The translations under genes were made by a program, and so were the position numbers. A stretch of DNA of 64,000 nt from a virus, in the IMG/VR virus record IMGVR_UViG_3300003154_000682, positions 10,354-74,353 of that record. One strand, written 5' to 3'. The notes below the pieces were generated by a model, which did not search any database, was not told where the DNA came from, and saw only the letters and a program-made list of their open reading frames with translations. Below, in pieces: positions 1 through 64,000 of the stretch. Within the stretch, counting starts at the first letter, position 1. Every line of letters starts with the position of its first letter.

Positions 1-1
1 T

Positions 2-3000
2 TTTATAGATAAGAATAGAAATGCTCTGGAAAAAAACTCACTGATGGTACCTGGTGTTCCAGAAGGTTTGGAAGGATTAAAACCCATTATTGGTAGTATA
101 CAAGATAAGATTGATTCTGCCATGACAGAACGTGAGAGACTTCAAACAACAGGAGTTCCTAAAACTGAAGGAGAATTTAAGACTTCAGGTGATGTTCAAA
201 AAGATATAGATAACTTAACATCTTTGATTAAAGAGCTAAATGCCGCTATTTCTAATGTGATTCCAAAATATGTAGCTCAAGCACAGAAACTTGATTACGA
301 TGGTGATCAAATAGAAATTCATTCTGCTAGATCTGTTGACGCTCGTAAAGATATAGAATCTCATTTTAAAAGATTCCATGAAGCTGAACCAAATAAAGAT
401 ATTACTACCCAAGACGTTTTTATGAAACGTTTTCTATCTGAAGCAGCCACTACTAAAACCACTGGTGATTATGTCTTTGGTGAAAGCACTGCTGCATTTG
501 AGAAAAAGTTCCCATCTGGAAAGGGCTTTGATTTTATGAAGAGTCCATTTTTAAATGAGAGTATGGATTACTTAGGACCAAAAGAAGCTTTGGGTGTTCT
601 TTCTGGAAAACCTGGTATTGGTGATGTATCCAATGTAATAAAAGATGTTCTATCAGACATGAATAGACCAGAAACAGAGATTGCTGGTATCATGGGCAAA
701 TTTGATAAAATGGATAAGTCCGATCCTAAACAATATATAGAAAATATAATGTCTGAAATAGCCTCATCTAATTCTGATATTTTAAAACAGGTTGAGGCGG
801 GGATTAAAAAAAGACTCCATGAAGAAAAGACTGGTGATACAATTGAAGCCCAATTATTTAAGATTCATACTGGACCAGAAACAGAAGGTATGTATCGTAT
901 GCATCGTCTTGGAGAAACTGAGGCTGGATTTGGTGGAGGATTAATATCCCAACAATCTGAAAGAAATTCTAGCGAATATTTTAAACAAAGAAATCCAGCT
1001 CTAAAAGCTGTAGGAGGTCGTCCAGAAGAAGAATTTCATACTATGATGAATGAAATGGTTCGTTTTGGTATTCAGAAAGGTATGGATGTTAAACACGCTG
1101 GAGAAAAACCTATTGCTGGAGAGATGGTTAACTACTTATCAAAGGGGCCAGAAGGTGCCAGTGCCCTTTGGGATAAAATTCAAAATGAAAAACCATATGC
1201 AGACCTTAAAGACTTTTCAAAGGACAGCGAAAAAGCTATCAGAATGAGAGTAGGTGAATTGCCTACATCAGAGATATTATCTGAAGCTAAGAAAGTTACG
1301 GAAAGTCGTGGCGGAAATGCTGGAGATTTAGATAATTCATCAAGGGAACAATTGATTAAGGTCCTAATCGATAAGGTAGGGTTCAAAGGATTTTTAGAGG
1401 AACTATCTCTTTTAGTCAAAAAAGATGCCGTCGAGGGACTAGTTGCACAGGCAAAGACTTGGTCTCCTGCTAAAAAAGGTAGTCCTGGAGGAGGTCTTCC
1501 ACCCATTAAGGGACAAAATCTTGAGATGTGGGCTGAGAATGCCGTTAATGCCCAAATAGCTAAGGGTAGTATTAGTGTAAGAGGTGATATATCTGAATCC
1601 CAAAATCCTTTATATGGCATGCGTACTTTCTTTTCATCTCCTAAATCTGAATATGATAAGTATAGAGATAAATTTGGTGAAATGCCAGTCCCTAAAGAAA
1701 AAGTAGCAGGCTTATCTGAAGAAGATACTAAAACTTATTCCTATAAATATAAAACGGCTAGAGCTACAGCTTCTAATATTCATCAAGAATTAAATGCAGC
1801 TGCTGCTGGATCATCTACTGGGGCATACTCAGATATGATAAGAGGTAGTATAGATACTCTTTATAAACAGCAAAAAGAAATAGAATCATATAATGATGAA
1901 CTTAAAAATTATAATCCAGAAGCGGCTAAAAATACTGATATGTCAGAAAGAGTTCTTCAAAGGGTAAATGTTAGTCCTTTAGCAAATAGAACTCTTAATA
2001 TGAATAAAGGAATGCGAGGAGAAATTGAAAGATTATCTGATTTAGCTGGTATACCAGGTTTAAGTGATTCAGAACAATTTGATATTTATAGAGAAAATGC
2101 TGATAAATTCGGTGAAAAGAAAAGAGAAGAGCTTGCATCCTCTGACTATGCTGGAAAAAGAAGAAAATCTCTGGAGTCTGAGACACCTAAAAAAAGTCCA
2201 GAAAAGATAGAAGAACAAATTAAAAGCGAAATGGATGCGGAAGTTGAAAATTATATTAAGCCTATGATAGAAAAGGCTCAAGCTTTAAAACAACTTGATC
2301 GCATTACAGATGTCTTTATTTCCAAGAAAAATGAAGGGCGTGTTCTTACAGATATGTTTCCTAGAGAAGATCAAGGTGCCCCTGATGTACCGCTCACAGA
2401 AGCTCGTAGAAAAGCTATTCAAGAGAGAATGTCCAAAGTTTCTTCAGAACGGCAAAAAACTCTTTTTGAATCAGAAAAGATGAGTAGCTCTGATATTCCA
2501 ACTGGTCCTGGTAGTGTAGGCACTTCTGGAATGGGGGTAGGAGGCGTTGTTCCTGTTCATATAGTAAGTGCAGCTTCTGGTGTAACCATAAATGTTAGAG
2601 GACTGGAAGGTGGAGGATATCTTCCCCCAGGAACAGCTTCCGGAGCTGCTAATGCCCCACTTGCTCAAACAGAAAAGGTAAATGATGATCTTTTAAAGTT
2701 CAAAGATGATATAGTAACATTAAGAGAGACTGTAGCTAAAACCAAACCTGCTTGGGAATCTGGACCAAGACCTAGTAAAGAATATCAATTTTCTCCAAAT
2801 GCTCTTTCTGGTGGAGGAAACGTTTATGGTAACGAACAGAATAAACCTCCATTAACTGAAGAACAACGTTTAGCAGAACAGCATGATAGATTGGTTAAAG
2901 AGCTCACAGAAAAATCAGAACTTAGTACAACTGCTCAATTGCATGCTGATTGGGGTACTCTTATTCATGCTAAATTTGAAAAAACTTTAAGTAAACAACC

Positions 3001-6000
3001 TAATGTTGAAGTTGAAAAACCTGGAAAATATACTCACCCTGAAGCTGGCATTATTTCGGGTGTTGCTGACGTTGTAGAATATAATACTCCTGAAAAGAAA
3101 GAAGGGGATATTTCTAAAGTAGTTGATATTAAAACAACTAATAAAAAAGAAATAGAAGATTTGGATGCTGCTATTAAAGCTGCTGGCTCCACTGATATCG
3201 ATAAAGTAATTGAAAAAGTTAATGATGATTTAAAGCGAAAACTCAATGACTATCTTAGTCAGGTCAACGCTTATTTAAAAATTTTTGGAGAAAGCGCTAA
3301 AGGTGAAATTAGATTTTATGATAAAAAAGATTTTGGAGCAGACATTGAAAAATTTACACCTTTAACAATGAATTTCAATGAGGAAAGATTCGAGAAAGAT
3401 ATGTCTCAGCTTACCAAAGCTAGAGATACCGTAAGAAAAGATCCAAATAAAAATTTCAGAAATACTGCAAATGTGGTGCCTAAACCAGAAGACTATGAAG
3501 GACCACCAGTTGAAGAACTTGATGCAGCTATGCGTATAGCAGAGGAGGCACTTGCTCGTAGAACTACTTTTAATCCTAGAAATACAGCCTCTAGTTATAT
3601 GAAAAGAAAAGAAGATACTGGTACTTCTGAAGAAATTGCAGCTAATACTGCAAAATTTGCTAAAAGTAAATTATATAAGGATTTAACTCCAGAAGATCTT
3701 GAAAGATATCTTGTACCACCACCTATAGCTGAAGGTAATGACGCTAAATCCTTACTTACAAATTTAACTACACTTCATGAACAATCCAAGCTCTATCAAA
3801 AAATGCGTGGAGTGGATATGGATTCTGTTAAAGGTATGCCTAAACAAGTTGGAGAATCCATAGGAAAAGTTTCTGAAGAAGGTCCTCAATACCAGAAGTT
3901 TATAGAACTTACAGATAAGCTTAAAGAAATGGAAACTCCAGATTTTACTGGTAAAGATTATATCAATGCATGGAAAATGTATCGTGCTGCAATTGGTGAT
4001 TATTATATTAAAAGAGCAGAGGCTGCACAAAAACAAATAGAAGAGTCTGATAAAGAGGGAGATTCTACTGGAGCTAATAGAGCATATGGTGATTTTAAAA
4101 AGAATACAATACAATTACAAGAATTTGTGCGTAGAAGTATAGGTAAGAAAACTGATTTATATACTGATGATAAAAGATTTGTATATCCAGGATTAGCACA
4201 AGCTGCTGGAGTTTACATGAGTCCTGCAGAAATTATGCATAAAGTTGGAGAACCTTTAGGAGATGACCAACAACTCATAGATACATTTAAAGGTGTAACC
4301 AAGGGTATTTCTAAAAGTGATAAGAAAGCACCTATCAGTAGTGCTAGAGATATTTTCAGGGAACTAACAGATGTAAATAAAGAATTAGAATCCACCGCAT
4401 CTGCTGCAGATAAATTTGGAAGTTTAGGATCAACGGCTTTCGATAAACTTACTGGACGTGTTACTAGACTAAGGGCTGCTCTACAAGATGTTATGAAACA
4501 GTCTGGTGGTGAGTTAGATGCTGAACAGAAGAAAAATTTAGAAAATATTATAGGTTATTTGAAAACCATTGAAGCCATGTATTCACGCATTCATCCAAAA
4601 GAAGCTGGTGCTCCAGCTGAATATGGACAAACTGGTGTAATACCTGTACCTAAATTTGAAACTCCAGAAGTTCAAGCTGCTTTACACAAAAGAAATATAG
4701 AATCTGTTAAACAATATTTTACTCGTCCAGAAGAAGAAGGTGGTCCTAAAATTGGAGAACGTTTTTCCTATCAAGAAAAAATTACGGGTGATGCTGGTGA
4801 AACAATAAAAAATTCTATCCATCATTTTCAAAAATATGGTGAAGAAATACAAGCTAGTGGTGAGAAAGTAGGAAAATTTAGTGAAAACAACCAAGACTTA
4901 ATAGAAAAGATGCAATCAGTAAATGCTTCTTTTGAGACTGCTATTGGTCGTGTTATTAGATGGGGTGCAGCATCTAAATTAGTATATGGTGGTATGTCAT
5001 ATCTGGGACATTCTTTAGATGAAATTTCAAAGATAGACACTCAGACTGCTCAACTAAAGATGACTATGAATCCTCAAACAACTGATTTTGAAAAATTAAG
5101 AAAATCTGCCGCCGGACTTGGTAAAGAATATGGAGTACCAGTTACCGATGTAATGAAGTCTATGGTTATTTATGGACAACAAGGTTTGAGTCAAGAAGAA
5201 ACTATTGATAGAACAAGAACTTCTACTTTAGCAACTAATGTTACCACCCTTAGTGGTAAAGATTCTATAGAAGCCTTAACCTCATCTATGAAGATATTTA
5301 GGGAAGAAGGCGAACAATCTATCAGATTTTTAGATGCTTGGAGCGAAGTTGAATCTAAGTTTGCCATTACCGCTGCAGATATGGCTAATGCTATTAGAAC
5401 CTCCGCTATGGCTGCCAAAACAGCTGGTATCACTTTTGATCAACTAAATGGTATCGTTGCTGCTATTGGTTCTACTACAAGACAATCAGGAAAAGAAGTT
5501 GGAACTTCTATGAGATTTATTCTTAGAAGAATGTATTCCGAAGAAGGTCCTAAAGCTTTGGCTAAACTTCCTACACCTATATCTTCCGTTACTGGAAGTG
5601 GTGAATTGAAAGAAGGTTTTACTGTATTAGGGGAATTAGCCGGGCAATGGAAAGATTTAACTTCTGCTCAACAAATGAACGTGGCTCAAGCTCTTGGTGG
5701 TACTAGACAATACAATACATTAATAACATTGATGGATCAATGGGATGAAGCTCTTAGGGCTGTAAAAGATAGTACTAATTCTAAAGGTGCCGCTGAAAGA
5801 CGTAATGCTGAGATAATGGCTACTTATGCCAAACAGATGGAACAAGCCAAAGCCGCTGCTACAGAATTGAAAATGGAAGTAGGTAAATTAGTTCTTCCTG
5901 TATTTTCTGCAGGTGTGAAAGGGCTTAAACTTTTTACTGAAACTTTAACTGCTATTCCAGGACCAATCAAAGCTGCTGCGGCGGGGGCGTTACTATTATT

Positions 6001-9000
6001 TGGAGCTTTTGCTAAGGGAGTTCCTATTATAGATGCTATTGCTGAAACCTTAGATAAAGGACAATCTGCCTTTAGTGGTTTAGGCAGTAGTATGTCAAAA
6101 CAATGGGATATGACTAAATTTGAAGTAGCAGGAAAGGGAACAGGAAAAGATGTAACAGGATTAAAAACCTTAAACAAACAAACTGCTGATGCTCTTAATG
6201 TTGGAAAAGATGAAAAAGACAAATCCTTTGTGAAACAAGGAAGTAGTTTGTCTGATTTTCAGACTTCTATTGGTAAGACTTTATTCATGATTAAAGAGGT
6301 AGGACAAGCTTATAATGGAATGATAGGTAAGGGAGCTATTGGTGCCGGATCAATTGGAGAAGCTATCGGTGAAAAATTTAAAGGTATTGGTAGTTTTCTT
6401 ACTGGTGGAGGAGTAGCCAAATCTTTTAAAGATATTAAAGGGATGGCAATAGAACAAGGTTTTGGTGCTGAAGCAATAAGAGAAGCTTTCAAATCTGGTC
6501 CAAAAGCTGTTCTAGGAAAAGCTGCTGGTGCTATATCATTTGCACCACTAGTCGCTGGGGCTGCTTCTTCTGTTACCGGTGAAGCCATAGACTCTTCTAG
6601 TGAATATGTTGGTTCTGCAGGACATAAATTTATTAAAGATTTTGCTTCCCAAAATACTGGATTTGTAAAATCTGTAGCACCTCTTGCAGTTACCGTAGCT
6701 GCTCTTGCTCCTGGAATTGCGGCTGCTTATGATGAGTTTAAAAAATTGACAGGCTCAGCTCAGGATTTTGCAAAAGCTGTAGAAGGTGCTAGAAGTAAAA
6801 ACGATGAGCAGCATAAAGCTATTACAGATCAAATTAAAGCTTATGATACACTAGACGCTAAAGTTAAAGATATACAAAAAGTCTCTCAGCCAGATGTCAA
6901 AGCTAAAAGACAAGAAGCTGGTACATATGAAGCTCCATTGACTTCTTTACAGAAGATTCAAAAGGATGTTACTGGGCTTTCAAATCAATTGGCTGATAGC
7001 AATTTGAACTTAGTGGTTGGTTATGATAAGTTAGGTAACGCCGTTCTAAAATCTACAGGCAATTTTAAATCTTATTTAACAGAGTTAGAAAAACTAAATA
7101 CAATCAAAGGTTTAGATATAGAAACTGGAGTTTTAGATAAATTCATCAAAGATTTGACAGAAACAGGTGGTTCTGAAAAACTTAAGGTAGTTGTGAAAGA
7201 TTTGGCTGAATCCTTTCCTGTTATAGGAGATTTGGTTTCAAGAAACATTAAAGTAGGACCAGCCAAAGCCTTGGAGATGGCTTCCGATGATGTAAATAAA
7301 AGACTTAATTTAAAACAAAAATATCCGTTATCAACAGCAGCAGATGCTGATACACAAAGATTACAAAAAGTTTTAGGTTCTGCTAGAGATAATTTTCAAT
7401 CCTCTTATTCAGATTTTGATAAAGTATTTAAAGGGATAACTGCACCTTCTAGTTTTAAGGGGTTGAGTCCTGATAAAATACAAGAAACTTTATCCTCCTC
7501 TACTTTTAAAAAAGCTTATGAACTTCAATTAGCTATCGATCCTAAATTTAAACTCGTTAAAGATGTTAAACCTGAAGATATAATGGGAAAAACAATACTT
7601 TCTGCACTCAATCCTAGAGCAGCCGGGGTAATGGACGTTAATTCTAAGTTTACTAAAGCCAATTTGGAAAGCACTGGTGTCAAAGCTAGAAGCGATTCTA
7701 AAGTTTATTCTGGAGATATAGTTACTTTAATGGATAGTGCTGCAGAAAAATACAATATAGCTGGTAATCAGGCTATAATTAAAATGAAAAAAACTTCTGA
7801 TGGTGTTATTAGTTGGGTGGCTGAATACTTTAATACTAAGACCTTAAAGGTAGAACAACGCTCCATGTCTGAAATAGAGCCTTTAGTAGATAGTATATTC
7901 CCAGTTCAAAAAATTCAAGAAGACCTTTCTTATAGGATGGACGCTTTAAATACTTTTGTAGCTGGTGCTTCTGCAGGTTTAGTAGGCATTACAGGTAAAA
8001 AGTTTAAGAAAGATTTTAGTTTAGGGGAACGTTTTTATAGTGATATCCCAACGACAACTTTACTCCAAGGTGATTTTGGTTATACGCCAGGTAAAGGAGC
8101 AGGTAAAGGTTATGGTAAAGTAGCTGGAACAGAATCTTATTCTAAGGATATTCAAGAGTTTTATTTTGAACCTATGGAAAAGTTGAAGGTGATGTTGGAG
8201 GGAACAGCAAGAAATAAATTGGAAGGTATGGATGCAGAAACAGCTCCTATTGATAAAGGTACATATGATGAGATTAACAAATTACTCTCAGTGTTAAAAA
8301 ATAATCAAGCTGTATTGCAATTTAGAGCAGTTTTTGAAGATTTGATGAAAGAATTTGCTGAAGGAGATAGAATTTTACAGCAAAATATTGCTACAACAAG
8401 AAAAAGATTTGAAACTGATAAAGAAACAGCGGGATTAATGCAAGGCACACCTAAAGGTATAGAGGATTACCAGCTTGGAGTACAAAAGGTAAAAGACTTA
8501 ACTCCTAGACAGGCATTACTACGCTCTTCTGAACCAGCTAGAAAAACAGCAGAAGAACTTAAAATTTTAACTCTCACATCCGATAGTCAAAAATCACAGA
8601 TTGATAGCACTAGAAAAGCTTTGGTAAATGAAGAAGTGATTAAACAAGTAGCCAAAGCTTCTGGAGCTACATTAGACAAAAGTCAACTTGGCGACTTTAT
8701 GGAAAAGGTTGCTAAAGAAACGGATGATAAAAGCCCATTCAGAGAACTTACTAAAGTGAGTTCTAAGACTGCAGACAATACTGGAGCCACTGTTGATAGA
8801 TTAGATAGACTTTTAGAAAATCAAGGGGATTCAACAACGATAAAGAAAATGTTAGAAAGTTTTGGTGATAATATAGGAGCTGGGGCGTTAGATAGGCAGC
8901 CAAAGAAAATAGCCAACGCTTTGGAACGTGTGGCTGAAATTAGAAAGAGTGCTGAAAAATCCGGAGATCAAGATAATGTTACCAGGGCTAATGTAGTACT

Positions 9001-12000
9001 TGATCAGCTTTCCCAGAAATTAGTTGGTGATGTTGGTTTTAAAAAGGCTACTGAACTTGTAGACGACAATTTTCAACTATTCAAAAAAGATTTTACCACG
9101 TCTGAGTTCAAACAAAGGGCAGTATCTAATATAGGTTCTGATGAGTTTTTGAAAAAGATGGAGGAATATGGTACAGCTAAAACCATGTTTCCTTCTCCAA
9201 TTCCCAAAAGTAGTTTCGACCGCCCCAAATTTTCTGAGAGCGAAGAACTTAAAAATATTAAAAAGAGTCAAGAAGGTGATGGTAAAGAAACGTGGGTAAC
9301 TGGAAAGACTTTAGCTAGTACACAAGCTGCAATAGCCACAGCTTCTTATATAGAAAAATTAGGAAGAAATAAGATAGTAAAACAACTAGATGAACAAGTA
9401 AATCAATACGACTATAAAATAGCTAAGGCTAGAGAAGAAGGTAAAGGCGAGCCTGAAATTAGAGATTTGTCTAAGAAAAGAGAGGCTGTAAGTACAGAAA
9501 GAGATAAAGCCCAAAAAGATGTAGATTTTTATGGTATCGTATCTTCTTTAAGTGCCGCCGGTACGGCTGCATCTGAATTAGCAATGGCTTTCGGTTTAAC
9601 AGAAAGCCAAGTTAAAGGTTTGAATGTAGCAGCCATAGGTACTTATGGGGCTATGCTAACTGCTTCAAAAATAATTGGCGAGGACATTCCTGATAGTGCT
9701 AAAAAATTCGGAAAAGAATTTACTGGTGTAGCCAAAACAATTGTTGAAGGTGAGGAACCATCAGCTATGGCTTATGGTAGATTGGCTGCTTCAGGAAAAA
9801 ATCTTATGCAGGATACAGCCAAGCAAACAAAAAAAATATTTGGAAAAGATAATGAAGAACTGCAAACAGATTCTAGAAAAGCAGAGGAAGCTTCTTTAAA
9901 GGAGAGTTTTAATCAACAGGTTCCATTAGGTATGGAACTAAAAGATTCTGTTAAAAAATTTAGAGATAAAGGTGAAGCTTACGCTAAATATGATGACATT
10001 ATACAATCACAAAATAAAGAAAAGGGAGAATTATTCGAAAAAACAAAAGGATATAATCCAGAATCTGAAGATTACAAGAATATGTACAAGAGACACGATG
10101 CTGAATTATTCGAGTGGTCCAAAGGTAAATCTAAGGATGAAATTACAAGCATATCCAAAAGTCATCCATATATAGGTCTTGTTGGTAGTGGCAGTGCTTA
10201 TAGTAATACATTACAACAACAATCTGGAACTGAATTAGAGAGTATGGGTGAAAAAGCAAGACGTGGTGCAGAAATTCAAGGCGGTCCAAATAGACTTAGC
10301 CAGATGCTCCTATCTTACGGGGCTGCCGGTCTTACAAATTATGCTAGTAAAAAAGGCGAAGAAAGAACTGCTTTGTCCACTACAGAAAGTAAAATGAAAG
10401 AACAACAAGATGCCATGCAACAAGCAATGTTAGCTTACCCTGAAGCTACCAGTCAAGTAGTTGATGATATTAATAAAAGAAGAAAGGAAGCAATAGAAGT
10501 AGGTAAACCCTCAGATATAGAAACTACTACTAAGTCTATGGTTCAAAATGTGGATTCTGAATATCAACAAGTAGTTTCTCTTATCTTAAGATATGAAAGA
10601 GAAATAGCAGAAGCACATGCCAAAACTATTGCTGATATGGCTAGAGCACAGAATGAGCTAGCTGACAAAGAAATTCGTACTTCATATAAACAAGGTGCTT
10701 ATAACGCTGTAACTGGAGAATCAGAAAGACAATTTGGTAGTGCTGTTAATAGAAGATATTCCCTGAAGAATATAGTTCAGGGTGGAATGGGAAGCTATGG
10801 TGGTGATGTAGAGACTCCAGTATTACAAAGCGAACTTTCGTCTCAACAGCGTATATATTCAGAAGCAGATCCAAGACTTAAGAATGTAATCAATAATTAT
10901 GGTGATGCTGGAAATAGATTAGCAGCTGCTGGAAATAGAATGACTGAAATAAAACGTAGCATGAATGAGGAAGCTACGTTAGCAAACACATCTAAAGATT
11001 CTGATGTGGTAGACGCAGCTAAAAGACGTTATTCTGAATTAGCGGATGAACTACGAAAATTAATGCAAACTACTGACGATACAACTAAAAAGTTTAGAGA
11101 TTTTAGTAATGCATATATGCAACTAGATAGGTTTACAAAATCTGTTATAGAATTTCAAAATGCTTTAAAAGAAGTTGATATAAAATCAGCAGTAGGCAGA
11201 ATGCCGGATGTAATGAGAACTAATGAAATGAAGGACAGATTGTTAGGAGGATCTAGTCCTAGTGCTGTTCAAACAGTAACTCCTGAACAAGAAAGAATGG
11301 GTTTAAGAACTGGAATACCTTTAACACATCTACGTTCTGATAAATACACTATTGAAAAAGCTGAGCTAACAGATAGGTTACGTAATGAAACTGGACAACA
11401 AGCTGTTGATACCCAACAAAAAATAACGGATCTTGAAGAACGTAAAAGAAGAGATGAAGAAACTAGACAACAACAAAAGAATAATGAGGGATTAACTACA
11501 GAATTAGCTCCTTATGAAACACAGATAGCAGCATTAACAAGACTTAAAATGCAACCAGGTAACAAACCTGAGCAAACTAAGGCTTATTCTGATTATGCTG
11601 AAAAAATTGCTAAAGCCAATCTTGAAGCTACGCAGCCTATAACAGTCGGTCAGTATAAAAAAGAATTGGATATAAATAAACCAAAAATGTATAAAGAAGA
11701 TGTTGATACAGCAACAAAATGGTTAGAAGGGCGTAAAGATGATGAGATGGTCTATAGAGGAAATCTTCAACAAAAGAAATATTTAGCTACTACTATGCCA
11801 GAGGAAATAAAAAAACCTATGGAAGAGCAGCTTAAATCAGATGGAGAAAAATTTTCTAGTCCTATAACTGGTAAAATTGATATAACTAATAGCTACTTAA
11901 GAGCCATAGCCCAGAAAGAATTTGGAATAGATATTGCTAAACTATCTAAAGAACTTTATGGTACAAAGAGTCCTGAAGTTAAACAAGATGGAAGTTTTAT

Positions 12001-15000
12001 GTTTGGTACTGGAGGAAAAATAGCAGATTGGATAAGTAACTTCTTTAAACCTTCAGCAGATACTTCAGCTCCTGTTACACTTAATGGAAATGAGCCAGAT
12101 AAAGCAGAGCCACAACCTTCTGGATTTATGGATAAAATTAAAAGTTTTACTGATACTGGATTTGGTGACATATCATTTGGAGATATTAAGAATATGTTCA
12201 AATCCATGGAAGGACCTACACCAGTTAGTTCTGAAGCAACTAAAACCATAGGAATCTTAGCCACGTCTGGAGGAGAGGAGGGTGCATCTAAAGATTTAGG
12301 TGAAAGTTTTGTGAGTCCTATAGTTAGTGGTCTTGAAAAACTTGGTTCCATCTTGGAACAAATATTAGGGAAGGGAGCTATGATCCCCTCTTCTGAAGAA
12401 GCACCTTTAACTAGAGCTTCAGGTGGTCCTATATCTGGTCCAGGCACTGGTACGTCAGATAGTATACCAGCAATGTTATCTGCTGGAGAATTTGTTGTTA
12501 AGACCGCTTCAGTAAATAAAGTAGGTAGATCTATATTGAATCATATAAATGCTTTTGGAGCTATACCTAAATTTGCTGGAGGAGGCGAAGTTGATGAGGA
12601 CGATAAAGATAAGTTTAGATCCTCCCATTATTATACAGCAGAAGGCGAGGAGATAACTAGAGAAGACTATCAAAAAATGGTTAGAGATAGAGAACTATCA
12701 ATGGAACAATCTAAATCTAATCTAACTGAGTCCAAAACTAAAGGTGACCGTGCAAAGTATTTTACATCCTATGGTAATGGACCTATAAATAGTTATGATA
12801 ATAGGGAAGATTTTCAAAAAGCCAAAGATCAGTATAATGAAAATATTAGTAAATCCCAGACATTGGATAAATCAGCATCTGTTGGAACAAGAATAAATAA
12901 TCCATTTTCAAGTCTTGGGCAATATAGATCTAAAGAAGGTATGAATGCTGATAGTTCCAAAATAGCACATTCTGATGACAAAAAAGCTATAAGTAGAAGT
13001 GTTGACACATCTCTACCGGAACGCCAGCCCGCTTTCAAAGACGTAATAGATTCTACTAAGACACCTGAGACTGCTGCTATAGTAAGTGATTTATTAACAT
13101 ATCCAAGAGACACACAACAAGCTCATAGTTCTTATTTGTTATCGTCACATAAACCTACTATAGTTCCAGAAGATAGCGTAGCCAATACTTTTGAAACTAT
13201 TGGAAGAGGTATAAGAACTGGTTATGATTCTATAGGTAATGCAGCTACGGCTGTAGATAGTGCTATTTATCGCGGAACAAAAAATGCTATAGAAGTTGGA
13301 GAAGAAGTAGCTAGGGATCCTGGTAAAGCTCTTAATACAGCTGCGGATTTCTATGGAATTGATAAAGCCATTAAATCAATAGATAGTCTAATTTATCATG
13401 GTACAAAAAAAGCTTTAAAATTTGGATCAGAAGCAGCTGGAACTGTTACTGAGATAGCTAAAGACCCTGGTAAAGCCCTCAATAAAGCAACCGATTTCTA
13501 CGGTATTGATAAAGCCATAAAATCTATAGATAGTTTAATTTATCGTGGTACAAAGAGAGCAATCGGTATGGTAGAAAATCCTATGGATGATGAATTTCTT
13601 AGTTTAAGAAGTAAGATGGAGAAGACTAAAACACTTTGGAAAGATGTCAATAACGTTTATGATAAGGTAATGGGTGTTGTTGCTCACCCTTTGACTTGGG
13701 AAAAACCTTTGATGGAAAATATGTCTGATCCCTTCACCAATGAGCTTAAACGTTTTCCAGATTTCTTTTTTGACAGGGACTTTACCAGAAGTATGGGAAA
13801 GGGACTTGGAAAAGGTATAGGCAATACTGAATTGTTTGACTATATGTCCAATTATAAAAAACAACATAAAACTCCAGATAAATTATTTGGTAAATATTTA
13901 AATAGAGCTACTGACTGGACAGCTTCTGGTCAGATAGCTAATATTGAGGCTTTAGCTCATATAGGTTCTGGAGCTGTAGCGGGAGCCGCTTCTGGAATAG
14001 GTGGATTATCCACGTTAGCATTATCTAAAATGGGTTTCATGTCTGGCGACGCGTTAGACAATGCTAGTAAAACACAAAATATGCTATCTGATAGTGGTAC
14101 ATATACACCAAGATTTGCTCCTAAAAAATCTAAAATGGTTTCAGATATAATTGCTGCCCCTGCCGGAGCTTTAGGAGAAGTTGGAACATTGATGGGTAAC
14201 AGAGTGGCTGAAGTCTCAGGATCTGATACGATGGGGGCTCTTACAGCAACAACTATGCAAGCATTACCAATGCTGCTACCATTCGGTAAAGCTATAGCCA
14301 AAGCACCTTTTAGAATGACAGCTGATTTTGGTATAAAAACTCTAAGTAAAATGTCTGACCAACCTACCGCTCTTACTGCTGCCCAAGTCTCAAAATTTAT
14401 GTATGAGATTAATAGTGAATGGACCCCAAATGGTTTTATGGGTAAGACAGTTAAAAAAGGTGTTGGATCCTCCGCTGATTATATATATGAAAAATATGTA
14501 GCAGACGCTACTGAAAAGAAAGCATTTAATCTTAAAAGAAATAAACTTAAGGCAGCAGGGCTTACTTTTGAATCTATACGACAGTTCAATAAAAACGAAG
14601 CCAAAAAACTACACAAAGACCCAAATGATATAACAGGCTATGCTACTGGAGGTCCTATATTTGGGGCTGGTACTGCCACATCTGATAGTATTCCAGCAAT
14701 GGTTTCCAATGGAGAATTTATTGTTAATGCTGCTTCAACTAGAAAGGTTGGTAAATCAACTTTAGAACATATAAATACTTTTGGTTCCATTCCTAAATTT
14801 GCTGAAGGTGGTGAAGTTGATGAAGAAAAGGGTAAAAAAGGTTTTTCTTTTAGTAGAATATTCCGTGATAGTGCAGAAGGTGTGAATAAGGGTGTAGACT
14901 GGTTAAAAAATGAAAGATTAGATTTAGTTAAAAAGGGTACTACACAATCAGGACTTGATTTTACTGGTAATTTATTAAAACAGGGAGCTTTGGCAGGACT

Positions 15001-18000
15001 AGAGATAGGAACACGCGTGGCTAAATCTCCATTAGATACATTAGCAATGGGTGAAGGGGCTATTTCCTATTTAGGAAATAACAGTATCAAAGATATGACG
15101 TCTGACGTTTCTTCTATAGCCTCATCTGCTGGAGATTTTATTTCTAAACGTGGAATTGGTGGAACTTTAAAAGATATTGGTTCTGGTATAGGATCCTCTT
15201 TTATGGAAGATTTAAAAACTGGAGGCACTGGTATAACCGCTGGTATACTGGATGTGTTATCTCCAGGAAAATTCCTTTCCAAAACTTCTGATGCTAAAGA
15301 TTTTAAAAGTCTTGCAGGACTTAAATCACATTTTGATGACCTTGCTAAAGAAAATGAAGTGATGAAGAATATATCTTTTGAGTTTCCTTCAGCTTTAAAA
15401 AGCAGAGGTGAAGCAAAGAGATTAAAATCCCTTATAGATGATTTTTCAGAATACACTTCTAAAGCTCCAGAAGCACAAGGTCTGAATAGTGTATCTCTTG
15501 GAAAATCTGCTAGCAGACGATTACATGGTGAAGAAGCTGGGTTATATGATCAAGGCAATATATATCTCAATTTAAGAGACACAGAATTACCAAGAACATT
15601 TAAACATGAAATAGGGCATCATTTTGACGCAGAGTCTAGAACTGCTAGTGGTTTTGGTTTACTAAAAAAGTCTAAAGGTGAAGACATAGGTGGTCCTTTA
15701 AAACGTTTTGTAAGCAAAAGAGAATCTATAACCGACACCATAAATGATATTGTGGATTCAGGAGATAGTTCTAGATTTGTGTCTAACTATGCCTTTAAAA
15801 CTTTTGAAGACCAAGGGATCACAAGAGGTGCAGAAGAATTATTTGCTGAAGCATATTCCAAAAAAATATCTGCTGTACATGATCCTATTACTCAATTTCG
15901 TAAAGCTACTATCGAAGATCCAGCATTAAATAAAGCTTTTTCTGATCTTTATAAAGACGAGGATTTCAAACTTTTTAGAAGCAAGTCACAAAGATCTGAG
16001 GCATATAATAAAAGAAATTTAGACAATCGTATAAGAGGTTTTGCTGAAGGCGGATTAATTGGTGATGAAGAAGAAAATAAAAGATTGAAAGCCATCGCCT
16101 TAGAACAAGCAAAATCCTCACGTTATTATTCTGCTCAAGGAGATGAATTAAGTGAAGAGGAATATAAGAAAGGTCAATCACAACAGAAAAGGGCAGAAGG
16201 AGATGCTGAATTAACAAAAGTAACTTTATCCCTTAGTCCTCGTATGAGATTATACGCAGAACAAGAAGAATATCGTAAAAGAAAACTTGAACAATTAGAT
16301 GAGAAAATAGCAGAGGCAGGTGTTCCAGATCTTACTACCACAAATCAAAGTGTCCGTCATAAGAGTTTAAACTCTATGCTTGATGGAATAAAATCAGTTA
16401 GTGGTTCTGCAGGAGGAGTCGATGTTTATAGTCCTAATAGAGCACCTATGTATCATCCAGATGCCGATATTTATACGCCAGATGATAAAGGTGGCTACAC
16501 AACAAGTAAACCTACTTCTAATATAGCTTCGATATCTGATGATAAAAAGGTTCGTTATTTTACAGATTACGGTAAAGGCATACAAGAACAACCTAATGTG
16601 GACGCTTTTCATGCAGCAAAAAATGAATATAGAGGATTGCCTACATCCCAAGTAACATCAGCTCCTTCTGATATAGAAAAATTTAAAGTTGCTGAAAAAA
16701 ATATAGCTACTAATGACGCTATGTATAATCAGGCAGGATCGGTTATAGATTTTAAATCCGCAGCTAATATTGGAGGATCTGGTATACAAACTGCAAATCC
16801 ATCTGATAATTTAGATGAATTTCATAGAGGGCTTGATCGTTATAAACAGCTTGGTAAATGGAGTGGAGAAGAAAAGATTCATAAAGGATTTCCAAGTAAT
16901 GCCCCTCCATCATCTGGTGTTACTGCACTTGATACTCTTGGTGAGGTTAATAGTAGAATATCTATATCCGCTAAAGAAAATGACAATAAAAGACTTGAAT
17001 ATGCTATGGGTAGAAAAGCAAATTTTGATAAACGTATAGAAGATAGGAAGTTTGATACAGCTTTTAGCAGATTGCCTTCTGAAAGAGGAATAAGAAGATA
17101 TACTGACGATCCAACAAAGATTGATTCAAGGGGTGTTTCTGAAGGTAGTGGACCAATTCGCTATCAACCTATAATTAACAACAGACGTGAAGATGAGGAT
17201 AAAGCTCATGCTTATAAAGCTAGTGAACATGTGAATCCAAGCGTAGCATTTGATAATCGTACAGCTGGTGGAGAATTTGCTAGAGAAAATAATAAGAAGA
17301 TAAAATCAAATTTAGACTACCAGATGGGTGCAGCATTATTAAACACACCCGCACCATATGATCAATTAAATAGTTTACCTCTTGGTATCAGCCCAGTAAA
17401 AGAAAGCTATGATAAGGCTCAAAGAGCTTTGAAAGACATAGATAAAACAAGTCTTACCGAAGAGCAGAAGGATATAATAAGACAAAATGCTGAAAGAACC
17501 AAACTTGTTTTGATGGACTATCAAAAACATTATGCACAGGGTGATCTTAATGAACATTTAAAGACTAGCAAAACTAAAAAAGAAGCTGAATTAGCTGTAT
17601 ATGGCGGTACGCCACTTTTAAAAGAGGGTGAGGAACTTAGTCTTCGTACAAAAACTAAAGATAAAGGAATATACACAGGACTATCCACACTTGCTATAAG
17701 ACAAATTAGAGCTATAGAAGATAATGAAAAGACTGGTTTAACTAATTCAGTAGCTGCTAGAGACAAGTATCCTCTAGAATTTTATAATCTATATAATGAT
17801 AAATTGGCTTCTGATAAAAGAAAAGAAGTTCAAGATAAAATCAATAAAGAATTTAGTACTCCTACAAAATTTGCTACAATTGGTACTGTAGGGGTTTCGA
17901 CAGCTTCAGGTATTAGTGGAGGTAGACCTAGTCCAGGGGTAAAGACAAAAGAAAAAGAAGAAGATTGGTTTAAGTATATGGTAGGAACAACAAAAGGAGA

Positions 18001-19696
18001 TAATTGGTTTAATAATGAATTCAATTCAGGTATAATGGCACAAGTAAAAAATTATCTTGAAAAACAAAAATCGTCCCCATTGACTTCTAAACAGGTTGCA
18101 GACCAGATCAATTCTCCATATTTGTCAAAAGAAAGTGCTGCACAGGGAGCTAATAGTGCACCATTTTTTAGAGAAAAAGAAAAACAAGATGAGTACTTTA
18201 GTTCTATGTTTGGAGGCAGAGCATTTGCTGATGGTGGTTATTTATCAACGGGTTTATATAACACACCACTTTTCAAATCGATAATGGGGTACAATTCTCC
18301 TCCTATGATGCATAATGGTGGTGTTGTAGGAAAGACAGGAAACATTTTTGCTCAAGCTGGTGAAGTTATATTTCCTAAAGCATTTGCAAACGGAGGATTT
18401 GTAGGATTTGCTGAAGGTGGTCCTGTAGCTCAATCTTTAAATAGCTCCTCTATGATGAAGCTTGATACTTCTATGCTTGATAAACTTTCGAGTATGGAAT
18501 TAAAAGTAGAAGATAAGAAATTAAAAGTTGAGGATATTAAATTAAAGGTAGAGGATAAAGTATTAAAATTTGAAGATAAACCTGTAAAAATAGATGCTTC
18601 TGAAATGCTTAGTAAACTTGGAAGTATAGAATTAAAGGTAGAAAGTAAGGAATTAAAGTTGGAAGATAAGACTTTCAAAGTTGAAGATAAGATTTTTGGA
18701 GTCGAGGATAAAGTATTTAAGGTTGAAGATAAAACCATGAAGGTTGAAGATAAGACCATGAGAGTCGAAGACAAAACCATGAAGGTTGAAGACAAGACCA
18801 TGAAAGTTGAAGATAAAATCATGAAGGTTGAAGACAAAACAATGAAGGTCGAGGATAAATCTTTACAAGTTGAGGACAAGATTTTTAAAGTTGAGGACAA
18901 GACTTTCAGAGTTGAGGATAAGGCTTTTCAAGTTGAGGATAAGATTTTTAGGGTTGAGGATAAAGCTTTTCAAGTTGAGGACAAGATTTTCAGAGTTGAA
19001 GACAAAACGATGAAAGTTGAAGATAAAATTTTGGGAGTTGAAGACAAGACTTTTAAAGTTGAAGACAAAATTATGAAAGTCGAAGATAAAGCTTTTCAAG
19101 TTGAAGACAAAATTATGAAAGTCGAAGACAAGATTTTTAGGGTTGAGGATAAAGCTTTTCAAGTTGAAGACAAGATTTTTAAAGTTGAGGATAAAACTTT
19201 CAGAGTTGAAGATAAAGCATTTAAAGTAGAAGATAGAACCTTCAATATAGCAGATGTAGTTTTAAGAGTCGAAGATAAAGTTTTTAAAGTTGAGGATAAA
19301 GTACTCCGGGTTGAAGATAAGATTTTTAAAGTGGATGCTTCTGGGGCTTCAGGAAATGCTGTCGGTGGCGAAAAATTCGATGCATTGGCTCAAGCAGTTT
19401 CAGTTGTTAAAGATCAATTAGTACAAGTTAAATTAAATTTAGAAGATAAAATCACAATGTTAGGAGCTAATAATCAAACCTCTGATATAAATAGACAGGT
19501 AACATCAATAATAGATTCCAGATTAGCTAATGTAAATCAAGATATTTCTGGTCTAAGAAATACTGTTGGAGATATGTCTACCAGTATGAGGCAAAAAGAA
19601 GTTTTATATGATTACAAGTTCAGTGACTTAGACTATAGACTAAGTACTGCTTTAAATATAACAGGTGTAGGTGCAGGTAGGGGGTATATAACATAA
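2..19696 (+). CDS. Giant tail tape measure protein (5'-truncated, at least 6564 aa) fused to RNA polymerase, nuclease and metallopeptidase domains
   Basis: The frame is open from nt 2 (FIDKNRNALEKNSL-M44) and ATG44 has no RBS, so the gene starts upstream of the window. It has a TP901-type core at about 4931-5860, Ala/Gly-rich hydrophobic stretches and long helical regions. Two GTxTSDSIPAM...GEF motifs typical of tape-measure C-termini are present, and baseplate-like genes follow. Confidence 0.92.
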   Translation, partial: FIDKNRNALEKNSLMVPGVPEGLEGLKPIIGSIQDKIDSAMTERERLQTTGVPKTEGEFKTSGDVQKDIDNLTSLIKELNAAISNVIPKYVAQAQKLDYDGDQIEIHSARSVDARKDIESHFKRFHEAEPNKDITTQDVFMKRFLSEAATTKTTGDYVFGESTAAFEKKFPSGKGFDFMKSPFLNESMDYLGPKEALGVLSGKPGIGDVSNVIKDVLSDMNRPETEIAGIMGKFDKMDKSDPKQYIENIMSEIASSNSDILKQVEAGIKKRLHEEKTGDTIEAQLFKIHTGPETEGMYRMHRLGETEAGFGGGLISQQSERNSSEYFKQRNPALKAVGGRPEEEFHTMMNEMVRFGIQKGMDVKHAGEKPIAGEMVNYLSKGPEGASALWDKIQNEKPYADLKDFSKDSEKAIRMRVGELPTSEILSEAKKVTESRGGNAGDLDNSSREQLIKVLIDKVGFKGFLEELSLLVKKDAVEGLVAQAKTWSPAKKGSPGGGLPPIKGQNLEMWAENAVNAQIAKGSISVRGDISESQNPLYGMRTFFSSPKSEYDKYRDKFGEMPVPKEKVAGLSEEDTKTYSYKYKTARATASNIHQELNAAAAGSSTGAYSDMIRGSIDTLYKQQKEIESYNDELKNYNPEAAKNTDMSERVLQRVNVSPLANRTLNMNKGMRGEIERLSDLAGIPGLSDSEQFDIYRENADKFGEKKREELASSDYAGKRRKSLESETPKKSPEKIEEQIKSEMDAEVENYIKPMIEKAQALKQLDRITDVFISKKNEGRVLTDMFPREDQGAPDVPLTEARRKAIQERMSKVSSERQKTLFESEKMSSSDIPTGPGSVGTSGMGVGGVVPVHIVSAASGVTINVRGLEGGGYLPPGTASGAANAPLAQTEKVNDDLLKFKDDIVTLRETVAKTKPAWESGPRPSKEYQFSPNALSGGGNVYGNEQNKPPLTEEQRLAEQHDRLVKELTEKSELSTTAQLHADWGTLIHAKFEKTLSKQPNVEVEKPGKYTHPEAGIISGVADVVEYNTPEKKEGDISKVVDIKTTNKKEIEDLDAAIKAAGSTDIDKVIEKVNDDLKRKLNDYLSQVNAYLKIFGESAKGEIRFYDKKDFGADIEKFTPLTMNFNEERFEKDMSQLTKARDTVRKDPNKNFRNTANVVPKPEDYEGPPVEELDAAMRIAEEALARRTTFNPRNTASSYMKRKEDTGTSEEIAANTAKFAKSKLYKDLTPEDLERYLVPPPIAEGNDAKSLLTNLTTLHEQSKLYQKMRGVDMDSVKGMPKQVGESIGKVSEEGPQYQKFIELTDKLKEMETPDFTGKDYINAWKMYRAAIGDYYIKRAEAAQKQIEESDKEGDSTGANRAYGDFKKNTIQLQEFVRRSIGKKTDLYTDDKRFVYPGLAQAAGVYMSPAEIMHKVGEPLGDDQQLIDTFKGVTKGISKSDKKAPISSARDIFRELTDVNKELESTASAADKFGSLGSTAFDKLTGRVTRLRAALQDVMKQSGGELDAEQKKNLENIIGYLKTIEAMYSRIHPKEAGAPAEYGQTGVIPVPKFETPEVQAALHKRNIESVKQYFTRPEEEGGPKIGERFSYQEKITGDAGETIKNSIHHFQKYGEEIQASGEKVGKFSENNQDLIEKMQSVNASFETAIGRVIRWGAASKLVYGGMSYLGHSLDEISKIDTQTAQLKMTMNPQTTDFEKLRKSAAGLGKEYGVPVTDVMKSMVIYGQQGLSQEETIDRTRTSTLATNVTTLSGKDSIEALTSSMKIFREEGEQSIRFLDAWSEVESKFAITAADMANAIRTSAMAAKTAGITFDQLNGIVAAIGSTTRQSGKEVGTSMRFILRRMYSEEGPKALAKLPTPISSVTGSGELKEGFTVLGELAGQWKDLTSAQQMNVAQALGGTRQYNTLITLMDQWDEALRAVKDSTNSKGAAERRNAEIMATYAKQMEQAKAAATELKMEVGKLVLPVFSAGVKGLKLFTETLTAIPGPIKAAAAGALLLFGAFAKGVPIIDAIAETLDKGQSAFSGLGSSMSKQWDMTKFEVAGKGTGKDVTGLKTLNKQTADALNVGKDEKDKSFVKQGSSLSDFQTSIGKTLFMIKEVGQAYNGMIGKGAIGAGSIGEAIGEKFKGIGSFLTGGGVAKSFKDIKGMAIEQGFGAEAIREAFKSGPKAVLGKAAGAISFAPLVAGAASSVTGEAIDSSSEYVGSAGHKFIKDFASQNTGFVKSVAPLAVTVAALAPGIAAAYDEFKKLTGSAQDFAKAVEGARSKNDEQHKAITDQIKAYDTLDAKVKDIQKVSQPDVKAKRQEAGTYEAPLTSLQKIQKDVTGLSNQLADSNLNLVVGYDKLGNAVLKSTGNFKSYLTELEKLNTIKGLDIETGVLDKFIKDLTETGGSEKLKVVVKDLAESFPVIGDLVSRNIKVGPAKALEMASDDVNKRLNLKQKYPLSTAADADTQRLQKVLGSARDNFQSSYSDFDKVFKGITAPSSFKGLSPDKIQETLSSSTFKKAYELQLAIDPKFKLVKDVKPEDIMGKTILSALNPRAAGVMDVNSKFTKANLESTGVKARSDSKVYSGDIVTLMDSAAEKYNIAGNQAIIKMKKTSDGVISWVAEYFNTKTLKVEQRSMSEIEPLVDSIFPVQKIQEDLSYRMDALNTFVAGASAGLVGITGKKFKKDFSLGERFYSDIPTTTLLQGDFGYTPGKGAGKGYGKVAGTESYSKDIQEFYFEPMEKLKVMLEGTARNKLEGMDAETAPIDKGTYDEINKLLSVLKNNQAVLQFRAVFEDLMKEFAEGDRILQQNIATTRKRFETDKETAGLMQGTPKGIEDYQLGVQKVKDLTPRQALLRSSEPARKTAEELKILTLTSDSQKSQIDSTRKALVNEEVIKQVAKASGATLDKSQLGDFMEKVAKETDDKSPFRELTKVSSKTADNTGATVDRLDRLLENQGDSTTIKKMLESFGDNIGAGALDRQPKKIANALERVAEIRKSAEKSGDQDNVTRANVVLDQLSQKLVGDVGFKKATELVDDNFQLFKKDFTTSEFKQRAVSNIGSDEFLKKMEEYGTAKTMFPSPIPKSSFDRPKFSESEELKNIKKSQEGDGKETWVTGKTLASTQAAIATASYIEKLGRNKIVKQLDEQVNQYDYKIAKAREEGKGEPEIRDLSKKREAVSTERDKAQKDVDFYGIVSSLSAAGTAASELAMAFGLTESQVKGLNVAAIGTYGAMLTASKIIGEDIPDSAKKFGKEFTGVAKTIVEGEEPSAMAYGRLAASGKNLMQDTAKQTKKIFGKDNEELQTDSRKAEEASLKESFNQQVPLGMELKDSVKKFRDKGEAYAKYDDIIQSQNKEKGELFEKTKGYNPESEDYKNMYKRHDAELFEWSKGKSKDEITSISKSHPYIGLVGSGSAYSNTLQQQSGTELESMGEKARRGAEIQGGPNRLSQMLLSYGAAGLTNYASKKGEERTALSTTESKMKEQQDAMQQAMLAYPEATSQVVDDINKRRKEAIEVGKPSDIETTTKSMVQNVDSEYQQVVSLILRYEREIAEAHAKTIADMARAQNELADKEIRTSYKQGAYNAVTGESERQFGSAVNRRYSLKNIVQGGMGSYGGDVETPVLQSELSSQQRIYSEADPRLKNVINNYGDAGNRLAAAGNRMTEIKRSMNEEATLANTSKDSDVVDAAKRRYSELADELRKLMQTTDDTTKKFRDFSNAYMQLDRFTKSVIEFQNALKEVDIKSAVGRMPDVMRTNEMKDRLLGGSSPSAVQTVTPEQERMGLRTGIPLTHLRSDKYTIEKAELTDRLRNETGQQAVDTQQKITDLEERKRRDEETRQQQKNNEGLTTELAPYETQIAALTRLKMQPGNKPEQTKAYSDYAEKIAKANLEATQPITVGQYKKELDINKPKMYKEDVDTATKWLEGRKDDEMVYRGNLQQKKYLATTMPEEIKKPMEEQLKSDGEKFSSPITGKIDITNSYLRAIAQKEFGIDIAKLSKELYGTKSPEVKQDGSFMFGTGGKIADWISNFFKPSADTSAPVTLNGNEPDKAEPQPSGFMDKIKSFTDTGFGDISFGDIKNMFKSMEGPTPVSSEATKTIGILATSGGEEGASKDLGESFVSPIVSGLEKLGSILEQILGKGAMIPSSEEAPLTRASGGPISGPGTGTSDSIPAMLSAGEFVVKTASVNKVGRSILNHINAFGAIPKFAGGGEVDEDDKDKFRSSHYYTAEGEEITREDYQKMVRDRELSMEQSKSNLTESKTKGDRAKYFTSYGNGPINSYDNREDFQKAKDQYNENISKSQTLDKSASVGTRINNPFSSLGQYRSKEGMNADSSKIAHSDDKKAISRSVDTSLPERQPAFKDVIDSTKTPETAAIVSDLLTYPRDTQQAHSSYLLSSHKPTIVPEDSVANTFETIGRGIRTGYDSIGNAATAVDSAIYRGTKNAIEVGEEVARDPGKALNTAADFYGIDKAIKSIDSLIYHGTKKALKFGSEAAGTVTEIAKDPGKALNKATDFYGIDKAIKSIDSLIYRGTKRAIGMVENPMDDEFLSLRSKMEKTKTLWKDVNNVYDKVMGVVAHPLTWEKPLMENMSDPFTNELKRFPDFFFDRDFTRSMGKGLGKGIGNTELFDYMSNYKKQHKTPDKLFGKYLNRATDWTASGQIANIEALAHIGSGAVAGAASGIGGLSTLALSKMGFMSGDALDNASKTQNMLSDSGTYTPRFAPKKSKMVSDIIAAPAGALGEVGTLMGNRVAEVSGSDTMGALTATTMQALPMLLPFGKAIAKAPFRMTADFGIKTLSKMSDQPTALTAAQVSKFMYEINSEWTPNGFMGKTVKKGVGSSADYIYEKYVADATEKKAFNLKRNKLKAAGLTFESIRQFNKNEAKKLHKDPNDITGYATGGPIFGAGTATSDSIPAMVSNGEFIVNAASTRKVGKSTLEHINTFGSIPKFAEGGEVDEEKGKKGFSFSRIFRDSAEGVNKGVDWLKNERLDLVKKGTTQSGLDFTGNLLKQGALAGLEIGTRVAKSPLDTLAMGEGAISYLGNNSIKDMTSDVSSIASSAGDFISKRGIGGTLKDIGSGIGSSFMEDLKTGGTGITAGILDVLSPGKFLSKTSDAKDFKSLAGLKSHFDDLAKENEVMKNISFEFPSALKSRGEAKRLKSLIDDFSEYTSKAPEAQGLNSVSLGKSASRRLHGEEAGLYDQGNIYLNLRDTELPRTFKHEIGHHFDAESRTASGFGLLKKSKGEDIGGPLKRFVSKRESITDTINDIVDSGDSSRFVSNYAFKTFEDQGITRGAEELFAEAYSKKISAVHDPITQFRKATIEDPALNKAFSDLYKDEDFKLFRSKSQRSEAYNKRNLDNRIRGFAEGGLIGDEEENKRLKAIALEQAKSSRYYSAQGDELSEEEYKKGQSQQKRAEGDAELTKVTLSLSPRMRLYAEQEEYRKRKLEQLDEKIAEAGVPDLTTTNQSVRHKSLNSMLDGIKSVSGSAGGVDVYSPNRAPMYHPDADIYTPDDKGGYTTSKPTSNIASISDDKKVRYFTDYGKGIQEQPNVDAFHAAKNEYRGLPTSQVTSAPSDIEKFKVAEKNIATNDAMYNQAGSVIDFKSAANIGGSGIQTANPSDNLDEFHRGLDRYKQLGKWSGEEKIHKGFPSNAPPSSGVTALDTLGEVNSRISISAKENDNKRLEYAMGRKANFDKRIEDRKFDTAFSRLPSERGIRRYTDDPTKIDSRGVSEGSGPIRYQPIINNRREDEDKAHAYKASEHVNPSVAFDNRTAGGEFARENNKKIKSNLDYQMGAALLNTPAPYDQLNSLPLGISPVKESYDKAQRALKDIDKTSLTEEQKDIIRQNAERTKLVLMDYQKHYAQGDLNEHLKTSKTKKEAELAVYGGTPLLKEGEELSLRTKTKDKGIYTGLSTLAIRQIRAIEDNEKTGLTNSVAARDKYPLEFYNLYNDKLASDKRKEVQDKINKEFSTPTKFATIGTVGVSTASGISGGRPSPGVKTKEKEEDWFKYMVGTTKGDNWFNNEFNSGIMAQVKNYLEKQKSSPLTSKQVADQINSPYLSKESAAQGANSAPFFREKEKQDEYFSSMFGGRAFADGGYLSTGLYNTPLFKSIMGYNSPPMMHNGGVVGKTGNIFAQAGEVIFPKAFANGGFVGFAEGGPVAQSLNSSSMMKLDTSMLDKLSSMELKVEDKKLKVEDIKLKVEDKVLKFEDKPVKIDASEMLSKLGSIELKVESKELKLEDKTFKVEDKIFGVEDKVFKVEDKTMKVEDKTMRVEDKTMKVEDKTMKVEDKIMKVEDKTMKVEDKSLQVEDKIFKVEDKTFRVEDKAFQVEDKIFRVEDKAFQVEDKIFRVEDKTMKVEDKILGVEDKTFKVEDKIMKVEDKAFQVEDKIMKVEDKIFRVEDKAFQVEDKIFKVEDKTFRVEDKAFKVEDRTFNIADVVLRVEDKVFKVEDKVLRVEDKIFKVDASGASGNAVGGEKFDALAQAVSVVKDQLVQVKLNLEDKITMLGANNQTSDINRQVTSIIDSRLANVNQDISGLRNTVGDMSTSMRQKEVLYDYKFSDLDYRLSTALNITGVGAGRGYIT
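293..307 (+). other. DYDGD catalytic Mg2+-binding motif of a two-barrel (DPBB) RNA polymerase, inside the giant protein
   Basis: IPKYVAQAQKLDYDGDQIEIHSARSVDARKDI aligns by eye with beta-prime [32 protein letters not shown], including the upstream Pro/Val, the downstream QxxxH strand and the following helix. Confidence 0.8.
1073..1102 (+). other. QKGMDVKHAG: candidate AxDxxKxG-type motif of single-chain two-barrel polymerases
   Basis: It lies about 255 aa after DYDGD at the end of a predicted helix. It resembles the AVDxxKTG motif that follows DxDGD in cellular RdRP/YonO-like enzymes. Confidence 0.5.
2942..3330 (+). other. PD-(D/E)XK (RecB/AddB/Cas4-like) nuclease domain inside the giant protein
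   Basis: Motifs occur in the expected order: GTLIH (2954-2968), EVE (3008-3016), ISGVAD (D at 3068), VVDIKT (D 3125, K 3131), QVNAY (3260-3274). There is no Fe-S cysteine set. Confidence 0.8.
4931..5860 (+). other. TP901-family phage tail tape measure core domain
   Basis: FEKLRKSAAGLGKEYGVPVTDVMKSMVIYGQQG...ATNVTTLSGKDSIEALTS...FAITAADMANAI...GITFDQLNGIVAAIGSTTRQSGKEVGTSMRFILRRM...QALGGTRQYNTLITLM matches the family pattern. Confidence 0.9.
12416..12586 (+). repeat. 57-aa tape-measure C-terminal motif, copy 1 (ASGGPISGPGTGTSDSIPAMLSAGEFVV...IPKFAGGG)
   Basis: Near-identical 171-nt copy at 14642-14812. Confidence 0.9.
13253..13563 (+). repeat. 49-aa (147-bp) tandem repeat, about 2.3 copies (DPGKALNxAxDFYGIDKAIKSIDSLIYxGTKxA)
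   Basis: Copies start at 13316 and 13463, with a partial copy at 13253. Confidence 0.9.
14642..14812 (+). repeat. 57-aa tape-measure C-terminal motif, copy 2 (ATGGPIFGAGTATSDSIPAMVSNGEFIV...IPKFAEGG)
   Basis: Same length and motif as 12416-12586. Confidence 0.9.
15545..15860 (+). other. HExxH zincin metallopeptidase domain inside the giant protein
   Basis: GLYDQGNIYLN...TFKHEIGHHFD (HEIGH 15605-15619) is followed by SNYA (15782) and EELFAE (15833-15850), the layout of phage/polyvalent-protein MPTase domains. Confidence 0.78.
18503..19327 (+). repeat. 21-bp / 7-aa coding tandem repeat (K/R/Q-V-E-D-K-x-F/M/L)
   Basis: There are 33 in-register units at 18635-19327 (693 bp = 33 x 21) plus 4 units from 18503. 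Confidence 0.97.
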
Positions 19697-21672
19697 TGTC
19701 AGGAGCAGCAGATAAATTTTGGCCAACATTTGGAACTTCGGCTCCATTTGCAGAAGTGGTATGCGGAGAAGGTGGTAGCTTAGCAGTTGACGTGCTAAAT
19801 AATTATGGTATACCATGTAATGGTGGAGTTGGGGGCAGCTTGCCCAATTTAGATATAAAACGTATGGACGCTATACAAGTTATAAAGCTTTCACTTTTAG
19901 AAGCTTCTGCTAATGATGGACAAATTTATGAACCAATTATGAATAGTGATGGAGTAGTAGAATTTTTAGCGATTGGTGGATCAGGTGGACTTTCCGGTGG
20001 GGATATCTATTATGAGATTCAAACTGGAACTTATAGAGAATACTGTGGTGGTGTTATGATTACTGGTGCTATGCCTTTATCCGAAAGAAAGGATGTGGAA
20101 TGGAAACCTATATGGGAAGGTGGAGAAAAGGCAGTATATGATACTACACTATTGGTAAATGAACATTGTTTATCAGATACGTTTAGTCAACAAGCTACTA
20201 TAGTATTTAATGACCCTCATCTTGATTCTTCTTATGAAGATGGTATAGATAACTTATATGAAATAACAAAAGATAATCCATATGACCACATTTTAGGTTA
20301 TGCTAGATTTATAGATTGGCCGGGAGCAGAAACTGATATAGACGCAGTTATTAAAAAGGAAGATACAGCTAGAATACTCTTACCATTACCAGCTGGCACT
20401 TTAGGTACCTTAGCTTTACGCCCAGATTTAAGTAATATGGGAATAGACAATCCAGGTTGTTATGAAACAGGAGGCGTTACAGTTTCAGATGTTGAAAAGG
20501 GTGTTAAAATAGATATCCCATCCACATTTAGATTTGAGAGTGTGAGAGAAACTAAGGTAGACAAGTTGCAGTCCATATTAGATGTCTATGTTATTGGTAT
20601 AGAAATAGCAGATATGAGAGGCGTCCCACCATCTGATGCAGATGCAGCTAACAAGTCCCCAGAAAAAGGTTCTGCTATATGCACAATCAAGGTAAGAAAA
20701 TCTTATAAAGAATGTTTTAAATTATCTAAAGGAACACATTATGTAGTTGGATATACAGGTATGGACAGTGAAGATAAGACTCCATATATTGTTTTTATTG
20801 ATAATACAAGAACTGAGGATCCACTTAAAATATTGGGTACCGTACCTACAAAATTTAATATAAGCCCAGAAAGCATTTGGGAAAATAATGGAAGTTCTAC
20901 TGGGGAAGGTTTAATATTACCAACCGGTGGCACACACGGTATTTTAGTCTCAAGTATATTTGTGTCGGTGCTTTTAGAAACTCCATCTATAGTGGTTTTT
21001 CATCCTGATGGTAGCAATCGTAAAGCAAAATCTATTGCTGACAGTTTGACATATTGGGTGGCACCATTAGTTTCTGTAGAAAGACCCAGACCTATAGCTT
21101 TTAATGGTAATATTATAGACATGACAGAGAGTATAATAGATCATGATCCTACAACTACTCAAGAGCTGACTGATACTGTGTATGAACAGGCTCTTGATGA
21201 GATGCAGGGTAATGGTATGGCATTATCTTTATCTTTTTTAAATGAGGATCAATGTGCTGTTTTATCTGGGGCATTGTTTGAATATTTAAATTCTGGAGAT
21301 AGTGGGGGAACAGAGTCTACATTTGTATGTGGTCCAGGTACAGATGCTACTCTAGGAGGAACTGGTCCAAATGGAGGAATAATAAATTCTATATCTTACT
21401 CTTATCAAGATAGTAATTCTTATACTATATCAGTGAATACTGGTCCAACTATATTAGGTGATATGTCCCAAATAGAGGGGGGTCCTTCTCCAATGCGATC
21501 AGAAGATATATCCGCTGTTGGCACCGTGATTCAAGATTTAGGAAATCATATCAACTTTAAAGTTAGAATGGACGGTTTTGGAGAAAGAATAGCAGTTAAT
21601 TTATCACATCATATTATTAGAGTTGGTGACAAGGTTGCTTGCACAATTCATAATAATCCAGTGGAGAGTTAA
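19696..21672 (+). CDS. Putative baseplate hub / distal tail protein (658 aa)
   Basis: First gene after the tape measure, with a TAATG stop/start overlap. Beta-rich, with a C-terminal OB-like segment (FKVRMDG...IRVGDKVACTIHNNPVE). Function inferred from position. Confidence 0.5.
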   Translation: MSGAADKFWPTFGTSAPFAEVVCGEGGSLAVDVLNNYGIPCNGGVGGSLPNLDIKRMDAIQVIKLSLLEASANDGQIYEPIMNSDGVVEFLAIGGSGGLSGGDIYYEIQTGTYREYCGGVMITGAMPLSERKDVEWKPIWEGGEKAVYDTTLLVNEHCLSDTFSQQATIVFNDPHLDSSYEDGIDNLYEITKDNPYDHILGYARFIDWPGAETDIDAVIKKEDTARILLPLPAGTLGTLALRPDLSNMGIDNPGCYETGGVTVSDVEKGVKIDIPSTFRFESVRETKVDKLQSILDVYVIGIEIADMRGVPPSDADAANKSPEKGSAICTIKVRKSYKECFKLSKGTHYVVGYTGMDSEDKTPYIVFIDNTRTEDPLKILGTVPTKFNISPESIWENNGSSTGEGLILPTGGTHGILVSSIFVSVLLETPSIVVFHPDGSNRKAKSIADSLTYWVAPLVSVERPRPIAFNGNIIDMTESIIDHDPTTTQELTDTVYEQALDEMQGNGMALSLSFLNEDQCAVLSGALFEYLNSGDSGGTESTFVCGPGTDATLGGTGPNGGIINSISYSYQDSNSYTISVNTGPTILGDMSQIEGGPSPMRSEDISAVGTVIQDLGNHINFKVRMDGFGERIAVNLSHHIIRVGDKVACTIHNNPVES

Positions 21673-21674
21673 TT

Positions 21675-22280
21675 ATGAGTATAGAAATGGTAAAATGTAG
21701 AGCTACAGTAAGTATAGGTGGATTTTCAGTATCTACTCCATATGTGCAATCGTTTAATGTCAGAAAGCAAAGAGGACAAGTTAGCACTTTTGATGCATCT
21801 TTGAAAGTCAATGGTTCTGCTATAGGTAGTAGTCTTACTGGAGGAAATGTAGTAATTAGTGCTGGAACCACTAGTTCTCAGAGTACTATATTTACCGGAA
21901 TTTGTAGACAGGCTAAAGTATCTCCGTGTTATGATGACCCGGCTTATGTAATTTTGAGTATATCTGGTGCAGATGCATTAAGTCTCTTACATGGTAAGAA
22001 GTATACAAGACGTTGTAGATCTACTTTGGCAGCCTGGGTAGGAATAACTGGTGTTGTCAGAGAAGGGTTAAAAAGTGGTAAATTTGCATATAATCATGAG
22101 CCAACAATTACTACAGACGGTGGTAAACAAGAACATCAAAATCATCTTACTGGACATCCAGGAACAGATAATATACCTAAAACCGTAGGTAGACCTACTA
22201 CAAATGAAGATTCCAGTGCAGTTCCATTATCAATTACGATTTTGAACACTATCCCAGAAGCACCAGCACCAATTGAGTAA
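21675..22280 (+). CDS. Putative baseplate/tail hub-like protein (201 aa)
   Basis: SFNVRKQRGQVSTFDASL...IFTGICRQ...ILSISGADALSLL resembles hub N-terminal barrels. Operon position fits. Confidence 0.5.
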   Translation: MSIEMVKCRATVSIGGFSVSTPYVQSFNVRKQRGQVSTFDASLKVNGSAIGSSLTGGNVVISAGTTSSQSTIFTGICRQAKVSPCYDDPAYVILSISGADALSLLHGKKYTRRCRSTLAAWVGITGVVREGLKSGKFAYNHEPTITTDGGKQEHQNHLTGHPGTDNIPKTVGRPTTNEDSSAVPLSITILNTIPEAPAPIE

Positions 22281-22300
22281 ATTGTTAAAGGAGAAAATTA

Positions 22301-22684
22301 ATGGCGGATCTTAAAAATAGTACAGCAGTTTATCTAATTCCAGGAATGTCAGCTAAATTTAAAGCTTTGGGTTCCTATATTAGTCCCAAAGCTACTGCGA
22401 AGTTTCCAGATGATAATGGGCAATTTGTTGAATTGCCCTTAGTTCAAGGATTTGCAGTTTTACATCCAGATGTAGGAACTATAGAAGAAATTCCAGGTGA
22501 ACCAGCTGTAAAATATACACATAAAAAATTTAGTATGAATAAAATTTATTTTTTGTCTAGAACAGGTGAAAAAGGACTAGCAGATGTAGTATCTGTTCCT
22601 ATTCATGATCATAGTTCTATCGTTACTGGTGGACCTGCTTATGGTACATATTTCACTGATGATGAGACCTTAGGAGGAGTATAA
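22301..22684 (+). CDS. Hypothetical tail protein with C-terminal HxH motif (possible spike/tip, 127 aa)
   Basis: RBS AAGGAG; C-terminal PIHDHSSIVTGGPAYG. Confidence 0.6.
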   Translation: MADLKNSTAVYLIPGMSAKFKALGSYISPKATAKFPDDNGQFVELPLVQGFAVLHPDVGTIEEIPGEPAVKYTHKKFSMNKIYFLSRTGEKGLADVVSVPIHDHSSIVTGGPAYGTYFTDDETLGGV

Positions 22685-23268
22685 TGCCAAGTGCTTGTTG
22701 TTGTCAATTAGTAGGCAGTTTAAATTTAGGTATAGACGGAATAATTTCAGTAAGTACTAATAGTAGTTCTGAGGTAGCAGCGGTTTGTGGTGACGAACCA
22801 CTAGAGGGTCCTGTGACACATTCTGTAAGTTTATCTGGTTACGCTTCAAAGGAGATATGGACAGGTTGCCCTGGGAAAGCTGGAGTTAATATTCCTTATA
22901 TAAGAAAGTATGATTGTGTTAATAATATATTATATTTTATTTTTGCTGGACAGGGACAATCATTTATATCTGGAGACGTTGGTGGTTTTGCAAGTCTATA
23001 TAAAGCTTTTAGTTCTGTTACTTCTTTTTCAGCTAGTTCTTCTTCAGGACCTACCGGTGTTTACATGGAAACAGAACAAACCAATGGTTACGGATTGCAT
23101 TATAGTGGTGGTCCATTTAGTTTTAGTACTAATGAATTGGGCAGCCCTATAAGTTTAGGTAGTAAATTAGGAGGAGATCATTATCTACAGAGTTTTAGTT
23201 TTGATGCCCAACCAGGTCAAGTACCAATAGCATCATATACTTTTGTGGCTCCAATGCAGGGAGGTTAA
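22684..23268 (+). CDS. Hypothetical tail/baseplate protein (194 aa, Ser/Gly-rich)
   Basis: TAATG coupling to the previous gene; composition typical of structural proteins. Confidence 0.7.
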   Translation: MPSACCCQLVGSLNLGIDGIISVSTNSSSEVAAVCGDEPLEGPVTHSVSLSGYASKEIWTGCPGKAGVNIPYIRKYDCVNNILYFIFAGQGQSFISGDVGGFASLYKAFSSVTSFSASSSSGPTGVYMETEQTNGYGLHYSGGPFSFSTNELGSPISLGSKLGGDHYLQSFSFDAQPGQVPIASYTFVAPMQGG

Positions 23269-23272
23269 TTAT

Positions 23273-23551
23273 ATGGCTGAAATATCATATACAGGAAGAC
23301 AATATAGATTACGGGCTGGTAGTCCTATGCCAATAAATGGTGGGTTTTTATTACACACCTTTATGGCAGAAGTTAATGATGTAACTATGTTTGCGTGTAC
23401 GCAATCATTACCAGGAAGCAATGAATTTAGAGGACAGGGAGGTAAAATGATGTCTGCCAGTTTCTCAAGACTTGGATCTAGAGGTGGAGACGTGTTTAGT
23501 GGTAAAATAGTATATGCACCAACTTATGTGGAGGAAGAGGATACTAACTAA
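23273..23551 (+). CDS. Hypothetical protein (92 aa; start moved from TTG 23243 to ATG 23273)
   Basis: GGAGG at 23260-23264 lies 8 nt before ATG 23273, and this start avoids overlap with the upstream gene. Confidence 0.7.
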   Translation: MAEISYTGRQYRLRAGSPMPINGGFLLHTFMAEVNDVTMFACTQSLPGSNEFRGQGGKMMSASFSRLGSRGGDVFSGKIVYAPTYVEEEDTN

Positions 23552-23781
23552 TGGCAGAATTTATAGATTGTACATCTTTGAATATTAGTTATAATGTTAT
23601 GGGTATAGCCACAGTGTCTTATACAGTGGTACACAATAGTGCTCAATTTGTTACATACAACTCGATTTCTGCCGGAGGTCAAACTTTTACGGGTTATGTT
23701 GTGAATGCTAGCGTGGATCAAATTATGAACACTTCAGGGTGGTTTGAAACACATGTTACATTAATAGCAACTACTAATTAA
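23551..23781 (+). CDS. Hypothetical small beta-rich tail protein (76 aa)
   Basis: TAATG coupling; SLNISYNVMGIATVSYTV. Confidence 0.7.
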   Translation: MAEFIDCTSLNISYNVMGIATVSYTVVHNSAQFVTYNSISAGGQTFTGYVVNASVDQIMNTSGWFETHVTLIATTN

Positions 23782-23796
23782 TAGGGGAGGAATATA

Positions 23797-24030
23797 ATGG
23801 CGTGTGGAGGATGTCAAAAAAGAAGGGAAGCCCAATCCGCTCAAGTTACAGCTAATAGACAGGCTAGAGAAGAGCAAGATTTGATGGGGGGCTACGCTAA
23901 TCTTACTGATAGGCAAATAAAGGCTAGACTAGAAGTTTATAAAAGGCGGTATTGTGCTACTTGTATCAAAAGATATGAGTGTGATTACACAATATACATA
24001 GAATGCAAAAAAAATGAAAACATTAAGTAA
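23797..24030 (+). CDS. Small Cys-rich, probably Zn-binding protein (77 aa)
   Basis: RBS GGAGG; CGGC at the N-terminus and CATC-x5-C-x7-C at the C-terminus. Confidence 0.75.
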   Translation: MACGGCQKRREAQSAQVTANRQAREEQDLMGGYANLTDRQIKARLEVYKRRYCATCIKRYECDYTIYIECKKNENIK

Positions 24031-24068
24031 CCTATCGTTAATTAGAACTACTAAAGGAGGAATTAAAT

Positions 24069-24683
24069 ATGGGAGTTATTATAGGATCAGGTACTACCAT
24101 TACGGGATTTAATCATGCTGTTTCTGCTAACTGGGGTGCTTCTACCAATACTCAAAGACTTTTTGTATTGGGTTCTACAGACGCATACATGACTATAAAA
24201 AAACCAACTGCTACTTTTAGTGTGACTGTGTATTCTACTGGACCAGCTATTCCGGTAGGGCAAAGTTCTGGTTGTAGTGCTGCTTCCACTAAAAATGCTG
24301 GAGTTTCCGCATCCCCCTGTGGAACTTGTGGAGGATCCTCAAGTGTAGATGGTGATTGGTATGTAACTAGTTATAGTTTTTCTAAAGAAAGCTCTATGCC
24401 AGGACAAGAATCTTTCTCCATGATGAAATATATTGAAGCTACAGGGGCTACGATGCCAAATGTAGTGATCAGAGGTATTGCTGAAGGTTCTTGGACACCA
24501 GATTCTGGGGTAGCAGGAACCGCAGATGGTTCAGCAGAGTCTGGAAGTGTTTCTGCCGGAGGTCTTGGAAGAGCTGATTCAATGTCTGTAGGTGTAGTTA
24601 CCTCTGTAGGTGGGGCTACTGCAGGAATAGCTGATACTGGACAAGCCAGTGTCTCAATACCTTATACACCTATTTATTGTTAA
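24069..24683 (+). CDS. Hypothetical tail protein (204 aa, Ser/Gly/Ala/Thr-rich)
   Basis: RBS AAGGAGG; structural composition. Confidence 0.75.
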   Translation: MGVIIGSGTTITGFNHAVSANWGASTNTQRLFVLGSTDAYMTIKKPTATFSVTVYSTGPAIPVGQSSGCSAASTKNAGVSASPCGTCGGSSSVDGDWYVTSYSFSKESSMPGQESFSMMKYIEATGATMPNVVIRGIAEGSWTPDSGVAGTADGSAESGSVSAGGLGRADSMSVGVVTSVGGATAGIADTGQASVSIPYTPIYC

Positions 24684-24706
24684 ACTATTAATGGAGAATA
24701 TTTTAT

Positions 24707-25147
24707 ATGGATATATTTAAGGAATTTATGTTATCGGAAAGATTTAGATTAGAACTAAGATGGAAAAAAGCAGTTTACGAGATAGATGGAATTTGTAAAC
24801 TTACTGATGCTTATTTCTGTGGACCAGCTGTAAAGGAAATCTCTCAGTTAAATAGTAATGATAATATAGTATTGGATTTTTATCGTCAATATATATTTTT
24901 AGTAAAAAATGTATATTTAGCAAAGCTTTCGTGGGGAGAAGTAGTCTTCAATGGTAATAATACTATATCCCTTAAGGATGCAATTATTACACATGATACA
25001 GAATTGAATAGGGTGCCCAAATTAAATAGTAATGACTATTTAGTTATAGACACAGAAGATCATGAGGAATCCAAGCATGCGTTTTATTTAGTATATAAAA
25101 CATATGTTGTTAATGAAACTACTAATTTATATAAATTTGTGAAATAA
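24707..25147 (+). CDS. Hypothetical protein (146 aa)
   Basis: RBS GGAG; intact ORF in the operon. Confidence 0.7.
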   Translation: MDIFKEFMLSERFRLELRWKKAVYEIDGICKLTDAYFCGPAVKEISQLNSNDNIVLDFYRQYIFLVKNVYLAKLSWGEVVFNGNNTISLKDAIITHDTELNRVPKLNSNDYLVIDTEDHEESKHAFYLVYKTYVVNETTNLYKFVK

Positions 25148-25149
25148 CT

Positions 25150-25617
25150 ATGCCCAGAGATATATGCCCTATTTATAGAACTGATACGGTAGGAAATGCA
25201 TGGACTGATATAAGAACTGCTTTTGGTCCTAATCCTATAAATAGTCCAGAGAGGTATTTAACCGATATGTCAGAATGGACCTCATGGGCTATTTCTAATG
25301 GTGTTGATGTTTCCGATGCTAATAAATTTGGTAAATGGTTAATTTGGTTAATCATGTATGGAACAGTAAATTATGGGAATCTCCCTTCCAATAAAAAACA
25401 TGATCATGTTGGAAAATGCTGGTTTCCTTGTCCATTTGATTCCAATTGTTATAATGCTACAAGATCTAAAACTATATTGGGTTATACACCAACATCTTTA
25501 GTAGACCATGGTAATTTTTACATGAAAGCTGAATACCGTGGTTCGTGGGGAATGGAATGTACATATTCTGGATGTTCTTATTTAATAGAATATGGGCATC
25601 CTTATTTTTATATTTAA
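25150..25617 (+). CDS. Hypothetical Cys/Trp/Tyr-rich protein (155 aa)
   Basis: Intact ORF 2 nt after the previous stop; contains CWFPCPFDSNC and CTYSGC. Confidence 0.7.
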   Translation: MPRDICPIYRTDTVGNAWTDIRTAFGPNPINSPERYLTDMSEWTSWAISNGVDVSDANKFGKWLIWLIMYGTVNYGNLPSNKKHDHVGKCWFPCPFDSNCYNATRSKTILGYTPTSLVDHGNFYMKAEYRGSWGMECTYSGCSYLIEYGHPYFYI

Positions 25618-25681
25618 GGAAATATAGTTCTATAAGTTTTAGATAGTAATTAAAATAAATATATTTAGGGAGGAGAATGTA

Positions 25682-26641
25682 ATGGCGATTAATATCGATA
25701 CACAAGATCTTGTTAATTATCCCGGCAATGTAAAACGTGTCACTGTAGACCAAACATCTGTTGTACCACAAGGTTATGAGGGTGACGAACAATTTATGTT
25801 AAATTTTTCTACAACAGCTTATAGCGACAATGTTAATAGAACTAGAATTCAATCATCTTATGTTACTAGCTTCAAAGCTGGTTGGAGCAAAAGCTCCGGT
25901 TTTACAGGAACTAAATTTGCTTTGGATTCTACACATAATTCTATAGAAGTTAAGATAGACTCTACTACAAGTGGAATTAGTGGTGGCTATTATAGAATTG
26001 TACTAGAGCATAATAATGGCATACCTATTGATGCTGACGTTGTTGCTGAAGATATGGAAACTAAGCTCCGAGCTGTAGCAGATAGTTTAGGCACGGCTGA
26101 TGTAGGATTCAGGTTGGCTTATCTTAATTCAGTAGTACAATTTATTGGCTCTCGTTTTTGGATAGTTTCAGGATCTTTAAGTGCATACTATTCTGGAGCT
26201 AATAAATCAGCAGTTAGAGTAAGAGCATCCCAAGTTAATGACTGCTCTGAGCTTTTAGGATTTAATTTACCAACAGAAAGTGAAATTATAGATAGTATGT
26301 CTATAAAAGAAGCATTGGTACTAACTACCATCTCAGGAGCACTTACAGGTGCTCAGACAATTACGATTAGTCAAAATGTGGGTGCAGCAATAAATGATTG
26401 CATGCTTATAACCAATGGTACTGATACGGAATACTTTCAAGTTGATAATGTTGTAGATGGTATTTATATCACCCTTGATGCGACTGTGTTGACTAGTACC
26501 TATTTGGCATCTAAATCTAAAGTTCAATTATTGCGTTTGCAAGATCCAGATGCCGACCCATCCCTATGGTTTGATAATGTTGACAAAATTACAAGACACG
26601 GTATCAAAACTATGATAAATCAAATTGATTATAGTTCATAA
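25682..26641 (+). CDS. Putative tail structural protein (319 aa)
   Basis: RBS GGAGG. Shares a domain with the ORFs at 37261 and 45478 (IEVKID...VVAEDMETKLR...RFWIVSG...ELLGF). Confidence 0.7.
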   Translation: MAINIDTQDLVNYPGNVKRVTVDQTSVVPQGYEGDEQFMLNFSTTAYSDNVNRTRIQSSYVTSFKAGWSKSSGFTGTKFALDSTHNSIEVKIDSTTSGISGGYYRIVLEHNNGIPIDADVVAEDMETKLRAVADSLGTADVGFRLAYLNSVVQFIGSRFWIVSGSLSAYYSGANKSAVRVRASQVNDCSELLGFNLPTESEIIDSMSIKEALVLTTISGALTGAQTITISQNVGAAINDCMLITNGTDTEYFQVDNVVDGIYITLDATVLTSTYLASKSKVQLLRLQDPDADPSLWFDNVDKITRHGIKTMINQIDYSS

Positions 26642-26650
26642 GGTATTTAA

Positions 26651-27154
26651 GTGGCAGAATATCTTTTAAGAAATACTTTAAATCCAAATAAAGTTATTAA
26701 ATGTACTATAACCTTTAGACAGATTGTAAATAAGGGGGAAGATGGTGAACCAGTATGGTTGATAGAAATAGGAACTGTCGAACCACATAAAGATGGTGGT
26801 AAAATATCTCCTATATTTATACACTATACCTCATCTTCAAACTTGGATGCAGCTATAAAGAAAGCAACCGAAAGTATAGCTGAACAAGTGAATTGGGAAT
26901 CTTTAGTTCTAGATTTAAGACCCCCATTTGTTATTTATAGTTATCCAGAAGTAAATAGAGTAAACAGTGTTGGTATACACACCAATGTCATAATAGATAT
27001 ACAGGATATTTTACCAGCTGCAGGGATAGACCCGGATAGTATAGAAGTTATAATTAATGATATCGATGTTTCAGATGAGATATCTTTGGAGGGGGATCCT
27101 TATCAATATAGAATAAGGTGGGATCCTAAGGTGAGGGTTTACGATTATTACTAG
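26651..27154 (+). CDS. Tail protein with C-terminal Ig-like domain (167 aa, GTG start)
   Basis: PPFVIYSYP...IDIQD...GIDPDSIEVIIND resembles the Ig-like repeats at the end of ORF 29493 (APYLFNLSP...FEIMD..TGIDINSLECLLN). Confidence 0.7.
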   Translation: MAEYLLRNTLNPNKVIKCTITFRQIVNKGEDGEPVWLIEIGTVEPHKDGGKISPIFIHYTSSSNLDAAIKKATESIAEQVNWESLVLDLRPPFVIYSYPEVNRVNSVGIHTNVIIDIQDILPAAGIDPDSIEVIINDIDVSDEISLEGDPYQYRIRWDPKVRVYDYY

Positions 27155-27167
27155 GAGGAAAAGTTTT

Positions 27168-27596
27168 ATGGTAAAGGCAATAGATTTTTGGGAATATTTA
27201 TGTAATAAATTGAATTATAGATTTTTTTCAGGTATACCTTGTGTAGGTTTGGATCCACTATATAATAAAATGAATTCGGAATTCATGCATTATATACCAG
27301 CTGTTAGTATTCAGATAGCAATGGGTTTGACTAACGGAGCATTCTTAACAGGAGTTAAATCTGCTGTTTTATCAAGCACATCTCATATTTGTAAATTGGA
27401 TTTAGATTTTAATCTTAAAAACTCAATACCACTATTACTAATAGCATCTAGTAGAGAAAAACCTACTTTAAGGAAAGAGATTTATAGTTTAAATCTAACG
27501 GATAATTTGGAGGTATGTTTAGATAAAATATCTAAACACTTGGAAACCAAACTGAAACCTGGAGTTTTATTTATAGAAGAGGGGATGCTACAATGA
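27168..27596 (+). CDS. Sulfopyruvate/phosphonopyruvate decarboxylase alpha subunit-like (ComD-like, ThDP PYR domain), catalytically degenerate
   Basis: FFSGIPCVGLDPL...YIPAVSIQIAMGLTNGAFLTGVKSAVL...IPLLLIAS aligns with ComD (FICSVPCANLKNL...IPATREEEAFGICAGAYLAGKKTAIL...IPTLLIIS). The conserved Glu and the MQNSG motif are absent. Confidence 0.8.
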   Translation: MVKAIDFWEYLCNKLNYRFFSGIPCVGLDPLYNKMNSEFMHYIPAVSIQIAMGLTNGAFLTGVKSAVLSSTSHICKLDLDFNLKNSIPLLLIASSREKPTLRKEIYSLNLTDNLEVCLDKISKHLETKLKPGVLFIEEGMLQ

Positions 27597-28222
27597 AGCG
27601 TTATTCCGTAGTTAGAATTTTGAACGGGGCATTAGAAAAAGGAGATGTAGGAATATTTATTGGTGATGATGTATGTAGAGAAGTCTTTCCTTATCATAGA
27701 GAAGGCAATCTCTATTTACCTCACGACGAAGGTACTTTTAGTATGGGGTTGGGTATAGCAATGAACACTTTGAGAAGGGTGTTTATATTCTGTGATGACG
27801 CTTACTTTTTAAAAAATATGGGCGAAGTTCTTCATATCGCAGCTAGTAAATGTAGGAATATTTTCATAGTAGTTCTTGTTAGTGGCGTTTATTCTGGAAG
27901 TGCAAAACACCCCACAATATTTAAAAGTATACATTCTCCAGTAGGTATGCTTTTTAATATGGGGTTTATGGTTCATGATTACAAAAGACATTTTAAGAAT
28001 TCACGTAATCCAATAAAAGAAATAAGAGCTATCTGGCAAAAATCTAGAGGACCTCTTGCTATAATAGTAGAGGTTGAAAGTAGTACTAAAGTATTTCCTG
28101 ATGACTATACTAAAGAAGATAAATCGTTAGCTGATATTATGTGTTTTATACAGAATAAAGAAATTTCAGCTTATAATTATATTTCTCCAATACCTATGCA
28201 AGATCTCGAAGAGAAGGAGTAA
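27593..28222 (+). CDS. Sulfopyruvate/phosphonopyruvate decarboxylase beta subunit-like (ComE-like, ThDP PP domain), degenerate
   Basis: MKRYSVVRIL...FSMGLGIAMNTLRRVFIFCDDAYFLKNMGEV...RNIFIVVLVSGVYSGSAKHPT matches the ComE layout. GDG is replaced by DDA and DN by VS. ATGA overlap with the alpha gene. Confidence 0.8.
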   Translation: MKRYSVVRILNGALEKGDVGIFIGDDVCREVFPYHREGNLYLPHDEGTFSMGLGIAMNTLRRVFIFCDDAYFLKNMGEVLHIAASKCRNIFIVVLVSGVYSGSAKHPTIFKSIHSPVGMLFNMGFMVHDYKRHFKNSRNPIKEIRAIWQKSRGPLAIIVEVESSTKVFPDDYTKEDKSLADIMCFIQNKEISAYNYISPIPMQDLEEKE

Positions 28223-28226
28223 ATAA

Positions 28227-29483
28227 ATGGCTTACGAAAATATACGTTTACGAAAACCAAATGTTGTTATGGTGGATGGTTATTTCTGGATGATAGATGA
28301 GGATACTGATAGCTTAATAGTAAAAACGGATGATGGAACATTAGCTTACTCTTACCCATTAGATAATACTATAACACAAACTGTAAAATCTTTAGAATAT
28401 GATGGAAGAAATCTCTGGACATTGAGAGCCACCAATACAGATGAGGTAACTATAGACAGATGGTATATAAATAATTACGTGTGTGTTCGTAGAGATGCTT
28501 TTGTCTTTGTACCTGGATTATCACATAAATATAATGTGGATTCTTTTACAGTAGAACATTATCATACCACATTCTCTGCTAATGAGGAAGCTGGGCAGTC
28601 TATACTTAGTGTTATAGATGGTTCTAAGGTAGAAAGTGGTTATACTATAGTCTTAGGTCCAAATATTCTCGGACAGATAGAAGAACGCACAGTTAGTTCT
28701 GCGTCTGAAGGTTCCATACAGATAAATGGTTCTACTACATATGCTTATAATGCTGGTGATCCTATTTCCTTTTATAAAAGATTGTGGTTATTTAACAATT
28801 ATGATGGATTAGACAGCACTACTGGAGCCTTATATGCTATAGATGCTTACACTGGTTCTGTTATCACAAAATATTCTGGCGGGGCGTATAAAGATATTAA
28901 AGCATGTACTTTTTTTAATGTACCTAGATATGTGTTCAATAAGAATGTGCCAAAAAGTACTATAGACCCTAGATATAATGCTATTTGTTATATAAAAGGA
29001 ACCAACTTAATCTTTTTGAATCCTGACGATTTAAATAATAGTTATGGCTCGATGACTATGGATAATATAGAAGCAGATCAAGCCACAAATATTGTAGTTT
29101 ATGACTTGGCGATTGAAGGAACAAATGTATACAGATTACAAAGAAAAGCTACATATTATGGTGTTACGGCTCTATATGCAGATACAACATATAACTATCA
29201 ATTATCATCCCTAAATTCATTTATTACAAGTATAAGTCTTCGTGCTGACCCAGCCATTCTACCAGCTAATGGTGTGAATCCTGCCGCAATCACAGCTATT
29301 GTTAAAGACCAATTTAATCTACCAGTACAACAAAAACAAGTATTTTTTACAGATGACGATCCTAATGGTAGCATTTTATCATCACCAGTAAACACAGACG
29401 CAAATGGAGTAGCTCAGACCACTTATATAGCAGGTATTACTGCAAGAGAAGTACGAGTTACGGCTACGGCCCAACAAGGTTAA
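28227..29483 (+). CDS. Tail protein with C-terminal Big_1 (invasin/intimin-type Ig-like) domain (418 aa)
   Basis: SLRADPAILPANGVNPAAITAIVKDQFNLPVQQKQVFF...VNTDANGVAQTTY...VRVTATA; paralog of ORF 29493. Confidence 0.8.
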   Translation: MAYENIRLRKPNVVMVDGYFWMIDEDTDSLIVKTDDGTLAYSYPLDNTITQTVKSLEYDGRNLWTLRATNTDEVTIDRWYINNYVCVRRDAFVFVPGLSHKYNVDSFTVEHYHTTFSANEEAGQSILSVIDGSKVESGYTIVLGPNILGQIEERTVSSASEGSIQINGSTTYAYNAGDPISFYKRLWLFNNYDGLDSTTGALYAIDAYTGSVITKYSGGAYKDIKACTFFNVPRYVFNKNVPKSTIDPRYNAICYIKGTNLIFLNPDDLNNSYGSMTMDNIEADQATNIVVYDLAIEGTNVYRLQRKATYYGVTALYADTTYNYQLSSLNSFITSISLRADPAILPANGVNPAAITAIVKDQFNLPVQQKQVFFTDDDPNGSILSSPVNTDANGVAQTTYIAGITAREVRVTATAQQG

Positions 29484-29492
29484 TGGAGAACA

Positions 29493-32300
29493 ATGGCTTA
29501 CGAAAATATACGATTAGTTCAATCTAATTTTTGTCTTGGTCCACAATCAGGTACCATATGCACTATAGATATGACTAATCCACAAACTGTCTTAAGGATA
29601 AAAGCCCTTGGTGGGTCCACTATTATAGACTTATCTCTATCCTCTAATATACTAAATAGTAATGTGAGATTGGAGTATGTCGGACCATCCAATCTATCAG
29701 AAGTTAGAGATGATTTAACCTTTTTTACATTTGAAAAAGTTAGTGATAGTATCTGTATGATTAAAAGGTGGACAACAAGGATAGCTTATAGGGAATTACT
29801 TTTAAAAGAAGAGGTAATCAAGTTTACCAGTGGTAATGAGCGGTATAATGCAATAGATTTTGCAGTAGAATATTATCATAGAAAATTTACCAGACCAAAC
29901 GAATACTATAATTATCTGGATATGGATAGTGTTGAGAATATAAAAACAGGTACAAGATTGTTTATAGGACCAAGTACTGACACAACCAATTTAGGAGCTA
30001 CAGAAGCAGCAACTGTTAGCCATATAATAAACTATATAAATGGGAAACGAGTTTATTTGACAGCTCCTTTGCAATATCAGTATACCATAGATGATATGAT
30101 AACCCTTTATAGTTATGTGTATGTATATAGCTCTGAAGGTTACGCCAATGACAATACCAAAGGCACTTTATTTAAACTTGACGCTTACACGTGGAATACT
30201 GTTGAGATAGATACAAAAGCTATTTATAAAAGAGTTACAGGTTCTAGATGGTGCCCAATGGCTGGAAGCATTGCTAGCATTATAGGACCCAATCTGTTAT
30301 TTGTTAAACCTTATGATTCCTATCTTAACTGGCAATCTTTATTTATGAACAATGTAGAAGCAAATGGTAATGATATATTCCAAGTATATGATGTTATATT
30401 CGATAATTACAGTATTTACAAACTTCAAAAAAAGATTACTCTAAAAGATGATACAGGTAAGAAGACCACATATACTTGGGATAACTATAATATACAAGCA
30501 GATTCTTTATTACCATATAGTTGTAGTGTTACCACTTGGTTAAATCAATCTATAATTGCAGGTTATAATAAAAATGTTGATATAAATGTACAAGTTAGAG
30601 ATCAATTTAACATTGGGCTTAGAGATGTGTATGTTAATTTTTATAAGCAAGGTGACCAAGACGCTTTATTCTATCCTTTAAGTGGTGCAGTAACTACAGA
30701 TATAAATGGTAAAGCAGTTATGAATTATAGATCCGGTGTCACATATAATGGACACACTCTTATAACTACAAGAGCAACTGGTTCTTCTCTTTCTACTGGT
30801 AGTGGTTATACTTGGACATCAAATAATATAATAAGCTATCCCAATGCCAACCCTGTTGTTAAAATATTATTTGAACTACGATCTTTTAGTAGCGTTTTTG
30901 GTAACTTAAAACAATTGTGGCAACATTTTAGGCGTATATGGGTAAAAAATCCGTCTGAAATATATTGGGAACTTCCAAGGATAAGCGTATTTGGAAAATC
31001 TTTTTTCACATCTCCTGGCGGAGATTGGGGAGATACAACAAATCCTGATTATGGAAATCATTTTATTCCAGTTGCAAAGGTAGCACAATGGTTACCAATG
31101 TTATATCGTGGTACTGCTCAAACAGATTCTCCTTTGTACACGGATCCTGGCTATGGCTTCCAAATCTGGCCATGGAACGTCGATACAGTTGGACCTCATT
31201 TTATAGGAAATAGAATAACCCTTTTAAACGATTTTGATTCTGATAGTAATATAAAATGTTTAACGGATTTTATTATATATCGTACAGCTGGAATAACTGT
31301 TTTGAGTTTTCCACCATATGCTATTATTAAACAACCTGATGAAACTGGTCATCTCCAAATAAGTCAATTAAAACTTAGCTTGCACACACATTGGGTAGAT
31401 GGCATAGCTTATGATGAACTTTTTACACGAGTGAAATTGAATCAATTCGTTTTTGTTGAAGATGCCATACCTAAATTTTGGAGTGAAAAAAATCCAATAG
31501 ACACAAATATATGGATTCGTCTAAGACCTTTTGCTTTCAGTTTGAATAATAGTACTTTACGTATGTGGGTGAGGGAAGACTCTTACGATGGAGATACAGG
31601 TTACTATGAGGTAACACATAGTTTAACACTCACAAATTTTGATGCAGGTGGAAGCATGCTAGGTATAGAGGTTCTTTATAATCCACCACAAGACTTTTTA
31701 TATGGTTCACTAATATTTGTAAGAATAGAGGTATATGATAGAGCATATATTCCTAACTTTATTTATACAGAATATTGGTTTAAGGTAACTCCAGACTATA
31801 AGGCTCCATATTTATTTAATCTCTCTCCAGATAGAGAGGATACTGAAGTTGCAGTCGATATTTCCATTCACTTTGAGATAATGGATGTTGGTACCGGTAT
31901 AGATATCAATTCTTTAGAATGTTTATTAAATTCTGTAAGGATGGATAATAATTATTTAAATATTGAAGTCGTATCAAAATATCATATAAAAGTGACTTAT
32001 ACTCCAGCCGAGGATTTATTTTTTAGTAAAGATTACAAAGTATCTGTTAAGGTACAAGATACATCTCCAAATGCTAATAGAATGAATGATTCTTATACTT
32101 TTTATACTGCTGATAGTACTGGTGTTTTAATAATAGATCCTAATCCTGGAGTTTGTAAGGGAGGGATGAATAGATTCCAGAATGTGTCGGTTAAAGTATT
32201 GGCTGATGGAAATGGTGTGGATGTTGATTCAATACGTATGCAGGTGTTTAATAAGGATGTCCATCCACGAATTTTGCCTATAGTATATAGGATTGCATAG
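29493..32300 (+). CDS. Tail protein with several Ig-like domains (935 aa)
   Basis: Same MAYENIRL start as ORF 28227. Big_1-like VQVRDQFNIGL...TTDINGKAVMNY, then C-terminal Ig-like repeats. Confidence 0.8.
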   Translation: MAYENIRLVQSNFCLGPQSGTICTIDMTNPQTVLRIKALGGSTIIDLSLSSNILNSNVRLEYVGPSNLSEVRDDLTFFTFEKVSDSICMIKRWTTRIAYRELLLKEEVIKFTSGNERYNAIDFAVEYYHRKFTRPNEYYNYLDMDSVENIKTGTRLFIGPSTDTTNLGATEAATVSHIINYINGKRVYLTAPLQYQYTIDDMITLYSYVYVYSSEGYANDNTKGTLFKLDAYTWNTVEIDTKAIYKRVTGSRWCPMAGSIASIIGPNLLFVKPYDSYLNWQSLFMNNVEANGNDIFQVYDVIFDNYSIYKLQKKITLKDDTGKKTTYTWDNYNIQADSLLPYSCSVTTWLNQSIIAGYNKNVDINVQVRDQFNIGLRDVYVNFYKQGDQDALFYPLSGAVTTDINGKAVMNYRSGVTYNGHTLITTRATGSSLSTGSGYTWTSNNIISYPNANPVVKILFELRSFSSVFGNLKQLWQHFRRIWVKNPSEIYWELPRISVFGKSFFTSPGGDWGDTTNPDYGNHFIPVAKVAQWLPMLYRGTAQTDSPLYTDPGYGFQIWPWNVDTVGPHFIGNRITLLNDFDSDSNIKCLTDFIIYRTAGITVLSFPPYAIIKQPDETGHLQISQLKLSLHTHWVDGIAYDELFTRVKLNQFVFVEDAIPKFWSEKNPIDTNIWIRLRPFAFSLNNSTLRMWVREDSYDGDTGYYEVTHSLTLTNFDAGGSMLGIEVLYNPPQDFLYGSLIFVRIEVYDRAYIPNFIYTEYWFKVTPDYKAPYLFNLSPDREDTEVAVDISIHFEIMDVGTGIDINSLECLLNSVRMDNNYLNIEVVSKYHIKVTYTPAEDLFFSKDYKVSVKVQDTSPNANRMNDSYTFYTADSTGVLIIDPNPGVCKGGMNRFQNVSVKVLADGNGVDVDSIRMQVFNKDVHPRILPIVYRIA

Positions 32301-32309
32301 GAGGTAGTT

Positions 32310-32972
32310 ATGGCTGAACCCCAATTAATTTTTGCCTTTTCACATGACTCTGCGGGAGATACTCCTTGGGGTTTTGAGGGCGGCAATGAGGAGGATCCCA
32401 ATAAGAATGGATGGAAGCAGATAACCCCCGCTACTGATTTAATAGTATTTACGGGTGGTGGAATTCTGGGTACATTACCTGTGCCTACTGTGGCATCAGG
32501 AACTAGGGACGCTACCATCAGGCCGAGTGTTGCTCCCTATGTGATACCTCAAACATATGTGGAAAAAGAACAGATGTATATCTGTCAACATGTAGGACGT
32601 AATACTTATCGCTATGCTATGGGAGTCTATATTAAGGGGCATATGACTTCAGATCTCTATTTGGAAGCGTGGGACTCAAACGATTTTAGTACCACTAATT
32701 TAGAATTATTGACAGGCACCCCAAATAGCAATTACAACAGTTATATAAATGCCATAAGGACTACCTATGTGGAACCAGTATGGCATCCTTATTGGAACGG
32801 ATTGGACGATGGTGCGGCTTTCTTAAGAGGGACTACACATCGTATAGGTCTTAATAACAGTTCCACTATAACTGATTCTACGGTGTATTACAACATATAT
32901 ATCAAACTAGAAACAGATTGCTCCACGTTCCATGTTTTCCCTTGCTTGTCGTTCAGGTACCTTTACACGTAA
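32310..32972 (+). CDS. Putative tail structural protein (220 aa)
   Basis: RBS AGGAGG. Shares L-x-AWD-x4-STT-x2-EL-x2-G and a terminal YxYT with ORF 34120. Confidence 0.75.
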   Translation: MAEPQLIFAFSHDSAGDTPWGFEGGNEEDPNKNGWKQITPATDLIVFTGGGILGTLPVPTVASGTRDATIRPSVAPYVIPQTYVEKEQMYICQHVGRNTYRYAMGVYIKGHMTSDLYLEAWDSNDFSTTNLELLTGTPNSNYNSYINAIRTTYVEPVWHPYWNGLDDGAAFLRGTTHRIGLNNSSTITDSTVYYNIYIKLETDCSTFHVFPCLSFRYLYT

Positions 32973-32996
32973 TCTATTGATTTTATTGGAGATTTT

Positions 32997-33620
32997 ATGA
33001 AAATTTGTTGGGCCAATTTGGAAAAAATAAAATTTACTAAAAAGGGAACACTTAGGTCCCTTAACAATAAATATGGATATATTGAAAAGGAATCCTGTAA
33101 AATCTGTGAGGAGGCATATCTCGATAGGATAGATCAAAATAGTGACTATTGCTGTCATCCATGTAGTAGAATTGACAAGCCACGTCCATTAGAAATTAGA
33201 AATAAAATTTCTAAGTCTTTAATAGGAAAATTTGTTGGAAAAGCGAATTGTCTTTATGGAAAACATCACTCCAATGAAACCAAGATTAAGTGGTTAGAGA
33301 GTGGGAGACAAGTAGGAGAAAAGAATCATAATTGGAAAGGTGGTATTTCTATAGAACCCTATTGTGATATCTGGAAAGATAAAGAATATAAAGGCGACAT
33401 AAAGGAAAGAGATGGAAATAAATGTATAAATCCTTATTGTGTTGGTGGCACCGATATTTTAGTTCTTCATCACATAGATTACAACAAGAAAAATTGTGGG
33501 CCAAGAAACCTTATCACAGTTTGTAATTCTTGTAATTGTAAAGCAAATTATGACAGAGAATGGCATACCTCTTGGTATAGAGCACTTCTTTATAGAAGGT
33601 ATGGTTATGAATATAAATAA
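32997..33620 (+). mobile_element. Free-standing HNH homing endonuclease with NUMOD3-type DNA-binding repeats (207 aa)
   Basis: RPLEIRNKISKS and YGKHHSNETK (NUMOD3-like), GEKNHNWKGG, then IKERDGNKC..PYC...LVLHHIDYNKKNCGPRNLITVCNSCN (HNH). Confidence 0.9.
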
Positions 33621-33632
33621 AAGGAGAAGGAT

Positions 33633-34106
33633 ATGCAACAATTAAATACATCAGGACAAGAACTTCCAAATTTCAATAGATTAGACGCCATAGATGGAAC
33701 AATTTATGGCCGATATAATAAAGTGTCTTCTATCAATCCACATAAATGTAGATTTGTAGCCACTTATCCAGATGGTTCCATTAGACTAGGAAAAGATTTA
33801 TTTACTACAGGTTGGGATCAAATTCCTAATGGATTATCACAATTAAGATATGAACTTAGTACAGGACACGTTATTGAAATACCAAAATACAAAGCATTCA
33901 TGCCTACTATAGAAGTAAGTTTTGGGATGGATGGATCACGTATTTTTCATTTTATAAATGTAAATTGCTTAGCAGAAAAAGAAGTTATTATATACAAAAT
34001 AGTTTTAAGACAAGATAATATAGCTCCTCAAAAGATAGGAGACATTATAATGAGCAAGCAACCCCTTCCAAAGGATAAACATTCTTCCTGGAAGTATACT
34101 AGTTAG
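33633..34106 (+). CDS. Hypothetical protein (157 aa)
   Basis: RBS AAGGAG; weak similarity to ORF 39123. Confidence 0.7.
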   Translation: MQQLNTSGQELPNFNRLDAIDGTIYGRYNKVSSINPHKCRFVATYPDGSIRLGKDLFTTGWDQIPNGLSQLRYELSTGHVIEIPKYKAFMPTIEVSFGMDGSRIFHFINVNCLAEKEVIIYKIVLRQDNIAPQKIGDIIMSKQPLPKDKHSSWKYTS

Positions 34107-34119
34107 GAGGTAATATAAT

Positions 34120-35667
34120 ATGGCTGTTGTCATCACGTCACAATTTTATCAGGCGGCTGCATGGAAAAATATTTCTAAGGTTGTCTTTACTAGTCCTAAC
34201 ATAGACAGTCCTGCTGTGGCTGGCACAAGGTCCCATATTCTTCCTGGTGAAGGGGCTTTAGGAACATGGTATGAAGATACCTCGTCTATGTATCGTATAA
34301 AAGAATATCAAAGCACCACTGCGACTGATTATTATAATTTCAAATTTTCTACCACAACTGATCTTAATACATATTCTTTACCATCTACGGTTTCTGTTTC
34401 TGGAACATCAGATAGTTATGACGTATTTTATGATTATATGAAAGCCAGTGTTGGTTGTACTGCTACTGGATATAGAGCACTAAGTCCAGCTAATATTACG
34501 GAGTATAGAGTAAAATTAGAATATAGTTCATCTACTGCCGATAGTAACGATGATATGGCTTATCTTCCAAATATATTGGCTAGTGGTATTATTACCCCAG
34601 GCGTTGCTACTACAGCTATATATGAGACCATAACCACGTTTGCAGCTGGGGATACATATAATATAGCATGGGTGGCAAAGGTTATTACAGGTACAACAGA
34701 GTGTTACTTTGAAATAGACTTTGATAAACCTTATAAAGTAACTAAAATATTTATGAGGGGGCAATACGCTTATGATATCGCTCCGACTCCTACATATTTT
34801 CACAAACGATTTTTTGGAAACTATACTATACATGGTAGACTGAAGGTAACAGATAGTTGGACTCTTTTATATACAGGTGCGAATACAACAGATATAGAAG
34901 CTTCAGTATTTTTATCTAGTACCGCGGGTTTCTATAAATATTATAAAATAACGATATTAAATAATACAGGTTTAAGTGGGTTTACTACTACATACTATGC
35001 ATTATCTTCATTGCAGTTTTTTGTTTATAATTATAATAATACTCCAACTAGAAATAAAGCAGCTTATTTATTTGATACTAATGGTAATGCTTCAGCGTTA
35101 TATATTAGTGATGTATATACGTTAGGACTAAATAGCTATCAGTTGAATGTTGTTAGTAGTACACTTTCTTCTGGTACACTTTCTTCTGGTATACTTTTAA
35201 AGGGAACCGAATTTAGAAATTGGGGGTCTTTAAGTAGCAATGTTGATTTTACAGTGAATGATAGTATAGTATTTGAAGTAACTACTGGAGAAGCTTATAA
35301 TTGTAGGCTGACTGCTTGGGATGATGTAACTCATAGCACCACTATAAATGAATTAATTCAAGGGGATCATGTTAGATGTTCTGCCGTTGCTTATTGTAGC
35401 ACGGGTTCAAAATTGACTCCTACAGAAAGTTTTCCACCAGATCCAATAAATTATGTGTTTGGTCCTGTACATAATAGAATCTTAAAAGGAAATACAATAG
35501 ATTCTGGATATAATTATTTCTTTGGTGATTTTGATTTAGTATATAGATTTCAAAGTACTATATATGGTGATTTTTTAATTTTTAAACCTATGCTATATGG
35601 AATAGACACTAATATATCATATGGTGTTCATGATTATATTTTGACTCTCCATTATTCTTACACATAG
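34120..35667 (+). CDS. Tail protein with discoidin (F5/8 type C)-like domain (515 aa)
   Basis: YFEIDFDKPYKVTKIFMRG...YTIHG...WTLLYTG...YKYYKITILNN. Confidence 0.75.
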   Translation: MAVVITSQFYQAAAWKNISKVVFTSPNIDSPAVAGTRSHILPGEGALGTWYEDTSSMYRIKEYQSTTATDYYNFKFSTTTDLNTYSLPSTVSVSGTSDSYDVFYDYMKASVGCTATGYRALSPANITEYRVKLEYSSSTADSNDDMAYLPNILASGIITPGVATTAIYETITTFAAGDTYNIAWVAKVITGTTECYFEIDFDKPYKVTKIFMRGQYAYDIAPTPTYFHKRFFGNYTIHGRLKVTDSWTLLYTGANTTDIEASVFLSSTAGFYKYYKITILNNTGLSGFTTTYYALSSLQFFVYNYNNTPTRNKAAYLFDTNGNASALYISDVYTLGLNSYQLNVVSSTLSSGTLSSGILLKGTEFRNWGSLSSNVDFTVNDSIVFEVTTGEAYNCRLTAWDDVTHSTTINELIQGDHVRCSAVAYCSTGSKLTPTESFPPDPINYVFGPVHNRILKGNTIDSGYNYFFGDFDLVYRFQSTIYGDFLIFKPMLYGIDTNISYGVHDYILTLHYSYT

Positions 35668-35677
35668 GAGATAACTT

Positions 35678-37243
35678 GTGCCTGATAGTACTAACAATAC
35701 ATGGATTGATATTACTTTTATTGAATCATTGGCTGGAAATAAAGATACCAATGTTCAGCTAAAATTAGCTAGTGCCGATAATATTGGTAGTTATTCCATG
35801 CCTGTTGTCTATAAACAAGTAGAAGTTTCAACAGACGAGATAGACACTAATTTTAGTTACTTTCAAGAGCTAAATACTATAAGTGGTATTAAGAATATAG
35901 CAATTGGGTATAGAGCTTTTGAGCCTCCTAAAATAGATGGTGTGGTAACTTCTTTAGTAGAATTTAGTACAAATTATACTATTACTAGTGGTATTTTATA
36001 TAAACCGGTAGTATATACTACAGGTTACAATCAAGTATCAGGGACCTTAGATAAACGTATTGTTTTTACTGGTGGAAGAGAAATGTTGGAGTTTAAGACT
36101 GTTCGTGCCAATTCACAATACACAGCACGTAAAGATATTACAAAAGACTGGTGGGTTAATTACACAGACTTTAGTGGAAATTTGACAACCAGTGGTACCC
36201 CAATTCCATTTTATTACTCAGATTACAGTTTTATATCAGAGTATGGAGAAGATTTTGAGGATTTTTATAGAGGCTGGCGTGATAATATAGTAGATGTGAG
36301 TTTTGCTGGTTGGGTGGGTTTTCCAGTTTATGGAGATATATACTCAACTATAATGGGATTCAAACTTGGATATAGAACTGAAGTCACATCTATTAGTGGA
36401 AGTGTGGATGTGCACTATACGGATATTATTTCTGCAGATTTGGATATAAATAAAATAGATTTTGATATATATTGCACAGCAGTTGGAAACTATTATTTAA
36501 ACAGTGAAACAGAAACTATACCTGGCAGAGTAGGCTATATAGAGACTGATATATATTCTTCTATTGAAAAAGAAACAACGCTTACAATGGATATTGATCT
36601 TTTGTCTCTGAAGATCTCCAATTTTTCCTTAGACGTAGGTGAATGCACGACAGCTTCTGGTTTTATTTATGTTGATATTACAGATGATGAGTGCCCAATA
36701 TCGACATCTGGCACCTACTTTATGGTTGACGATATAAGAGTGCCGGTTACTTTTTATGGTATAGAGGATGGTTATCGTATGTTTTATGACCCTATCGATA
36801 ACTTTGCTTCTATAGAAGGCTCAACAGTTTTTACAGTACATGCTGAAAATGAATGTAACAAGACTCTTGAACAAGACTTTTATCTAACCTTCGGTTATAT
36901 AGTAGAGTACACTAATCGTCAGGAATTATTAGATAACATAGACTACGGTTTTCAACATAAAATAATCGCCAGGGTAACAGCAGAAAACTATGCTAGTTGC
37001 CCTCAAGTTAGCTCACTAGCCTGGGATTTTGAAAGTAAACCACAAGCTAATGTGGATCTTGGAGCAAGCATTGTAGGAAGATTTCATGCTTGGGAATATA
37101 ATGAAATGCCAGCCATAATTTATCCACATAGTGCTGCATACTTCTATGGTAAAGAATTTAAAGTGGTGGTTAGGGCTAAAGATTTTGCTGGCAACCAGAT
37201 GGAACCTCTAATTCTAAATTATAGGATAGAGGATAAACCTTAA
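35678..37243 (+). CDS. Putative tail protein with C-terminal Ig-like domains (521 aa, GTG start)
   Basis: RBS AGGAG; ends KVVVRAKDFAGNQMEPLILNYRI. Confidence 0.7.
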   Translation: MPDSTNNTWIDITFIESLAGNKDTNVQLKLASADNIGSYSMPVVYKQVEVSTDEIDTNFSYFQELNTISGIKNIAIGYRAFEPPKIDGVVTSLVEFSTNYTITSGILYKPVVYTTGYNQVSGTLDKRIVFTGGREMLEFKTVRANSQYTARKDITKDWWVNYTDFSGNLTTSGTPIPFYYSDYSFISEYGEDFEDFYRGWRDNIVDVSFAGWVGFPVYGDIYSTIMGFKLGYRTEVTSISGSVDVHYTDIISADLDINKIDFDIYCTAVGNYYLNSETETIPGRVGYIETDIYSSIEKETTLTMDIDLLSLKISNFSLDVGECTTASGFIYVDITDDECPISTSGTYFMVDDIRVPVTFYGIEDGYRMFYDPIDNFASIEGSTVFTVHAENECNKTLEQDFYLTFGYIVEYTNRQELLDNIDYGFQHKIIARVTAENYASCPQVSSLAWDFESKPQANVDLGASIVGRFHAWEYNEMPAIIYPHSAAYFYGKEFKVVVRAKDFAGNQMEPLILNYRIEDKP

Positions 37244-37260
37244 ACTAGGAGGAAATTTTT

Positions 37261-38829
37261 ATGAGTGCTGTGACAAGATGGGTAGAATATTCTATAGACG
37301 CATCTGGTACTGCTGGTACAGGTGGTGGTACTCAAGCAGGTGTTGGTGTCCGTGGTTACTCACTGGCTACTGGTGGTACCAATAAAGACAAGTTTAATAT
37401 AGGTGCTGGCAACAATAGGTTATATGTGAGTTTAGACGGGGATTCAGGCTATATTACTTTAGCAAGTGGTACTAATCTTGATCCTCGTTTTGTTGCCAGA
37501 GATATTACAGAAAAGTTACATAATTTAGGTAAAGGTACAGTTACATATAATCAATCACAGTGTGTATGGGAAAATGGGCAATTAAAGCTTTATACTGGTA
37601 CTCTAGGCTCTAGTGCTGGAGCAGCGGTGGTGAGCGGAACTAACACTGCCCATATCGAACTTGGTTGGGGTACTAAAACTGAAGTTGGTGGTACTAATAA
37701 TAACCCAGCTACAGGTACTTTAAACCAGTATAATGGTGGTATTACTGTTTCTGGAACGTATAATGGATTTTGTGACGAACAATACACTATTGTTATTACA
37801 AATGGGTGGTCCATTAATACCCCTGTTAAGGGTGGGTCCAATGCTTATACTGGTACTATTACTACTGGTGGTATTTTTAATAACGCTTCTGATATAACTT
37901 ATACTATCAATATTGACACAACAAATGGTACTACTATGGGTGGTGGTACCGGTAACGTGCCCAAGATATCCTGGACATCTACTGGTAATGCTGATAATAG
38001 TGGTGCTGCTGTTGAATTGCTTTATCCAGATTTCTTTTATGTGATAGGTACTAAAGGGCTCAGAGTTAAATTCACTGATGCTGTCTTTAGTCATTGTCCA
38101 GCTGGTACTCCTGCTTGGACAATAGCGTGTACCTATCCTATGTATACCCACGGAACTAATACTCAAGGTTCTGCTGGCAATGCCCAATATGTTTGGGGTA
38201 GTACTCGTGGTGATGACGCTGGTAACAATCCTATTACTACAAGTGAATCCTCATGGACTAGATTAGGAAGTCGTGGACTTTATATTAAATTTACTGGAAA
38301 TAATATGTTTTTAGCTGGAGATCAATTTAAAGTTGTTTGCACTCCTCCTCAGCCAAAATCATATGATATTACCAATCTAAATTATGGCAATGTTACTGTG
38401 TCAACCGAAGCCCCTGTTAAAGCCGTCATATTTGAAATTGTTTCTGGTGCCATTGAGATGAGTACAGTTAAATTTGGTCTTCAAAGCCATGGTACATTTT
38501 CACATCACAATATGAATAACTCAGATACATTTTTCAGATTTGGTACTGTGGGACCTGGGCAGAAAGCTGGTTCAGCTCCAGTAAGTGGTTTGGAATGGAG
38601 AGCTAACGTAGCTGCTGCAGATATCGCCAGCAATACTCCCCCTTCATACCTATATGCTACCAAACTTAATCTATCTGTTGTTGCTGATGCTGATGCAAGT
38701 CAGACTATTGGAGCTAGCGGTTTTATGGGTATGACTTCAGATCCTATTTTCTTGAATATTAAACTTGGAGCCAGCGAAGTTGGTGCCAATAGTACAATTA
38801 ATTATCGTATCTTTTTTGACTACAGCTAA
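37261..38829 (+). CDS. Gly/Thr-rich, probably abundant tail structural protein (522 aa)
   Basis: RBS AGGAGG; strong GGT/ACT/GCT codon preference; N-terminal domain shared with ORF 25682. Confidence 0.75.
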   Translation: MSAVTRWVEYSIDASGTAGTGGGTQAGVGVRGYSLATGGTNKDKFNIGAGNNRLYVSLDGDSGYITLASGTNLDPRFVARDITEKLHNLGKGTVTYNQSQCVWENGQLKLYTGTLGSSAGAAVVSGTNTAHIELGWGTKTEVGGTNNNPATGTLNQYNGGITVSGTYNGFCDEQYTIVITNGWSINTPVKGGSNAYTGTITTGGIFNNASDITYTINIDTTNGTTMGGGTGNVPKISWTSTGNADNSGAAVELLYPDFFYVIGTKGLRVKFTDAVFSHCPAGTPAWTIACTYPMYTHGTNTQGSAGNAQYVWGSTRGDDAGNNPITTSESSWTRLGSRGLYIKFTGNNMFLAGDQFKVVCTPPQPKSYDITNLNYGNVTVSTEAPVKAVIFEIVSGAIEMSTVKFGLQSHGTFSHHNMNNSDTFFRFGTVGPGQKAGSAPVSGLEWRANVAAADIASNTPPSYLYATKLNLSVVADADASQTIGASGFMGMTSDPIFLNIKLGASEVGANSTINYRIFFDYS

Positions 38830-38858
38830 TTGACAAAGCATCATCATATGTTTATAGT
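38830..38858 (+). promoter_or_regulatory. Sigma70-type promoter TTGACA-N17-TATAGT
   Basis: Perfect -35 (38830-38835), 17-bp spacer and 5/6 -10 (38853-38858). It sits in the longest intergenic gap of the window, upstream of RBS AAGGAGG (38902-38908). Confidence 0.7.
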
Positions 38859-38915
38859 ATAACATTTATAAGGTCAAGGTTTTAAAAAGAATATCAAGGA
38901 AAAGGAGGGCACAAT

Positions 38916-39122
38916 ATGCCATTATATGATATAATTTGTAGCTGTGGTTACGTAAAGGAAGTATTTCTTAAATTAAACGAACAAGAGCCGGTATGTGATA
39001 AATGCGGACTTCAGATGAAGAAGGCTATGTCCACACCGGCTTTTCATTTAAAAGGTACAGGTTGGGCTTCCGATAATTATAGCCTCAAACAATCTAATAA
39101 AAAGGGAGAGAAAAACAACTAA
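38916..39122 (+). CDS. FmdB-family zinc ribbon protein (68 aa)
   Basis: MPLYDIICSCG...CDKCG..MKKAMSTPAFHLKGTGWASDNY is the family pattern. Confidence 0.88.
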   Translation: MPLYDIICSCGYVKEVFLKLNEQEPVCDKCGLQMKKAMSTPAFHLKGTGWASDNYSLKQSNKKGEKNN

Positions 39123-39446
39123 ATGGACACTAATATGAATCATTTTCGCGGCTGGGAAGTAGAGCTGTCTAACGGCTGTGTAATTAATGAGAATCAAATG
39201 GAATGGACTGAAGTACCTAAACAGGATATTGTACGTTTAACTTTGCGTTATGACGGGAGAGAGTGGAATATTGATAATAAGAAAGAATACTATCAAAAGA
39301 AGCAAGCTTCTGTTATCCCAAGTATTCCAGAAAGTTTTCAAATAGAATCTCGTAGTATAGGTTATTATGAAGGGAATAGTAAAGTATTATATACTGTTGA
39401 CGAACATACTGGTAGAATGAAAATGGAAATTAAGGATATTATCTAA
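39123..39446 (+). CDS. Hypothetical protein (107 aa)
   Basis: Starts immediately after the previous stop; TAATG coupling to the next gene. Confidence 0.7.
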   Translation: MDTNMNHFRGWEVELSNGCVINENQMEWTEVPKQDIVRLTLRYDGREWNIDNKKEYYQKKQASVIPSIPESFQIESRSIGYYEGNSKVLYTVDEHTGRMKMEIKDII

Positions 39447-42400
39447 TGACTGATCCTATAGACTTAATGTCACAATGGTGGGAATACTACCAACCAGATT
39501 CCAGAGCTAATTATTCGGATATACTTTCAGGTATGAGAAGATTTGTTCCTGGTGAAATGGATTCTTTTAGTGGTGGTAAGACTGAAAAAATTGTTAATTA
39601 TCAAAAACAAACAGCGTCTTGCCAATATTGGGTAAAGGGTTTATCTGCAGTATGTGAACATTGGGATGGAGCAGCTCTAAAATGTACAGTGGACGCTCCT
39701 GATGGTAGTGTACAGCCCTCAGGATATGGTATAGAGGGCGGTTGTGATAGACTTGGAAGACGAAGCTGGTGCAGTCAGTACAAAGCCTCTGATGATGATA
39801 ATCTAGAACAGTTTGTATGTATAGCTCCGTGTATTGAAAAGAGTGGTCTTGGAAGACAAATAACAACAGAAACAAAAACTCTATTGTATAGACCTCTTAA
39901 TCCAGATGAAATCAAAGGCTATAATCCGGATGATAATGGAGTAGGGCAATGCGACGGCTGGGGTATGGGGCGGGGTGATAAAGGACCATTTAGTAGAATA
40001 GAAGATGTATATAATGTGATGCCCGTCTGCCGACATTATAGACCTCAACAAATGGGTTTTGGAGCCATACAACCGCGACCCTTCCATGGCTCTGATAAAC
40101 CTGGGAAACCTTTCGATTCGAGTGTTAATTGGCTTCCTGATGAAAAAAGACCACTACATGATGGTTCCAAAGCTGATCCTCTAACTAAGATGGAAGTTAG
40201 ACTGCCATTTATTTTTCAAATGTATAACTCTATGTCTATGTATCAAAAATGTGCACATTGGGAAGCCACCAGTCCAGCATTTTTTATAGTTGATTATATA
40301 GGTGCTGATCCAAGTATGTTTTGTATACAGATGAGCGACGAATCTTATTGTAAATGTAAAGATAGTGGTTGTAATGATTATAAGAATATAAAAGATGAAT
40401 GGACTGAAGGATTGCCTTGGTTACTAACTGGTGTGTGGGCTCCTTATGGGGGCATAGTCTGTAATGGAGCAAAACCTGAATGTCCTTGTTATTCAGGTAA
40501 ATGGATTTATTGTATAGATAATAGAATGCGTGATGGTATGAGTATAACCGCCGATCAAATATTTGAATTACGTTTTTGGGCATCAAATTGGTATAATCAA
40601 GCTGAATATGATGCTTATTATCTACAAAAGCCTGGTCCAACAAGAGGCGGTTCAGCAGATGAATCTACAGCTGATATATATACATTTACAAAATGGAAAG
40701 AGGATGCAGCTATACACGATCCGAACATGCGTATTATGGAAGGCAAACTTCATCATATGTGTATGCCTGCACCTCTCAATATGCGTGAATTCGATGTAGC
40801 AACATATATTACAAAAAAAGATTACACTTATCCTGCATTAAATACAAATACAGGTACTCATGCAGAAGGAATTAAAGCATCTTTTCCTACATTAGCTAGA
40901 GAATTGGAAGCCACTTCAAACTATACTCCAGATATTTTAGTAATATATCCATATGCTACTATAGACCCATGGTCTATTTTAGCCTGTTCTGATGAAAACC
41001 AAAAAGATTATTGTTATCATGATTCTAATCTTATGGAAGATCCACTAATATCTGTAGTAGGAAGAGCAGTTCTTAAAAAAACAGTTTATGTTATAAATAA
41101 AACTATTACTTCAAATATATCAGCAGAAGCTTTTGGATATATGAATACTTATGTAAGAGCTAATCAAATTCCCAAGACTAAACTAAGAGACTTTTCTGAA
41201 TCTATGGCATCTCTTATAAAACGTCTAGAAGAAGAAGCTACTGCTATATTTTTCTCTTCGGCTGATAATTATGGATTTTTTGAAGTTAGTAGAGTTACCC
41301 TTAAACTTAATGAACTTAATGAATTATATGTAGTATGTAAATGGAAAGATGGAGATCTACCACAATATAGCTATAGAAAAGTCAAAGTTAAGAGTAGATA
41401 TTGGGCTGGACTCATAGAACAAAAAAGTGCAGAACACACACATGAAGGAGATATATGGTATAATTATTTTCCTAATTTTTACTATCCAAGTTTTTATAAT
41501 ATATCTGGATATGTACACACTACTTTAGGAGAAGTTCAAACGGTTTTTTCTACTTATGCATTATATGAGTACGGTACCGTTATGGATATAGCTTATTATG
41601 CATATTGTATTAATGAGTATACAGAAAAAGATGAGAATGTTCAGAAGTGGGTTCAAGTAGGTGCTACTGGATATATTTGGGGAGAAATAGATAATAATGA
41701 AATTTCTTATTTATGGCCTTTTGCAATAACTAAAGCAACGATAAGTCTTAATTCTGCTAAAGATTCAAAAGACCCTGTGTACATGTGTGGCTCAAATGCC
41801 TCTAGTATTACTCTAGAAGTTGTATATCCAGAAACACTTCTATCTCCAGGAATATCTATAGATAGAAATGCTGAGATAATAAGACGTGCTATACCTCCTA
41901 ATGCCTTTCTATTAAAAGCTCCGGAACCATTACCTTTTTTCAATAAAGATTGGACATTATCTATAGAATATGCTTATCAAAGAATAGATACTTTTATGGG
42001 TGAAAAAGTGGTGTGGCCTTATAATATGGGAACTGAGTGGGGATTAAATATGTTTGCTCAGTCCCCATATCAGGTTATGCATACTGAGAATGAAAATGCA
42101 TTCCAGATAGCTGAGGTTGGAGGTCTCCAAACTAGAGGCTCGATGAAAGTTATGGCATATATTTCTGATGAAAAAAAGAGAGTACAAGCAGCTGTTTCTA
42201 CTAAACTTTTACTTCAAGGCTATAATGGTGGTTGTCGTAGCGTAGATATATTTTACAGATACTCTGTAGATGCCGCTTCATATGATTTGGAACCAGCTTA
42301 TGGATTCTTTACTTGGCGAGGAGCTCCCGTAGTGAATTCCAATTCAACTCCTGCAGTACATTCGAGAACGGCTAAATGTGGGGATCATGAATGTGCACCA

Positions 42401-45052
42401 GGAAATTGTATAGGTCCAATGTGGTTCCCTTTTAAAAACTGTACAACTGTTGAATTTTATAATATTCAAAATGGAGCAGCTGAATGCACCATGCCAATAA
42501 GTGAAGCTTCTCCTAATTTAGCTGTCATGGGGTTTGCTGGATGGCGTTATGTTATTGCAGATAGATTTAATGCTTGGGTTACTACCGGTGGAAACTGGGC
42601 GTCGTCTTGCGGTACACCTTGGTATTATCATTATAGTATGGCTGGAGACACACAACGCTTTGTTGGTTATGGGAACAAAAAAGCTAAAGTGGATAAATGG
42701 TATTACTCTTTTATGAGCTGGGCTTTACCACCATTTGGTAATAAAGGTAGAGCCTTTGTTGAAAGATATGTTACTAGAGATTTCGCCAGCTTTATTGATT
42801 TTTCCGTTCAACCTCCTAGAACCTCTTTTGAATATATGCCAATGGTATTTGATAAAGAAGATTTATTTGCAGATCTAAATCCTTTTGCAAATCCTGATGA
42901 GGCAACTCCTCTACATGAACCATTTTCCCATTTTTCAATGTTGAGTAACTATGTATCTGAATTTATTAGTGAGCAAGTTTCAAAAGAAAGATACAGATTT
43001 GATGAGATTATAGAACCAGTTTACCATGGTAATTGTATGTACCCATATCCTGTAATGGGTAGTGGACAAATGACACGTGTTATACGATATGGTTTTAAAA
43101 ATACTAGTCATGTGTGGGCTTGGCCAGAATTTTGGAAACCTTTAGAACGAAACAAAGACTCTTCTCTCGGGCAGTTCAGATTTTTAGATCTTTCAAGACC
43201 AGAATATTACTTCGACTATAATAAGGTAGAACATAGACTAATAACTGATGAAGGAAGTCATATACTAATATTTGAACCTCCTAAAAAGAGTAGTAAGAGT
43301 GGAGGGGATACGGATGATTCCGACGCATCTATTTATCCTAGTATAGCTATAGATGGTAAATATCCTAGATATTTTAAACTCTTATATGATGACTACTCCG
43401 CTGAAAATGTGGAATGGAAAGATGAAGCAACTACAGGAGAGGAAGGGGCTTCTGGTGGAGATGGTGAGGGAGAGGGCGGTAATATTTATGAATTAGCAAA
43501 TAACGGAGCAGGATTAAATGGTCTATATGTACACACTGAAGGAACACAGTGGCTACATGATTTTAATACTTTGTTTGACGCTAATGCTTCAGCTGAACCT
43601 AATGAGGAGCGTAAGGCATATCTTGGAAAAAGCATCTTCACAGGAGAAGATGTTTATCTTTATTATAATCGTGGTTTAATAGCTTTTATAGCACGTAATA
43701 GACTTAAATATCTTCCAATAGAACTTTCTGATGTGGGTCCTCCGCTACTTACAAGTGGTTACATGGGAGATAAAACGTTAGAATCTTTCTCAGGCTATTG
43801 GGAAATAGATACTGAGGAGGATATTACTGGAGTTCCTTTGCTTATTGAAGTTTCTGGATATTGGGGAAAAGCTCCTCTTTTAGATGAGGATGGAAATGAA
43901 AGTATAGCTATATATTCTATGCCCGGTATTGAAGTTATTGAAGGAGAAGGTAAGCTTACAGTGCTTGACGAGAATGGTTTTCCGGTATGGCCTGAAGATG
44001 GTAGAGCAGTTGATTCAATGAGTTATGTAACTGGAAGAGATATTTCAATTACTGGACTTACAGAATTTAAAATGGAGTTTGAGTTACCAAGAACTCCAGA
44101 TAGAATGGTTAGTTCAATAGGATATTTTATAGTTCGTTTGACTGCATATCCTACTGAAGTCCTTAACTTAACAAGTATTACTGCACAAATAGGTAAATAT
44201 GTTAGAGCAGAAGAAGAGTTGACAGTTTGGGAAAGAAGATACTATGCTGGAATAGGTTCACTTCCAGAAACAAACGCTGATGGTCCAGACTCAAAATTAT
44301 ATAGATCTTATGATAGAGATATGAAAAATGCAGGACAATACTTTCCTTTTGAGGATACATTTGAGAAAACATACTCTTCTCATGAAGATGGAACATTTTT
44401 GGATGATGAACTAACTAATTTTGAAGAGGGAGGAAAAGTTATATCCAAATTAAATATGGTGGGCTTTACTAAAATATATAGAACAGATGAAAAACTTGAT
44501 ATCACTATGGATAATTTAAAAGAGAAAGAGCTTGAACCTCAGCGTGAATTACATGAAGAGTTTTTTAATCAGGATGATCATGATACATTGAATTATGTAG
44601 GTGTGAATCATCCAGGAGTAGAGGGATGGTTGAAACAGATAAATGCTCCTATGATGCGTGCTAGTAGTTTAGCATTGACATATAAAAAGATAGATTGGGA
44701 TCACAATGAATATAAAAACATGTTGAATCAAGATGGGGAATTTATTACCCCAGGAGGTCATTATTTCATATGGTCTGATAATTTTTTTAGGACGAGATGC
44801 TATTATTTTGGTGGGATAATGAATGTCTATAAGGTGGGTTGGGTGCATGAAAGGCATGCACATGGAGGAGGACTTAATACTGAAGGAGACATAGAAACTA
44901 CGTGGGAAACTGGTATGGCATATGCTGGCTGGGGAAGATTGCATTATTATAATGGTTTATTCAATGTTCTAGGATTTTTAGGACAAAGAGATTCTATTGC
45001 AGGGCAACAGACAGGTGTTGTAACAGGGATGAATACAGATAAATATTCATAA
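39446..45052 (+). CDS. Large Cys-rich hypothetical protein, probably virion-associated (1868 aa)
   Basis: Long intact ORF with 18 Cys in 39620-40513 and a second Cys cluster near 42230-42610. No recognised family. Confidence 0.75.
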   Translation: MTDPIDLMSQWWEYYQPDSRANYSDILSGMRRFVPGEMDSFSGGKTEKIVNYQKQTASCQYWVKGLSAVCEHWDGAALKCTVDAPDGSVQPSGYGIEGGCDRLGRRSWCSQYKASDDDNLEQFVCIAPCIEKSGLGRQITTETKTLLYRPLNPDEIKGYNPDDNGVGQCDGWGMGRGDKGPFSRIEDVYNVMPVCRHYRPQQMGFGAIQPRPFHGSDKPGKPFDSSVNWLPDEKRPLHDGSKADPLTKMEVRLPFIFQMYNSMSMYQKCAHWEATSPAFFIVDYIGADPSMFCIQMSDESYCKCKDSGCNDYKNIKDEWTEGLPWLLTGVWAPYGGIVCNGAKPECPCYSGKWIYCIDNRMRDGMSITADQIFELRFWASNWYNQAEYDAYYLQKPGPTRGGSADESTADIYTFTKWKEDAAIHDPNMRIMEGKLHHMCMPAPLNMREFDVATYITKKDYTYPALNTNTGTHAEGIKASFPTLARELEATSNYTPDILVIYPYATIDPWSILACSDENQKDYCYHDSNLMEDPLISVVGRAVLKKTVYVINKTITSNISAEAFGYMNTYVRANQIPKTKLRDFSESMASLIKRLEEEATAIFFSSADNYGFFEVSRVTLKLNELNELYVVCKWKDGDLPQYSYRKVKVKSRYWAGLIEQKSAEHTHEGDIWYNYFPNFYYPSFYNISGYVHTTLGEVQTVFSTYALYEYGTVMDIAYYAYCINEYTEKDENVQKWVQVGATGYIWGEIDNNEISYLWPFAITKATISLNSAKDSKDPVYMCGSNASSITLEVVYPETLLSPGISIDRNAEIIRRAIPPNAFLLKAPEPLPFFNKDWTLSIEYAYQRIDTFMGEKVVWPYNMGTEWGLNMFAQSPYQVMHTENENAFQIAEVGGLQTRGSMKVMAYISDEKKRVQAAVSTKLLLQGYNGGCRSVDIFYRYSVDAASYDLEPAYGFFTWRGAPVVNSNSTPAVHSRTAKCGDHECAPGNCIGPMWFPFKNCTTVEFYNIQNGAAECTMPISEASPNLAVMGFAGWRYVIADRFNAWVTTGGNWASSCGTPWYYHYSMAGDTQRFVGYGNKKAKVDKWYYSFMSWALPPFGNKGRAFVERYVTRDFASFIDFSVQPPRTSFEYMPMVFDKEDLFADLNPFANPDEATPLHEPFSHFSMLSNYVSEFISEQVSKERYRFDEIIEPVYHGNCMYPYPVMGSGQMTRVIRYGFKNTSHVWAWPEFWKPLERNKDSSLGQFRFLDLSRPEYYFDYNKVEHRLITDEGSHILIFEPPKKSSKSGGDTDDSDASIYPSIAIDGKYPRYFKLLYDDYSAENVEWKDEATTGEEGASGGDGEGEGGNIYELANNGAGLNGLYVHTEGTQWLHDFNTLFDANASAEPNEERKAYLGKSIFTGEDVYLYYNRGLIAFIARNRLKYLPIELSDVGPPLLTSGYMGDKTLESFSGYWEIDTEEDITGVPLLIEVSGYWGKAPLLDEDGNESIAIYSMPGIEVIEGEGKLTVLDENGFPVWPEDGRAVDSMSYVTGRDISITGLTEFKMEFELPRTPDRMVSSIGYFIVRLTAYPTEVLNLTSITAQIGKYVRAEEELTVWERRYYAGIGSLPETNADGPDSKLYRSYDRDMKNAGQYFPFEDTFEKTYSSHEDGTFLDDELTNFEEGGKVISKLNMVGFTKIYRTDEKLDITMDNLKEKELEPQRELHEEFFNQDDHDTLNYVGVNHPGVEGWLKQINAPMMRASSLALTYKKIDWDHNEYKNMLNQDGEFITPGGHYFIWSDNFFRTRCYYFGGIMNVYKVGWVHERHAHGGGLNTEGDIETTWETGMAYAGWGRLHYYNGLFNVLGFLGQRDSIAGQQTGVVTGMNTDKYS

Positions 45053-45077
45053 ATAATATCCACAAGGAATTATAGTA

Positions 45078-45488
45078 ATGATAAATGGTATAGCTAATAA
45101 AATAGAATGCGAAATTTGTGGTGGAACATTAATGTTTTCTCCAGCATCCACCATAGATGATTATACTATAGCAGTCACTGCAGATGCTACCAATATTTTT
45201 GATAAAGTTGATGAAATTATAGGTAAGTATTTAGTTTATGAATGCTATGATTGTCATGCAAAATATAAATATACGTATAAAGAACTGGAGAAAGCTTTAC
45301 GTAAAGATTTAACACAAAGAATGTTAATGCTTGTGGTCAAAGATATGGTAGCAAGTAATACTAATATTCTCCAAAACAAATTCTTCTTTTATTGTGGAAA
45401 ATGTAATGGATATGATGGAAATGGCAGCTGTCCTAAATCTATATATAATAATTGTGAGATAAAGAGGTTTCCACTAAATGAGCCATAA
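45078..45488 (+). CDS. Multi-CxxC zinc-binding protein (136 aa)
   Basis: CEIC, CYDC, CGKC-x7-C-x6-C. Confidence 0.7.
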   Translation: MINGIANKIECEICGGTLMFSPASTIDDYTIAVTADATNIFDKVDEIIGKYLVYECYDCHAKYKYTYKELEKALRKDLTQRMLMLVVKDMVASNTNILQNKFFFYCGKCNGYDGNGSCPKSIYNNCEIKRFPLNEP

Positions 45489-48400
45489 TTTTATGAATTA
45501 TGATGGTAGTATTACTGCTTCCTCAAAATGTTTATATGACTCTAACATTGGGTTTGAAGCTGATTTTTCTAAAGATGGTGAAGTGGATGGCTGGGAATAT
45601 TTCAATGGCATCCATACATACGGTTGTTGGAATAATTTTCTTTTTGGTACTTTATATGGAGATTCAGCCGTTATTGGTAAACTTAATTCTTTTAGACCGG
45701 TGGCTGCAGAAGATTTCTATACAATTCGTATCGTTATGAAATTAAACATGGTACCACGTGTAGGAACTCAGGTCATTCCTGCTTACGGACGCGTGATGTG
45801 GCGAACTCTAGCTAATCCTAGCTGGGCTTCAGACAAGCAATATGATTTTAAAATACATAATGACACAGAATGGCATACTTACTTTATAAATATGACTGAT
45901 TCTCAATGGTGGCAAGGGGATATTAATGATTTACGAATATACCCAATTGTACAAGACGGGCGTGATGGGGATGAGTTTTATATTAGAGCTATTGAAATTT
46001 TATCAATCGATGAGTATAAATGTTTAAATGTATCATGTGATTATTATACTAGATATGAACACAACTGCCCTGGTATAGGTGAAAGAGGATATTGCAAATC
46101 CAAGGCTTTATCAGTATATGTTTTTGAAGGCACAGCACACGAATATGCTGAAGATAAATTTTATAGTGTAGAAAAAGGAGTAAATGACGTCCTTCTAATA
46201 AATATAAATGATTATGGAAATGAAAACATTGTTCTAGAACCCTTTCAAAGTTATCCTGGAAGAAGAGTAGCTAAGTTTATAGCCAAAGAATTATCTAAAT
46301 TAGATATAGGAGGATATGCTGAATGTGAAGTAACCTACACTGATAAAGGGGAGTTTATAATATATTCAGGAACGTATGCTATAGACAGTATAGTAACAAT
46401 TGGAGATACACAATTAGCTAGAGATTTAAATTTTTATAATAGTTCTGGAGAAGATATTTCAACAAGATATGTTGGGAGCTATCCAGCATCTGGTTTTCTT
46501 CCATTCTCTTCATTTAAAATTAAAACACATTTGATATATGCACTTTTGGATGCCAATGACAAGACTGAATTCTATTTTGATCCTTTTATGTATAATATTG
46601 AAGGTGGTAGGAGGGACTGGTTATCATCCGGATTAGGGACGCCATCTAAAGATGTTAGAGAGGGTGAGGGGGACGAAGCTGGATTAATAAATAGGTATTA
46701 TGATCAAATTAATAATGCTGGAAAGACCATTATAGATTTTACACACCCCATAAATGCTAGTGGTAGAATAACTAAAGTATTCGCTGGAATTACTTTAGAC
46801 CAATTTGATGGTGGAGGTTGGGAACAACGAGGAACTTTAGATGCTAAAAGAAAGAATAGTCAATTGACCAATGCTAAAATCATGTTTTTTAGACCGCAAA
46901 AAAGTGGTAATATTAAAGTCTTATCTATAGAACTTGCCATACCTAATAGACAAATAGAAGCTGGAAAACTTTATTCAGCTATACAAGAGTATGTTGAGAT
47001 TGATTGTGATATATTTTTAAATAAGGGTGATCTTATTGGTGTTTATAATGCTAATATATACCGTAGTAAAAGTGCTTCTGGTAATGAAGTAGATGCACTA
47101 TATTATCAAGTACCAGGAAAAGCTTCTGGAATACTTGAGGTTAGACAACCAAGTGGTCAGGGATCATCTGGGCTTTTACTTTATGCTAGGAGCGGTCAAA
47201 TTCAAAATAGACTATCTTTAGATGTTGATTTGGGACATAGAATAAATATTGTTGATATGAATATTGTAGGTAAGTCTGAAGAAGAAGGCTTGGTATACAA
47301 TATTGCTAGATGTTTAGATGTAAATTGGGAAGTAGATTTGTTTGGTGAGGATCACACCACTGGTTATATAGTCAGATATAGACCTCTTTTAAAAGCCTTT
47401 TATAATCATCCCAATCTTTATTATGGTAAAGATTGTTTGAACGATGGTATAAAAACGGTTCCTGATGGTCTCGCAGCAGACACATTCACTGTAAACTATG
47501 CAACTAGTTATAGTTCATATGAGGCATGTGTTCATAAGAAGAATGGAGGAAAGGGGGTAGTATTAAATGGAGCCAAATATTTTTCCGTAAATGGAGATAG
47601 CGAATGGTTGGCTGTTTATGCACTTGCTGGTATGAATTCTCCCTTTGCAGTACAAGATTTTGAAGACGATCCTATAGCATTTACATTAATATTTCCATTT
47701 GGAAAAGATAAACCAATTAATAGTACTACTATTTATTTTAAAGAAAGATATAATTTTAGGAGCTTTGCTTTATCAGTCTATAGGGGAGCATATTATACCG
47801 AAGGAAATGCTGATGATCCTAGATTCGAATTGATTCCAGAAAAAACGGATGGGACCGAAACACCTTGGAATAGCATAACTCTTGATGGACTAACCTATAC
47901 TCCCGAAGATGAGTTACGCTGGTCCAATTTAAACCTTTTTCTAGCTAAAAATCCATGTATTGGACAAGCTATAACAGAAATTTTATCTGAGGAAATCAGT
48001 TTCGATGGTCCTATGGGTGGTGGAAACTTAGCTTATTATTTTGATGCCTTAGGGGGAATACAATATTACGCTCAAGGCAAAATAATAAATAATAGACAAT
48101 ACATTCAAGCTACAAATATAGATTGGACTACGATAACTTATGAATGGCCTGCTATAAAAGCAAAGGGTTTTAGATTGTACTGTACTAATCACCAATCTAC
48201 AAAAATATGTGAGTTTGAGGTTTTTTGTGTAGTTGAAAATATAAAGTCTTCTTTAGGTGGCTCTGTAGATATAATGTATTCTGATTATGGCGATTATTGG
48301 TGGCCAGCGGAGACTACAGAAACTGATACAGGGTTAAATTCTTTTATTGGTGACACACCACAATACATAAATATAATTATAACTCCTATAACAGAAGTTA

Positions 48401-51400
48401 CTCTTAGTGATGTAACGGTGAATGTAAGTTATGATGATGTATTCATGGGAAGCAAGGGCTGCCAGCACACGTTTTTACCAATTGAAGCTAAAATGGGAGC
48501 AGAGAATACTCCACAAGTAATTCAATTTAAGAATATTTACAATAGACCATACGACTTATATGTAGATATAGCCAATGATGAACTTATAGATGAAGGCATA
48601 GCATTTTTTAGTTTAATGGATAATGAAGAATCTATAACTAATCCACTTATCGGTGCAGATGCATATTATAGAAAACATGAAGATTACCCTCTTCTTAATT
48701 ATCAAAAAAATGTAGCCATAAATTGTCCAGTTTATAAATTAAATAACTTATTAGAAGGTGCCCAAGTTTGGTATTCTCATGATAGAGAGTACTCTTGGAG
48801 ATATTGGGGACAAATTACAGATGGTAAAAATATAAATTTTTCTAATTTGCCAGCAGCAGCTATAACAACAATAAATCTACCAGTGTTAAAAAGAAGTCAG
48901 TGGTGGAAAATTGGATTCTATGACCCACGCATAGTAACAAATATAAGAGAAATACAAATTTATTATAATGGTAGCGAAATAAGTAATATTCAGTTTTATC
49001 ATCAGAAAAATCAAGATACATTCGCAACTGGAAACACAGACACAGCCCCGCATTTACAGAATAATATTGTAGATGGTAGTTACTATGTTCTAAAAGGAAA
49101 TAACGAGATAGGTTTTAAATTACCAGCTGTCCAAGAAATAGATAGAATAGTGTTATACCATGATTATCTACTTGAATACGAAAATAGTTCGGACAAAGCT
49201 GGTATAGACAGCTCTACTGCATTTTGTTTGCATGGTACCGGAGATACTTATCAGACGGATTCAATAGTAGATGTTAGTTACTATGAACATAATATATCTG
49301 TTGTAGGAAGTGGTATATATTGTGATGAAGGTTATTCGTCTGTATATTATGATTTTATACAAGATTTTTCAGATTGTGTTCCAGTCATAGAAACATTTTC
49401 TGGTATAGCTCCAGATCCTTCTACTTGGACATCGTTAGTGGGGGCATCTATTTCTAATGGTAAGTTATGTATAACAAATTCAGGAATTATCGGTCAAGCA
49501 CAAACAGTCTCTTATTTTTATAATAATTTCGATGTGAGGGTTGATCTAGATATTGTAAATGCTTATAGCGGTCAGGGATGGGGTTGTTATTTAGCTGCTA
49601 TTACAAATGATAGCAAAATAGTTAGAATAGGTAGAACGTATACTAGTAGTGCTGTTCATGTATTTATAGGACAATCTTTTGGAACCAATGGTTGGATCAA
49701 TCTTACTACTAAAACTACATCAGCTACAACAGGACTTAAATTAAAATTAGTAAGATTAGGAGAAACAACCACTTGTTACGCTTGGGATAGTAATGTATGG
49801 AATACTGTTGGAACTTCAACCGCTATAGGAACTTCTCCAGTAAGATTTATGCTTATTTCCGATTTGACTCCACTAGCTCTTGGTAAGATTACCATAGGAC
49901 AATTCGATAATTTTGAATCTGATAAAGCAGATTCGGACTGGGGAGTTAATTCAGACAATCTTTCCTATTTTACCTGTACTAGTGGAATAGGTCCTAATGG
50001 ATGGGCATATCTTTATGATACTGCAGTATGTAATTCCTGTGATGCTTCAGGTTATAAGATTCCTAGAATATATACTACACAAGATTATCCTTTAGATGAG
50101 GGTTTTGCATTTGTCTTTGATTTCACTTTTCAAACCAATACTTTTAAAACATATTCTGGTGCGGATGATACTGGAAATACTATTGGTGTAGCTGTAGGAT
50201 TGCTAGGACGACATGTTAATAACCAATCTTATTATTATACCTGGCAAAAATATTTTACCGGAGCACAGATAATTTTAAAAAGAGATAATATTGGTATAGG
50301 AATAAGAAATGATTACACAGATGGTGCTGATGCTTATACCACTTTAAATACCAGAGCAAGTATTTATTACTGTAGATTTACAAGTGATGGTCTTGGTAAT
50401 TATCACTGTTATGTTTGGACTGATAGTTTTGGTGGCTCTACTAAGGTAGCTGATTTTGGTTTGAATAGTAATGTAACTTGGCAAGCATACAAAATTGGTG
50501 TTGGTTCAGGTTGTAATAATGATGCTCAATATAATACATCAGTAGGAAGAGCCACAGGGTGGGTATCTGATTTCGATTTTCAATGCGATAAAATATCTGC
50601 TAATCATATTCTACATAATAGTTCAGTCAAATTCAGCGGTTTTTCTGGAGAAAAACTTCTAGTTGCCTATAATAATAGTCCTAAGTGTAATATAGTTAAA
50701 GAAGGTTTTTATTTTGATACAAAAAGATTTACTTTTGACTTTTTCATAAAATTTAATACTCTTCCAGTTAATGATGGGGATAAAATATTTCTATTTAAAT
50801 GTTGGGATAATAATCACCCACTAATTGATAGTACAGTTATTACAGCTCCATGTTCCTGGGCATTTACTATAGAACGTGTGTCTGGTGGATATAGATGGAG
50901 ATTCTATATAAATAGTTCTAATGTCTGTCGAATGATTATGGATTGGGCTTTCTATCCAGATTTACATAGATGGTACCACTTTTTACTAACTAGAGGTCCA
51001 GAAAATAGTGCGTCATATATAGTTTTATTAAGAAATGGACATCAAGTATTTCTAAGTGGTAGTAGTAGCTATACGGATGATGCTGTACTTTATTCCGGTT
51101 TAGATATAGTTATGGGACAAAATTTGGATGGTTGGATGGAAGAAGTTAGAATATCTTCTGATTATACTAAGGGCGGTGCCCGTTGTAACTATACTAGTTA
51201 TTATTATACATTGTGTAAAGCCGTACCTATTAAACAATATGAACGTTATTATACCATGGTAATATATGATAGCTCTGATAATATAAATTATGGGGTACAG
51301 ATGTATGCGGATGTTATGTTTGATAATAGTTATAGTTATCATGAACCATTTAGTGTATGGAGTGCACAGTATTATACTTATCTTGCCATAGATTTTGGAC

Positions 51401-54400
51401 AAAGACATGATATAGAAATAATAAGAAGTTTTCCCGTGGATACTGCTTATGATTTTTCATTGACTAAAAATGTACTATATTCTAATAAAGATGTAGCAGA
51501 CCCTATGGAAGCTTTTTTATTGACACAAGAAGAACGTGAATTGAATACAGATTTTGAAGGGCAGAATTATGACTATCCTAAGAATTGGACTAAGCTAGAC
51601 ACGACCAAAGCTTCCTCATATATTATAGACGGAAAATTTTATCAAGCATGCTCTCCAGGCGTTGGTCAAGAATACGCTAAGGCTAGATCTAATTTTTATT
51701 TTAATGGTGACTTTGATTTTTATATAGATTATGATTTAGGTAGTACATATCCTTTGAACAACATATGGGAAGCACGTATTCAAGTAGAAGATATAGATAA
51801 TGAAAATAATAAAGTTAGGTTTGAACGTTGCTATAAAGACGGTGGCAACCAGTATATATTTTGGGTAAAAGATAATAATGCCTCATGGACAAAAATTATG
51901 GCTACATGGACCAATGCAAATACTGGTAGTATGAGGATGGAAAGAGCTGGAGCAATATTTAAGATCTATACAAAGACTGCTGAATCTGGTTTTGATTCTT
52001 TTGTTTTGATAGCTGCTTATCAAATGAAGACTGTATTTAGCCCTATGTCACAATTAAACTTACAAACACTTAGTGATACAACTTCTTATCCACGTATAAA
52101 AGTTTGGTGGGATAATTTTGTTGTAGTCAAAGCCGAGCCTATACATAGTACTTATCAAGATGCTAGATGGCTTAAGATTAAAATGCTAAATGGCGATGGA
52201 GTTACAAAAACCATAATAAGTGCTGGGGTATATTCTGACGTTTCCACACAAAGAAATGAAGTCGGACAGTATAATAACTATTGGACCTCTTTGGGAACGG
52301 CTTGTACAAGTTATGCTAATGCTGAAAATATAGCTCTCGGAGCTACAGCTAGTGGTTCCAGCTATGTTGGAAGCATGATACCTGAAAATGCTGTTAATGG
52401 TATTATTCCAGAAGGAGACTTTAGTCAATGTTGGGGATCTGGGGAAGAAAACAATCCATATCTTTTGATATATTTTAATGAAGTGGAACCTATTTTTAGA
52501 TTTAAAATCTATCATGGATACGATAGCTCAGATACTAATAACATAATAACAGATTATAAAATACAAGTTTCTACCGATGGAATAGCCTTTTCTACTGTAT
52601 TTACTATAACTGGTAACACAGGTTTTACAAGAACACACGATCTACCTGCTCCAGTATACGCTAAGGTGGTGCGATTATATGTAGATGCCTACAAAGCTAT
52701 AGATCGTTTTATTTGGACAGGTAATGAAAAGGGTTATAATTTCTGGCATGGGGCTGTAATAAGAGAGATAGAAATTTATAAATATTATGGTTTTACAGTT
52801 ATAAATAGTGAAGACACACCTATAATAGCTATAGATTTACAACAACCATTCTTTATAGAAGGGCATTCTATGGTTGGGATAGATACAGAGAATCTTGAAA
52901 TAGATTGGGATAATAGTGATAGTAATTTTGCATGGTCAAATAGTAATCTTTCTGATCCTCATAAAGTAACATTTAGTGAATGGGGAGAAGCCCCAAGACT
53001 ATCTAAATGGGTAGTGATAAAGAGAAATACTGCTACTCATTTTCCTTTGGTTCCTGATTACCAACATCCTTATAGAGGCACACCAGACTTTCTCAAACAT
53101 GTAATTATACAAGCGTCTCCAGACGAATTGGGTACAAAACCTAATCCAGTGGAATACCCCTGGATGTGGAGATCAGTTGTTAGTGAACTTAGCTATGATT
53201 ATAATAAAATTACTTATGGTTTAGTGGACCGTTCATTAAAGATAAGTTATCCAGCGTCAACAGCTACAGAACATATAAGATTTATTGAAGGCGATCATTT
53301 TGGTTGGGATGATGTAGCTTCTTGGAGAGATGGTATGGGAATATCTCTTTATATAGATGATGTGGATAATATAGATCTTGGATATGGTTATTTTTATTTG
53401 GGCGGAAAAGATTATACTTCTCAACATTATCCTGTAATTCATCGTTGGAATATGACAACTTTTAGTGGTGTATTAAAAAGTGGCTGGAATAATATAAGTT
53501 TAACATTTTTATATGCGGATGAAGTTATATACACAGAGTTAGCTAATATTACAGGACGAGATCCAAGAAGATTATATTCTATAAATTGGGGAACAGTTGG
53601 CTTTGTTTTTAGAGGAAAAGGTAATCCATTACAATTAAATTTTGAAGGACTATATATAAAAAGAAATCATTTTCTACATGGATGTTATCCAGGGCAGCAA
53701 GGATTATATCTTCATGCTAATGATATGATGAAGTTGCCATTAGGAGAGATAGATTTTCATTCTGGAGCCTTAGAATTTTGGATTAGACCTGATTGGAATT
53801 GGGATGGAACAGATAGATATTATGATTTTAAATATAGAACATTATTTCATTTTGGTAATGTAGCAAATGATGTTTTTGGAGCAGCAATATCTGCTAAAGG
53901 ATTAGAAATATACTTTGGTAATGTATTGAAAGATTTTAATATATTTATAGTTAGTGGTTTTAATTTCTCTGCTATAGAGAGAATATTTCATATGGCTTTT
54001 GTATTTTCAAATGATGGTGCTGGAATATCTTCTGATGGAAGCACTATTAGGTTTTATATAAACAATCATGTAATTGCAAAGTCATATACTACTTGGAATG
54101 TTAGCGATGACAAACACTTTAGTTTTGTACTAGGAGGTCAGGGATTATTGGTACAAAAGATACAAGGATTTGATTACTTATCCTCTGCAGTGGATGGTGT
54201 TATTTGTAGACTCAAAATACACAACTATGCTAAGACAGACTATTCAGATTATATGTCAGATGATCCTAGAAATACAGCTCGTTCGTTATTGAAACCTAGT
54301 AGTCTTATTGAGATTTCCAAAGATAATGTAACCTACAATAAAGTAGGAAGCACAGGACTACCATTCTTCTTCGACGATGTGCCAGCAGGAGAAAGTGTCC

Positions 54401-54492
54401 CCATTTGGGTAAAAGTTTTGTTGCCTAAAGAACTTACTGGAGAAGAAAAAAGAACGGCACAAATTTTAGCTAGCTGGGATATAGGAGTTTAA
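45478..54492 (+). CDS. Giant multidomain tail fibre / receptor-binding protein (3004 aa) with CBM-like, LamG/ConA-like and F5/8 type C domains
   Basis: N-terminal CBM-like segment (EWHTYFINMTDSQWWQGDINDLRIYP). LamG-like segments near 50720-51170 (FTFDFFIKF...WYHFLLTRG...LDGWMEEVRIS) and 53740-54240 (GALEFWIRPDW...FHMAFVF...IRFYIN). F5/8C near 52320-52700 (NIALGATASGSS...ENAVNG...YKIQVSTDG...AKVVRLYV). Confidence 0.82.
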   Translation: MSHNFMNYDGSITASSKCLYDSNIGFEADFSKDGEVDGWEYFNGIHTYGCWNNFLFGTLYGDSAVIGKLNSFRPVAAEDFYTIRIVMKLNMVPRVGTQVIPAYGRVMWRTLANPSWASDKQYDFKIHNDTEWHTYFINMTDSQWWQGDINDLRIYPIVQDGRDGDEFYIRAIEILSIDEYKCLNVSCDYYTRYEHNCPGIGERGYCKSKALSVYVFEGTAHEYAEDKFYSVEKGVNDVLLININDYGNENIVLEPFQSYPGRRVAKFIAKELSKLDIGGYAECEVTYTDKGEFIIYSGTYAIDSIVTIGDTQLARDLNFYNSSGEDISTRYVGSYPASGFLPFSSFKIKTHLIYALLDANDKTEFYFDPFMYNIEGGRRDWLSSGLGTPSKDVREGEGDEAGLINRYYDQINNAGKTIIDFTHPINASGRITKVFAGITLDQFDGGGWEQRGTLDAKRKNSQLTNAKIMFFRPQKSGNIKVLSIELAIPNRQIEAGKLYSAIQEYVEIDCDIFLNKGDLIGVYNANIYRSKSASGNEVDALYYQVPGKASGILEVRQPSGQGSSGLLLYARSGQIQNRLSLDVDLGHRINIVDMNIVGKSEEEGLVYNIARCLDVNWEVDLFGEDHTTGYIVRYRPLLKAFYNHPNLYYGKDCLNDGIKTVPDGLAADTFTVNYATSYSSYEACVHKKNGGKGVVLNGAKYFSVNGDSEWLAVYALAGMNSPFAVQDFEDDPIAFTLIFPFGKDKPINSTTIYFKERYNFRSFALSVYRGAYYTEGNADDPRFELIPEKTDGTETPWNSITLDGLTYTPEDELRWSNLNLFLAKNPCIGQAITEILSEEISFDGPMGGGNLAYYFDALGGIQYYAQGKIINNRQYIQATNIDWTTITYEWPAIKAKGFRLYCTNHQSTKICEFEVFCVVENIKSSLGGSVDIMYSDYGDYWWPAETTETDTGLNSFIGDTPQYINIIITPITEVTLSDVTVNVSYDDVFMGSKGCQHTFLPIEAKMGAENTPQVIQFKNIYNRPYDLYVDIANDELIDEGIAFFSLMDNEESITNPLIGADAYYRKHEDYPLLNYQKNVAINCPVYKLNNLLEGAQVWYSHDREYSWRYWGQITDGKNINFSNLPAAAITTINLPVLKRSQWWKIGFYDPRIVTNIREIQIYYNGSEISNIQFYHQKNQDTFATGNTDTAPHLQNNIVDGSYYVLKGNNEIGFKLPAVQEIDRIVLYHDYLLEYENSSDKAGIDSSTAFCLHGTGDTYQTDSIVDVSYYEHNISVVGSGIYCDEGYSSVYYDFIQDFSDCVPVIETFSGIAPDPSTWTSLVGASISNGKLCITNSGIIGQAQTVSYFYNNFDVRVDLDIVNAYSGQGWGCYLAAITNDSKIVRIGRTYTSSAVHVFIGQSFGTNGWINLTTKTTSATTGLKLKLVRLGETTTCYAWDSNVWNTVGTSTAIGTSPVRFMLISDLTPLALGKITIGQFDNFESDKADSDWGVNSDNLSYFTCTSGIGPNGWAYLYDTAVCNSCDASGYKIPRIYTTQDYPLDEGFAFVFDFTFQTNTFKTYSGADDTGNTIGVAVGLLGRHVNNQSYYYTWQKYFTGAQIILKRDNIGIGIRNDYTDGADAYTTLNTRASIYYCRFTSDGLGNYHCYVWTDSFGGSTKVADFGLNSNVTWQAYKIGVGSGCNNDAQYNTSVGRATGWVSDFDFQCDKISANHILHNSSVKFSGFSGEKLLVAYNNSPKCNIVKEGFYFDTKRFTFDFFIKFNTLPVNDGDKIFLFKCWDNNHPLIDSTVITAPCSWAFTIERVSGGYRWRFYINSSNVCRMIMDWAFYPDLHRWYHFLLTRGPENSASYIVLLRNGHQVFLSGSSSYTDDAVLYSGLDIVMGQNLDGWMEEVRISSDYTKGGARCNYTSYYYTLCKAVPIKQYERYYTMVIYDSSDNINYGVQMYADVMFDNSYSYHEPFSVWSAQYYTYLAIDFGQRHDIEIIRSFPVDTAYDFSLTKNVLYSNKDVADPMEAFLLTQEERELNTDFEGQNYDYPKNWTKLDTTKASSYIIDGKFYQACSPGVGQEYAKARSNFYFNGDFDFYIDYDLGSTYPLNNIWEARIQVEDIDNENNKVRFERCYKDGGNQYIFWVKDNNASWTKIMATWTNANTGSMRMERAGAIFKIYTKTAESGFDSFVLIAAYQMKTVFSPMSQLNLQTLSDTTSYPRIKVWWDNFVVVKAEPIHSTYQDARWLKIKMLNGDGVTKTIISAGVYSDVSTQRNEVGQYNNYWTSLGTACTSYANAENIALGATASGSSYVGSMIPENAVNGIIPEGDFSQCWGSGEENNPYLLIYFNEVEPIFRFKIYHGYDSSDTNNIITDYKIQVSTDGIAFSTVFTITGNTGFTRTHDLPAPVYAKVVRLYVDAYKAIDRFIWTGNEKGYNFWHGAVIREIEIYKYYGFTVINSEDTPIIAIDLQQPFFIEGHSMVGIDTENLEIDWDNSDSNFAWSNSNLSDPHKVTFSEWGEAPRLSKWVVIKRNTATHFPLVPDYQHPYRGTPDFLKHVIIQASPDELGTKPNPVEYPWMWRSVVSELSYDYNKITYGLVDRSLKISYPASTATEHIRFIEGDHFGWDDVASWRDGMGISLYIDDVDNIDLGYGYFYLGGKDYTSQHYPVIHRWNMTTFSGVLKSGWNNISLTFLYADEVIYTELANITGRDPRRLYSINWGTVGFVFRGKGNPLQLNFEGLYIKRNHFLHGCYPGQQGLYLHANDMMKLPLGEIDFHSGALEFWIRPDWNWDGTDRYYDFKYRTLFHFGNVANDVFGAAISAKGLEIYFGNVLKDFNIFIVSGFNFSAIERIFHMAFVFSNDGAGISSDGSTIRFYINNHVIAKSYTTWNVSDDKHFSFVLGGQGLLVQKIQGFDYLSSAVDGVICRLKIHNYAKTDYSDYMSDDPRNTARSLLKPSSLIEISKDNVTYNKVGSTGLPFFFDDVPAGESVPIWVKVLLPKELTGEEKRTAQILASWDIGV

Positions 54493-54493
54493 T

Positions 54494-57472
54494 ATGCAGT
54501 ATAATGTTTTGTCAGGAGCTCTGTGGGAGGTAAGCACAATATCTGGTAGTAAAGCTATAGCTTTTAATGACCTCTATTCATTATCGGATTATAGCACTAC
54601 TGCAAGATTAAGTTTGAATTCTTCAGAAAAACTTGCCGTGGATTTTGATTTTGGACATAGAATACATCTTGATCGTTTTGAATATAAATTCATAGCTAGC
54701 AATGCCACACCATCAGCTGTAGCCTCTGGTATAAAGTTTTATTATAAAAATGAAAGTTTTGATTCTTACGAATTATTAAGTACATTCTCTTATGGTGATG
54801 GTGTTTTCTACACATCTATAACAGGCTCTATTTTTGCTCCTAGATATATAAGAATTAACCACACTTTATCGGGCACTTTTGGTGTTCCCACAGCCTCCGG
54901 AATGGTTTATGGATTTAGAGCATTGAATAACGATACTGTGGTAGATTTTGGTGTAGATGGACATCAAACTATGGAATCCGTCGAAACTGCACGAGGAAGT
55001 GCTCCAGTTATAAAAACGATTCCTATTTATAATAGCGGACCAATAAAAACTGATGCTTTTGTAAATTTAGAACCTACTTTTTCTCCTGTGGATGAAGTTA
55101 TGTATATATCAGATAGTAGTAATGGTCCATGGATAAAATCTTTAGACTCATCGAGCCTCATTGCTGATACTACTAATTTTAATTCTGGTTATACTACTGG
55201 TTTACATAACGTTACTGGATTACTTCGTCTTATGGGAGTTGATGATTCAGCTAATAAATATGCTAGTAGACTCTATAGTGACTACTATTTAACCAAGATC
55301 TTCGATAAAAATAATACGTATTGTAGATTTGTTATAGACAATGTAGGAACCGCTGGTAATATAAAAACTGATAAAAGTGACGCTACAGAAACCATAGAGG
55401 TTAGAAGTAGTAATACCAAGCCCACACCTTATATGGTGTTTAGAGAATTAATAAATGTTCCAGTTGCTAGTAGCAATTCTCTATTATGCTATAGAGATCG
55501 TTGGTTAAATACTCAGGCTATAAAAGAAACGAGTTCTTGGTCGTTTTTATCTTGTTCCCAATATAGTGCTTGGAAAGATTATAGAGTTGTTTATGACCAG
55601 ATAACAGAAAGATGGGCTGGTTATGCTGCACATACCTATAATCATTATTATAGTACTGCTGAATTATATTTATTTAATAACTTAGGAACCACTTCTTTGA
55701 CGTATAGATTGTCTTATCAATCTACCGCTGCTATTCCTGTTAATTTTGTTTGGAGAGAGTTAAAACTAGATATTACTGGTGGTATGTGGATTTATTTTTA
55801 TTGCCAGTCTTCTCATTCTGGAGATTTTGTTCATTCAACAGGATATTTTCTTGCTTATTTTGATGTAAATTTGAACAATACTTTTAAGTGGTTTACAATA
55901 ACTGAAGAAATAGATAAGATAGATGTTGATTATAACAATAGAAGTGTTTGGTATACAAGACCCTCCACAGATGCTATTTATAGAGTAGATACCGCTGGGG
56001 ATATTAAAGTCAATTTTGTAAACGAAGATACTAACTATGATCTTGGTGGAATAGCTGTTATGCCAGATGGCAATTTGATATTTGCTAATGGAAAAGATTT
56101 ACATAGATTAAAGTATAATGGTATATATCTTCCAGAATATTTTATAGAGGGGGTTGCTGAAGCTCGTATAGATTATATAGTTTTGGATGATGATGGTAGT
56201 GAAACTATATGGACGATAGAAGATATGACAGTTGGACGCCTTTATATAGCTGGAGAAAAGAAGGGTACCTATGATTTTAGAATAACTGTCGATTATCCAA
56301 TTAGAATGACCCCTACCCTTGGCGGGGTATGGGTTACCTGTTCTACTATGGATGGCTTGGGCGGTGTTGTTATGCGGTTTATATCAAAAGAAAATCGTAG
56401 AATAGATGTGGAATACAGACCTAGTTATGTGTCTTCTCCTGGATTATTATATCAACCATATTATCATTCCAATTACGCACGAAAAATGCCAGTTGCCATC
56501 GATACTGTCTGGTCAACCCTATCTTGGAAAAAGATAGCTATAAATGGTTTTCTTGCTCCAGAGGATCAATATTATCAGTTAAGGATAGTGTTGAGACGTC
56601 AGGAACCTATAGAAAGATATCCAGAATTTGTAACAGATCCTAATCAAGTATTTTTTTCTGATGATTCTTTTGACCAGGTAAGTAGTATACCTAATAGGCT
56701 TCTTTGGGGAAATTGGTTGTCTTACCCCGCCACAAATAGAGTTTATGTGAATACAACAGATAAAAAATTGATATTAACATCAGATAATGGTGGTACCCAA
56801 GATTCTTTTATAGACACGAAGGATAGACTTATAGTTGGTAGGGATAGTAGTGGTTTACTGGATATTAGAGTACGTTATACTTTTGGTGCTGGTGATGGTG
56901 TAGACAGTACTAAAGCTGAGTATCTATATATCTACGCTTATAGTGTAGAACCAGGTTATTCTGGACATAATATAGGAGTGTGTATTTATATACCTCCAGC
57001 ACCAGCTTCCCATCTTTGTTATGTTTATGCTGGTGTTGATGATTCTTGGACAAATTGGCCGAGTAATGGTGGATGGTGTTCACTAAATATGTATGATGGT
57101 GAATTAAGACTATATTGGGATGGTAGCAATGTATATGGACAGTGGAGAGATCCAAATGGTACCTTTGCGGGTGGACAAAAAGCAGCTTTGCCGGGAGCAG
57201 TTGGTAATTATTTTTATGTAAAGATAATTTCTAATAGAAATAGTTCTCAAGTAAAATTAGATGATTTTGATATATACAATGGATATACATATTATTATAC
57301 AGAAAGTCCACAAATAAAATCTATATATAAACAAGAATTACTAGAGATAAAAGATGTATATCCTAATAATTATAAAAATGTCTATGTTAAGACTTATGTT
57401 CCTAAAGATTTAGAGATAGGCTCCAATTACGATATGGATATGAAAGTCAGGTGGAGGATTCCAACTTACTGA
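54494..57472 (+). CDS. Tail appendage protein with probable beta-propeller and lectin-like domains (992 aa)
   Basis: RBS AGGAG. Blade-like repeats (IDVDYNNRSVWYT..IYRVD..G; GIAVMPDGNLIFA). C-terminus similar to that of ORF 45478. Confidence 0.7.
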   Translation: MQYNVLSGALWEVSTISGSKAIAFNDLYSLSDYSTTARLSLNSSEKLAVDFDFGHRIHLDRFEYKFIASNATPSAVASGIKFYYKNESFDSYELLSTFSYGDGVFYTSITGSIFAPRYIRINHTLSGTFGVPTASGMVYGFRALNNDTVVDFGVDGHQTMESVETARGSAPVIKTIPIYNSGPIKTDAFVNLEPTFSPVDEVMYISDSSNGPWIKSLDSSSLIADTTNFNSGYTTGLHNVTGLLRLMGVDDSANKYASRLYSDYYLTKIFDKNNTYCRFVIDNVGTAGNIKTDKSDATETIEVRSSNTKPTPYMVFRELINVPVASSNSLLCYRDRWLNTQAIKETSSWSFLSCSQYSAWKDYRVVYDQITERWAGYAAHTYNHYYSTAELYLFNNLGTTSLTYRLSYQSTAAIPVNFVWRELKLDITGGMWIYFYCQSSHSGDFVHSTGYFLAYFDVNLNNTFKWFTITEEIDKIDVDYNNRSVWYTRPSTDAIYRVDTAGDIKVNFVNEDTNYDLGGIAVMPDGNLIFANGKDLHRLKYNGIYLPEYFIEGVAEARIDYIVLDDDGSETIWTIEDMTVGRLYIAGEKKGTYDFRITVDYPIRMTPTLGGVWVTCSTMDGLGGVVMRFISKENRRIDVEYRPSYVSSPGLLYQPYYHSNYARKMPVAIDTVWSTLSWKKIAINGFLAPEDQYYQLRIVLRRQEPIERYPEFVTDPNQVFFSDDSFDQVSSIPNRLLWGNWLSYPATNRVYVNTTDKKLILTSDNGGTQDSFIDTKDRLIVGRDSSGLLDIRVRYTFGAGDGVDSTKAEYLYIYAYSVEPGYSGHNIGVCIYIPPAPASHLCYVYAGVDDSWTNWPSNGGWCSLNMYDGELRLYWDGSNVYGQWRDPNGTFAGGQKAALPGAVGNYFYVKIISNRNSSQVKLDDFDIYNGYTYYYTESPQIKSIYKQELLEIKDVYPNNYKNVYVKTYVPKDLEIGSNYDMDMKVRWRIPTY

Positions 57473-60027
57473 TGACAGATTATGCTAATCCTATAAATAT
57501 ACATGATTATAAGTATAGAAAGCCTGTATACTATACTAATCCTTTTTCTACTTATGTAACTAATATAGTGGTTAAACTAATTTTAACATCAGAAAATTTT
57601 AATTTTAATTTAACCAAAGATGATGGTTCCGATTTTAGACTATTGTCTGGTCTTGGTGTATTAAATATGTGGATAGCTGATTGGTCCAAAACTAGAAAAT
57701 ATGCTGTATTGTTTTTTAAAATACCAGCTATAGGAGGAGATGAATCAGTTACCTTTTCTGCTTACTGGGGTAATACTTTAGCAAGTAGTATTTCAGACCC
57801 AGAATCCCTAGGCTTTTTATTCTATGAATCTTTTAATAGTTCTACCCTATCTGCATCAAAATGGTCTGGAAATATAAGTGCTGGTAGCACATCTTATGGT
57901 TATCTAATTCCGATGAATGATAGTTTTACAAGTATAACTAATCCTCTTACAGGAAAAAGCAATTGGATTATGGAAGCTGGTATCTATGTTAAGTTTAATG
58001 GTGGAGTAATTACGTCATCTTACCGTTGTATAGGATTCGAATTCGTTGGTACAGAAAACAATTTCCATATAGAATTGATGGCAACAGATTACTTAAGACA
58101 TAATGCTACAGCTCCTGCCCAAGCTTCTACCAATACTATATATCAGACATATGGTGGATTAGAGGATGATAGTTATCAAGAAGTCTATATTGATTATTAT
58201 GAACCTGATGATAGAATTACTGTTAAACTTCAAGATAGAGATGTATATAATGATGTAAGCTATCAGATTTGGAGAAAGGTTGAGGGTGATACTAGATTAC
58301 AGAATGTACGTTTACGAGGAACCCAGGTAGGACAATATGCTGGAGGATACCCAGTCTATGTTAGTTGGCTTGTATTAAGAGAACGTGATGGCATATCACT
58401 TAGTAGCTTAGATGGTAGAGATTTATATATTCCTTATGAAAACGTACCAGCTCAACCACAAGATTATAGACCCTATTCACCAGATTTTACTAGTGTGCAA
58501 TATCAACATGAGACTTCTTTTGGGGGAAATCCTTATTTACTGTCTAATGAAGGATTTGATGCTGATTCTAACGTTTGGATAAGTGACGAAGGAGCATCTT
58601 TATCTGGAGTTGCTTTAACCATACATATTGGGTGGTCAGAAGATATTACAAGCACAAGTTATACTCATTACGATTCTGGGCACGATTATTATTACAATGC
58701 TTCCAAATTATCTGATAGTGATACAGATAGAATGGGAAGAAATTATTGGAGTTGTACCACAACAAGTGGTTGGGCGGCAATAAAATTTCCGGATTATAAA
58801 TCTATAGGAGCCTTTAGAATAAAGAATGCTAATATGTCATTTATACCTGCATCCTATGCTATAGTTAAATTTAATACTACAGCAATGCCTCATGCCTCAA
58901 GTACTATTTTGAATGGGAGTGCAAATAATCTATCAGATGGTTCTAATACTTCCTATTGGCAAACTTATTATTATGTAGGAATTCCTGAATGGGTATCTAT
59001 TAATTTAGGAGTTTCAAAAACAATATATAAAGTAATTTTGGCTGGAGGAAGTGATGGCACTAATAGATGTGCTAAGAATTTTAGAATACAAGGTTCTTCA
59101 GATAATATAAATTGGAATACAGTATACACTGGTATAACAGCTATGATTTCTGGTCCACAAGAGTTTGTGTTTCCCTCAATATCAGATCCTTACAGATACT
59201 GGAGACTCTATATGTTGGATAACTGGGGCTCCAGTTTATTAGAGATGAATAGATTTGAATTATACCATGGGACCGATAGTTATTACGCCACTATCGAAAG
59301 ATGTTCAAAAGATTTTGTTCTATATGGTTCAAATCTTAATCCAACATTACATTTCGATAAAGCAATAAAACTTATTGAAGGGACATTTGAAGTTACTCCT
59401 ATATGGCAGTCCAGAGTATTTACAAATACTGCCTCATACAAATATTATATTTTACAAATTTTAAATACTTATGGTAATGAGAATATAAAAATACAAGAAT
59501 GGGAGATGATGGAGAATCTTGGGCAAGTAGAAAAAAAATATCCATCACAGTTAAGACTTCATCCAGCCCTTTATAGTAATTGGCAGTATAATTTTCCAAA
59601 GGAAATATCATTGCAGGGGTCTGTAGATGGTGTGAATTGGACGACACTATTACCTTGGACTAGTACATATACACCATTTGTTCAACATTACGCCGAAGAT
59701 GGTTACTGGCAAATATTTTCTTTTAATAATGTAGTTGGTTTTTGGTCATTCAAACTTTTATGTAGAGGCAATTGGGAAGCAGAAGACAATAAAATAATAA
59801 TAGGTGAATGGTCTCTACATGAACTAGAAGAGGAATCCTATACATATAGAATATTAGATGGAACTACAAATAATATTCAACAAATTTGGGCAACCACTAA
59901 ATGTGGTATAGATGATAAGTATGGAGTTATATTTATTCCTAATGAAAAGATGAATAGAGTTTCTGATAATAGATTGGTAGGTTCTTCTAATCTCCCTACC
60001 TATTATGAAGATTTTAATGTAATATAG
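57472..60027 (+). CDS. DUF2341-like plus F5/8 type C domain tail protein (851 aa; start moved from GTG 57451 to ATG 57472)
   Basis: FNFNLTKDDGSDFRL...MWIADW...LFFKIPAI......YWGN is DUF2341-like. NLSDGSNTSYW...WVSINLG...NFRIQGSSDNINW...YRYWRLY is a discoidin pattern. TGATG overlap with the upstream stop. Confidence 0.8.
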   Translation: MTDYANPINIHDYKYRKPVYYTNPFSTYVTNIVVKLILTSENFNFNLTKDDGSDFRLLSGLGVLNMWIADWSKTRKYAVLFFKIPAIGGDESVTFSAYWGNTLASSISDPESLGFLFYESFNSSTLSASKWSGNISAGSTSYGYLIPMNDSFTSITNPLTGKSNWIMEAGIYVKFNGGVITSSYRCIGFEFVGTENNFHIELMATDYLRHNATAPAQASTNTIYQTYGGLEDDSYQEVYIDYYEPDDRITVKLQDRDVYNDVSYQIWRKVEGDTRLQNVRLRGTQVGQYAGGYPVYVSWLVLRERDGISLSSLDGRDLYIPYENVPAQPQDYRPYSPDFTSVQYQHETSFGGNPYLLSNEGFDADSNVWISDEGASLSGVALTIHIGWSEDITSTSYTHYDSGHDYYYNASKLSDSDTDRMGRNYWSCTTTSGWAAIKFPDYKSIGAFRIKNANMSFIPASYAIVKFNTTAMPHASSTILNGSANNLSDGSNTSYWQTYYYVGIPEWVSINLGVSKTIYKVILAGGSDGTNRCAKNFRIQGSSDNINWNTVYTGITAMISGPQEFVFPSISDPYRYWRLYMLDNWGSSLLEMNRFELYHGTDSYYATIERCSKDFVLYGSNLNPTLHFDKAIKLIEGTFEVTPIWQSRVFTNTASYKYYILQILNTYGNENIKIQEWEMMENLGQVEKKYPSQLRLHPALYSNWQYNFPKEISLQGSVDGVNWTTLLPWTSTYTPFVQHYAEDGYWQIFSFNNVVGFWSFKLLCRGNWEAEDNKIIIGEWSLHELEEESYTYRILDGTTNNIQQIWATTKCGIDDKYGVIFIPNEKMNRVSDNRLVGSSNLPTYYEDFNVI

Positions 60028-60037
60028 GAGATATAAT

Positions 60038-63000
60038 ATGCCAGTATCCAGTTGGGTGGATTCAGTTGAATTTATCGACGCTACTATATCAGGAGCTAAT
60101 AATAGTTCTAGTTACTCATTATCCAAAGGTCAGGATTACACGCATTGTATTCCTTTTTATACAGTATGTGGAGATTCAACTTATTGGGATAATCGTTTAA
60201 CAGATGTTTATTTTTCTGGAACCACACAGTCAGGTATAATAAATTTTGCAAGATCTAATAATAGAGCCACCAGTAGTTATATAAAATGCTATGTAGTAGA
60301 ATTCAATCCAGCACAAGTTAGAGTACAACAAGGTAGTTTTTCTCTAACGGGTTTAACTACTACTGCAATTACCTTATCAACTACGGTGAGTGGAATTGAT
60401 AGAACCGCCATGACTTTTGCTTGGCAGTCTAATGATACAGCTCAATATACCTCTCGTGTAGCTGTTCGTGGAAGAGTATTAAACACCACATCCATAGATT
60501 TTTATAGAAATATAGCCACATCAAACTGCACAGGACATTGGTTTTTATTTGAAGATTTAGGAAATAATTTTAGAGTAACTCACTTAGATAGCTCTCACGC
60601 TGCTACTGGACAAACATTAAATATTGGTAGTCAAAGAACGGTGGATCCATTACGAACATTTGTTTTAGGATCTTATGCAAATAGTAGCACTGATACTGGG
60701 TATTCTTCAGAGTGGACTACTAGACTATTTCTATACTCCATAGGTACTGTTAGATCTGATAGATCTTCTGGGGCATATACCATCTACTGGGCTGTCCAAG
60801 TAGTAGAGATATTGGATCAAACTAAAGTATATACGCCAATGGATCATGCTTTAATTGGGTGGACTACTCCTACAACGTATGCTGTAAATTCTGCTGGGGT
60901 ACAAGGAAGAGTTCCTTTATTATGTAATCCTAATACATCAACTATAGTAACAGCTATGATGCAGGGCTGGGCAAGAGTAGATACAAATACAACAGCTGCC
61001 AATAATAGCTGTATGGTGTCTTCAGAATTAACAGCAAGTGGAACTATAACCTATACTAAATATGGCACTACTTATGCTGCTAATCCTTCATATACAGTTG
61101 CAGTAGATTGGGCTGGAATAACTATGGCATCAGGTACCAATCTTTTTCCCATACCTGAAGGAAATGGACCTAACGAATCTTTTGTAAAGTCTGTAGAAAA
61201 CTTCAGATTTACATTGACAGGTCCTACTGGTGTATATGTTCTAACCAAAGGACAGATAGTTTCTAATTGTGTAGCTTTTACTTCTAACCGTAGTAATAGC
61301 GATACTTCAGATACTATTAATATCATTATGGTAAATGTGTATTTAAAAGAGCCAGGTTTAGTTTATATGCAACATTGGCCAGTAAGTGGAATAGTATCAG
61401 GTACAGCTGAAGCTGTGGTAGATGTGAGTATTGTAGAATTCTATCCAAGTCAAATCAAAGTGCAGCAAAAAATTGTCAATATAGACACTGCTGCAACTAC
61501 TATTAATGTTACCATAGATGCTATATCGTCGATAGATAAAGCGTTTATTCTTTCTAGCATGTTTACACCTAGTATAACCAATGTAAATGCTTTTAAGAGC
61601 GTTTTTTGTAGGATAAGTTTTACTACCACTACTAATATTGAATTGTATAAGAATATAGCAGGAAATGAGAATATATGCACCCTGTTTATTGTTGAAGATC
61701 TTCAGAATAATTTTGTATCGATACACAATACCAGCACATTTTCCACTGCTAATGATAGTTTTTATAATGAAACTTATAACTGGGGATTTCACAATTCATT
61801 TCCTATAGTAACTTATACTACTAATGAAAATGATAACTATCCTCAAAATGGGGCACTAAGAGGACTCTATTTTTCTCCTTATAAACCTGTATATTGTTCA
61901 AGGCAAAGTGCTTCTTATAGTATATACTCTTATGTGACTGTAGTAAAATTTATAGATGAAAAAAGGCATACTCAGCCGGTAGCAAAAGATTTATTGGTTG
62001 GAACGGCTTCTGTTACAAGTTATTACTCTCCAGAACTTAGAGGAACAGGAAATATTACTGCATACAATCCAGTTCAATATAGTACGATACATTGTGCTAC
62101 AAATAGTTCTGCTACTACTTCAGAGGCATTTGGTACCATAAGAATAGTTAATTATACTACTGGTGAGTATGAAGTGAGTAAAGTTGGGGCAGCAGTTAAT
62201 AGTTACTTTGGTGGACATATAATAAACTGGCCCGGTTTTCATTATCAAGATGCTAATAATATTGTAGGAACTCACACAAAGTCTTTTATAAATTCAATAC
62301 AAAGAGATTCTTTTAGTACCGACGGTGGTTGGATGGAGATTTGGTTGAGATACAATCAAGATATTACAAAATGCATACCATTTATTACTCATTCATCTGG
62401 TGCTACCGATGGAAATCTAACTAGATTATATAAATCTGTATATAGATATAGTGATCCCGATTGTTTTAGAATATGTTTTGGAGGAAATAATACCAGCTCT
62501 AGAAATATTTTGTCTTATATAGTAGAATTTAATCAGGATATTAAAATACAATATGGTTCTGGATATACAACGGGTACATCTAGAGTTTTTACTATAGAAG
62601 AAGTAAATTTAGATAGAGCCTTTCTTCATTTTTTTTCATCTTGTGATTCTTGGGCTATACAACAAAGAAGTCATGCTGTATGTGGTTATTTTTCCAGTTC
62701 CACACAAATATCTTTTATCAGAGATTATGCAGCTGGTGGTATGTATATAAGTTGGTATGTAGTTGAGTGCCCAGATTGGGGAGCAGACAGTTATTGGACT
62801 GTGCAGCATAATTTTAGTTCCAGTTTAGGTTCTGCAGCTACTTTAAATGCTTGGCTCTCCAAGCAACCTTCACTTAATAGAACTATGTATTTAACATCTT
62901 ATTCTACAAACGAAGCGGAGGGTGCCCCTCAATACGCCGCGTGGAGAATGTATAATAGGCAAGATCATGGTGTTCAGATGGATAAAAGCTCAACCGGTTA

Positions 63001-63661
63001 TAGTATGCAATCATTCAATGTAGAAGCTATTGAATTTTCTTCATCCCTTATAGCGAAAGGATTACAAATATATTCAAATTTCTATACTTTAGGTTCTACT
63101 ACACTTACTTCAGATGTGGATTTAAGAATAAATACACACAATGATTTTGAAATGCAAAGATCTTTGATCATACAGGCATATAACCAGAATCTGACTCGTG
63201 TTGACACAACAGCAACTGCAGGTTTTCAGGAAGGTTTTCATTATTTAGTATTCAAAGATCTTGACGATGATGGATATAGCGACACTATTACTGCTTCTAG
63301 GAATACTGGTTCTTATAATTCTTATGGTTTTTATTATGCAATACAATTCCCGGCTTATAATAAATATTATTTTTCAGGTTACGTCACAGAACAAGGGGCT
63401 CCTGTATCGAGAAAAGTAAGAGCTTATAAAACTTCTACAGGAGAAATAATGGATACCACAATGTCTATTAGTGGCACAGGTTATTTTTATTTAGAAACAG
63501 CAGCTTACGAACAACATTATATAGTAGCTATAGATGATGATGACGGGCTTTCTTTTAATGACTTGATTTATGGTAAAATTTATCCAGAACCAATATCTGG
63601 AGCTTTTGCTTGGGCAACAGATTCTTTAACAGTTTCTGGCGTGGGTGAATACACACCATAA
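60038..63661 (+). CDS. Tail fibre-like protein with three ~370-aa internal repeats (1207 aa)
   Basis: Repeat anchors are EFNPAQVRVQQG (60299), EFYPSQIKVQQK (61436) and EFNQDIKIQYG (62525). The C-terminal GYVTEQGAPVSRKVRAY..TGE...G.F.L...Y.VA.D domain is of a type seen in tail fibre genes. Confidence 0.75.
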   Translation: MPVSSWVDSVEFIDATISGANNSSSYSLSKGQDYTHCIPFYTVCGDSTYWDNRLTDVYFSGTTQSGIINFARSNNRATSSYIKCYVVEFNPAQVRVQQGSFSLTGLTTTAITLSTTVSGIDRTAMTFAWQSNDTAQYTSRVAVRGRVLNTTSIDFYRNIATSNCTGHWFLFEDLGNNFRVTHLDSSHAATGQTLNIGSQRTVDPLRTFVLGSYANSSTDTGYSSEWTTRLFLYSIGTVRSDRSSGAYTIYWAVQVVEILDQTKVYTPMDHALIGWTTPTTYAVNSAGVQGRVPLLCNPNTSTIVTAMMQGWARVDTNTTAANNSCMVSSELTASGTITYTKYGTTYAANPSYTVAVDWAGITMASGTNLFPIPEGNGPNESFVKSVENFRFTLTGPTGVYVLTKGQIVSNCVAFTSNRSNSDTSDTINIIMVNVYLKEPGLVYMQHWPVSGIVSGTAEAVVDVSIVEFYPSQIKVQQKIVNIDTAATTINVTIDAISSIDKAFILSSMFTPSITNVNAFKSVFCRISFTTTTNIELYKNIAGNENICTLFIVEDLQNNFVSIHNTSTFSTANDSFYNETYNWGFHNSFPIVTYTTNENDNYPQNGALRGLYFSPYKPVYCSRQSASYSIYSYVTVVKFIDEKRHTQPVAKDLLVGTASVTSYYSPELRGTGNITAYNPVQYSTIHCATNSSATTSEAFGTIRIVNYTTGEYEVSKVGAAVNSYFGGHIINWPGFHYQDANNIVGTHTKSFINSIQRDSFSTDGGWMEIWLRYNQDITKCIPFITHSSGATDGNLTRLYKSVYRYSDPDCFRICFGGNNTSSRNILSYIVEFNQDIKIQYGSGYTTGTSRVFTIEEVNLDRAFLHFFSSCDSWAIQQRSHAVCGYFSSSTQISFIRDYAAGGMYISWYVVECPDWGADSYWTVQHNFSSSLGSAATLNAWLSKQPSLNRTMYLTSYSTNEAEGAPQYAAWRMYNRQDHGVQMDKSSTGYSMQSFNVEAIEFSSSLIAKGLQIYSNFYTLGSTTLTSDVDLRINTHNDFEMQRSLIIQAYNQNLTRVDTTATAGFQEGFHYLVFKDLDDDGYSDTITASRNTGSYNSYGFYYAIQFPAYNKYYFSGYVTEQGAPVSRKVRAYKTSTGEIMDTTMSISGTGYFYLETAAYEQHYIVAIDDDDGLSFNDLIYGKIYPEPISGAFAWATDSLTVSGVGEYTP

Positions 63662-63681
63662 TAAATGGAGGATAGATTTTT

Positions 63682-64000
63682 ATGATAGCAACATTTATTA
63701 GTGCTAATCAATTTAGAGTAGATGATGATCGTACTGGAGAATTTAAAACTGGTCGTAGAATTAAAGCCAACTGTGGAGTAGATGGTTATAAATATTCTAC
63801 TATTGTATCTTCTTCATTTTCTTCATCGTATACTACTATAATTATAGAAGAATCTGTGCTAACTTCTAATATAATAGATGTATTATATGGTATAGTAAAC
63901 ACAGGATCAGAGGGATCCTTTCCAAATCATCTACATGATGGGACCGAAGGTCAGGGTGGTGCCTTACCTTATGTTACAGAATCTAACTTTGCTACTTATT
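63682..64000 (+). CDS. Probable tail fibre protein, 3'-truncated (MIATFISANQFRVDDDRTGEFKTGRRIKANCG...PNHLHDGTEGQGG...)
   Basis: RBS GGAGG upstream; frame open to the window end; HxHDG..GG motif. Not in the supplied ORF track. Confidence 0.7.
   Translation, partial: MIATFISANQFRVDDDRTGEFKTGRRIKANCGVDGYKYSTIVSSSFSSSYTTIIIEESVLTSNIIDVLYGIVNTGSEGSFPNHLHDGTEGQGGALPYVTESNFATY

Follow-up and report, generated by a model that had tools for sequence, protein, structure and literature searches.

The locus is dominated by a single giant open reading frame (ORF), which comes from a mesophilic groundwater metagenome and occupies a quarter of a 105.5-kb viral contig. The stretch analyzed here, hereafter the window, is a 64,000-nt segment corresponding to positions 10354-74353 of the contig, and the ORF reaches 6.2 kb further upstream. 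On the whole contig it extends from 4130 to 30049 and encodes 8,639 aa (~950 kDa) with no internal stop, starting at a TTG codon at contig position 4130 with GGAGG just 5' of it. The forward-strand, 5'-open frame at positions 2-19696 of the window corresponds to the C-terminal 6,564 aa, the first 2,075 aa being encoded by contig 4130-10354. An earlier note, made from the window sequence, had described a frame of at least 6564 aa: this frame is real, and the upstream sequence extends it to 8,639 aa. A stop-free frame of 8,639 codons in DNA of 35% G+C cannot be due to chance, and over 60 homologs, 5,000-8,000 aa long, align collinearly with the ORF. The features which the note had listed along the frame were each found in the order and at the place it gave.

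[quoted passage not shown] Conserved motifs and structure prediction strongly support the assignment of the N-terminal ~2,900 aa (module at aa ~500-2900) as a putative single-chain RNA polymerase (RNAP) of the two-barrel type, and motifs of both barrels were found. The beta-like barrel, also upstream of the window, was placed by alignment and modelling, and features FED (aa 1106-1108) and GRKLTTRYGSKG (aa 1213-1224; K...G-x-K-G). The C-terminal part of the module, with the beta'-like barrel, falls at positions 2-1874 (+ strand), as indicated by alignments, an AlphaFold model, VIA-align and Foldseek; its RFP motif lies just upstream of the window, R2054 and P2056 being invariant. The DYDGD sequence, reported in the note as a polymerase loop at 293, was confirmed at nt 293-307 (+ strand; aa 2173-2177), and is predicted to be the Mg-binding loop of the beta'-like double-psi beta-barrel. 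Its three aspartates (D2173, D2175 and D2177) and G2176 are invariant in 76 homologs sharing 24-63% identity, and a sub-threshold Pfam RNA_pol_Rpb1_2 match sits exactly on it. In the 76 sequences, whose mean column identity is 30%, there is little or no variation in FED, GRKxTTR[YF]GxKG and KLD[FY]DGD. Conserved blocks at aa 2351-2442 (QKGMDVKHAG), following the beta' barrel, may represent a bridge helix/trigger loop.

The AlphaFold model covers 1,200 aa (aa 1095-2294), with a pLDDT of 83.7 and a pTM of 0.68. According to VIA-align, model residues 490-1130 match the N-terminal parts of ten RNAP largest subunits through the catalytic loop (Z 10.2-12.5), and residues 1-~430 match beta subunits in their barrel region (Z 7.8-8.7). 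Further matches are with QDE-1 (Z 11.3), P74-26 gp62 (Z 8.6), P23-45 gp96 (Z 8.2, spanning both barrels) and designed DPBB proteins (Z 8-8.7, rmsd 2.1-2.4). The connector between the barrels (aa ~1565-1905, upstream of the window) is predicted by the model and by structure matches to be clamp-like: mean pLDDT is above 85 in most of its 10-residue blocks, and an archaeal RNAP clamp matches model residues 470-809 with a Z of 8.5. The top 50 Foldseek matches are all beta'/Rpb1-type chains, each at an E of only 0.15-0.8, not significant singly. When the N-terminal 2,457 aa were searched as a single sequence, PDB, Pfam and PHROGs yielded no useful match, and sequence and profile searches of PDB established no link to any solved RNAP; the sole match of the RNAP profile in PDB, a coiled coil, was discarded, as it corresponds to a helical hairpin that interrupts the beta' barrel. 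The contig revealed no second RNAP. A 935-aa ORF at window positions 29493-32300, containing DFDSD, was considered and rejected, being beta-rich, with a weak Ig-like match and no beta-like motif.

A Gly/Pro/Ser-rich linker (2414-2894, + strand), containing one moderately hydrophobic stretch at aa 2920-2939, separates the polymerase from a module (2942-3434, + strand; aa ~3056-3220) whose assignment as a RecB/Cas4-type PD-(D/E)XK nuclease is well supported by its predicted motifs. These are GTLIH (aa 3060), E3080, GxxD (D3098), DIK (D3117, K3119), SQxNxY (Q3162, Y3166) and R3216, and the nuclease call of the note at 2942-3330 holds up. The catalytic motif residues are invariant in 28 homologs of 19-43% identity, and the module is missing from 5 of 32 homologs. 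As a single sequence this region has no useful match in PDB, Pfam or PHROGs; its profile matches Cas4 SSO0001 (PDB 4ic1) at E 1.9e-4, with the first three motif blocks aligned, PDDEXK_1 and VRR_NUC matches are seen among members, and the named Atlas neighbours of the feature are all PD-(D/E)XK. The module shares with Cas4/RecB nucleases such as SSO0001 the series G-x-x-x-H, E, G-x-x-D, D-x-K and Q-x-x-x-Y, in like order, but features a helical insert of ~40 aa before QxxxY and is embedded in a tape measure. Since the whole protein has no cysteine, it cannot hold the four-cysteine Fe-S cluster found in Cas4 proper, AddB and Dna2; on its motifs, the module should be filed as RecB-like PD-(D/E)XK rather than as Cas4.

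The tape-measure region proper lies at 4823-9493 (+ strand). Its TP901-type core, placed by the note at 4931-5860, is recognized by Pfam PF10145 at nt 5099-5701 (+ strand; E 4.2e-25), with 89.2 bits against a gathering score of 33.2 and over profile positions 1-201 of 201. Eight PHROG tape-measure families match the ORF as well, the best at E 8.5e-60, and from these sequence matches the TP901-type identity is certain. Two hydrophobic segments, also anticipated by the note, were located by a Kyte-Doolittle scan at nt 5945-6049 and 6662-6733 (+ strand; aa 4057-4091 and 4296-4319), and are probably membrane-inserting. As in TP901-1-type tape measures (PF10145), a full-length core match is followed by hydrophobic segments, and the gene lies upstream of tail-tip/fibre genes: downstream ORFs contain modules of a kind usual in tail fibres and baseplates, namely carbohydrate-binding and Ig-like ones. 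The genes flanking the giant ORF match no family. Unlike those tape measures, the protein is about 10 times the typical length and has enzymatic modules at both ends. Only 9 intergenic gaps of at least 40 nt are present.

After the core, the protein extends for about 4,500 aa, ending in exchangeable cassettes bounded by FAxGG. A conserved tape-measure C-terminal module (GGPI..SDSIPA..GEFVV..FAGGGEV), identified by PHROG tape-measure matches, a 185-nt direct repeat (D1) and a motif scan, occurs at 12416-12600 and again, 2,226 nt downstream, at 14642-14826 (both + strand): the two copies are 76% identical in DNA, and most homologs have a single one. Arrays of a KVEDKxF heptapeptide were found by Tandem Repeats Finder (21-bp period) at 18498-19332 (+ strand), in agreement with the 33-unit repeat of the note: ~31 copies lie at 18653-19300, ~4 at 18498-18580 and ~4 at 18613-18691, a row of 63-nt period stretches the main array to 19332, and a motif scan counts 32 VED[KR] units at aa 8244-8512. 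The number of repeats apparently varies between strains, a difference which assembly collapse could also produce. The C-terminal end domain (19274-19693, + strand; aa ~8500-8639) can be aligned, at 23-49% identity, with the very C-terminus of most full-length homologs.

Strain joints and repeats delimit one of the exchangeable cassettes, at 14808-16063 (+ strand), with a zincin-like (MPTase) domain. A 14-mer coding for FAEGG flanks it, with copies at 14798 and 16040, and co-occurring strains skip exactly this cassette through two joints, 14808->16036 and 14808->16063, both in frame; such strains lack or replace it, and strain-level replacements are seen in the C-terminal third as a whole. HEIGH is found at nt 15605-15619, where the note had placed an HExxH peptidase, with an EELFAEA helix downstream. 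Among about 120 collected homologs the cassette is present in three (P0007, P0010 and, partly, P0016); no standalone homolog was found, and P0007 is the only one among the giants. In the alignment of four sequences the residues H, E, G and H are invariant, though P0007 has HExxxH, and E-x-FAE on the next helix is conserved in three of them. Searched as a single sequence, the region drew no useful match from PDB, Pfam or PHROGs, and Atlas features at the cassette are ATLF/M90. The model is poor, with a pLDDT of 56 and blocks of 61-81 for residues 11-90 alone. Its best match is lethal factor (Z 7.7, within the range the tool calls 'common'), and the matches of its trimmed, confident half are all zincins (PPEP-2, 6.6; Wss1, 6.2 twice; aminopeptidase A, 6.0), again with Z in the 'common' range. 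The module is probably a zincin of the polyvalent-protein type, an assignment moderately supported by motif and model. Its rarity among homologs, and its precise absence from co-occurring strains, indicate that the metallopeptidase is a rare cassette, not a core part of the family protein, and on this point the reading of the note needs correction.

The RNAP module recurs in no fewer than 106 protein clusters and 50 contigs of IMG/VR; nearly all full-length ones lie inside comparable giants. The fusion and the order of domains are conserved in over 60 giants, even at identities as low as 27%, a few records being shorter and possibly truncated. No deposited phage features this architecture: among 50,697 such phages, tblastn found no counterpart of the RNAP module or of the cassette. 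A scan of species genomes retrieved only three short MAG contigs, labelled Woesearchaeota, Fermentibacteria and Gammaproteobacteria, and since these labels are discordant they provide no clue to the host.

Cysteine is avoided throughout the family. None is found in the 8,639 aa of the giant protein, and only 27 occur in the 462,920 residues of 64 giant homologs, whereas other ORFs of at least 150 aa on the contig contain 0-6.5%, typically about 1-2%. The RNAP and nuclease modules avoid cysteine as strictly as the ruler part, while the cytoplasmic enzymes of this phage have a normal content. This family-wide avoidance gives indirect support to the view that the entire chain is translocated and extracellular.

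To our knowledge, tape-measure-fused virion RNAPs have so far been known from one group of Thermus phages. The precedent invoked by the note was correctly cited: the P23-45 gp96 tape measure combines an RNAP, membrane segments and a metallopeptidase in one protein (PMC10770324; PDB 8h2m, 8h2n), and gp96 homologs occur in P74-26, G20c and TSP4 (Chaban et al. 2024, PMC10770324). The groundwater protein is likewise a giant tape measure with a predicted N-terminal single-chain two-barrel RNAP, a D[FY]DGD loop, membrane segments and a metallopeptidase, and its expected role, transcription of the first genes to enter, is alike. It is larger (8,639 aa against 5,002), its catalytic loop lies at aa 2173 rather than 779, it contains a conserved PD-(D/E)XK nuclease between polymerase and ruler, and its source is mesophilic. 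About 950 aa separate its barrel motifs, with a clamp-like fold predicted with confidence, whereas the gp96 connector is disordered and 67 aa long; the P23-45 authors argued that gp96 passes the tail because it is flat and clampless (PMC10770324), a description from which the groundwater model departs, given the match of its connector to an archaeal clamp. Its top structural matches are cellular beta'/Rpb1 chains (Z 10-12.5), above gp96 (Z 8.2). As RNAP, membrane segments and metallopeptidase had already been published together (PMC10770324), the novelty which the note attached to a tape measure with three activities is confined to nuclease, lineage and scale. The features new to this family are its lineage, the predicted clamp-bearing polymerase, the nuclease, the size and the near-total avoidance of cysteine. 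Neither phmmer nor profile searches of PDB, which holds 8h2m/8h2n, detected sequence homology to gp96, and P0101 (5,013 aa), considered as a sequence bridge to it, proved to be a distant member of the groundwater family.

The polymerase of N4 belongs to the T7-like rather than the two-barrel type. Fusions of N4-type and crAss-type virion RNAPs to zincin-like MPTases occur among the polyvalent proteins (Iyer et al. 2017, PMC5512222), huge chains delivered with the virion, to which the groundwater protein may be likened in carrying several enzymatic domains. Their MPTase is described as a core helix, a three-stranded sheet, the HExxH helix and a Glu helix, and the phage cassette, as a probable zincin, would fit this description; the HExxxH variant of P0007, and lethal factor as nearest solved fold, would be further points in common. 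Polyvalent proteins differ, however, in being head-packaged ejection proteins, and the text of PMC5512222 does not mention tape measures ('tape' has no occurrences).

The protein is probably the tail tape measure of a large uncultured groundwater phage, grown into a polyvalent virion protein of ~950 kDa which also carries a predicted RNAP and nuclease and, in some strains, a zincin-like module. By analogy with P23-45 gp96 and with tape-measure biology in general, we infer that this toolkit would be delivered into the host at infection, as the note had proposed. Inside the tail lumen the C-terminus of the protein would lie at the tip, and infection would expel the chain; the hydrophobic part would help to build a channel through the envelope; polymerase and nuclease, being N-terminal, would exit last, just before the DNA. 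The polymerase could then transcribe the first-entering genes with no need for the host enzyme, the nuclease would most likely cut host DNA or process the leading DNA end, and the metallopeptidase, if present, would most likely cleave the polyprotein or a host target. A tail tube offers little room for a folded, ~2,400-aa polymerase that includes a clamp-like domain, which counts against its being cargo.

Several genes joined by misassembly or erroneous gene calling in a chimeric metagenomic contig might, in principle, simulate such a protein, the more so as the samples contain several related strains, with replacements and differences in repeat number in the C-terminal third. Yet the junctions are spanned by independent sequences: an 8.2-kb contig from another run covers window positions 1-6039, a separate contig covers 14758-16124, and a third study provides exact-match contigs scattered along the gene. 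An IMG/VR relative of 58% identity shares the genes upstream, and its frame is still open where the contig ends, after at least 4,598 aa. With homologs collinear and the RNAP module placed in giants by nearly all full-length clusters and contigs, a chimeric origin is scarcely credible; the identities (with moderate support for the zincin), conservation and order of the domains, as well as the integrity of the gene, were shown by the analysis.

A real gene might still encode a polyprotein, which the zincin or a prohead-type protease would cleave at the Gly/Pro linker or at FAxGG, either prior to assembly or while it proceeds, so that only the tape-measure part enters the virion, while RNAP and nuclease act as non-virion intracellular enzymes. 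Processing is frequent in tape measures and polyvalent proteins, P1 DdrB being an example (PMC5512222), long flexible linkers separate the modules, a clamp-bearing RNAP seems too bulky for the tail lumen, and no second RNAP that could serve as intracellular enzyme was found on the contig. We nevertheless consider this unlikely: fusion and order are retained among the giants despite their divergence, the fused RNAP of P23-45 is present in virions and is active (PMC10770324), the enzymatic modules share the cysteine avoidance of the ruler, which the cytoplasmic enzymes of the phage do not, and the zincin, a candidate cutter, is missing from nearly all family members. More improbable still is that the modules resembling a polymerase and a nuclease are relics devoid of activity, serving only as bulk, spacer or plug of an over-long ruler. 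Their activities are predictions, and sequence likeness to known RNAPs is confined to short motifs; the invariant residues, however, are precisely the catalytic ones, namely the three aspartates of DxDGD, the two lysines of the beta-like motif and the D, D-x-K and Q-x-x-x-Y of the nuclease, while their surroundings drifted to 24-40% identity.

If the protein is a tape measure carrying these enzymes, a broader reading may tentatively be advanced as a whole. The RNAP-tape measure fusion would have arisen independently of the Thermus case, in a widespread mesophilic lineage in which a clamp-bearing, cellular-like RNAP is permanently coupled with a nuclease; the cysteine-free chain of ~950 kDa would pass in its entirety, unfolded, through a tail possibly longer than 1 micrometre, and would refold in the host; the nuclease, acting jointly with transcription, may resect host DNA or the end of the incoming DNA; and the FAxGG-bounded C-terminal cassettes would constitute a recombination-driven exchange system for ejected effectors. 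The tape-measure-RNAP strategy is widespread, being found in groundwater, wastewater and pond viromes. Since the predicted enzyme of this family is larger and clamp-bearing, and accompanied by a nuclease, it provides a direct test of the argument that passage requires a flat, clampless polymerase, and an extreme case for the storage and tail expulsion of a megadalton enzyme chain. The giant ruler predicts a tail length near or above the current record, the family offers a natural, cysteine-free, predicted single-chain RNAP, and its exchangeable cassettes could reveal how phages swap ejected effectors.

The frame of at least 6,564 aa reported in the earlier note (window 2..19696, + strand, open at its 5' end) proved real, and is part of a longer gene. 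Within the 105,546-bp contig, whose bases 10354-74353 make up the window, retrieval of the upstream sequence extended it, with no stop, to a TTG at contig position 4130, just preceded by GGAGG and 6.2 kb upstream of the window. The full product of this giant ORF is 8,639 aa long, and the gene occupies one quarter of the contig. Residues are numbered here on the full protein (window-protein number plus 2,075; window nucleotide = 3N - 6226). The analysis establishes the identity, order and conservation of its modules, and all the features originally noted were found in place on the + strand: the DYDGD motif (window 293, aa 2173), the PD-(D/E)XK nuclease motifs (window 2942-3434), the tape-measure core (Pfam PF10145, window 5099-5701), two hydrophobic segments (aa 4057-4091 and 4296-4319), HEIGH (window 15605, aa 7277) and heptad arrays encoded by about 31 + 4 + 4 copies of a 21-bp repeat (window 18498-19332).

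Both junction-spanning contigs and collinear homologs show that the giant ORF is not an assembly artefact. DNA of this contig was found in groundwater metagenomes of several studies: an 8.2-kb contig from sequencing run X3 covers window 1-6039 and so links the tape-measure core to the nuclease and to the end of the polymerase; run X1 supplied a contig over window 14758-16124, that is the entire HExxH segment with both flanks; and short contigs from a third study, at least 99% identical, are dispersed along the ORF. X1 may be the source sample of the contig, and hence not independent; the other runs and studies are independent. The database search for like architectures, advised in the same note, returned by word index at least 32 homologs of 3,700-7,900 aa, 27-56% identical and collinear with the giant ORF over most of its length, while HMMER, run exhaustively against 1.84 billion representatives, found 106 proteins matching aa 1200-2399; the full-length ones are nearly all of 6,400-8,000 aa, with the polymerase module in the same position. 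The giant ORF, 8,639 aa versus at most 7,998 in its relatives, owes its excess length to the HExxH segment and to a duplicated 742-aa segment. The polymerase module was also found on 50 IMG/VR viral contigs; the closest IMG/VR relative, 58-59% identical, shares the two upstream genes and has a frame that extends over 4,598 aa or more, open where its contig stops. A search of deposited phage genomes found the module in none of them, and 185,579 species genomes yielded three matches only, on contigs of 16-25 kb (L006, L007 and L008) that had been assigned to MAGs of a Woesearchaeota, a Fermentibacteria and a Gammaproteobacteria, and which we suspect to be mis-binned viral contigs, because their taxonomy labels disagree and they are short.

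By sequence searches alone, the sole match of the polymerase module is a sub-threshold one to Pfam RNA_pol_Rpb1_2 at DYDGD (E 0.055); gp96, the tape-measure-fused virion RNAP of Thermus phage P23-45, is likewise barely seen by such searches, according to its authors (PMC10770324). Alignment of 76 sequences (mean column identity 30%) revealed as invariant E1106 and D1107 of NFEDQIVISG, G1213, K1215, G1221, K1223 and G1224 of GRKLTTRYGSKG, R2054 and P2056 of RFPFTG, and D2173, D2175, G2176 and D2177 of the DYDGD loop. We take the former two motifs to correspond to the NFEDS..SE start and GRHGNKG of the bacterial RpoB (beta) barrel, and the latter two to RxP and NADFDGD of the RpoC (beta') barrel, the order being beta, then beta'. 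An AlphaFold model of aa 1095-2294, based on this alignment, has a mean pLDDT of 83.7 and a pTM of 0.68. Foldseek comparison with the PDB (350,542 chains) gave no individually significant match (best E 0.15); the top 50 matches are, without exception, beta'/Rpb1/A190-type subunits. An independent structural aligner superposed model residues 490-1130 on the N-terminal ~500-630 residues of ten RNAP largest subunits (Z 10.2-12.5), residues 1-~430 on the barrel region of beta-type subunits (Z 7.8-8.7), 470-809 on an isolated archaeal clamp (Z 8.5) and ~812-1090 on designed double-psi barrels (Z 8.0-8.7, rmsd 2.1-2.4); both barrels were matched by QDE-1 (Z 11.3), P74-26 gp62 (Z 8.6) and gp96 (Z 8.2). 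Helical-bundle matches in the same Z range fall on a helical hairpin that interrupts the beta' barrel, and are uninformative. Motifs and model together predict that aa ~500-2900 form a single-chain two-barrel RNAP, in line with the polymerase initially proposed.

In contrast to gp96, described as flat and clampless, with a 67-residue disordered connector (PMC10770324), the barrels of the giant ORF lie ~950 aa apart, and the segment connecting them is predicted with confidence to form a clamp-like domain. The inserted hairpin also accounts for a spacing of 116 residues between RxP and DxDGD (aa 2054-2177, a stretch that straddles the window start); since the motif filter with which viral two-barrel RNAPs have been surveyed allows 100 residues at most (PMC10770324, Supplementary Data 4), the family could have been missed there. 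A 935-aa ORF at window 29493-32300, which has NDFDSD at aa 583 and passes the [RK]xP..DxDxD filter, was rejected as a second RNAP; given its richness in beta structure and a weak Ig-like match, it is probably a structural tail protein.

The PD-(D/E)XK assignment is borne out by 28 homologs (19-43% identity), in which G3060 (GTxxH), E3080, G3095, D3098, D3117 and K3119 (DIKT), Q3162 and Y3166 (SQxNxY) and R3216 are invariant, columns that make up the motif set of RecB/Cas4 nucleases. Cas4 SSO0001 (4ic1) is matched by the family profile at E 1.9e-4, in an alignment that brings the first three motif blocks into register, single members match PDDEXK_1 and VRR_NUC, and all protein-language-model neighbours with family names are PD-(D/E)XK (PDDEXK_1, Cas4 or YqaJ). 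The module is a discrete unit: 5 of the 32 homologs lack ~300 aa exactly at its position. Pairing of the polymerase with a nuclease is the rule in this family and the kind of nuclease differs, since a distant homolog, P0033, lacks the PD-(D/E)XK module and has an N-terminal RNase T-type DEDD exonuclease (PF00929, aa 198-314). Another homolog, P0032, likewise has PF00929 in its precomputed Pfam list and keeps the PD-(D/E)XK segment.

The giant ORF does not contain a single cysteine in 8,639 aa, and the nuclease would thus have no Fe-S cluster. About a hundred would be expected at the rate typical of the contig, where other ORFs of at least 150 aa contain 0 to 6.5% cysteine, typically about 1-2%; 64 homologs of more than 5,000 aa contain 27 in 462,920 residues (median 0). 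This scarcity, which we read as selection on an extracellularly stored chain threading a narrow channel, extends to the polymerase and the nuclease, even though cellular enzymes related to them rely on cysteine-bound zinc or Fe-S, and so indirectly supports the whole chain as virion cargo.

The proposed zinc protease is less firmly supported: HExxH is in place, Pfam found nothing significant in this segment, and its AlphaFold model, from four sequences, is poor overall (pLDDT 56). The segment is common only to the homologs P0007, P0010 and, partly, P0016; all four sequences retain H, E, G and H without exception, and E-x-FAE follows downstream in three. P0007 has HExxxH instead, a variant documented for the metallopeptidases of polyvalent proteins, or MPTases (PMC5512222). 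The better half of the model (residues 11-90, 10-residue block means 61-81) comprises three strands and two helices, one of which bears HExxH, and all its structural matches are zincins, with Z values within the common range of the tool: lethal factor catalytic domain (7.7), PPEP-2 (6.6), Wss1, twice (6.2), and aminopeptidase A (6.0). Among its language-model neighbours are clusters of ATLF and of Peptidase_M90. A zincin-like MPTase is, on this evidence, a fairly probable identity for the segment.

The same segment constitutes a strain-variable cassette (window 14808..16063). In contigs of co-occurring strains, window 14808 is joined in frame either to 16036 (X1, X3) or, in run X2, to 16063, the cassette sequence being absent or replaced between the joints. 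Breakpoints coincide with two copies of a FAEGG-coding 14-mer, at window 14798 and 16040, which supports the separately noted idea of FxxGG-bounded C-terminal cassettes and suggests that recombination at such copies exchanges them. In all, six copies of this FAxGG word, ~14-21 nt long, lie in the C-terminal third (window 12572, 14798, 16040, 18224, 18347 and 18407), one diverged copy encoding F-A-Q-A-G. A second strain-variable segment lies in the tape-measure extension (window 8848-9227), where X1 and X3 have 348 different letters instead of a 378-nt stretch. Within the heptad array, X1 and X3 contigs of other strains are 23 units shorter (window 18771-19267), and an X2 contig has one additional 21-nt unit (window 18803); these differences reflect either real copy-number variation or repeat collapse in short-read contigs.

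The PF10145 profile is matched over its full length (89 bits against a cut-off of 33) and eight PHROG tape-measure families agree (best E 8.5e-60), confirming the TP901 core; further such families match a C-terminal module, GGPI..SDSIPA..GEFVV..FAxGG, present in two copies (aa 6205-6270 and 6950-7015). Domains of the F5/8 type C, CBM96 and Ig-like kinds, such as tail fibres and baseplates have, occur in downstream ORFs. Likely receptor-binding tail proteins are a 3,004-aa ORF (window 45478-54492) with F5/8 type C (galactose-binding-like) domains, an 858-aa one (window 57451-60027) with the same domains and DUF2341, and a 612-aa one (contig 74035-75873) with CBM96 and disaggregatase repeats. 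The right arm of the contig encodes a beta clamp, RecA, DnaB, DnaG, glycosyltransferases and a separate PDDEXK_1 nuclease. The latter, Cas4/Dna2-like (E 1e-25; contig 91556-92719, L003 1557-2717), adjoins RecA, DnaB, DnaG and the beta clamp in the replication module; one glycosyltransferase gene (contig 94943-97126, L003 4944-7124) is split by an intein that contains a homing endonuclease of the LAGLIDADG type. Because no head genes were found among the contig ORFs scanned, nor a terminal repeat on the contig, and contigs of relatives reach 270 kb, the contig is probably a genome fragment.

The P23-45 precedent invoked in the earlier note is published, and joins RNAP, membrane segments and a metallopeptidase in one tape measure (PMC10770324); polyvalent ejected proteins with MPTases are also a described class (PMC5512222). 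The open-access literature yielded no paper on a nuclease inside a tape measure, nor on a clamp-bearing tape-measure-fused polymerase or on this lineage.

Tape measures of lambda-type tails have their C-terminus at the tip and are expelled when the phage infects. The same arrangement has been proposed for gp96 (PMC10770324) and, by analogy, would hold for the giant ORF, whose hydrophobic segments may help to build an envelope channel. Where a zincin occurs, its substrate would be the polyprotein or some host target, in keeping with the roles considered for MPTases (PMC5512222). The N-terminal polymerase and nuclease would emerge last, beside the leading DNA end, and the polymerase would transcribe the first-entering genes. 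For the nuclease, we favor attack on host DNA or defence nucleic acids; next comes a part in recombination or circularisation, by resecting the DNA end that enters (RecA is encoded by the phage), and last the baring of a single-stranded template for the polymerase. Lambda gpH corresponds to roughly 1.5-1.75 angstroms of tail per residue. For P23-45/P74-26, about 5,000 aa go with a tail of nearly 1 micrometre (PMC10034513), consistent with this ratio. The tail of the present phage would accordingly measure about 0.75-0.85 micrometre if the ruler runs from the TP901 core onward, and 1.3-1.5 micrometres if the whole chain rules length.

Follow-up and report, generated by a model that had tools for sequence, protein, structure and literature searches.

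A predicted RecB/Cas4-type nuclease domain between the RNA polymerase and tape-measure parts of a giant tail protein from an uncultured jumbo phage

Organization of the giant tape-measure protein

The analyzed window comprises 64,000 nucleotides (positions 10,354 to 74,353) of the IMG/VR virus record IMGVR_UViG_3300003154_000682 and contains most of an open reading frame (ORF) encoding a tape-measure protein of 8,639 aa in total. The phage is an uncultured jumbo phage for which metagenomes of groundwater and freshwater are the only source. A preliminary description of the locus had started the ORF at the methionine encoded at nt 44 of the window; the ORF limits correct this, as the frame runs out of the window at its 5' end and begins with a TTG at genome position 4130, upstream of the window. 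The residue numbering derived from that methionine is exact and is retained here (P0002, translation from the Met at nt 44). Along the protein, an RNA polymerase is followed by the nuclease cassette, the tape-measure core, membrane-like segments and an HExxH motif (Table 1).

Table 1. Coordinates of the features identified in the window, with residue numbers of P0002 and the basis of each assignment
Feature	Position (nt)	Strand	Residues (aa)	Basis
Window part of the giant ORF (5' part lies outside the window)	2..19696	+		ORF limits
Beta-prime-like two-barrel RNA polymerase region, C-terminal half	2..1336	+		Invariant loop, AF2 model, VIA structure search
Gly/Pro-rich linker before the nuclease	2480..2857	+		Direct reading of the translation
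Nuclease cassette	2606..3583	+	about 855-1180	BLAST colinearity and MAFFT alignment with P0037
Predicted folded PD-(D/E)XK nuclease domain, RecB/Cas4/lambda-exonuclease lineage	2858..3439	+	about 939-1132	AF2 and structure searches
Catalytic motif set	2954..3274	+	G971xxxH975, E991, G1006xxD1009, D1028-I-K1030, Q1073xxxY1077	Conservation in 60 domains
GTLIH	2954-2968	+	G971-H975	In-frame translation
Glu	3014	+	E991	In-frame translation
SGVAD	3068	+	D1009	In-frame translation
VVDIKT	3125-3133	+	D1028 and K1030	In-frame translation
QVNAY	3260-3274	+	Q1073 and Y1077	In-frame translation
Tape-measure core, PF10145 PhageMin_Tail	5099..5701	+	1686-1886	Pfam, E 1.1e-25
Two hydrophobic membrane-segment-like stretches (5972-6046 and 6662-6733), downstream of the tape-measure core	5972..6733	+		Kyte-Doolittle
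HEIGH zinc-peptidase-type motif, same polypeptide	15605..15619	+	5188	Regex match; motif level only

The region upstream of the nuclease is predicted to fold like the beta-prime/Rpb1 subunit of RNA polymerase around an invariant loop. Its DYDGD catalytic loop lies at nt 293-307, and the surrounding K-L-D-x-D-G-D...H pattern is invariant in 24 and in 31 homologues. Foldseek by itself gave nothing significant for the AF2 model of this region (pLDDT 79.8); the best 50 matches in the VIA search were all largest RNAP subunits (Z 13.0-13.6). Together with the PF10145 match further downstream, this fold upholds the earlier placement of the nuclease between a polymerase and the tape-measure core. The Gly/Pro-rich linker noted previously at nt 2480-2830 is readily seen in the translation, and contains a conserved motif of the (Y/F)xxSxLxGG type, here FSPNALSGGG at about nt 2792-2821. 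The strict pattern occurs just upstream of the nuclease domain in 33 of 53 family members, with variants recognizable by eye in most others. PHROG tape-measure families match the giant protein down to E 9.7e-73. The two membrane-like stretches were obtained with a 19-residue window and a score of at least 1.6, and a Pfam search of the protein returned no peptidase family at the HEIGH motif.

The entire 8,639-aa ORF contains no cysteine, whereas Cys makes up 1.42% of the 25,809 residues encoded elsewhere on the contig (P about 3e-54). Such a composition suits a protein that has to travel unfolded and refold without the insertion of cofactors.

Fold and active site of the nuclease domain

Within the giant protein the nuclease cassette constitutes a discrete block of ~325 aa. 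In-frame translation of nt 2942-3330 confirmed the motif set originally reported there, in the order GTLIH...E...SGVAD...VVDIKT...QVNAY, which is far beyond chance. This interval covers the core of the nuclease and is too small for the domain, as the full fold extends over about nt 2858-3439. The AF2 model of the domain has a pLDDT of 92.5 and a pTM of 0.88. When it was compared without bias to 48,161 PDB chains, the best 19 matches all belonged to the RecB/Cas4/lambda-exonuclease lineage, and almost all of the listed matches after them were other PD-(D/E)XK folds. The top matches were exclusively of the Cas4, RecB and lambda-exonuclease types (Z 10.7-11.4), including VIA Z-scores of 11.4 to the Cas4 structure 4ic1 and 10.7 to 9kqh. 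The restriction-endonuclease-like fold proposed from the motifs is thus predicted with high confidence by both the model and the structure searches. A BFVD search with the same model yielded 75 matches at E<=1e-3, with phage exonucleases as the best, and the nearest protein-language-model neighbors in an atlas search were viral YqaJ, PDDEXK_1 and Cas4 clusters.

Sequence-based searches gave fewer matches. PHROG 1706, annotated as 'CRISPR/Cas system associated', matches the domain at E 5e-5, and the nuclease family profile matches the Cas4 protein SSO0001 (4ic1) at E 2.9e-5. Neither PF12705 (PDDEXK_1) nor PF01930 (Cas_Cas4) matched the domain even at E<=10, which suggests a divergent subfamily outside the current Pfam models. 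The placement of the nuclease accordingly draws on the predicted fold, the motifs, one PHROG match and one profile-to-PDB match.

Comparison of 60 homologous domains (24-46% identity) revealed that G971, E991, G1006, D1009, D1028, K1030, Q1073 and Y1077 are the sole invariant positions, and H975 is present in 59 of the 60. The catalytic residues D1009, D1028 and K1030, described earlier as intact, are therefore also conserved throughout, and the restriction of invariance to the eight motif residues indicates selection for catalysis. The helical insert of ~40 aa before QxxxY was likewise recovered: K1030 and Q1073 are 43 aa apart, with three helices in the model. The four Fe-S cysteines of Cas4 are absent, as had been stated; cysteine is lacking from the domain, from all 31 aligned homologues and from the whole ORF. 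A constraint on the ORF to remain free of cysteine for unfolded passage would explain the missing Fe-S module. Based on sequence and model, this is apparently a metal-dependent PD-(D/E)XK domain of the RecB/Cas4/lambda-exonuclease branch, devoid of cysteines and of an Fe-S cluster, and predicted to be catalytically competent.

Distribution of the cassette and possible roles of the nuclease

As suggested earlier, relatives were examined for gain or loss of the domain. BLAST colinearity and a MAFFT alignment with P0037 demonstrated that the cassette is missing in frame from nine of the 62 giant family members, and the family tree needs at least five changes to account for its presence and absence. 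The clades of the polymerase tree reappear in the nuclease tree, so the cassette is ancestral in this family of ~60 giant proteins and was lost later, by in-frame deletion on at least five independent occasions. The polymerase is present in every member, including those lacking the cassette. One deep clade carries an additional DEDD exonuclease module in the same giant protein, which suggests that nuclease cargo recurs in the family. No stand-alone protein related in sequence to the tape-measure nuclease turned up in the searches made for one. The same contig does encode a stand-alone Cas4-type nuclease (91556-92719; PF12705, E 1e-25; four Cys) that adjoins RecA, DnaB and DnaG and gives no BLAST match with the nuclease domain of the tape measure; from this neighborhood, the needs of replication and recombination appear to be served separately.

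By analogy with gp96 of the Thermus phage P23-45, genome injection probably also brings a preformed nuclease into the cell. In this scheme the tail would hold the polyprotein in an extended state, and infection would eject it, after which it would refold. With the channel formed by the membrane segments, the polymerase and nuclease of the N-terminal part would end up facing the cytoplasm, at the point of DNA exit. DNA ends or single-stranded DNA are the expected substrates, because exonucleases that process DNA ends, many of them in the 5'-to-3' direction, make up most of the closest structural neighbors. The preliminary description had named host DNA attack, genome-end processing and anti-defense as possible roles, with no preference among the three. 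We propose, as an evenly balanced proposition, that it is an accessory entry weapon, most likely degrading host or competitor DNA or disarming a DNA-based defense before phage gene expression, and is not obligatory for genome entry or transcription. The repeated loss of the cassette, together with the separate stand-alone Cas4-like gene, favors such an accessory role, with the qualification that genes elsewhere might make up for the loss in certain lineages. A host-directed role faces the objection that an enzyme tethered at the pore would encounter the DNA of the phage itself before any other, and nothing on the contig, which represents 37% of the genome, shows how that DNA would be spared. 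The contig also carries a glycosyltransferase cluster, which is only suggestive in this regard.

The phage genome itself could instead be the substrate, with 5' to 3' resection of the leading incoming end at the channel exit. Such processing could expose single-stranded DNA for recombination or circularization, blunt RecBCD/AddAB attack, or provide a template for the clamp-less virion polymerase. The location of the nuclease, which immediately follows the polymerase and precedes the membrane segments, is consistent with this, as is the end-resecting activity of its closest structural relatives (Cas4, lambda exonuclease, RecE, MGME1, Exo5 and Dna2). However, nine relatives retain polymerase and tape measure after at least five independent losses of the cassette, and the separate nuclease beside RecA is available for recombination; we consider own-end processing possible, though rather unlikely. 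An elaborated version, which we regard as improbable, couples the two enzymes into one entry machine where the tape-measure channel opens into the cytoplasm: as the leading genome end emerges, one of its strands would be removed by the nuclease, which would create a single-stranded template or promoter for the clamp-less polymerase and help to pull the DNA in. Both enzymes would be stored unfolded in a tail of more than 1 micrometer, which would explain the total lack of cysteine.

It is also doubtful that the nuclease works late in the producing cell, for example converting host DNA to nucleotides, and is later clipped off or inert in the virion rather than delivered. The HExxH motif on the same chain could process the protein, the conserved (Y/F)xxSxLxGG motif lies just ahead of the domain, and one relative has a gene split into three, the first break falling ~400 aa beyond the nuclease and shortly before the tape-measure core. 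That gene, however, resembles paired frameshifts, possibly sequencing errors; the ORF is free of cysteine throughout, also in the nuclease, as suits a protein that is translocated, and the polymerase part of the P23-45 protein was detected in virions by western blot (PMC10770324).

Physical fusion to an RNA polymerase raises the question of an RNA substrate, with either shut-off of host mRNA or trimming of the transcripts made by the neighboring polymerase. Precedents exist in herpesvirus SOX and in the PD-(D/E)XK endonucleases fused to bunyavirus and influenza polymerases, and both SOX (Z 6.3) and the cap-snatching endonucleases of hantavirus and Ebinur Lake virus (Z 4.6-5.8) are among the weaker structural matches. 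The top matches (Z 8-11.4), in contrast, are all DNA exonucleases, QxxxY is typical of RecB-type DNA nucleases, bacteria offer no caps to snatch, and the polymerase persists without the nuclease domain in nine relatives, which together make an RNA-directed function quite improbable. Least probable is an inactive spacer or DNA-end-binding module that holds the genome end or lengthens the ruler without cleavage: a precedent is the exaptation of Cas4-derived proteins for structural use in an archaeal virus (PMC4625639), but catalytic residues decay in such exaptations, whereas here the motif residues are the very positions that remain invariant, and a spacer is not expected to disappear cleanly five times with the rest of the ruler unchanged.

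Comparison with known systems

Tape-measure proteins have long been regarded as passive rulers. P23-45 demonstrates that a tape measure can carry a polymerase, and the present family adds a second, separable enzyme to the same chain. What is new is a nuclease that keeps its active site conserved in ~60 uncultured jumbo phages and yet, as a domain, has been lost several times; our literature search found no publication describing a nuclease-bearing tape measure. Relatives with and without the nuclease provide a natural contrast for the effect of an injected nuclease in the first seconds of infection. Cargo enzymes without cysteines or cofactor clusters suggest what an enzyme needs to survive passage through the tail, and a compact nuclease lacking an Fe-S cluster and presumably able to refold may serve as a tool.

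The best structural matches are Cas4 proteins (SSO0001 of Saccharolobus solfataricus, 4ic1; Pyrobaculum Pcal_0546, 4r5q), with Z 10.7-11.4 over ~145 residues at 19-20% identity. 4ic1 is also the sole significant profile-to-PDB sequence match, in which motif I, the Glu, GxxD and (D/E)xK align, and Cas4 has the same ordered motif set, QxxxY included. All Cas4 family members have an Fe-S cluster module (PMC5704561), whereas the present domain lacks the cysteines and hence the cluster, has the 43-aa helical insert before QxxxY, and sits within a tail protein of 8,639 aa rather than standing alone as a protein of ~200 aa. No CRISPR array or cas1/cas2 was found beside the nuclease, which lies inside a tail gene with structural genes as neighbors; Cas4 proper was rejected on the absence of both the Fe-S cysteines and this context.

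Stand-alone phage PD-(D/E)XK exonucleases (YqaJ/lambda exonuclease, RecE and PF12705-type 'Cas4-like' proteins) share the fold and catalytic architecture, and phage exonucleases are the best BFVD matches (E 1e-7, TM up to 0.57). Unlike the tape-measure nuclease, they are separate genes of replication and recombination modules, made after infection. The stand-alone nuclease of this genome differs further in possessing four Fe-S cysteines. Bunyavirus L and influenza PA, as here, covalently join a nuclease of the PD-(D/E)XK superfamily to a virion-carried polymerase; the similarity is distant (Z about 5), an analogy rather than family-level homology, and in contrast to the present nuclease they are cap-snatching RNA endonucleases on RNA-dependent polymerases. 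Polyvalent proteins of phages and conjugative elements place many enzymatic domains on one DNA-delivered polypeptide, with a zincin-type peptidase proposed to separate the domains and a proposed role in early host conflict (PMC5512222, Iyer et al. 2017). By analogy, the present protein would likewise deliver several enzymes on one chain with the DNA; the description of polyvalent proteins (PMC5512222) includes neither a RecB/Cas4-type nuclease nor a tape measure as carrier.

A close parallel in architecture is P23-45 gp96 (PMC10770324), a tape-measure protein of 5,002 aa that carries a virion RNA polymerase at its N-terminal end and is the sole experimental basis for placing N-terminal enzymes in the virion to act at entry. 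Both proteins combine a DxDGD two-barrel polymerase, a tape-measure part, membrane segments and a metallopeptidase motif on one chain. The report on P23-45 mentions no nuclease (PMC10770324), and the nuclease profile had no match in the P23-45 genome in a search run with a positive control. The named organisms matched in the search with the tape-measure core included no Thermus phage. The present protein is 1.7 times the length of gp96, and its DxDGD loop lies at residue 2173, compared to 779 in gp96. It extends the architecture of gp96, which has no such nuclease, by an enzyme set between polymerase and ruler.

The nuclease motif set and its fold

A single open frame, open at the 5' end of the window, fills its first 19.7 kb; its upstream part lies at contig 4130-10353, and on the 105,546-bp contig it begins at a TTG and encodes 8,639 residues. 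Translation of nt 2942-3330 returned every motif that the preliminary description had listed for a RecB/Cas4-like nuclease, at exactly the residue numbers counted there from Met44. The insert of about 40 aa placed ahead of QxxxY is seen as a K1030-Q1073 spacing of 43 residues, and the linker upstream of the nuclease is rich in Gly and Pro as described. In the full-length protein the nuclease occupies residues 3060-3166.

Coordinates of the nuclease, its carrier frame and other contig features (P0002 is the translation of the giant ORF from the Met codon at nt 44; motif rows are from the translation of nt 2942-3330)
Feature	P0002 residues	Window (nt)	Contig (nt)
Giant ORF		2-19696	4130-30049
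Gly/Pro-rich linker		2480-2830	
(Y/F)xxSxLxGG(G) motif		~2792-2821	
Nuclease domain	~939-1132	2858-3439	
GTLIH motif	G971-T-L-I-H975		
Conserved Glu	E991		
GVAD motif	G1006-V-A-D1009		
Catalytic strand motif	D1028-I-K1030		
QVNAY motif	Q1073-V-N-A-Y1077		
Tail-side proteins with Big_1, F5/8 type C, DUF2341		28227-29483 and 57451-60027	
Protein with CBM96			74035-75873
Stand-alone nuclease		outside (L004:17556-18719)	91556-92719
Glycosyltransferase region		outside (L005)	94943-104651
Intein-split glycosyltransferase			94943-97126

A (Y/F)xxSxLxGG(G) motif is conserved about 15-25 aa ahead of the first helix of the nuclease, reading FSPNALSGGG in the window and YRASGLKGG in many relatives. The strict pattern occurs in 33 of 53 members, with variants recognizable by eye in most others. 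It resembles xxGG motifs noted previously in the C-terminal third, and one may speculate from the sequence that it is a processing site.

Searches with the single domain retrieved no nuclease family from Pfam even at E 10, noise only from the PDB (phmmer), zero matches by tblastn in 50,697 phage records and no related loci; PHROG 1706, annotated 'CRISPR/Cas system associated', matched at E 5e-5. An exhaustive HMMER search over 1.84 billion representatives gave 27 relatives: 20 exceed 3,000 residues, with most at 7,000-8,000, and the remaining seven are much shorter. A profile search for relatives among stand-alone proteins of 120-390 aa found a single fragment only, and the related-locus search with a 5-row alignment gave four IMG/VR fragments. 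As a profile, the 31-row alignment of nuclease homologues (A2) reached Cas4 SSO0001 (4ic1) at E 2.9e-5, in an alignment that takes in motif I, the Glu, GxxD and the (D/E)xK strand.

The AlphaFold2 model built from A2 was confident (pLDDT 92.5, pTM 0.88) and has the RecB/Cas4-type form of the restriction-endonuclease-like fold anticipated from the motifs. Foldseek against the PDB returned RecE, Cas4, the DinG N-terminal nuclease, Exo5, MGME1, AddA and RecB, and the VIA-align Z values were 11.4 (4ic1), 10.7 (9kqh) and 10.2 (a Cas4-Cas1 fusion). When 48,161 chains were scanned independently of Foldseek, the first 19 places all belonged to the RecB/Cas4/lambda-exonuclease lineage and the remaining listed matches were almost all other PD-(D/E)XK folds. 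Phage exonucleases led the 75 matches at E<=1e-3 in a viral structure library, and Swiss-Prot models and protein-language-model neighbours agreed with this assignment.

Conservation of the active site and avoidance of cysteine

When 60 domains were pooled (53 giant proteins plus seven shorter proteins), only G971, E991, G1006, D1009, D1028, K1030, Q1073 and Y1077 were invariant in the entire domain, a set that includes all three catalytic residues whose conservation had been in question; H975 was kept in 59 of the 60. Overall, the A2 homologues share just 24-46% identity with the copy in the window. Such invariance of eight residues at low overall identity indicates selection on catalysis rather than on scaffold. 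An inactive relic was rejected, the catalytic residues being the only invariant ones.

A four-cysteine Fe-S module is stated for all Cas4 family members (PMC5704561). Cysteine is absent from the nuclease domain and from all 31 aligned homologues, and a true Cas4 was rejected both for the missing cysteines and for the lack of CRISPR context. The nuclease is most aptly viewed as a new subfamily within the RecB/Cas4/lambda-exonuclease lineage, one that has no Fe-S cluster and falls outside current Pfam models.

The entire 8,639-aa ORF contains zero cysteine, compared with 1.42% in the other 25,809 residues encoded by the contig (P ~3e-54), and homologues of 5,000-8,000 aa contain 0-2. Judging from composition, this looks like family-wide cysteine avoidance, as expected of a protein that is translocated unfolded. 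The whole giant chain would then cross the tail unfolded and refold inside the cell, and this need to travel unfolded and refold would explain a nuclease without an Fe-S cluster.

The carrier protein and loss of the cassette

Pfam and PHROGs gave no matches over the first 2,089 aa of the giant protein. Upstream of the nuclease, a K-L-D-x-D-G-D...H loop is invariant among homologues, and a 901-aa model around it reached pLDDT 79.8. Foldseek alone gave no significant match for this polymerase model, its list being mostly beta-prime subunits, while the 50 rows listed by VIA-align at Z 13.0-13.6 were every one a largest RNA polymerase subunit, spanning bacterial, archaeal, plastid and eukaryotic enzymes; one alignment covered 222 residues at 3.6 Å. 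Downstream lie the tape-measure core (PF10145 PhageMin_Tail, E 1.1e-25; PHROG tape-measure families up to E 9.7e-73), two hydrophobic segments and a HEIGH motif. The nuclease thus sits between polymerase and tape-measure core, where the preliminary description had placed it.

A search with the polymerase region retrieved 55 giant proteins of 4,530-7,998 aa. Of the 62 giant family members analysed, 53 have the nuclease, which a local HMM located about 800-900 residues past the DxDGD loop; it is absent from P0037, P0051, P0054, P0055, P0056, P0058, P0060, P0061 and P0062. BLAST colinearity in these nine breaks at exactly the nuclease stretch, and P0037 and P0054 lack a block of ~320-330 aa, with its two flanks all but abutting; alignment with P0037 sets the deleted cassette at P0002 aa ~855-1180. 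The polymerase is retained in every member, including those without the nuclease, and Pfam found no replacement nuclease in the latter.

Well-supported branches of the polymerase tree force at least five changes to account for the absences, the domain is found in both deep clades, and the nuclease tree recovers the same clades (SH-aLRT 97-99). From these trees, the question of gain or loss raised earlier is answered by a cassette that is ancestral, vertically inherited and repeatedly lost. Several independent gains were rejected, since the nuclease tree mirrors that of the carrier. The separable module has an intact RecB/Cas4-type active site and is flanked by a beta-prime-like polymerase and the tape-measure core.

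In one deep clade, the giant proteins P0063 and P0065-P0072 have an extra DEDD-type exonuclease (PF00929 RNase_T) at N-terminal aa ~150-370, a module absent from the window's protein. In one relative (JGI 3300071326 contig, L002:20990-21900), the giant gene is broken into three parts of 3,698, 224 and 4,309 aa, in shortly overlapping frames 2/0/2, with the first break ~400 aa past the nuclease, just ahead of the tape-measure core. This reflects either paired sequencing errors or a true split of the polymerase-nuclease part from the ruler.

Genomic setting, proposed role and comparison with known systems

The contig is an IMG/VR record, 37% complete by CheckV, which suggests a jumbo phage genome of roughly 285 kb; relatives' contigs reach ~318 kb, consistent with this estimate. 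Near-identical reads came from groundwater, with smaller shares in freshwater, pond and wastewater metagenomes. No cultured relative was found. The tape-measure core shares only ~28% identity with its counterparts in Bacillus phages, and host inference via the phage RecA led to unclassified MAGs only. Every one of the 68 ORFs in a simple non-overlapping call (>=70 aa) is encoded on the + strand. The four genes preceding the giant ORF were unrecognised by PHROGs and Pfam, and Pfam matched only 2 of 10 tail-side genes scanned. Proteins with Big_1 (bacterial Ig-like), F5/8 type C (discoidin), DUF2341 or CBM96 domains are likely host-surface binding parts. About seven glycosyltransferases, one split by a LAGLIDADG-containing intein, form a run that also includes a UDP-GlcNAc 2-epimerase and a methyltransferase.

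The contig also encodes a stand-alone PD-(D/E)XK nuclease (387 aa; PF12705, E 1e-25) whose cysteines, C18 plus the cluster CPWCDFKDYC, are of Cas4 type. It belongs to a replication block together with RecA, DnaB, DnaG, sliding clamp and DnaJ; recombination and replication thus have their own nuclease. BLASTP found no similarity between it and the tape-measure nuclease domain, and hhalign with the family profile aligned motif I alone, at a probability of 8%.

By analogy with gp96, the tape-measure protein of Thermus phage P23-45, the nuclease module would enter the cell along with the genome and come to lie on the cytoplasmic face of the putative membrane segments. Its structural neighbours suggest DNA ends or single-stranded DNA as its substrate, with a probable 5' to 3' polarity. 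We favor, at even odds, an accessory entry weapon against host or competitor DNA or a DNA-based defence, based on its dispensability in five lineages, the separate recombination nuclease and the nuclease cargo that varies across the family. A role in trimming the end of the phage's own genome is possible but less probable; action on DNA ends would suit it, but loss of the module in the same five lineages speaks against it. Work in the producing cell only is improbable for a chain whose composition points to translocation, and an RNA target slightly more so, with DNA nucleases as the closest structural neighbours. An inactive spacer, given the eight invariant residues, is the least credible.

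The PD-(D/E)XK nuclease superfamily and the idea of a tape-measure-fused polymerase are both established. We found no published PD-(D/E)XK nuclease within such a protein in the literature, and the survey of polyvalent proteins names ParB-type DNases only (PMC5512222). The A2 profile had no match in the P23-45 genome, and as a positive control it recovered a single copy on the present contig at E 7.9e-78. The giant protein has the same architecture as gp96, which is present in the virion and whose N-terminal polymerase transcribes pre-early genes (PMC10770324); that report mentions no nuclease, in contrast to the protein described here, which carries a nuclease domain.
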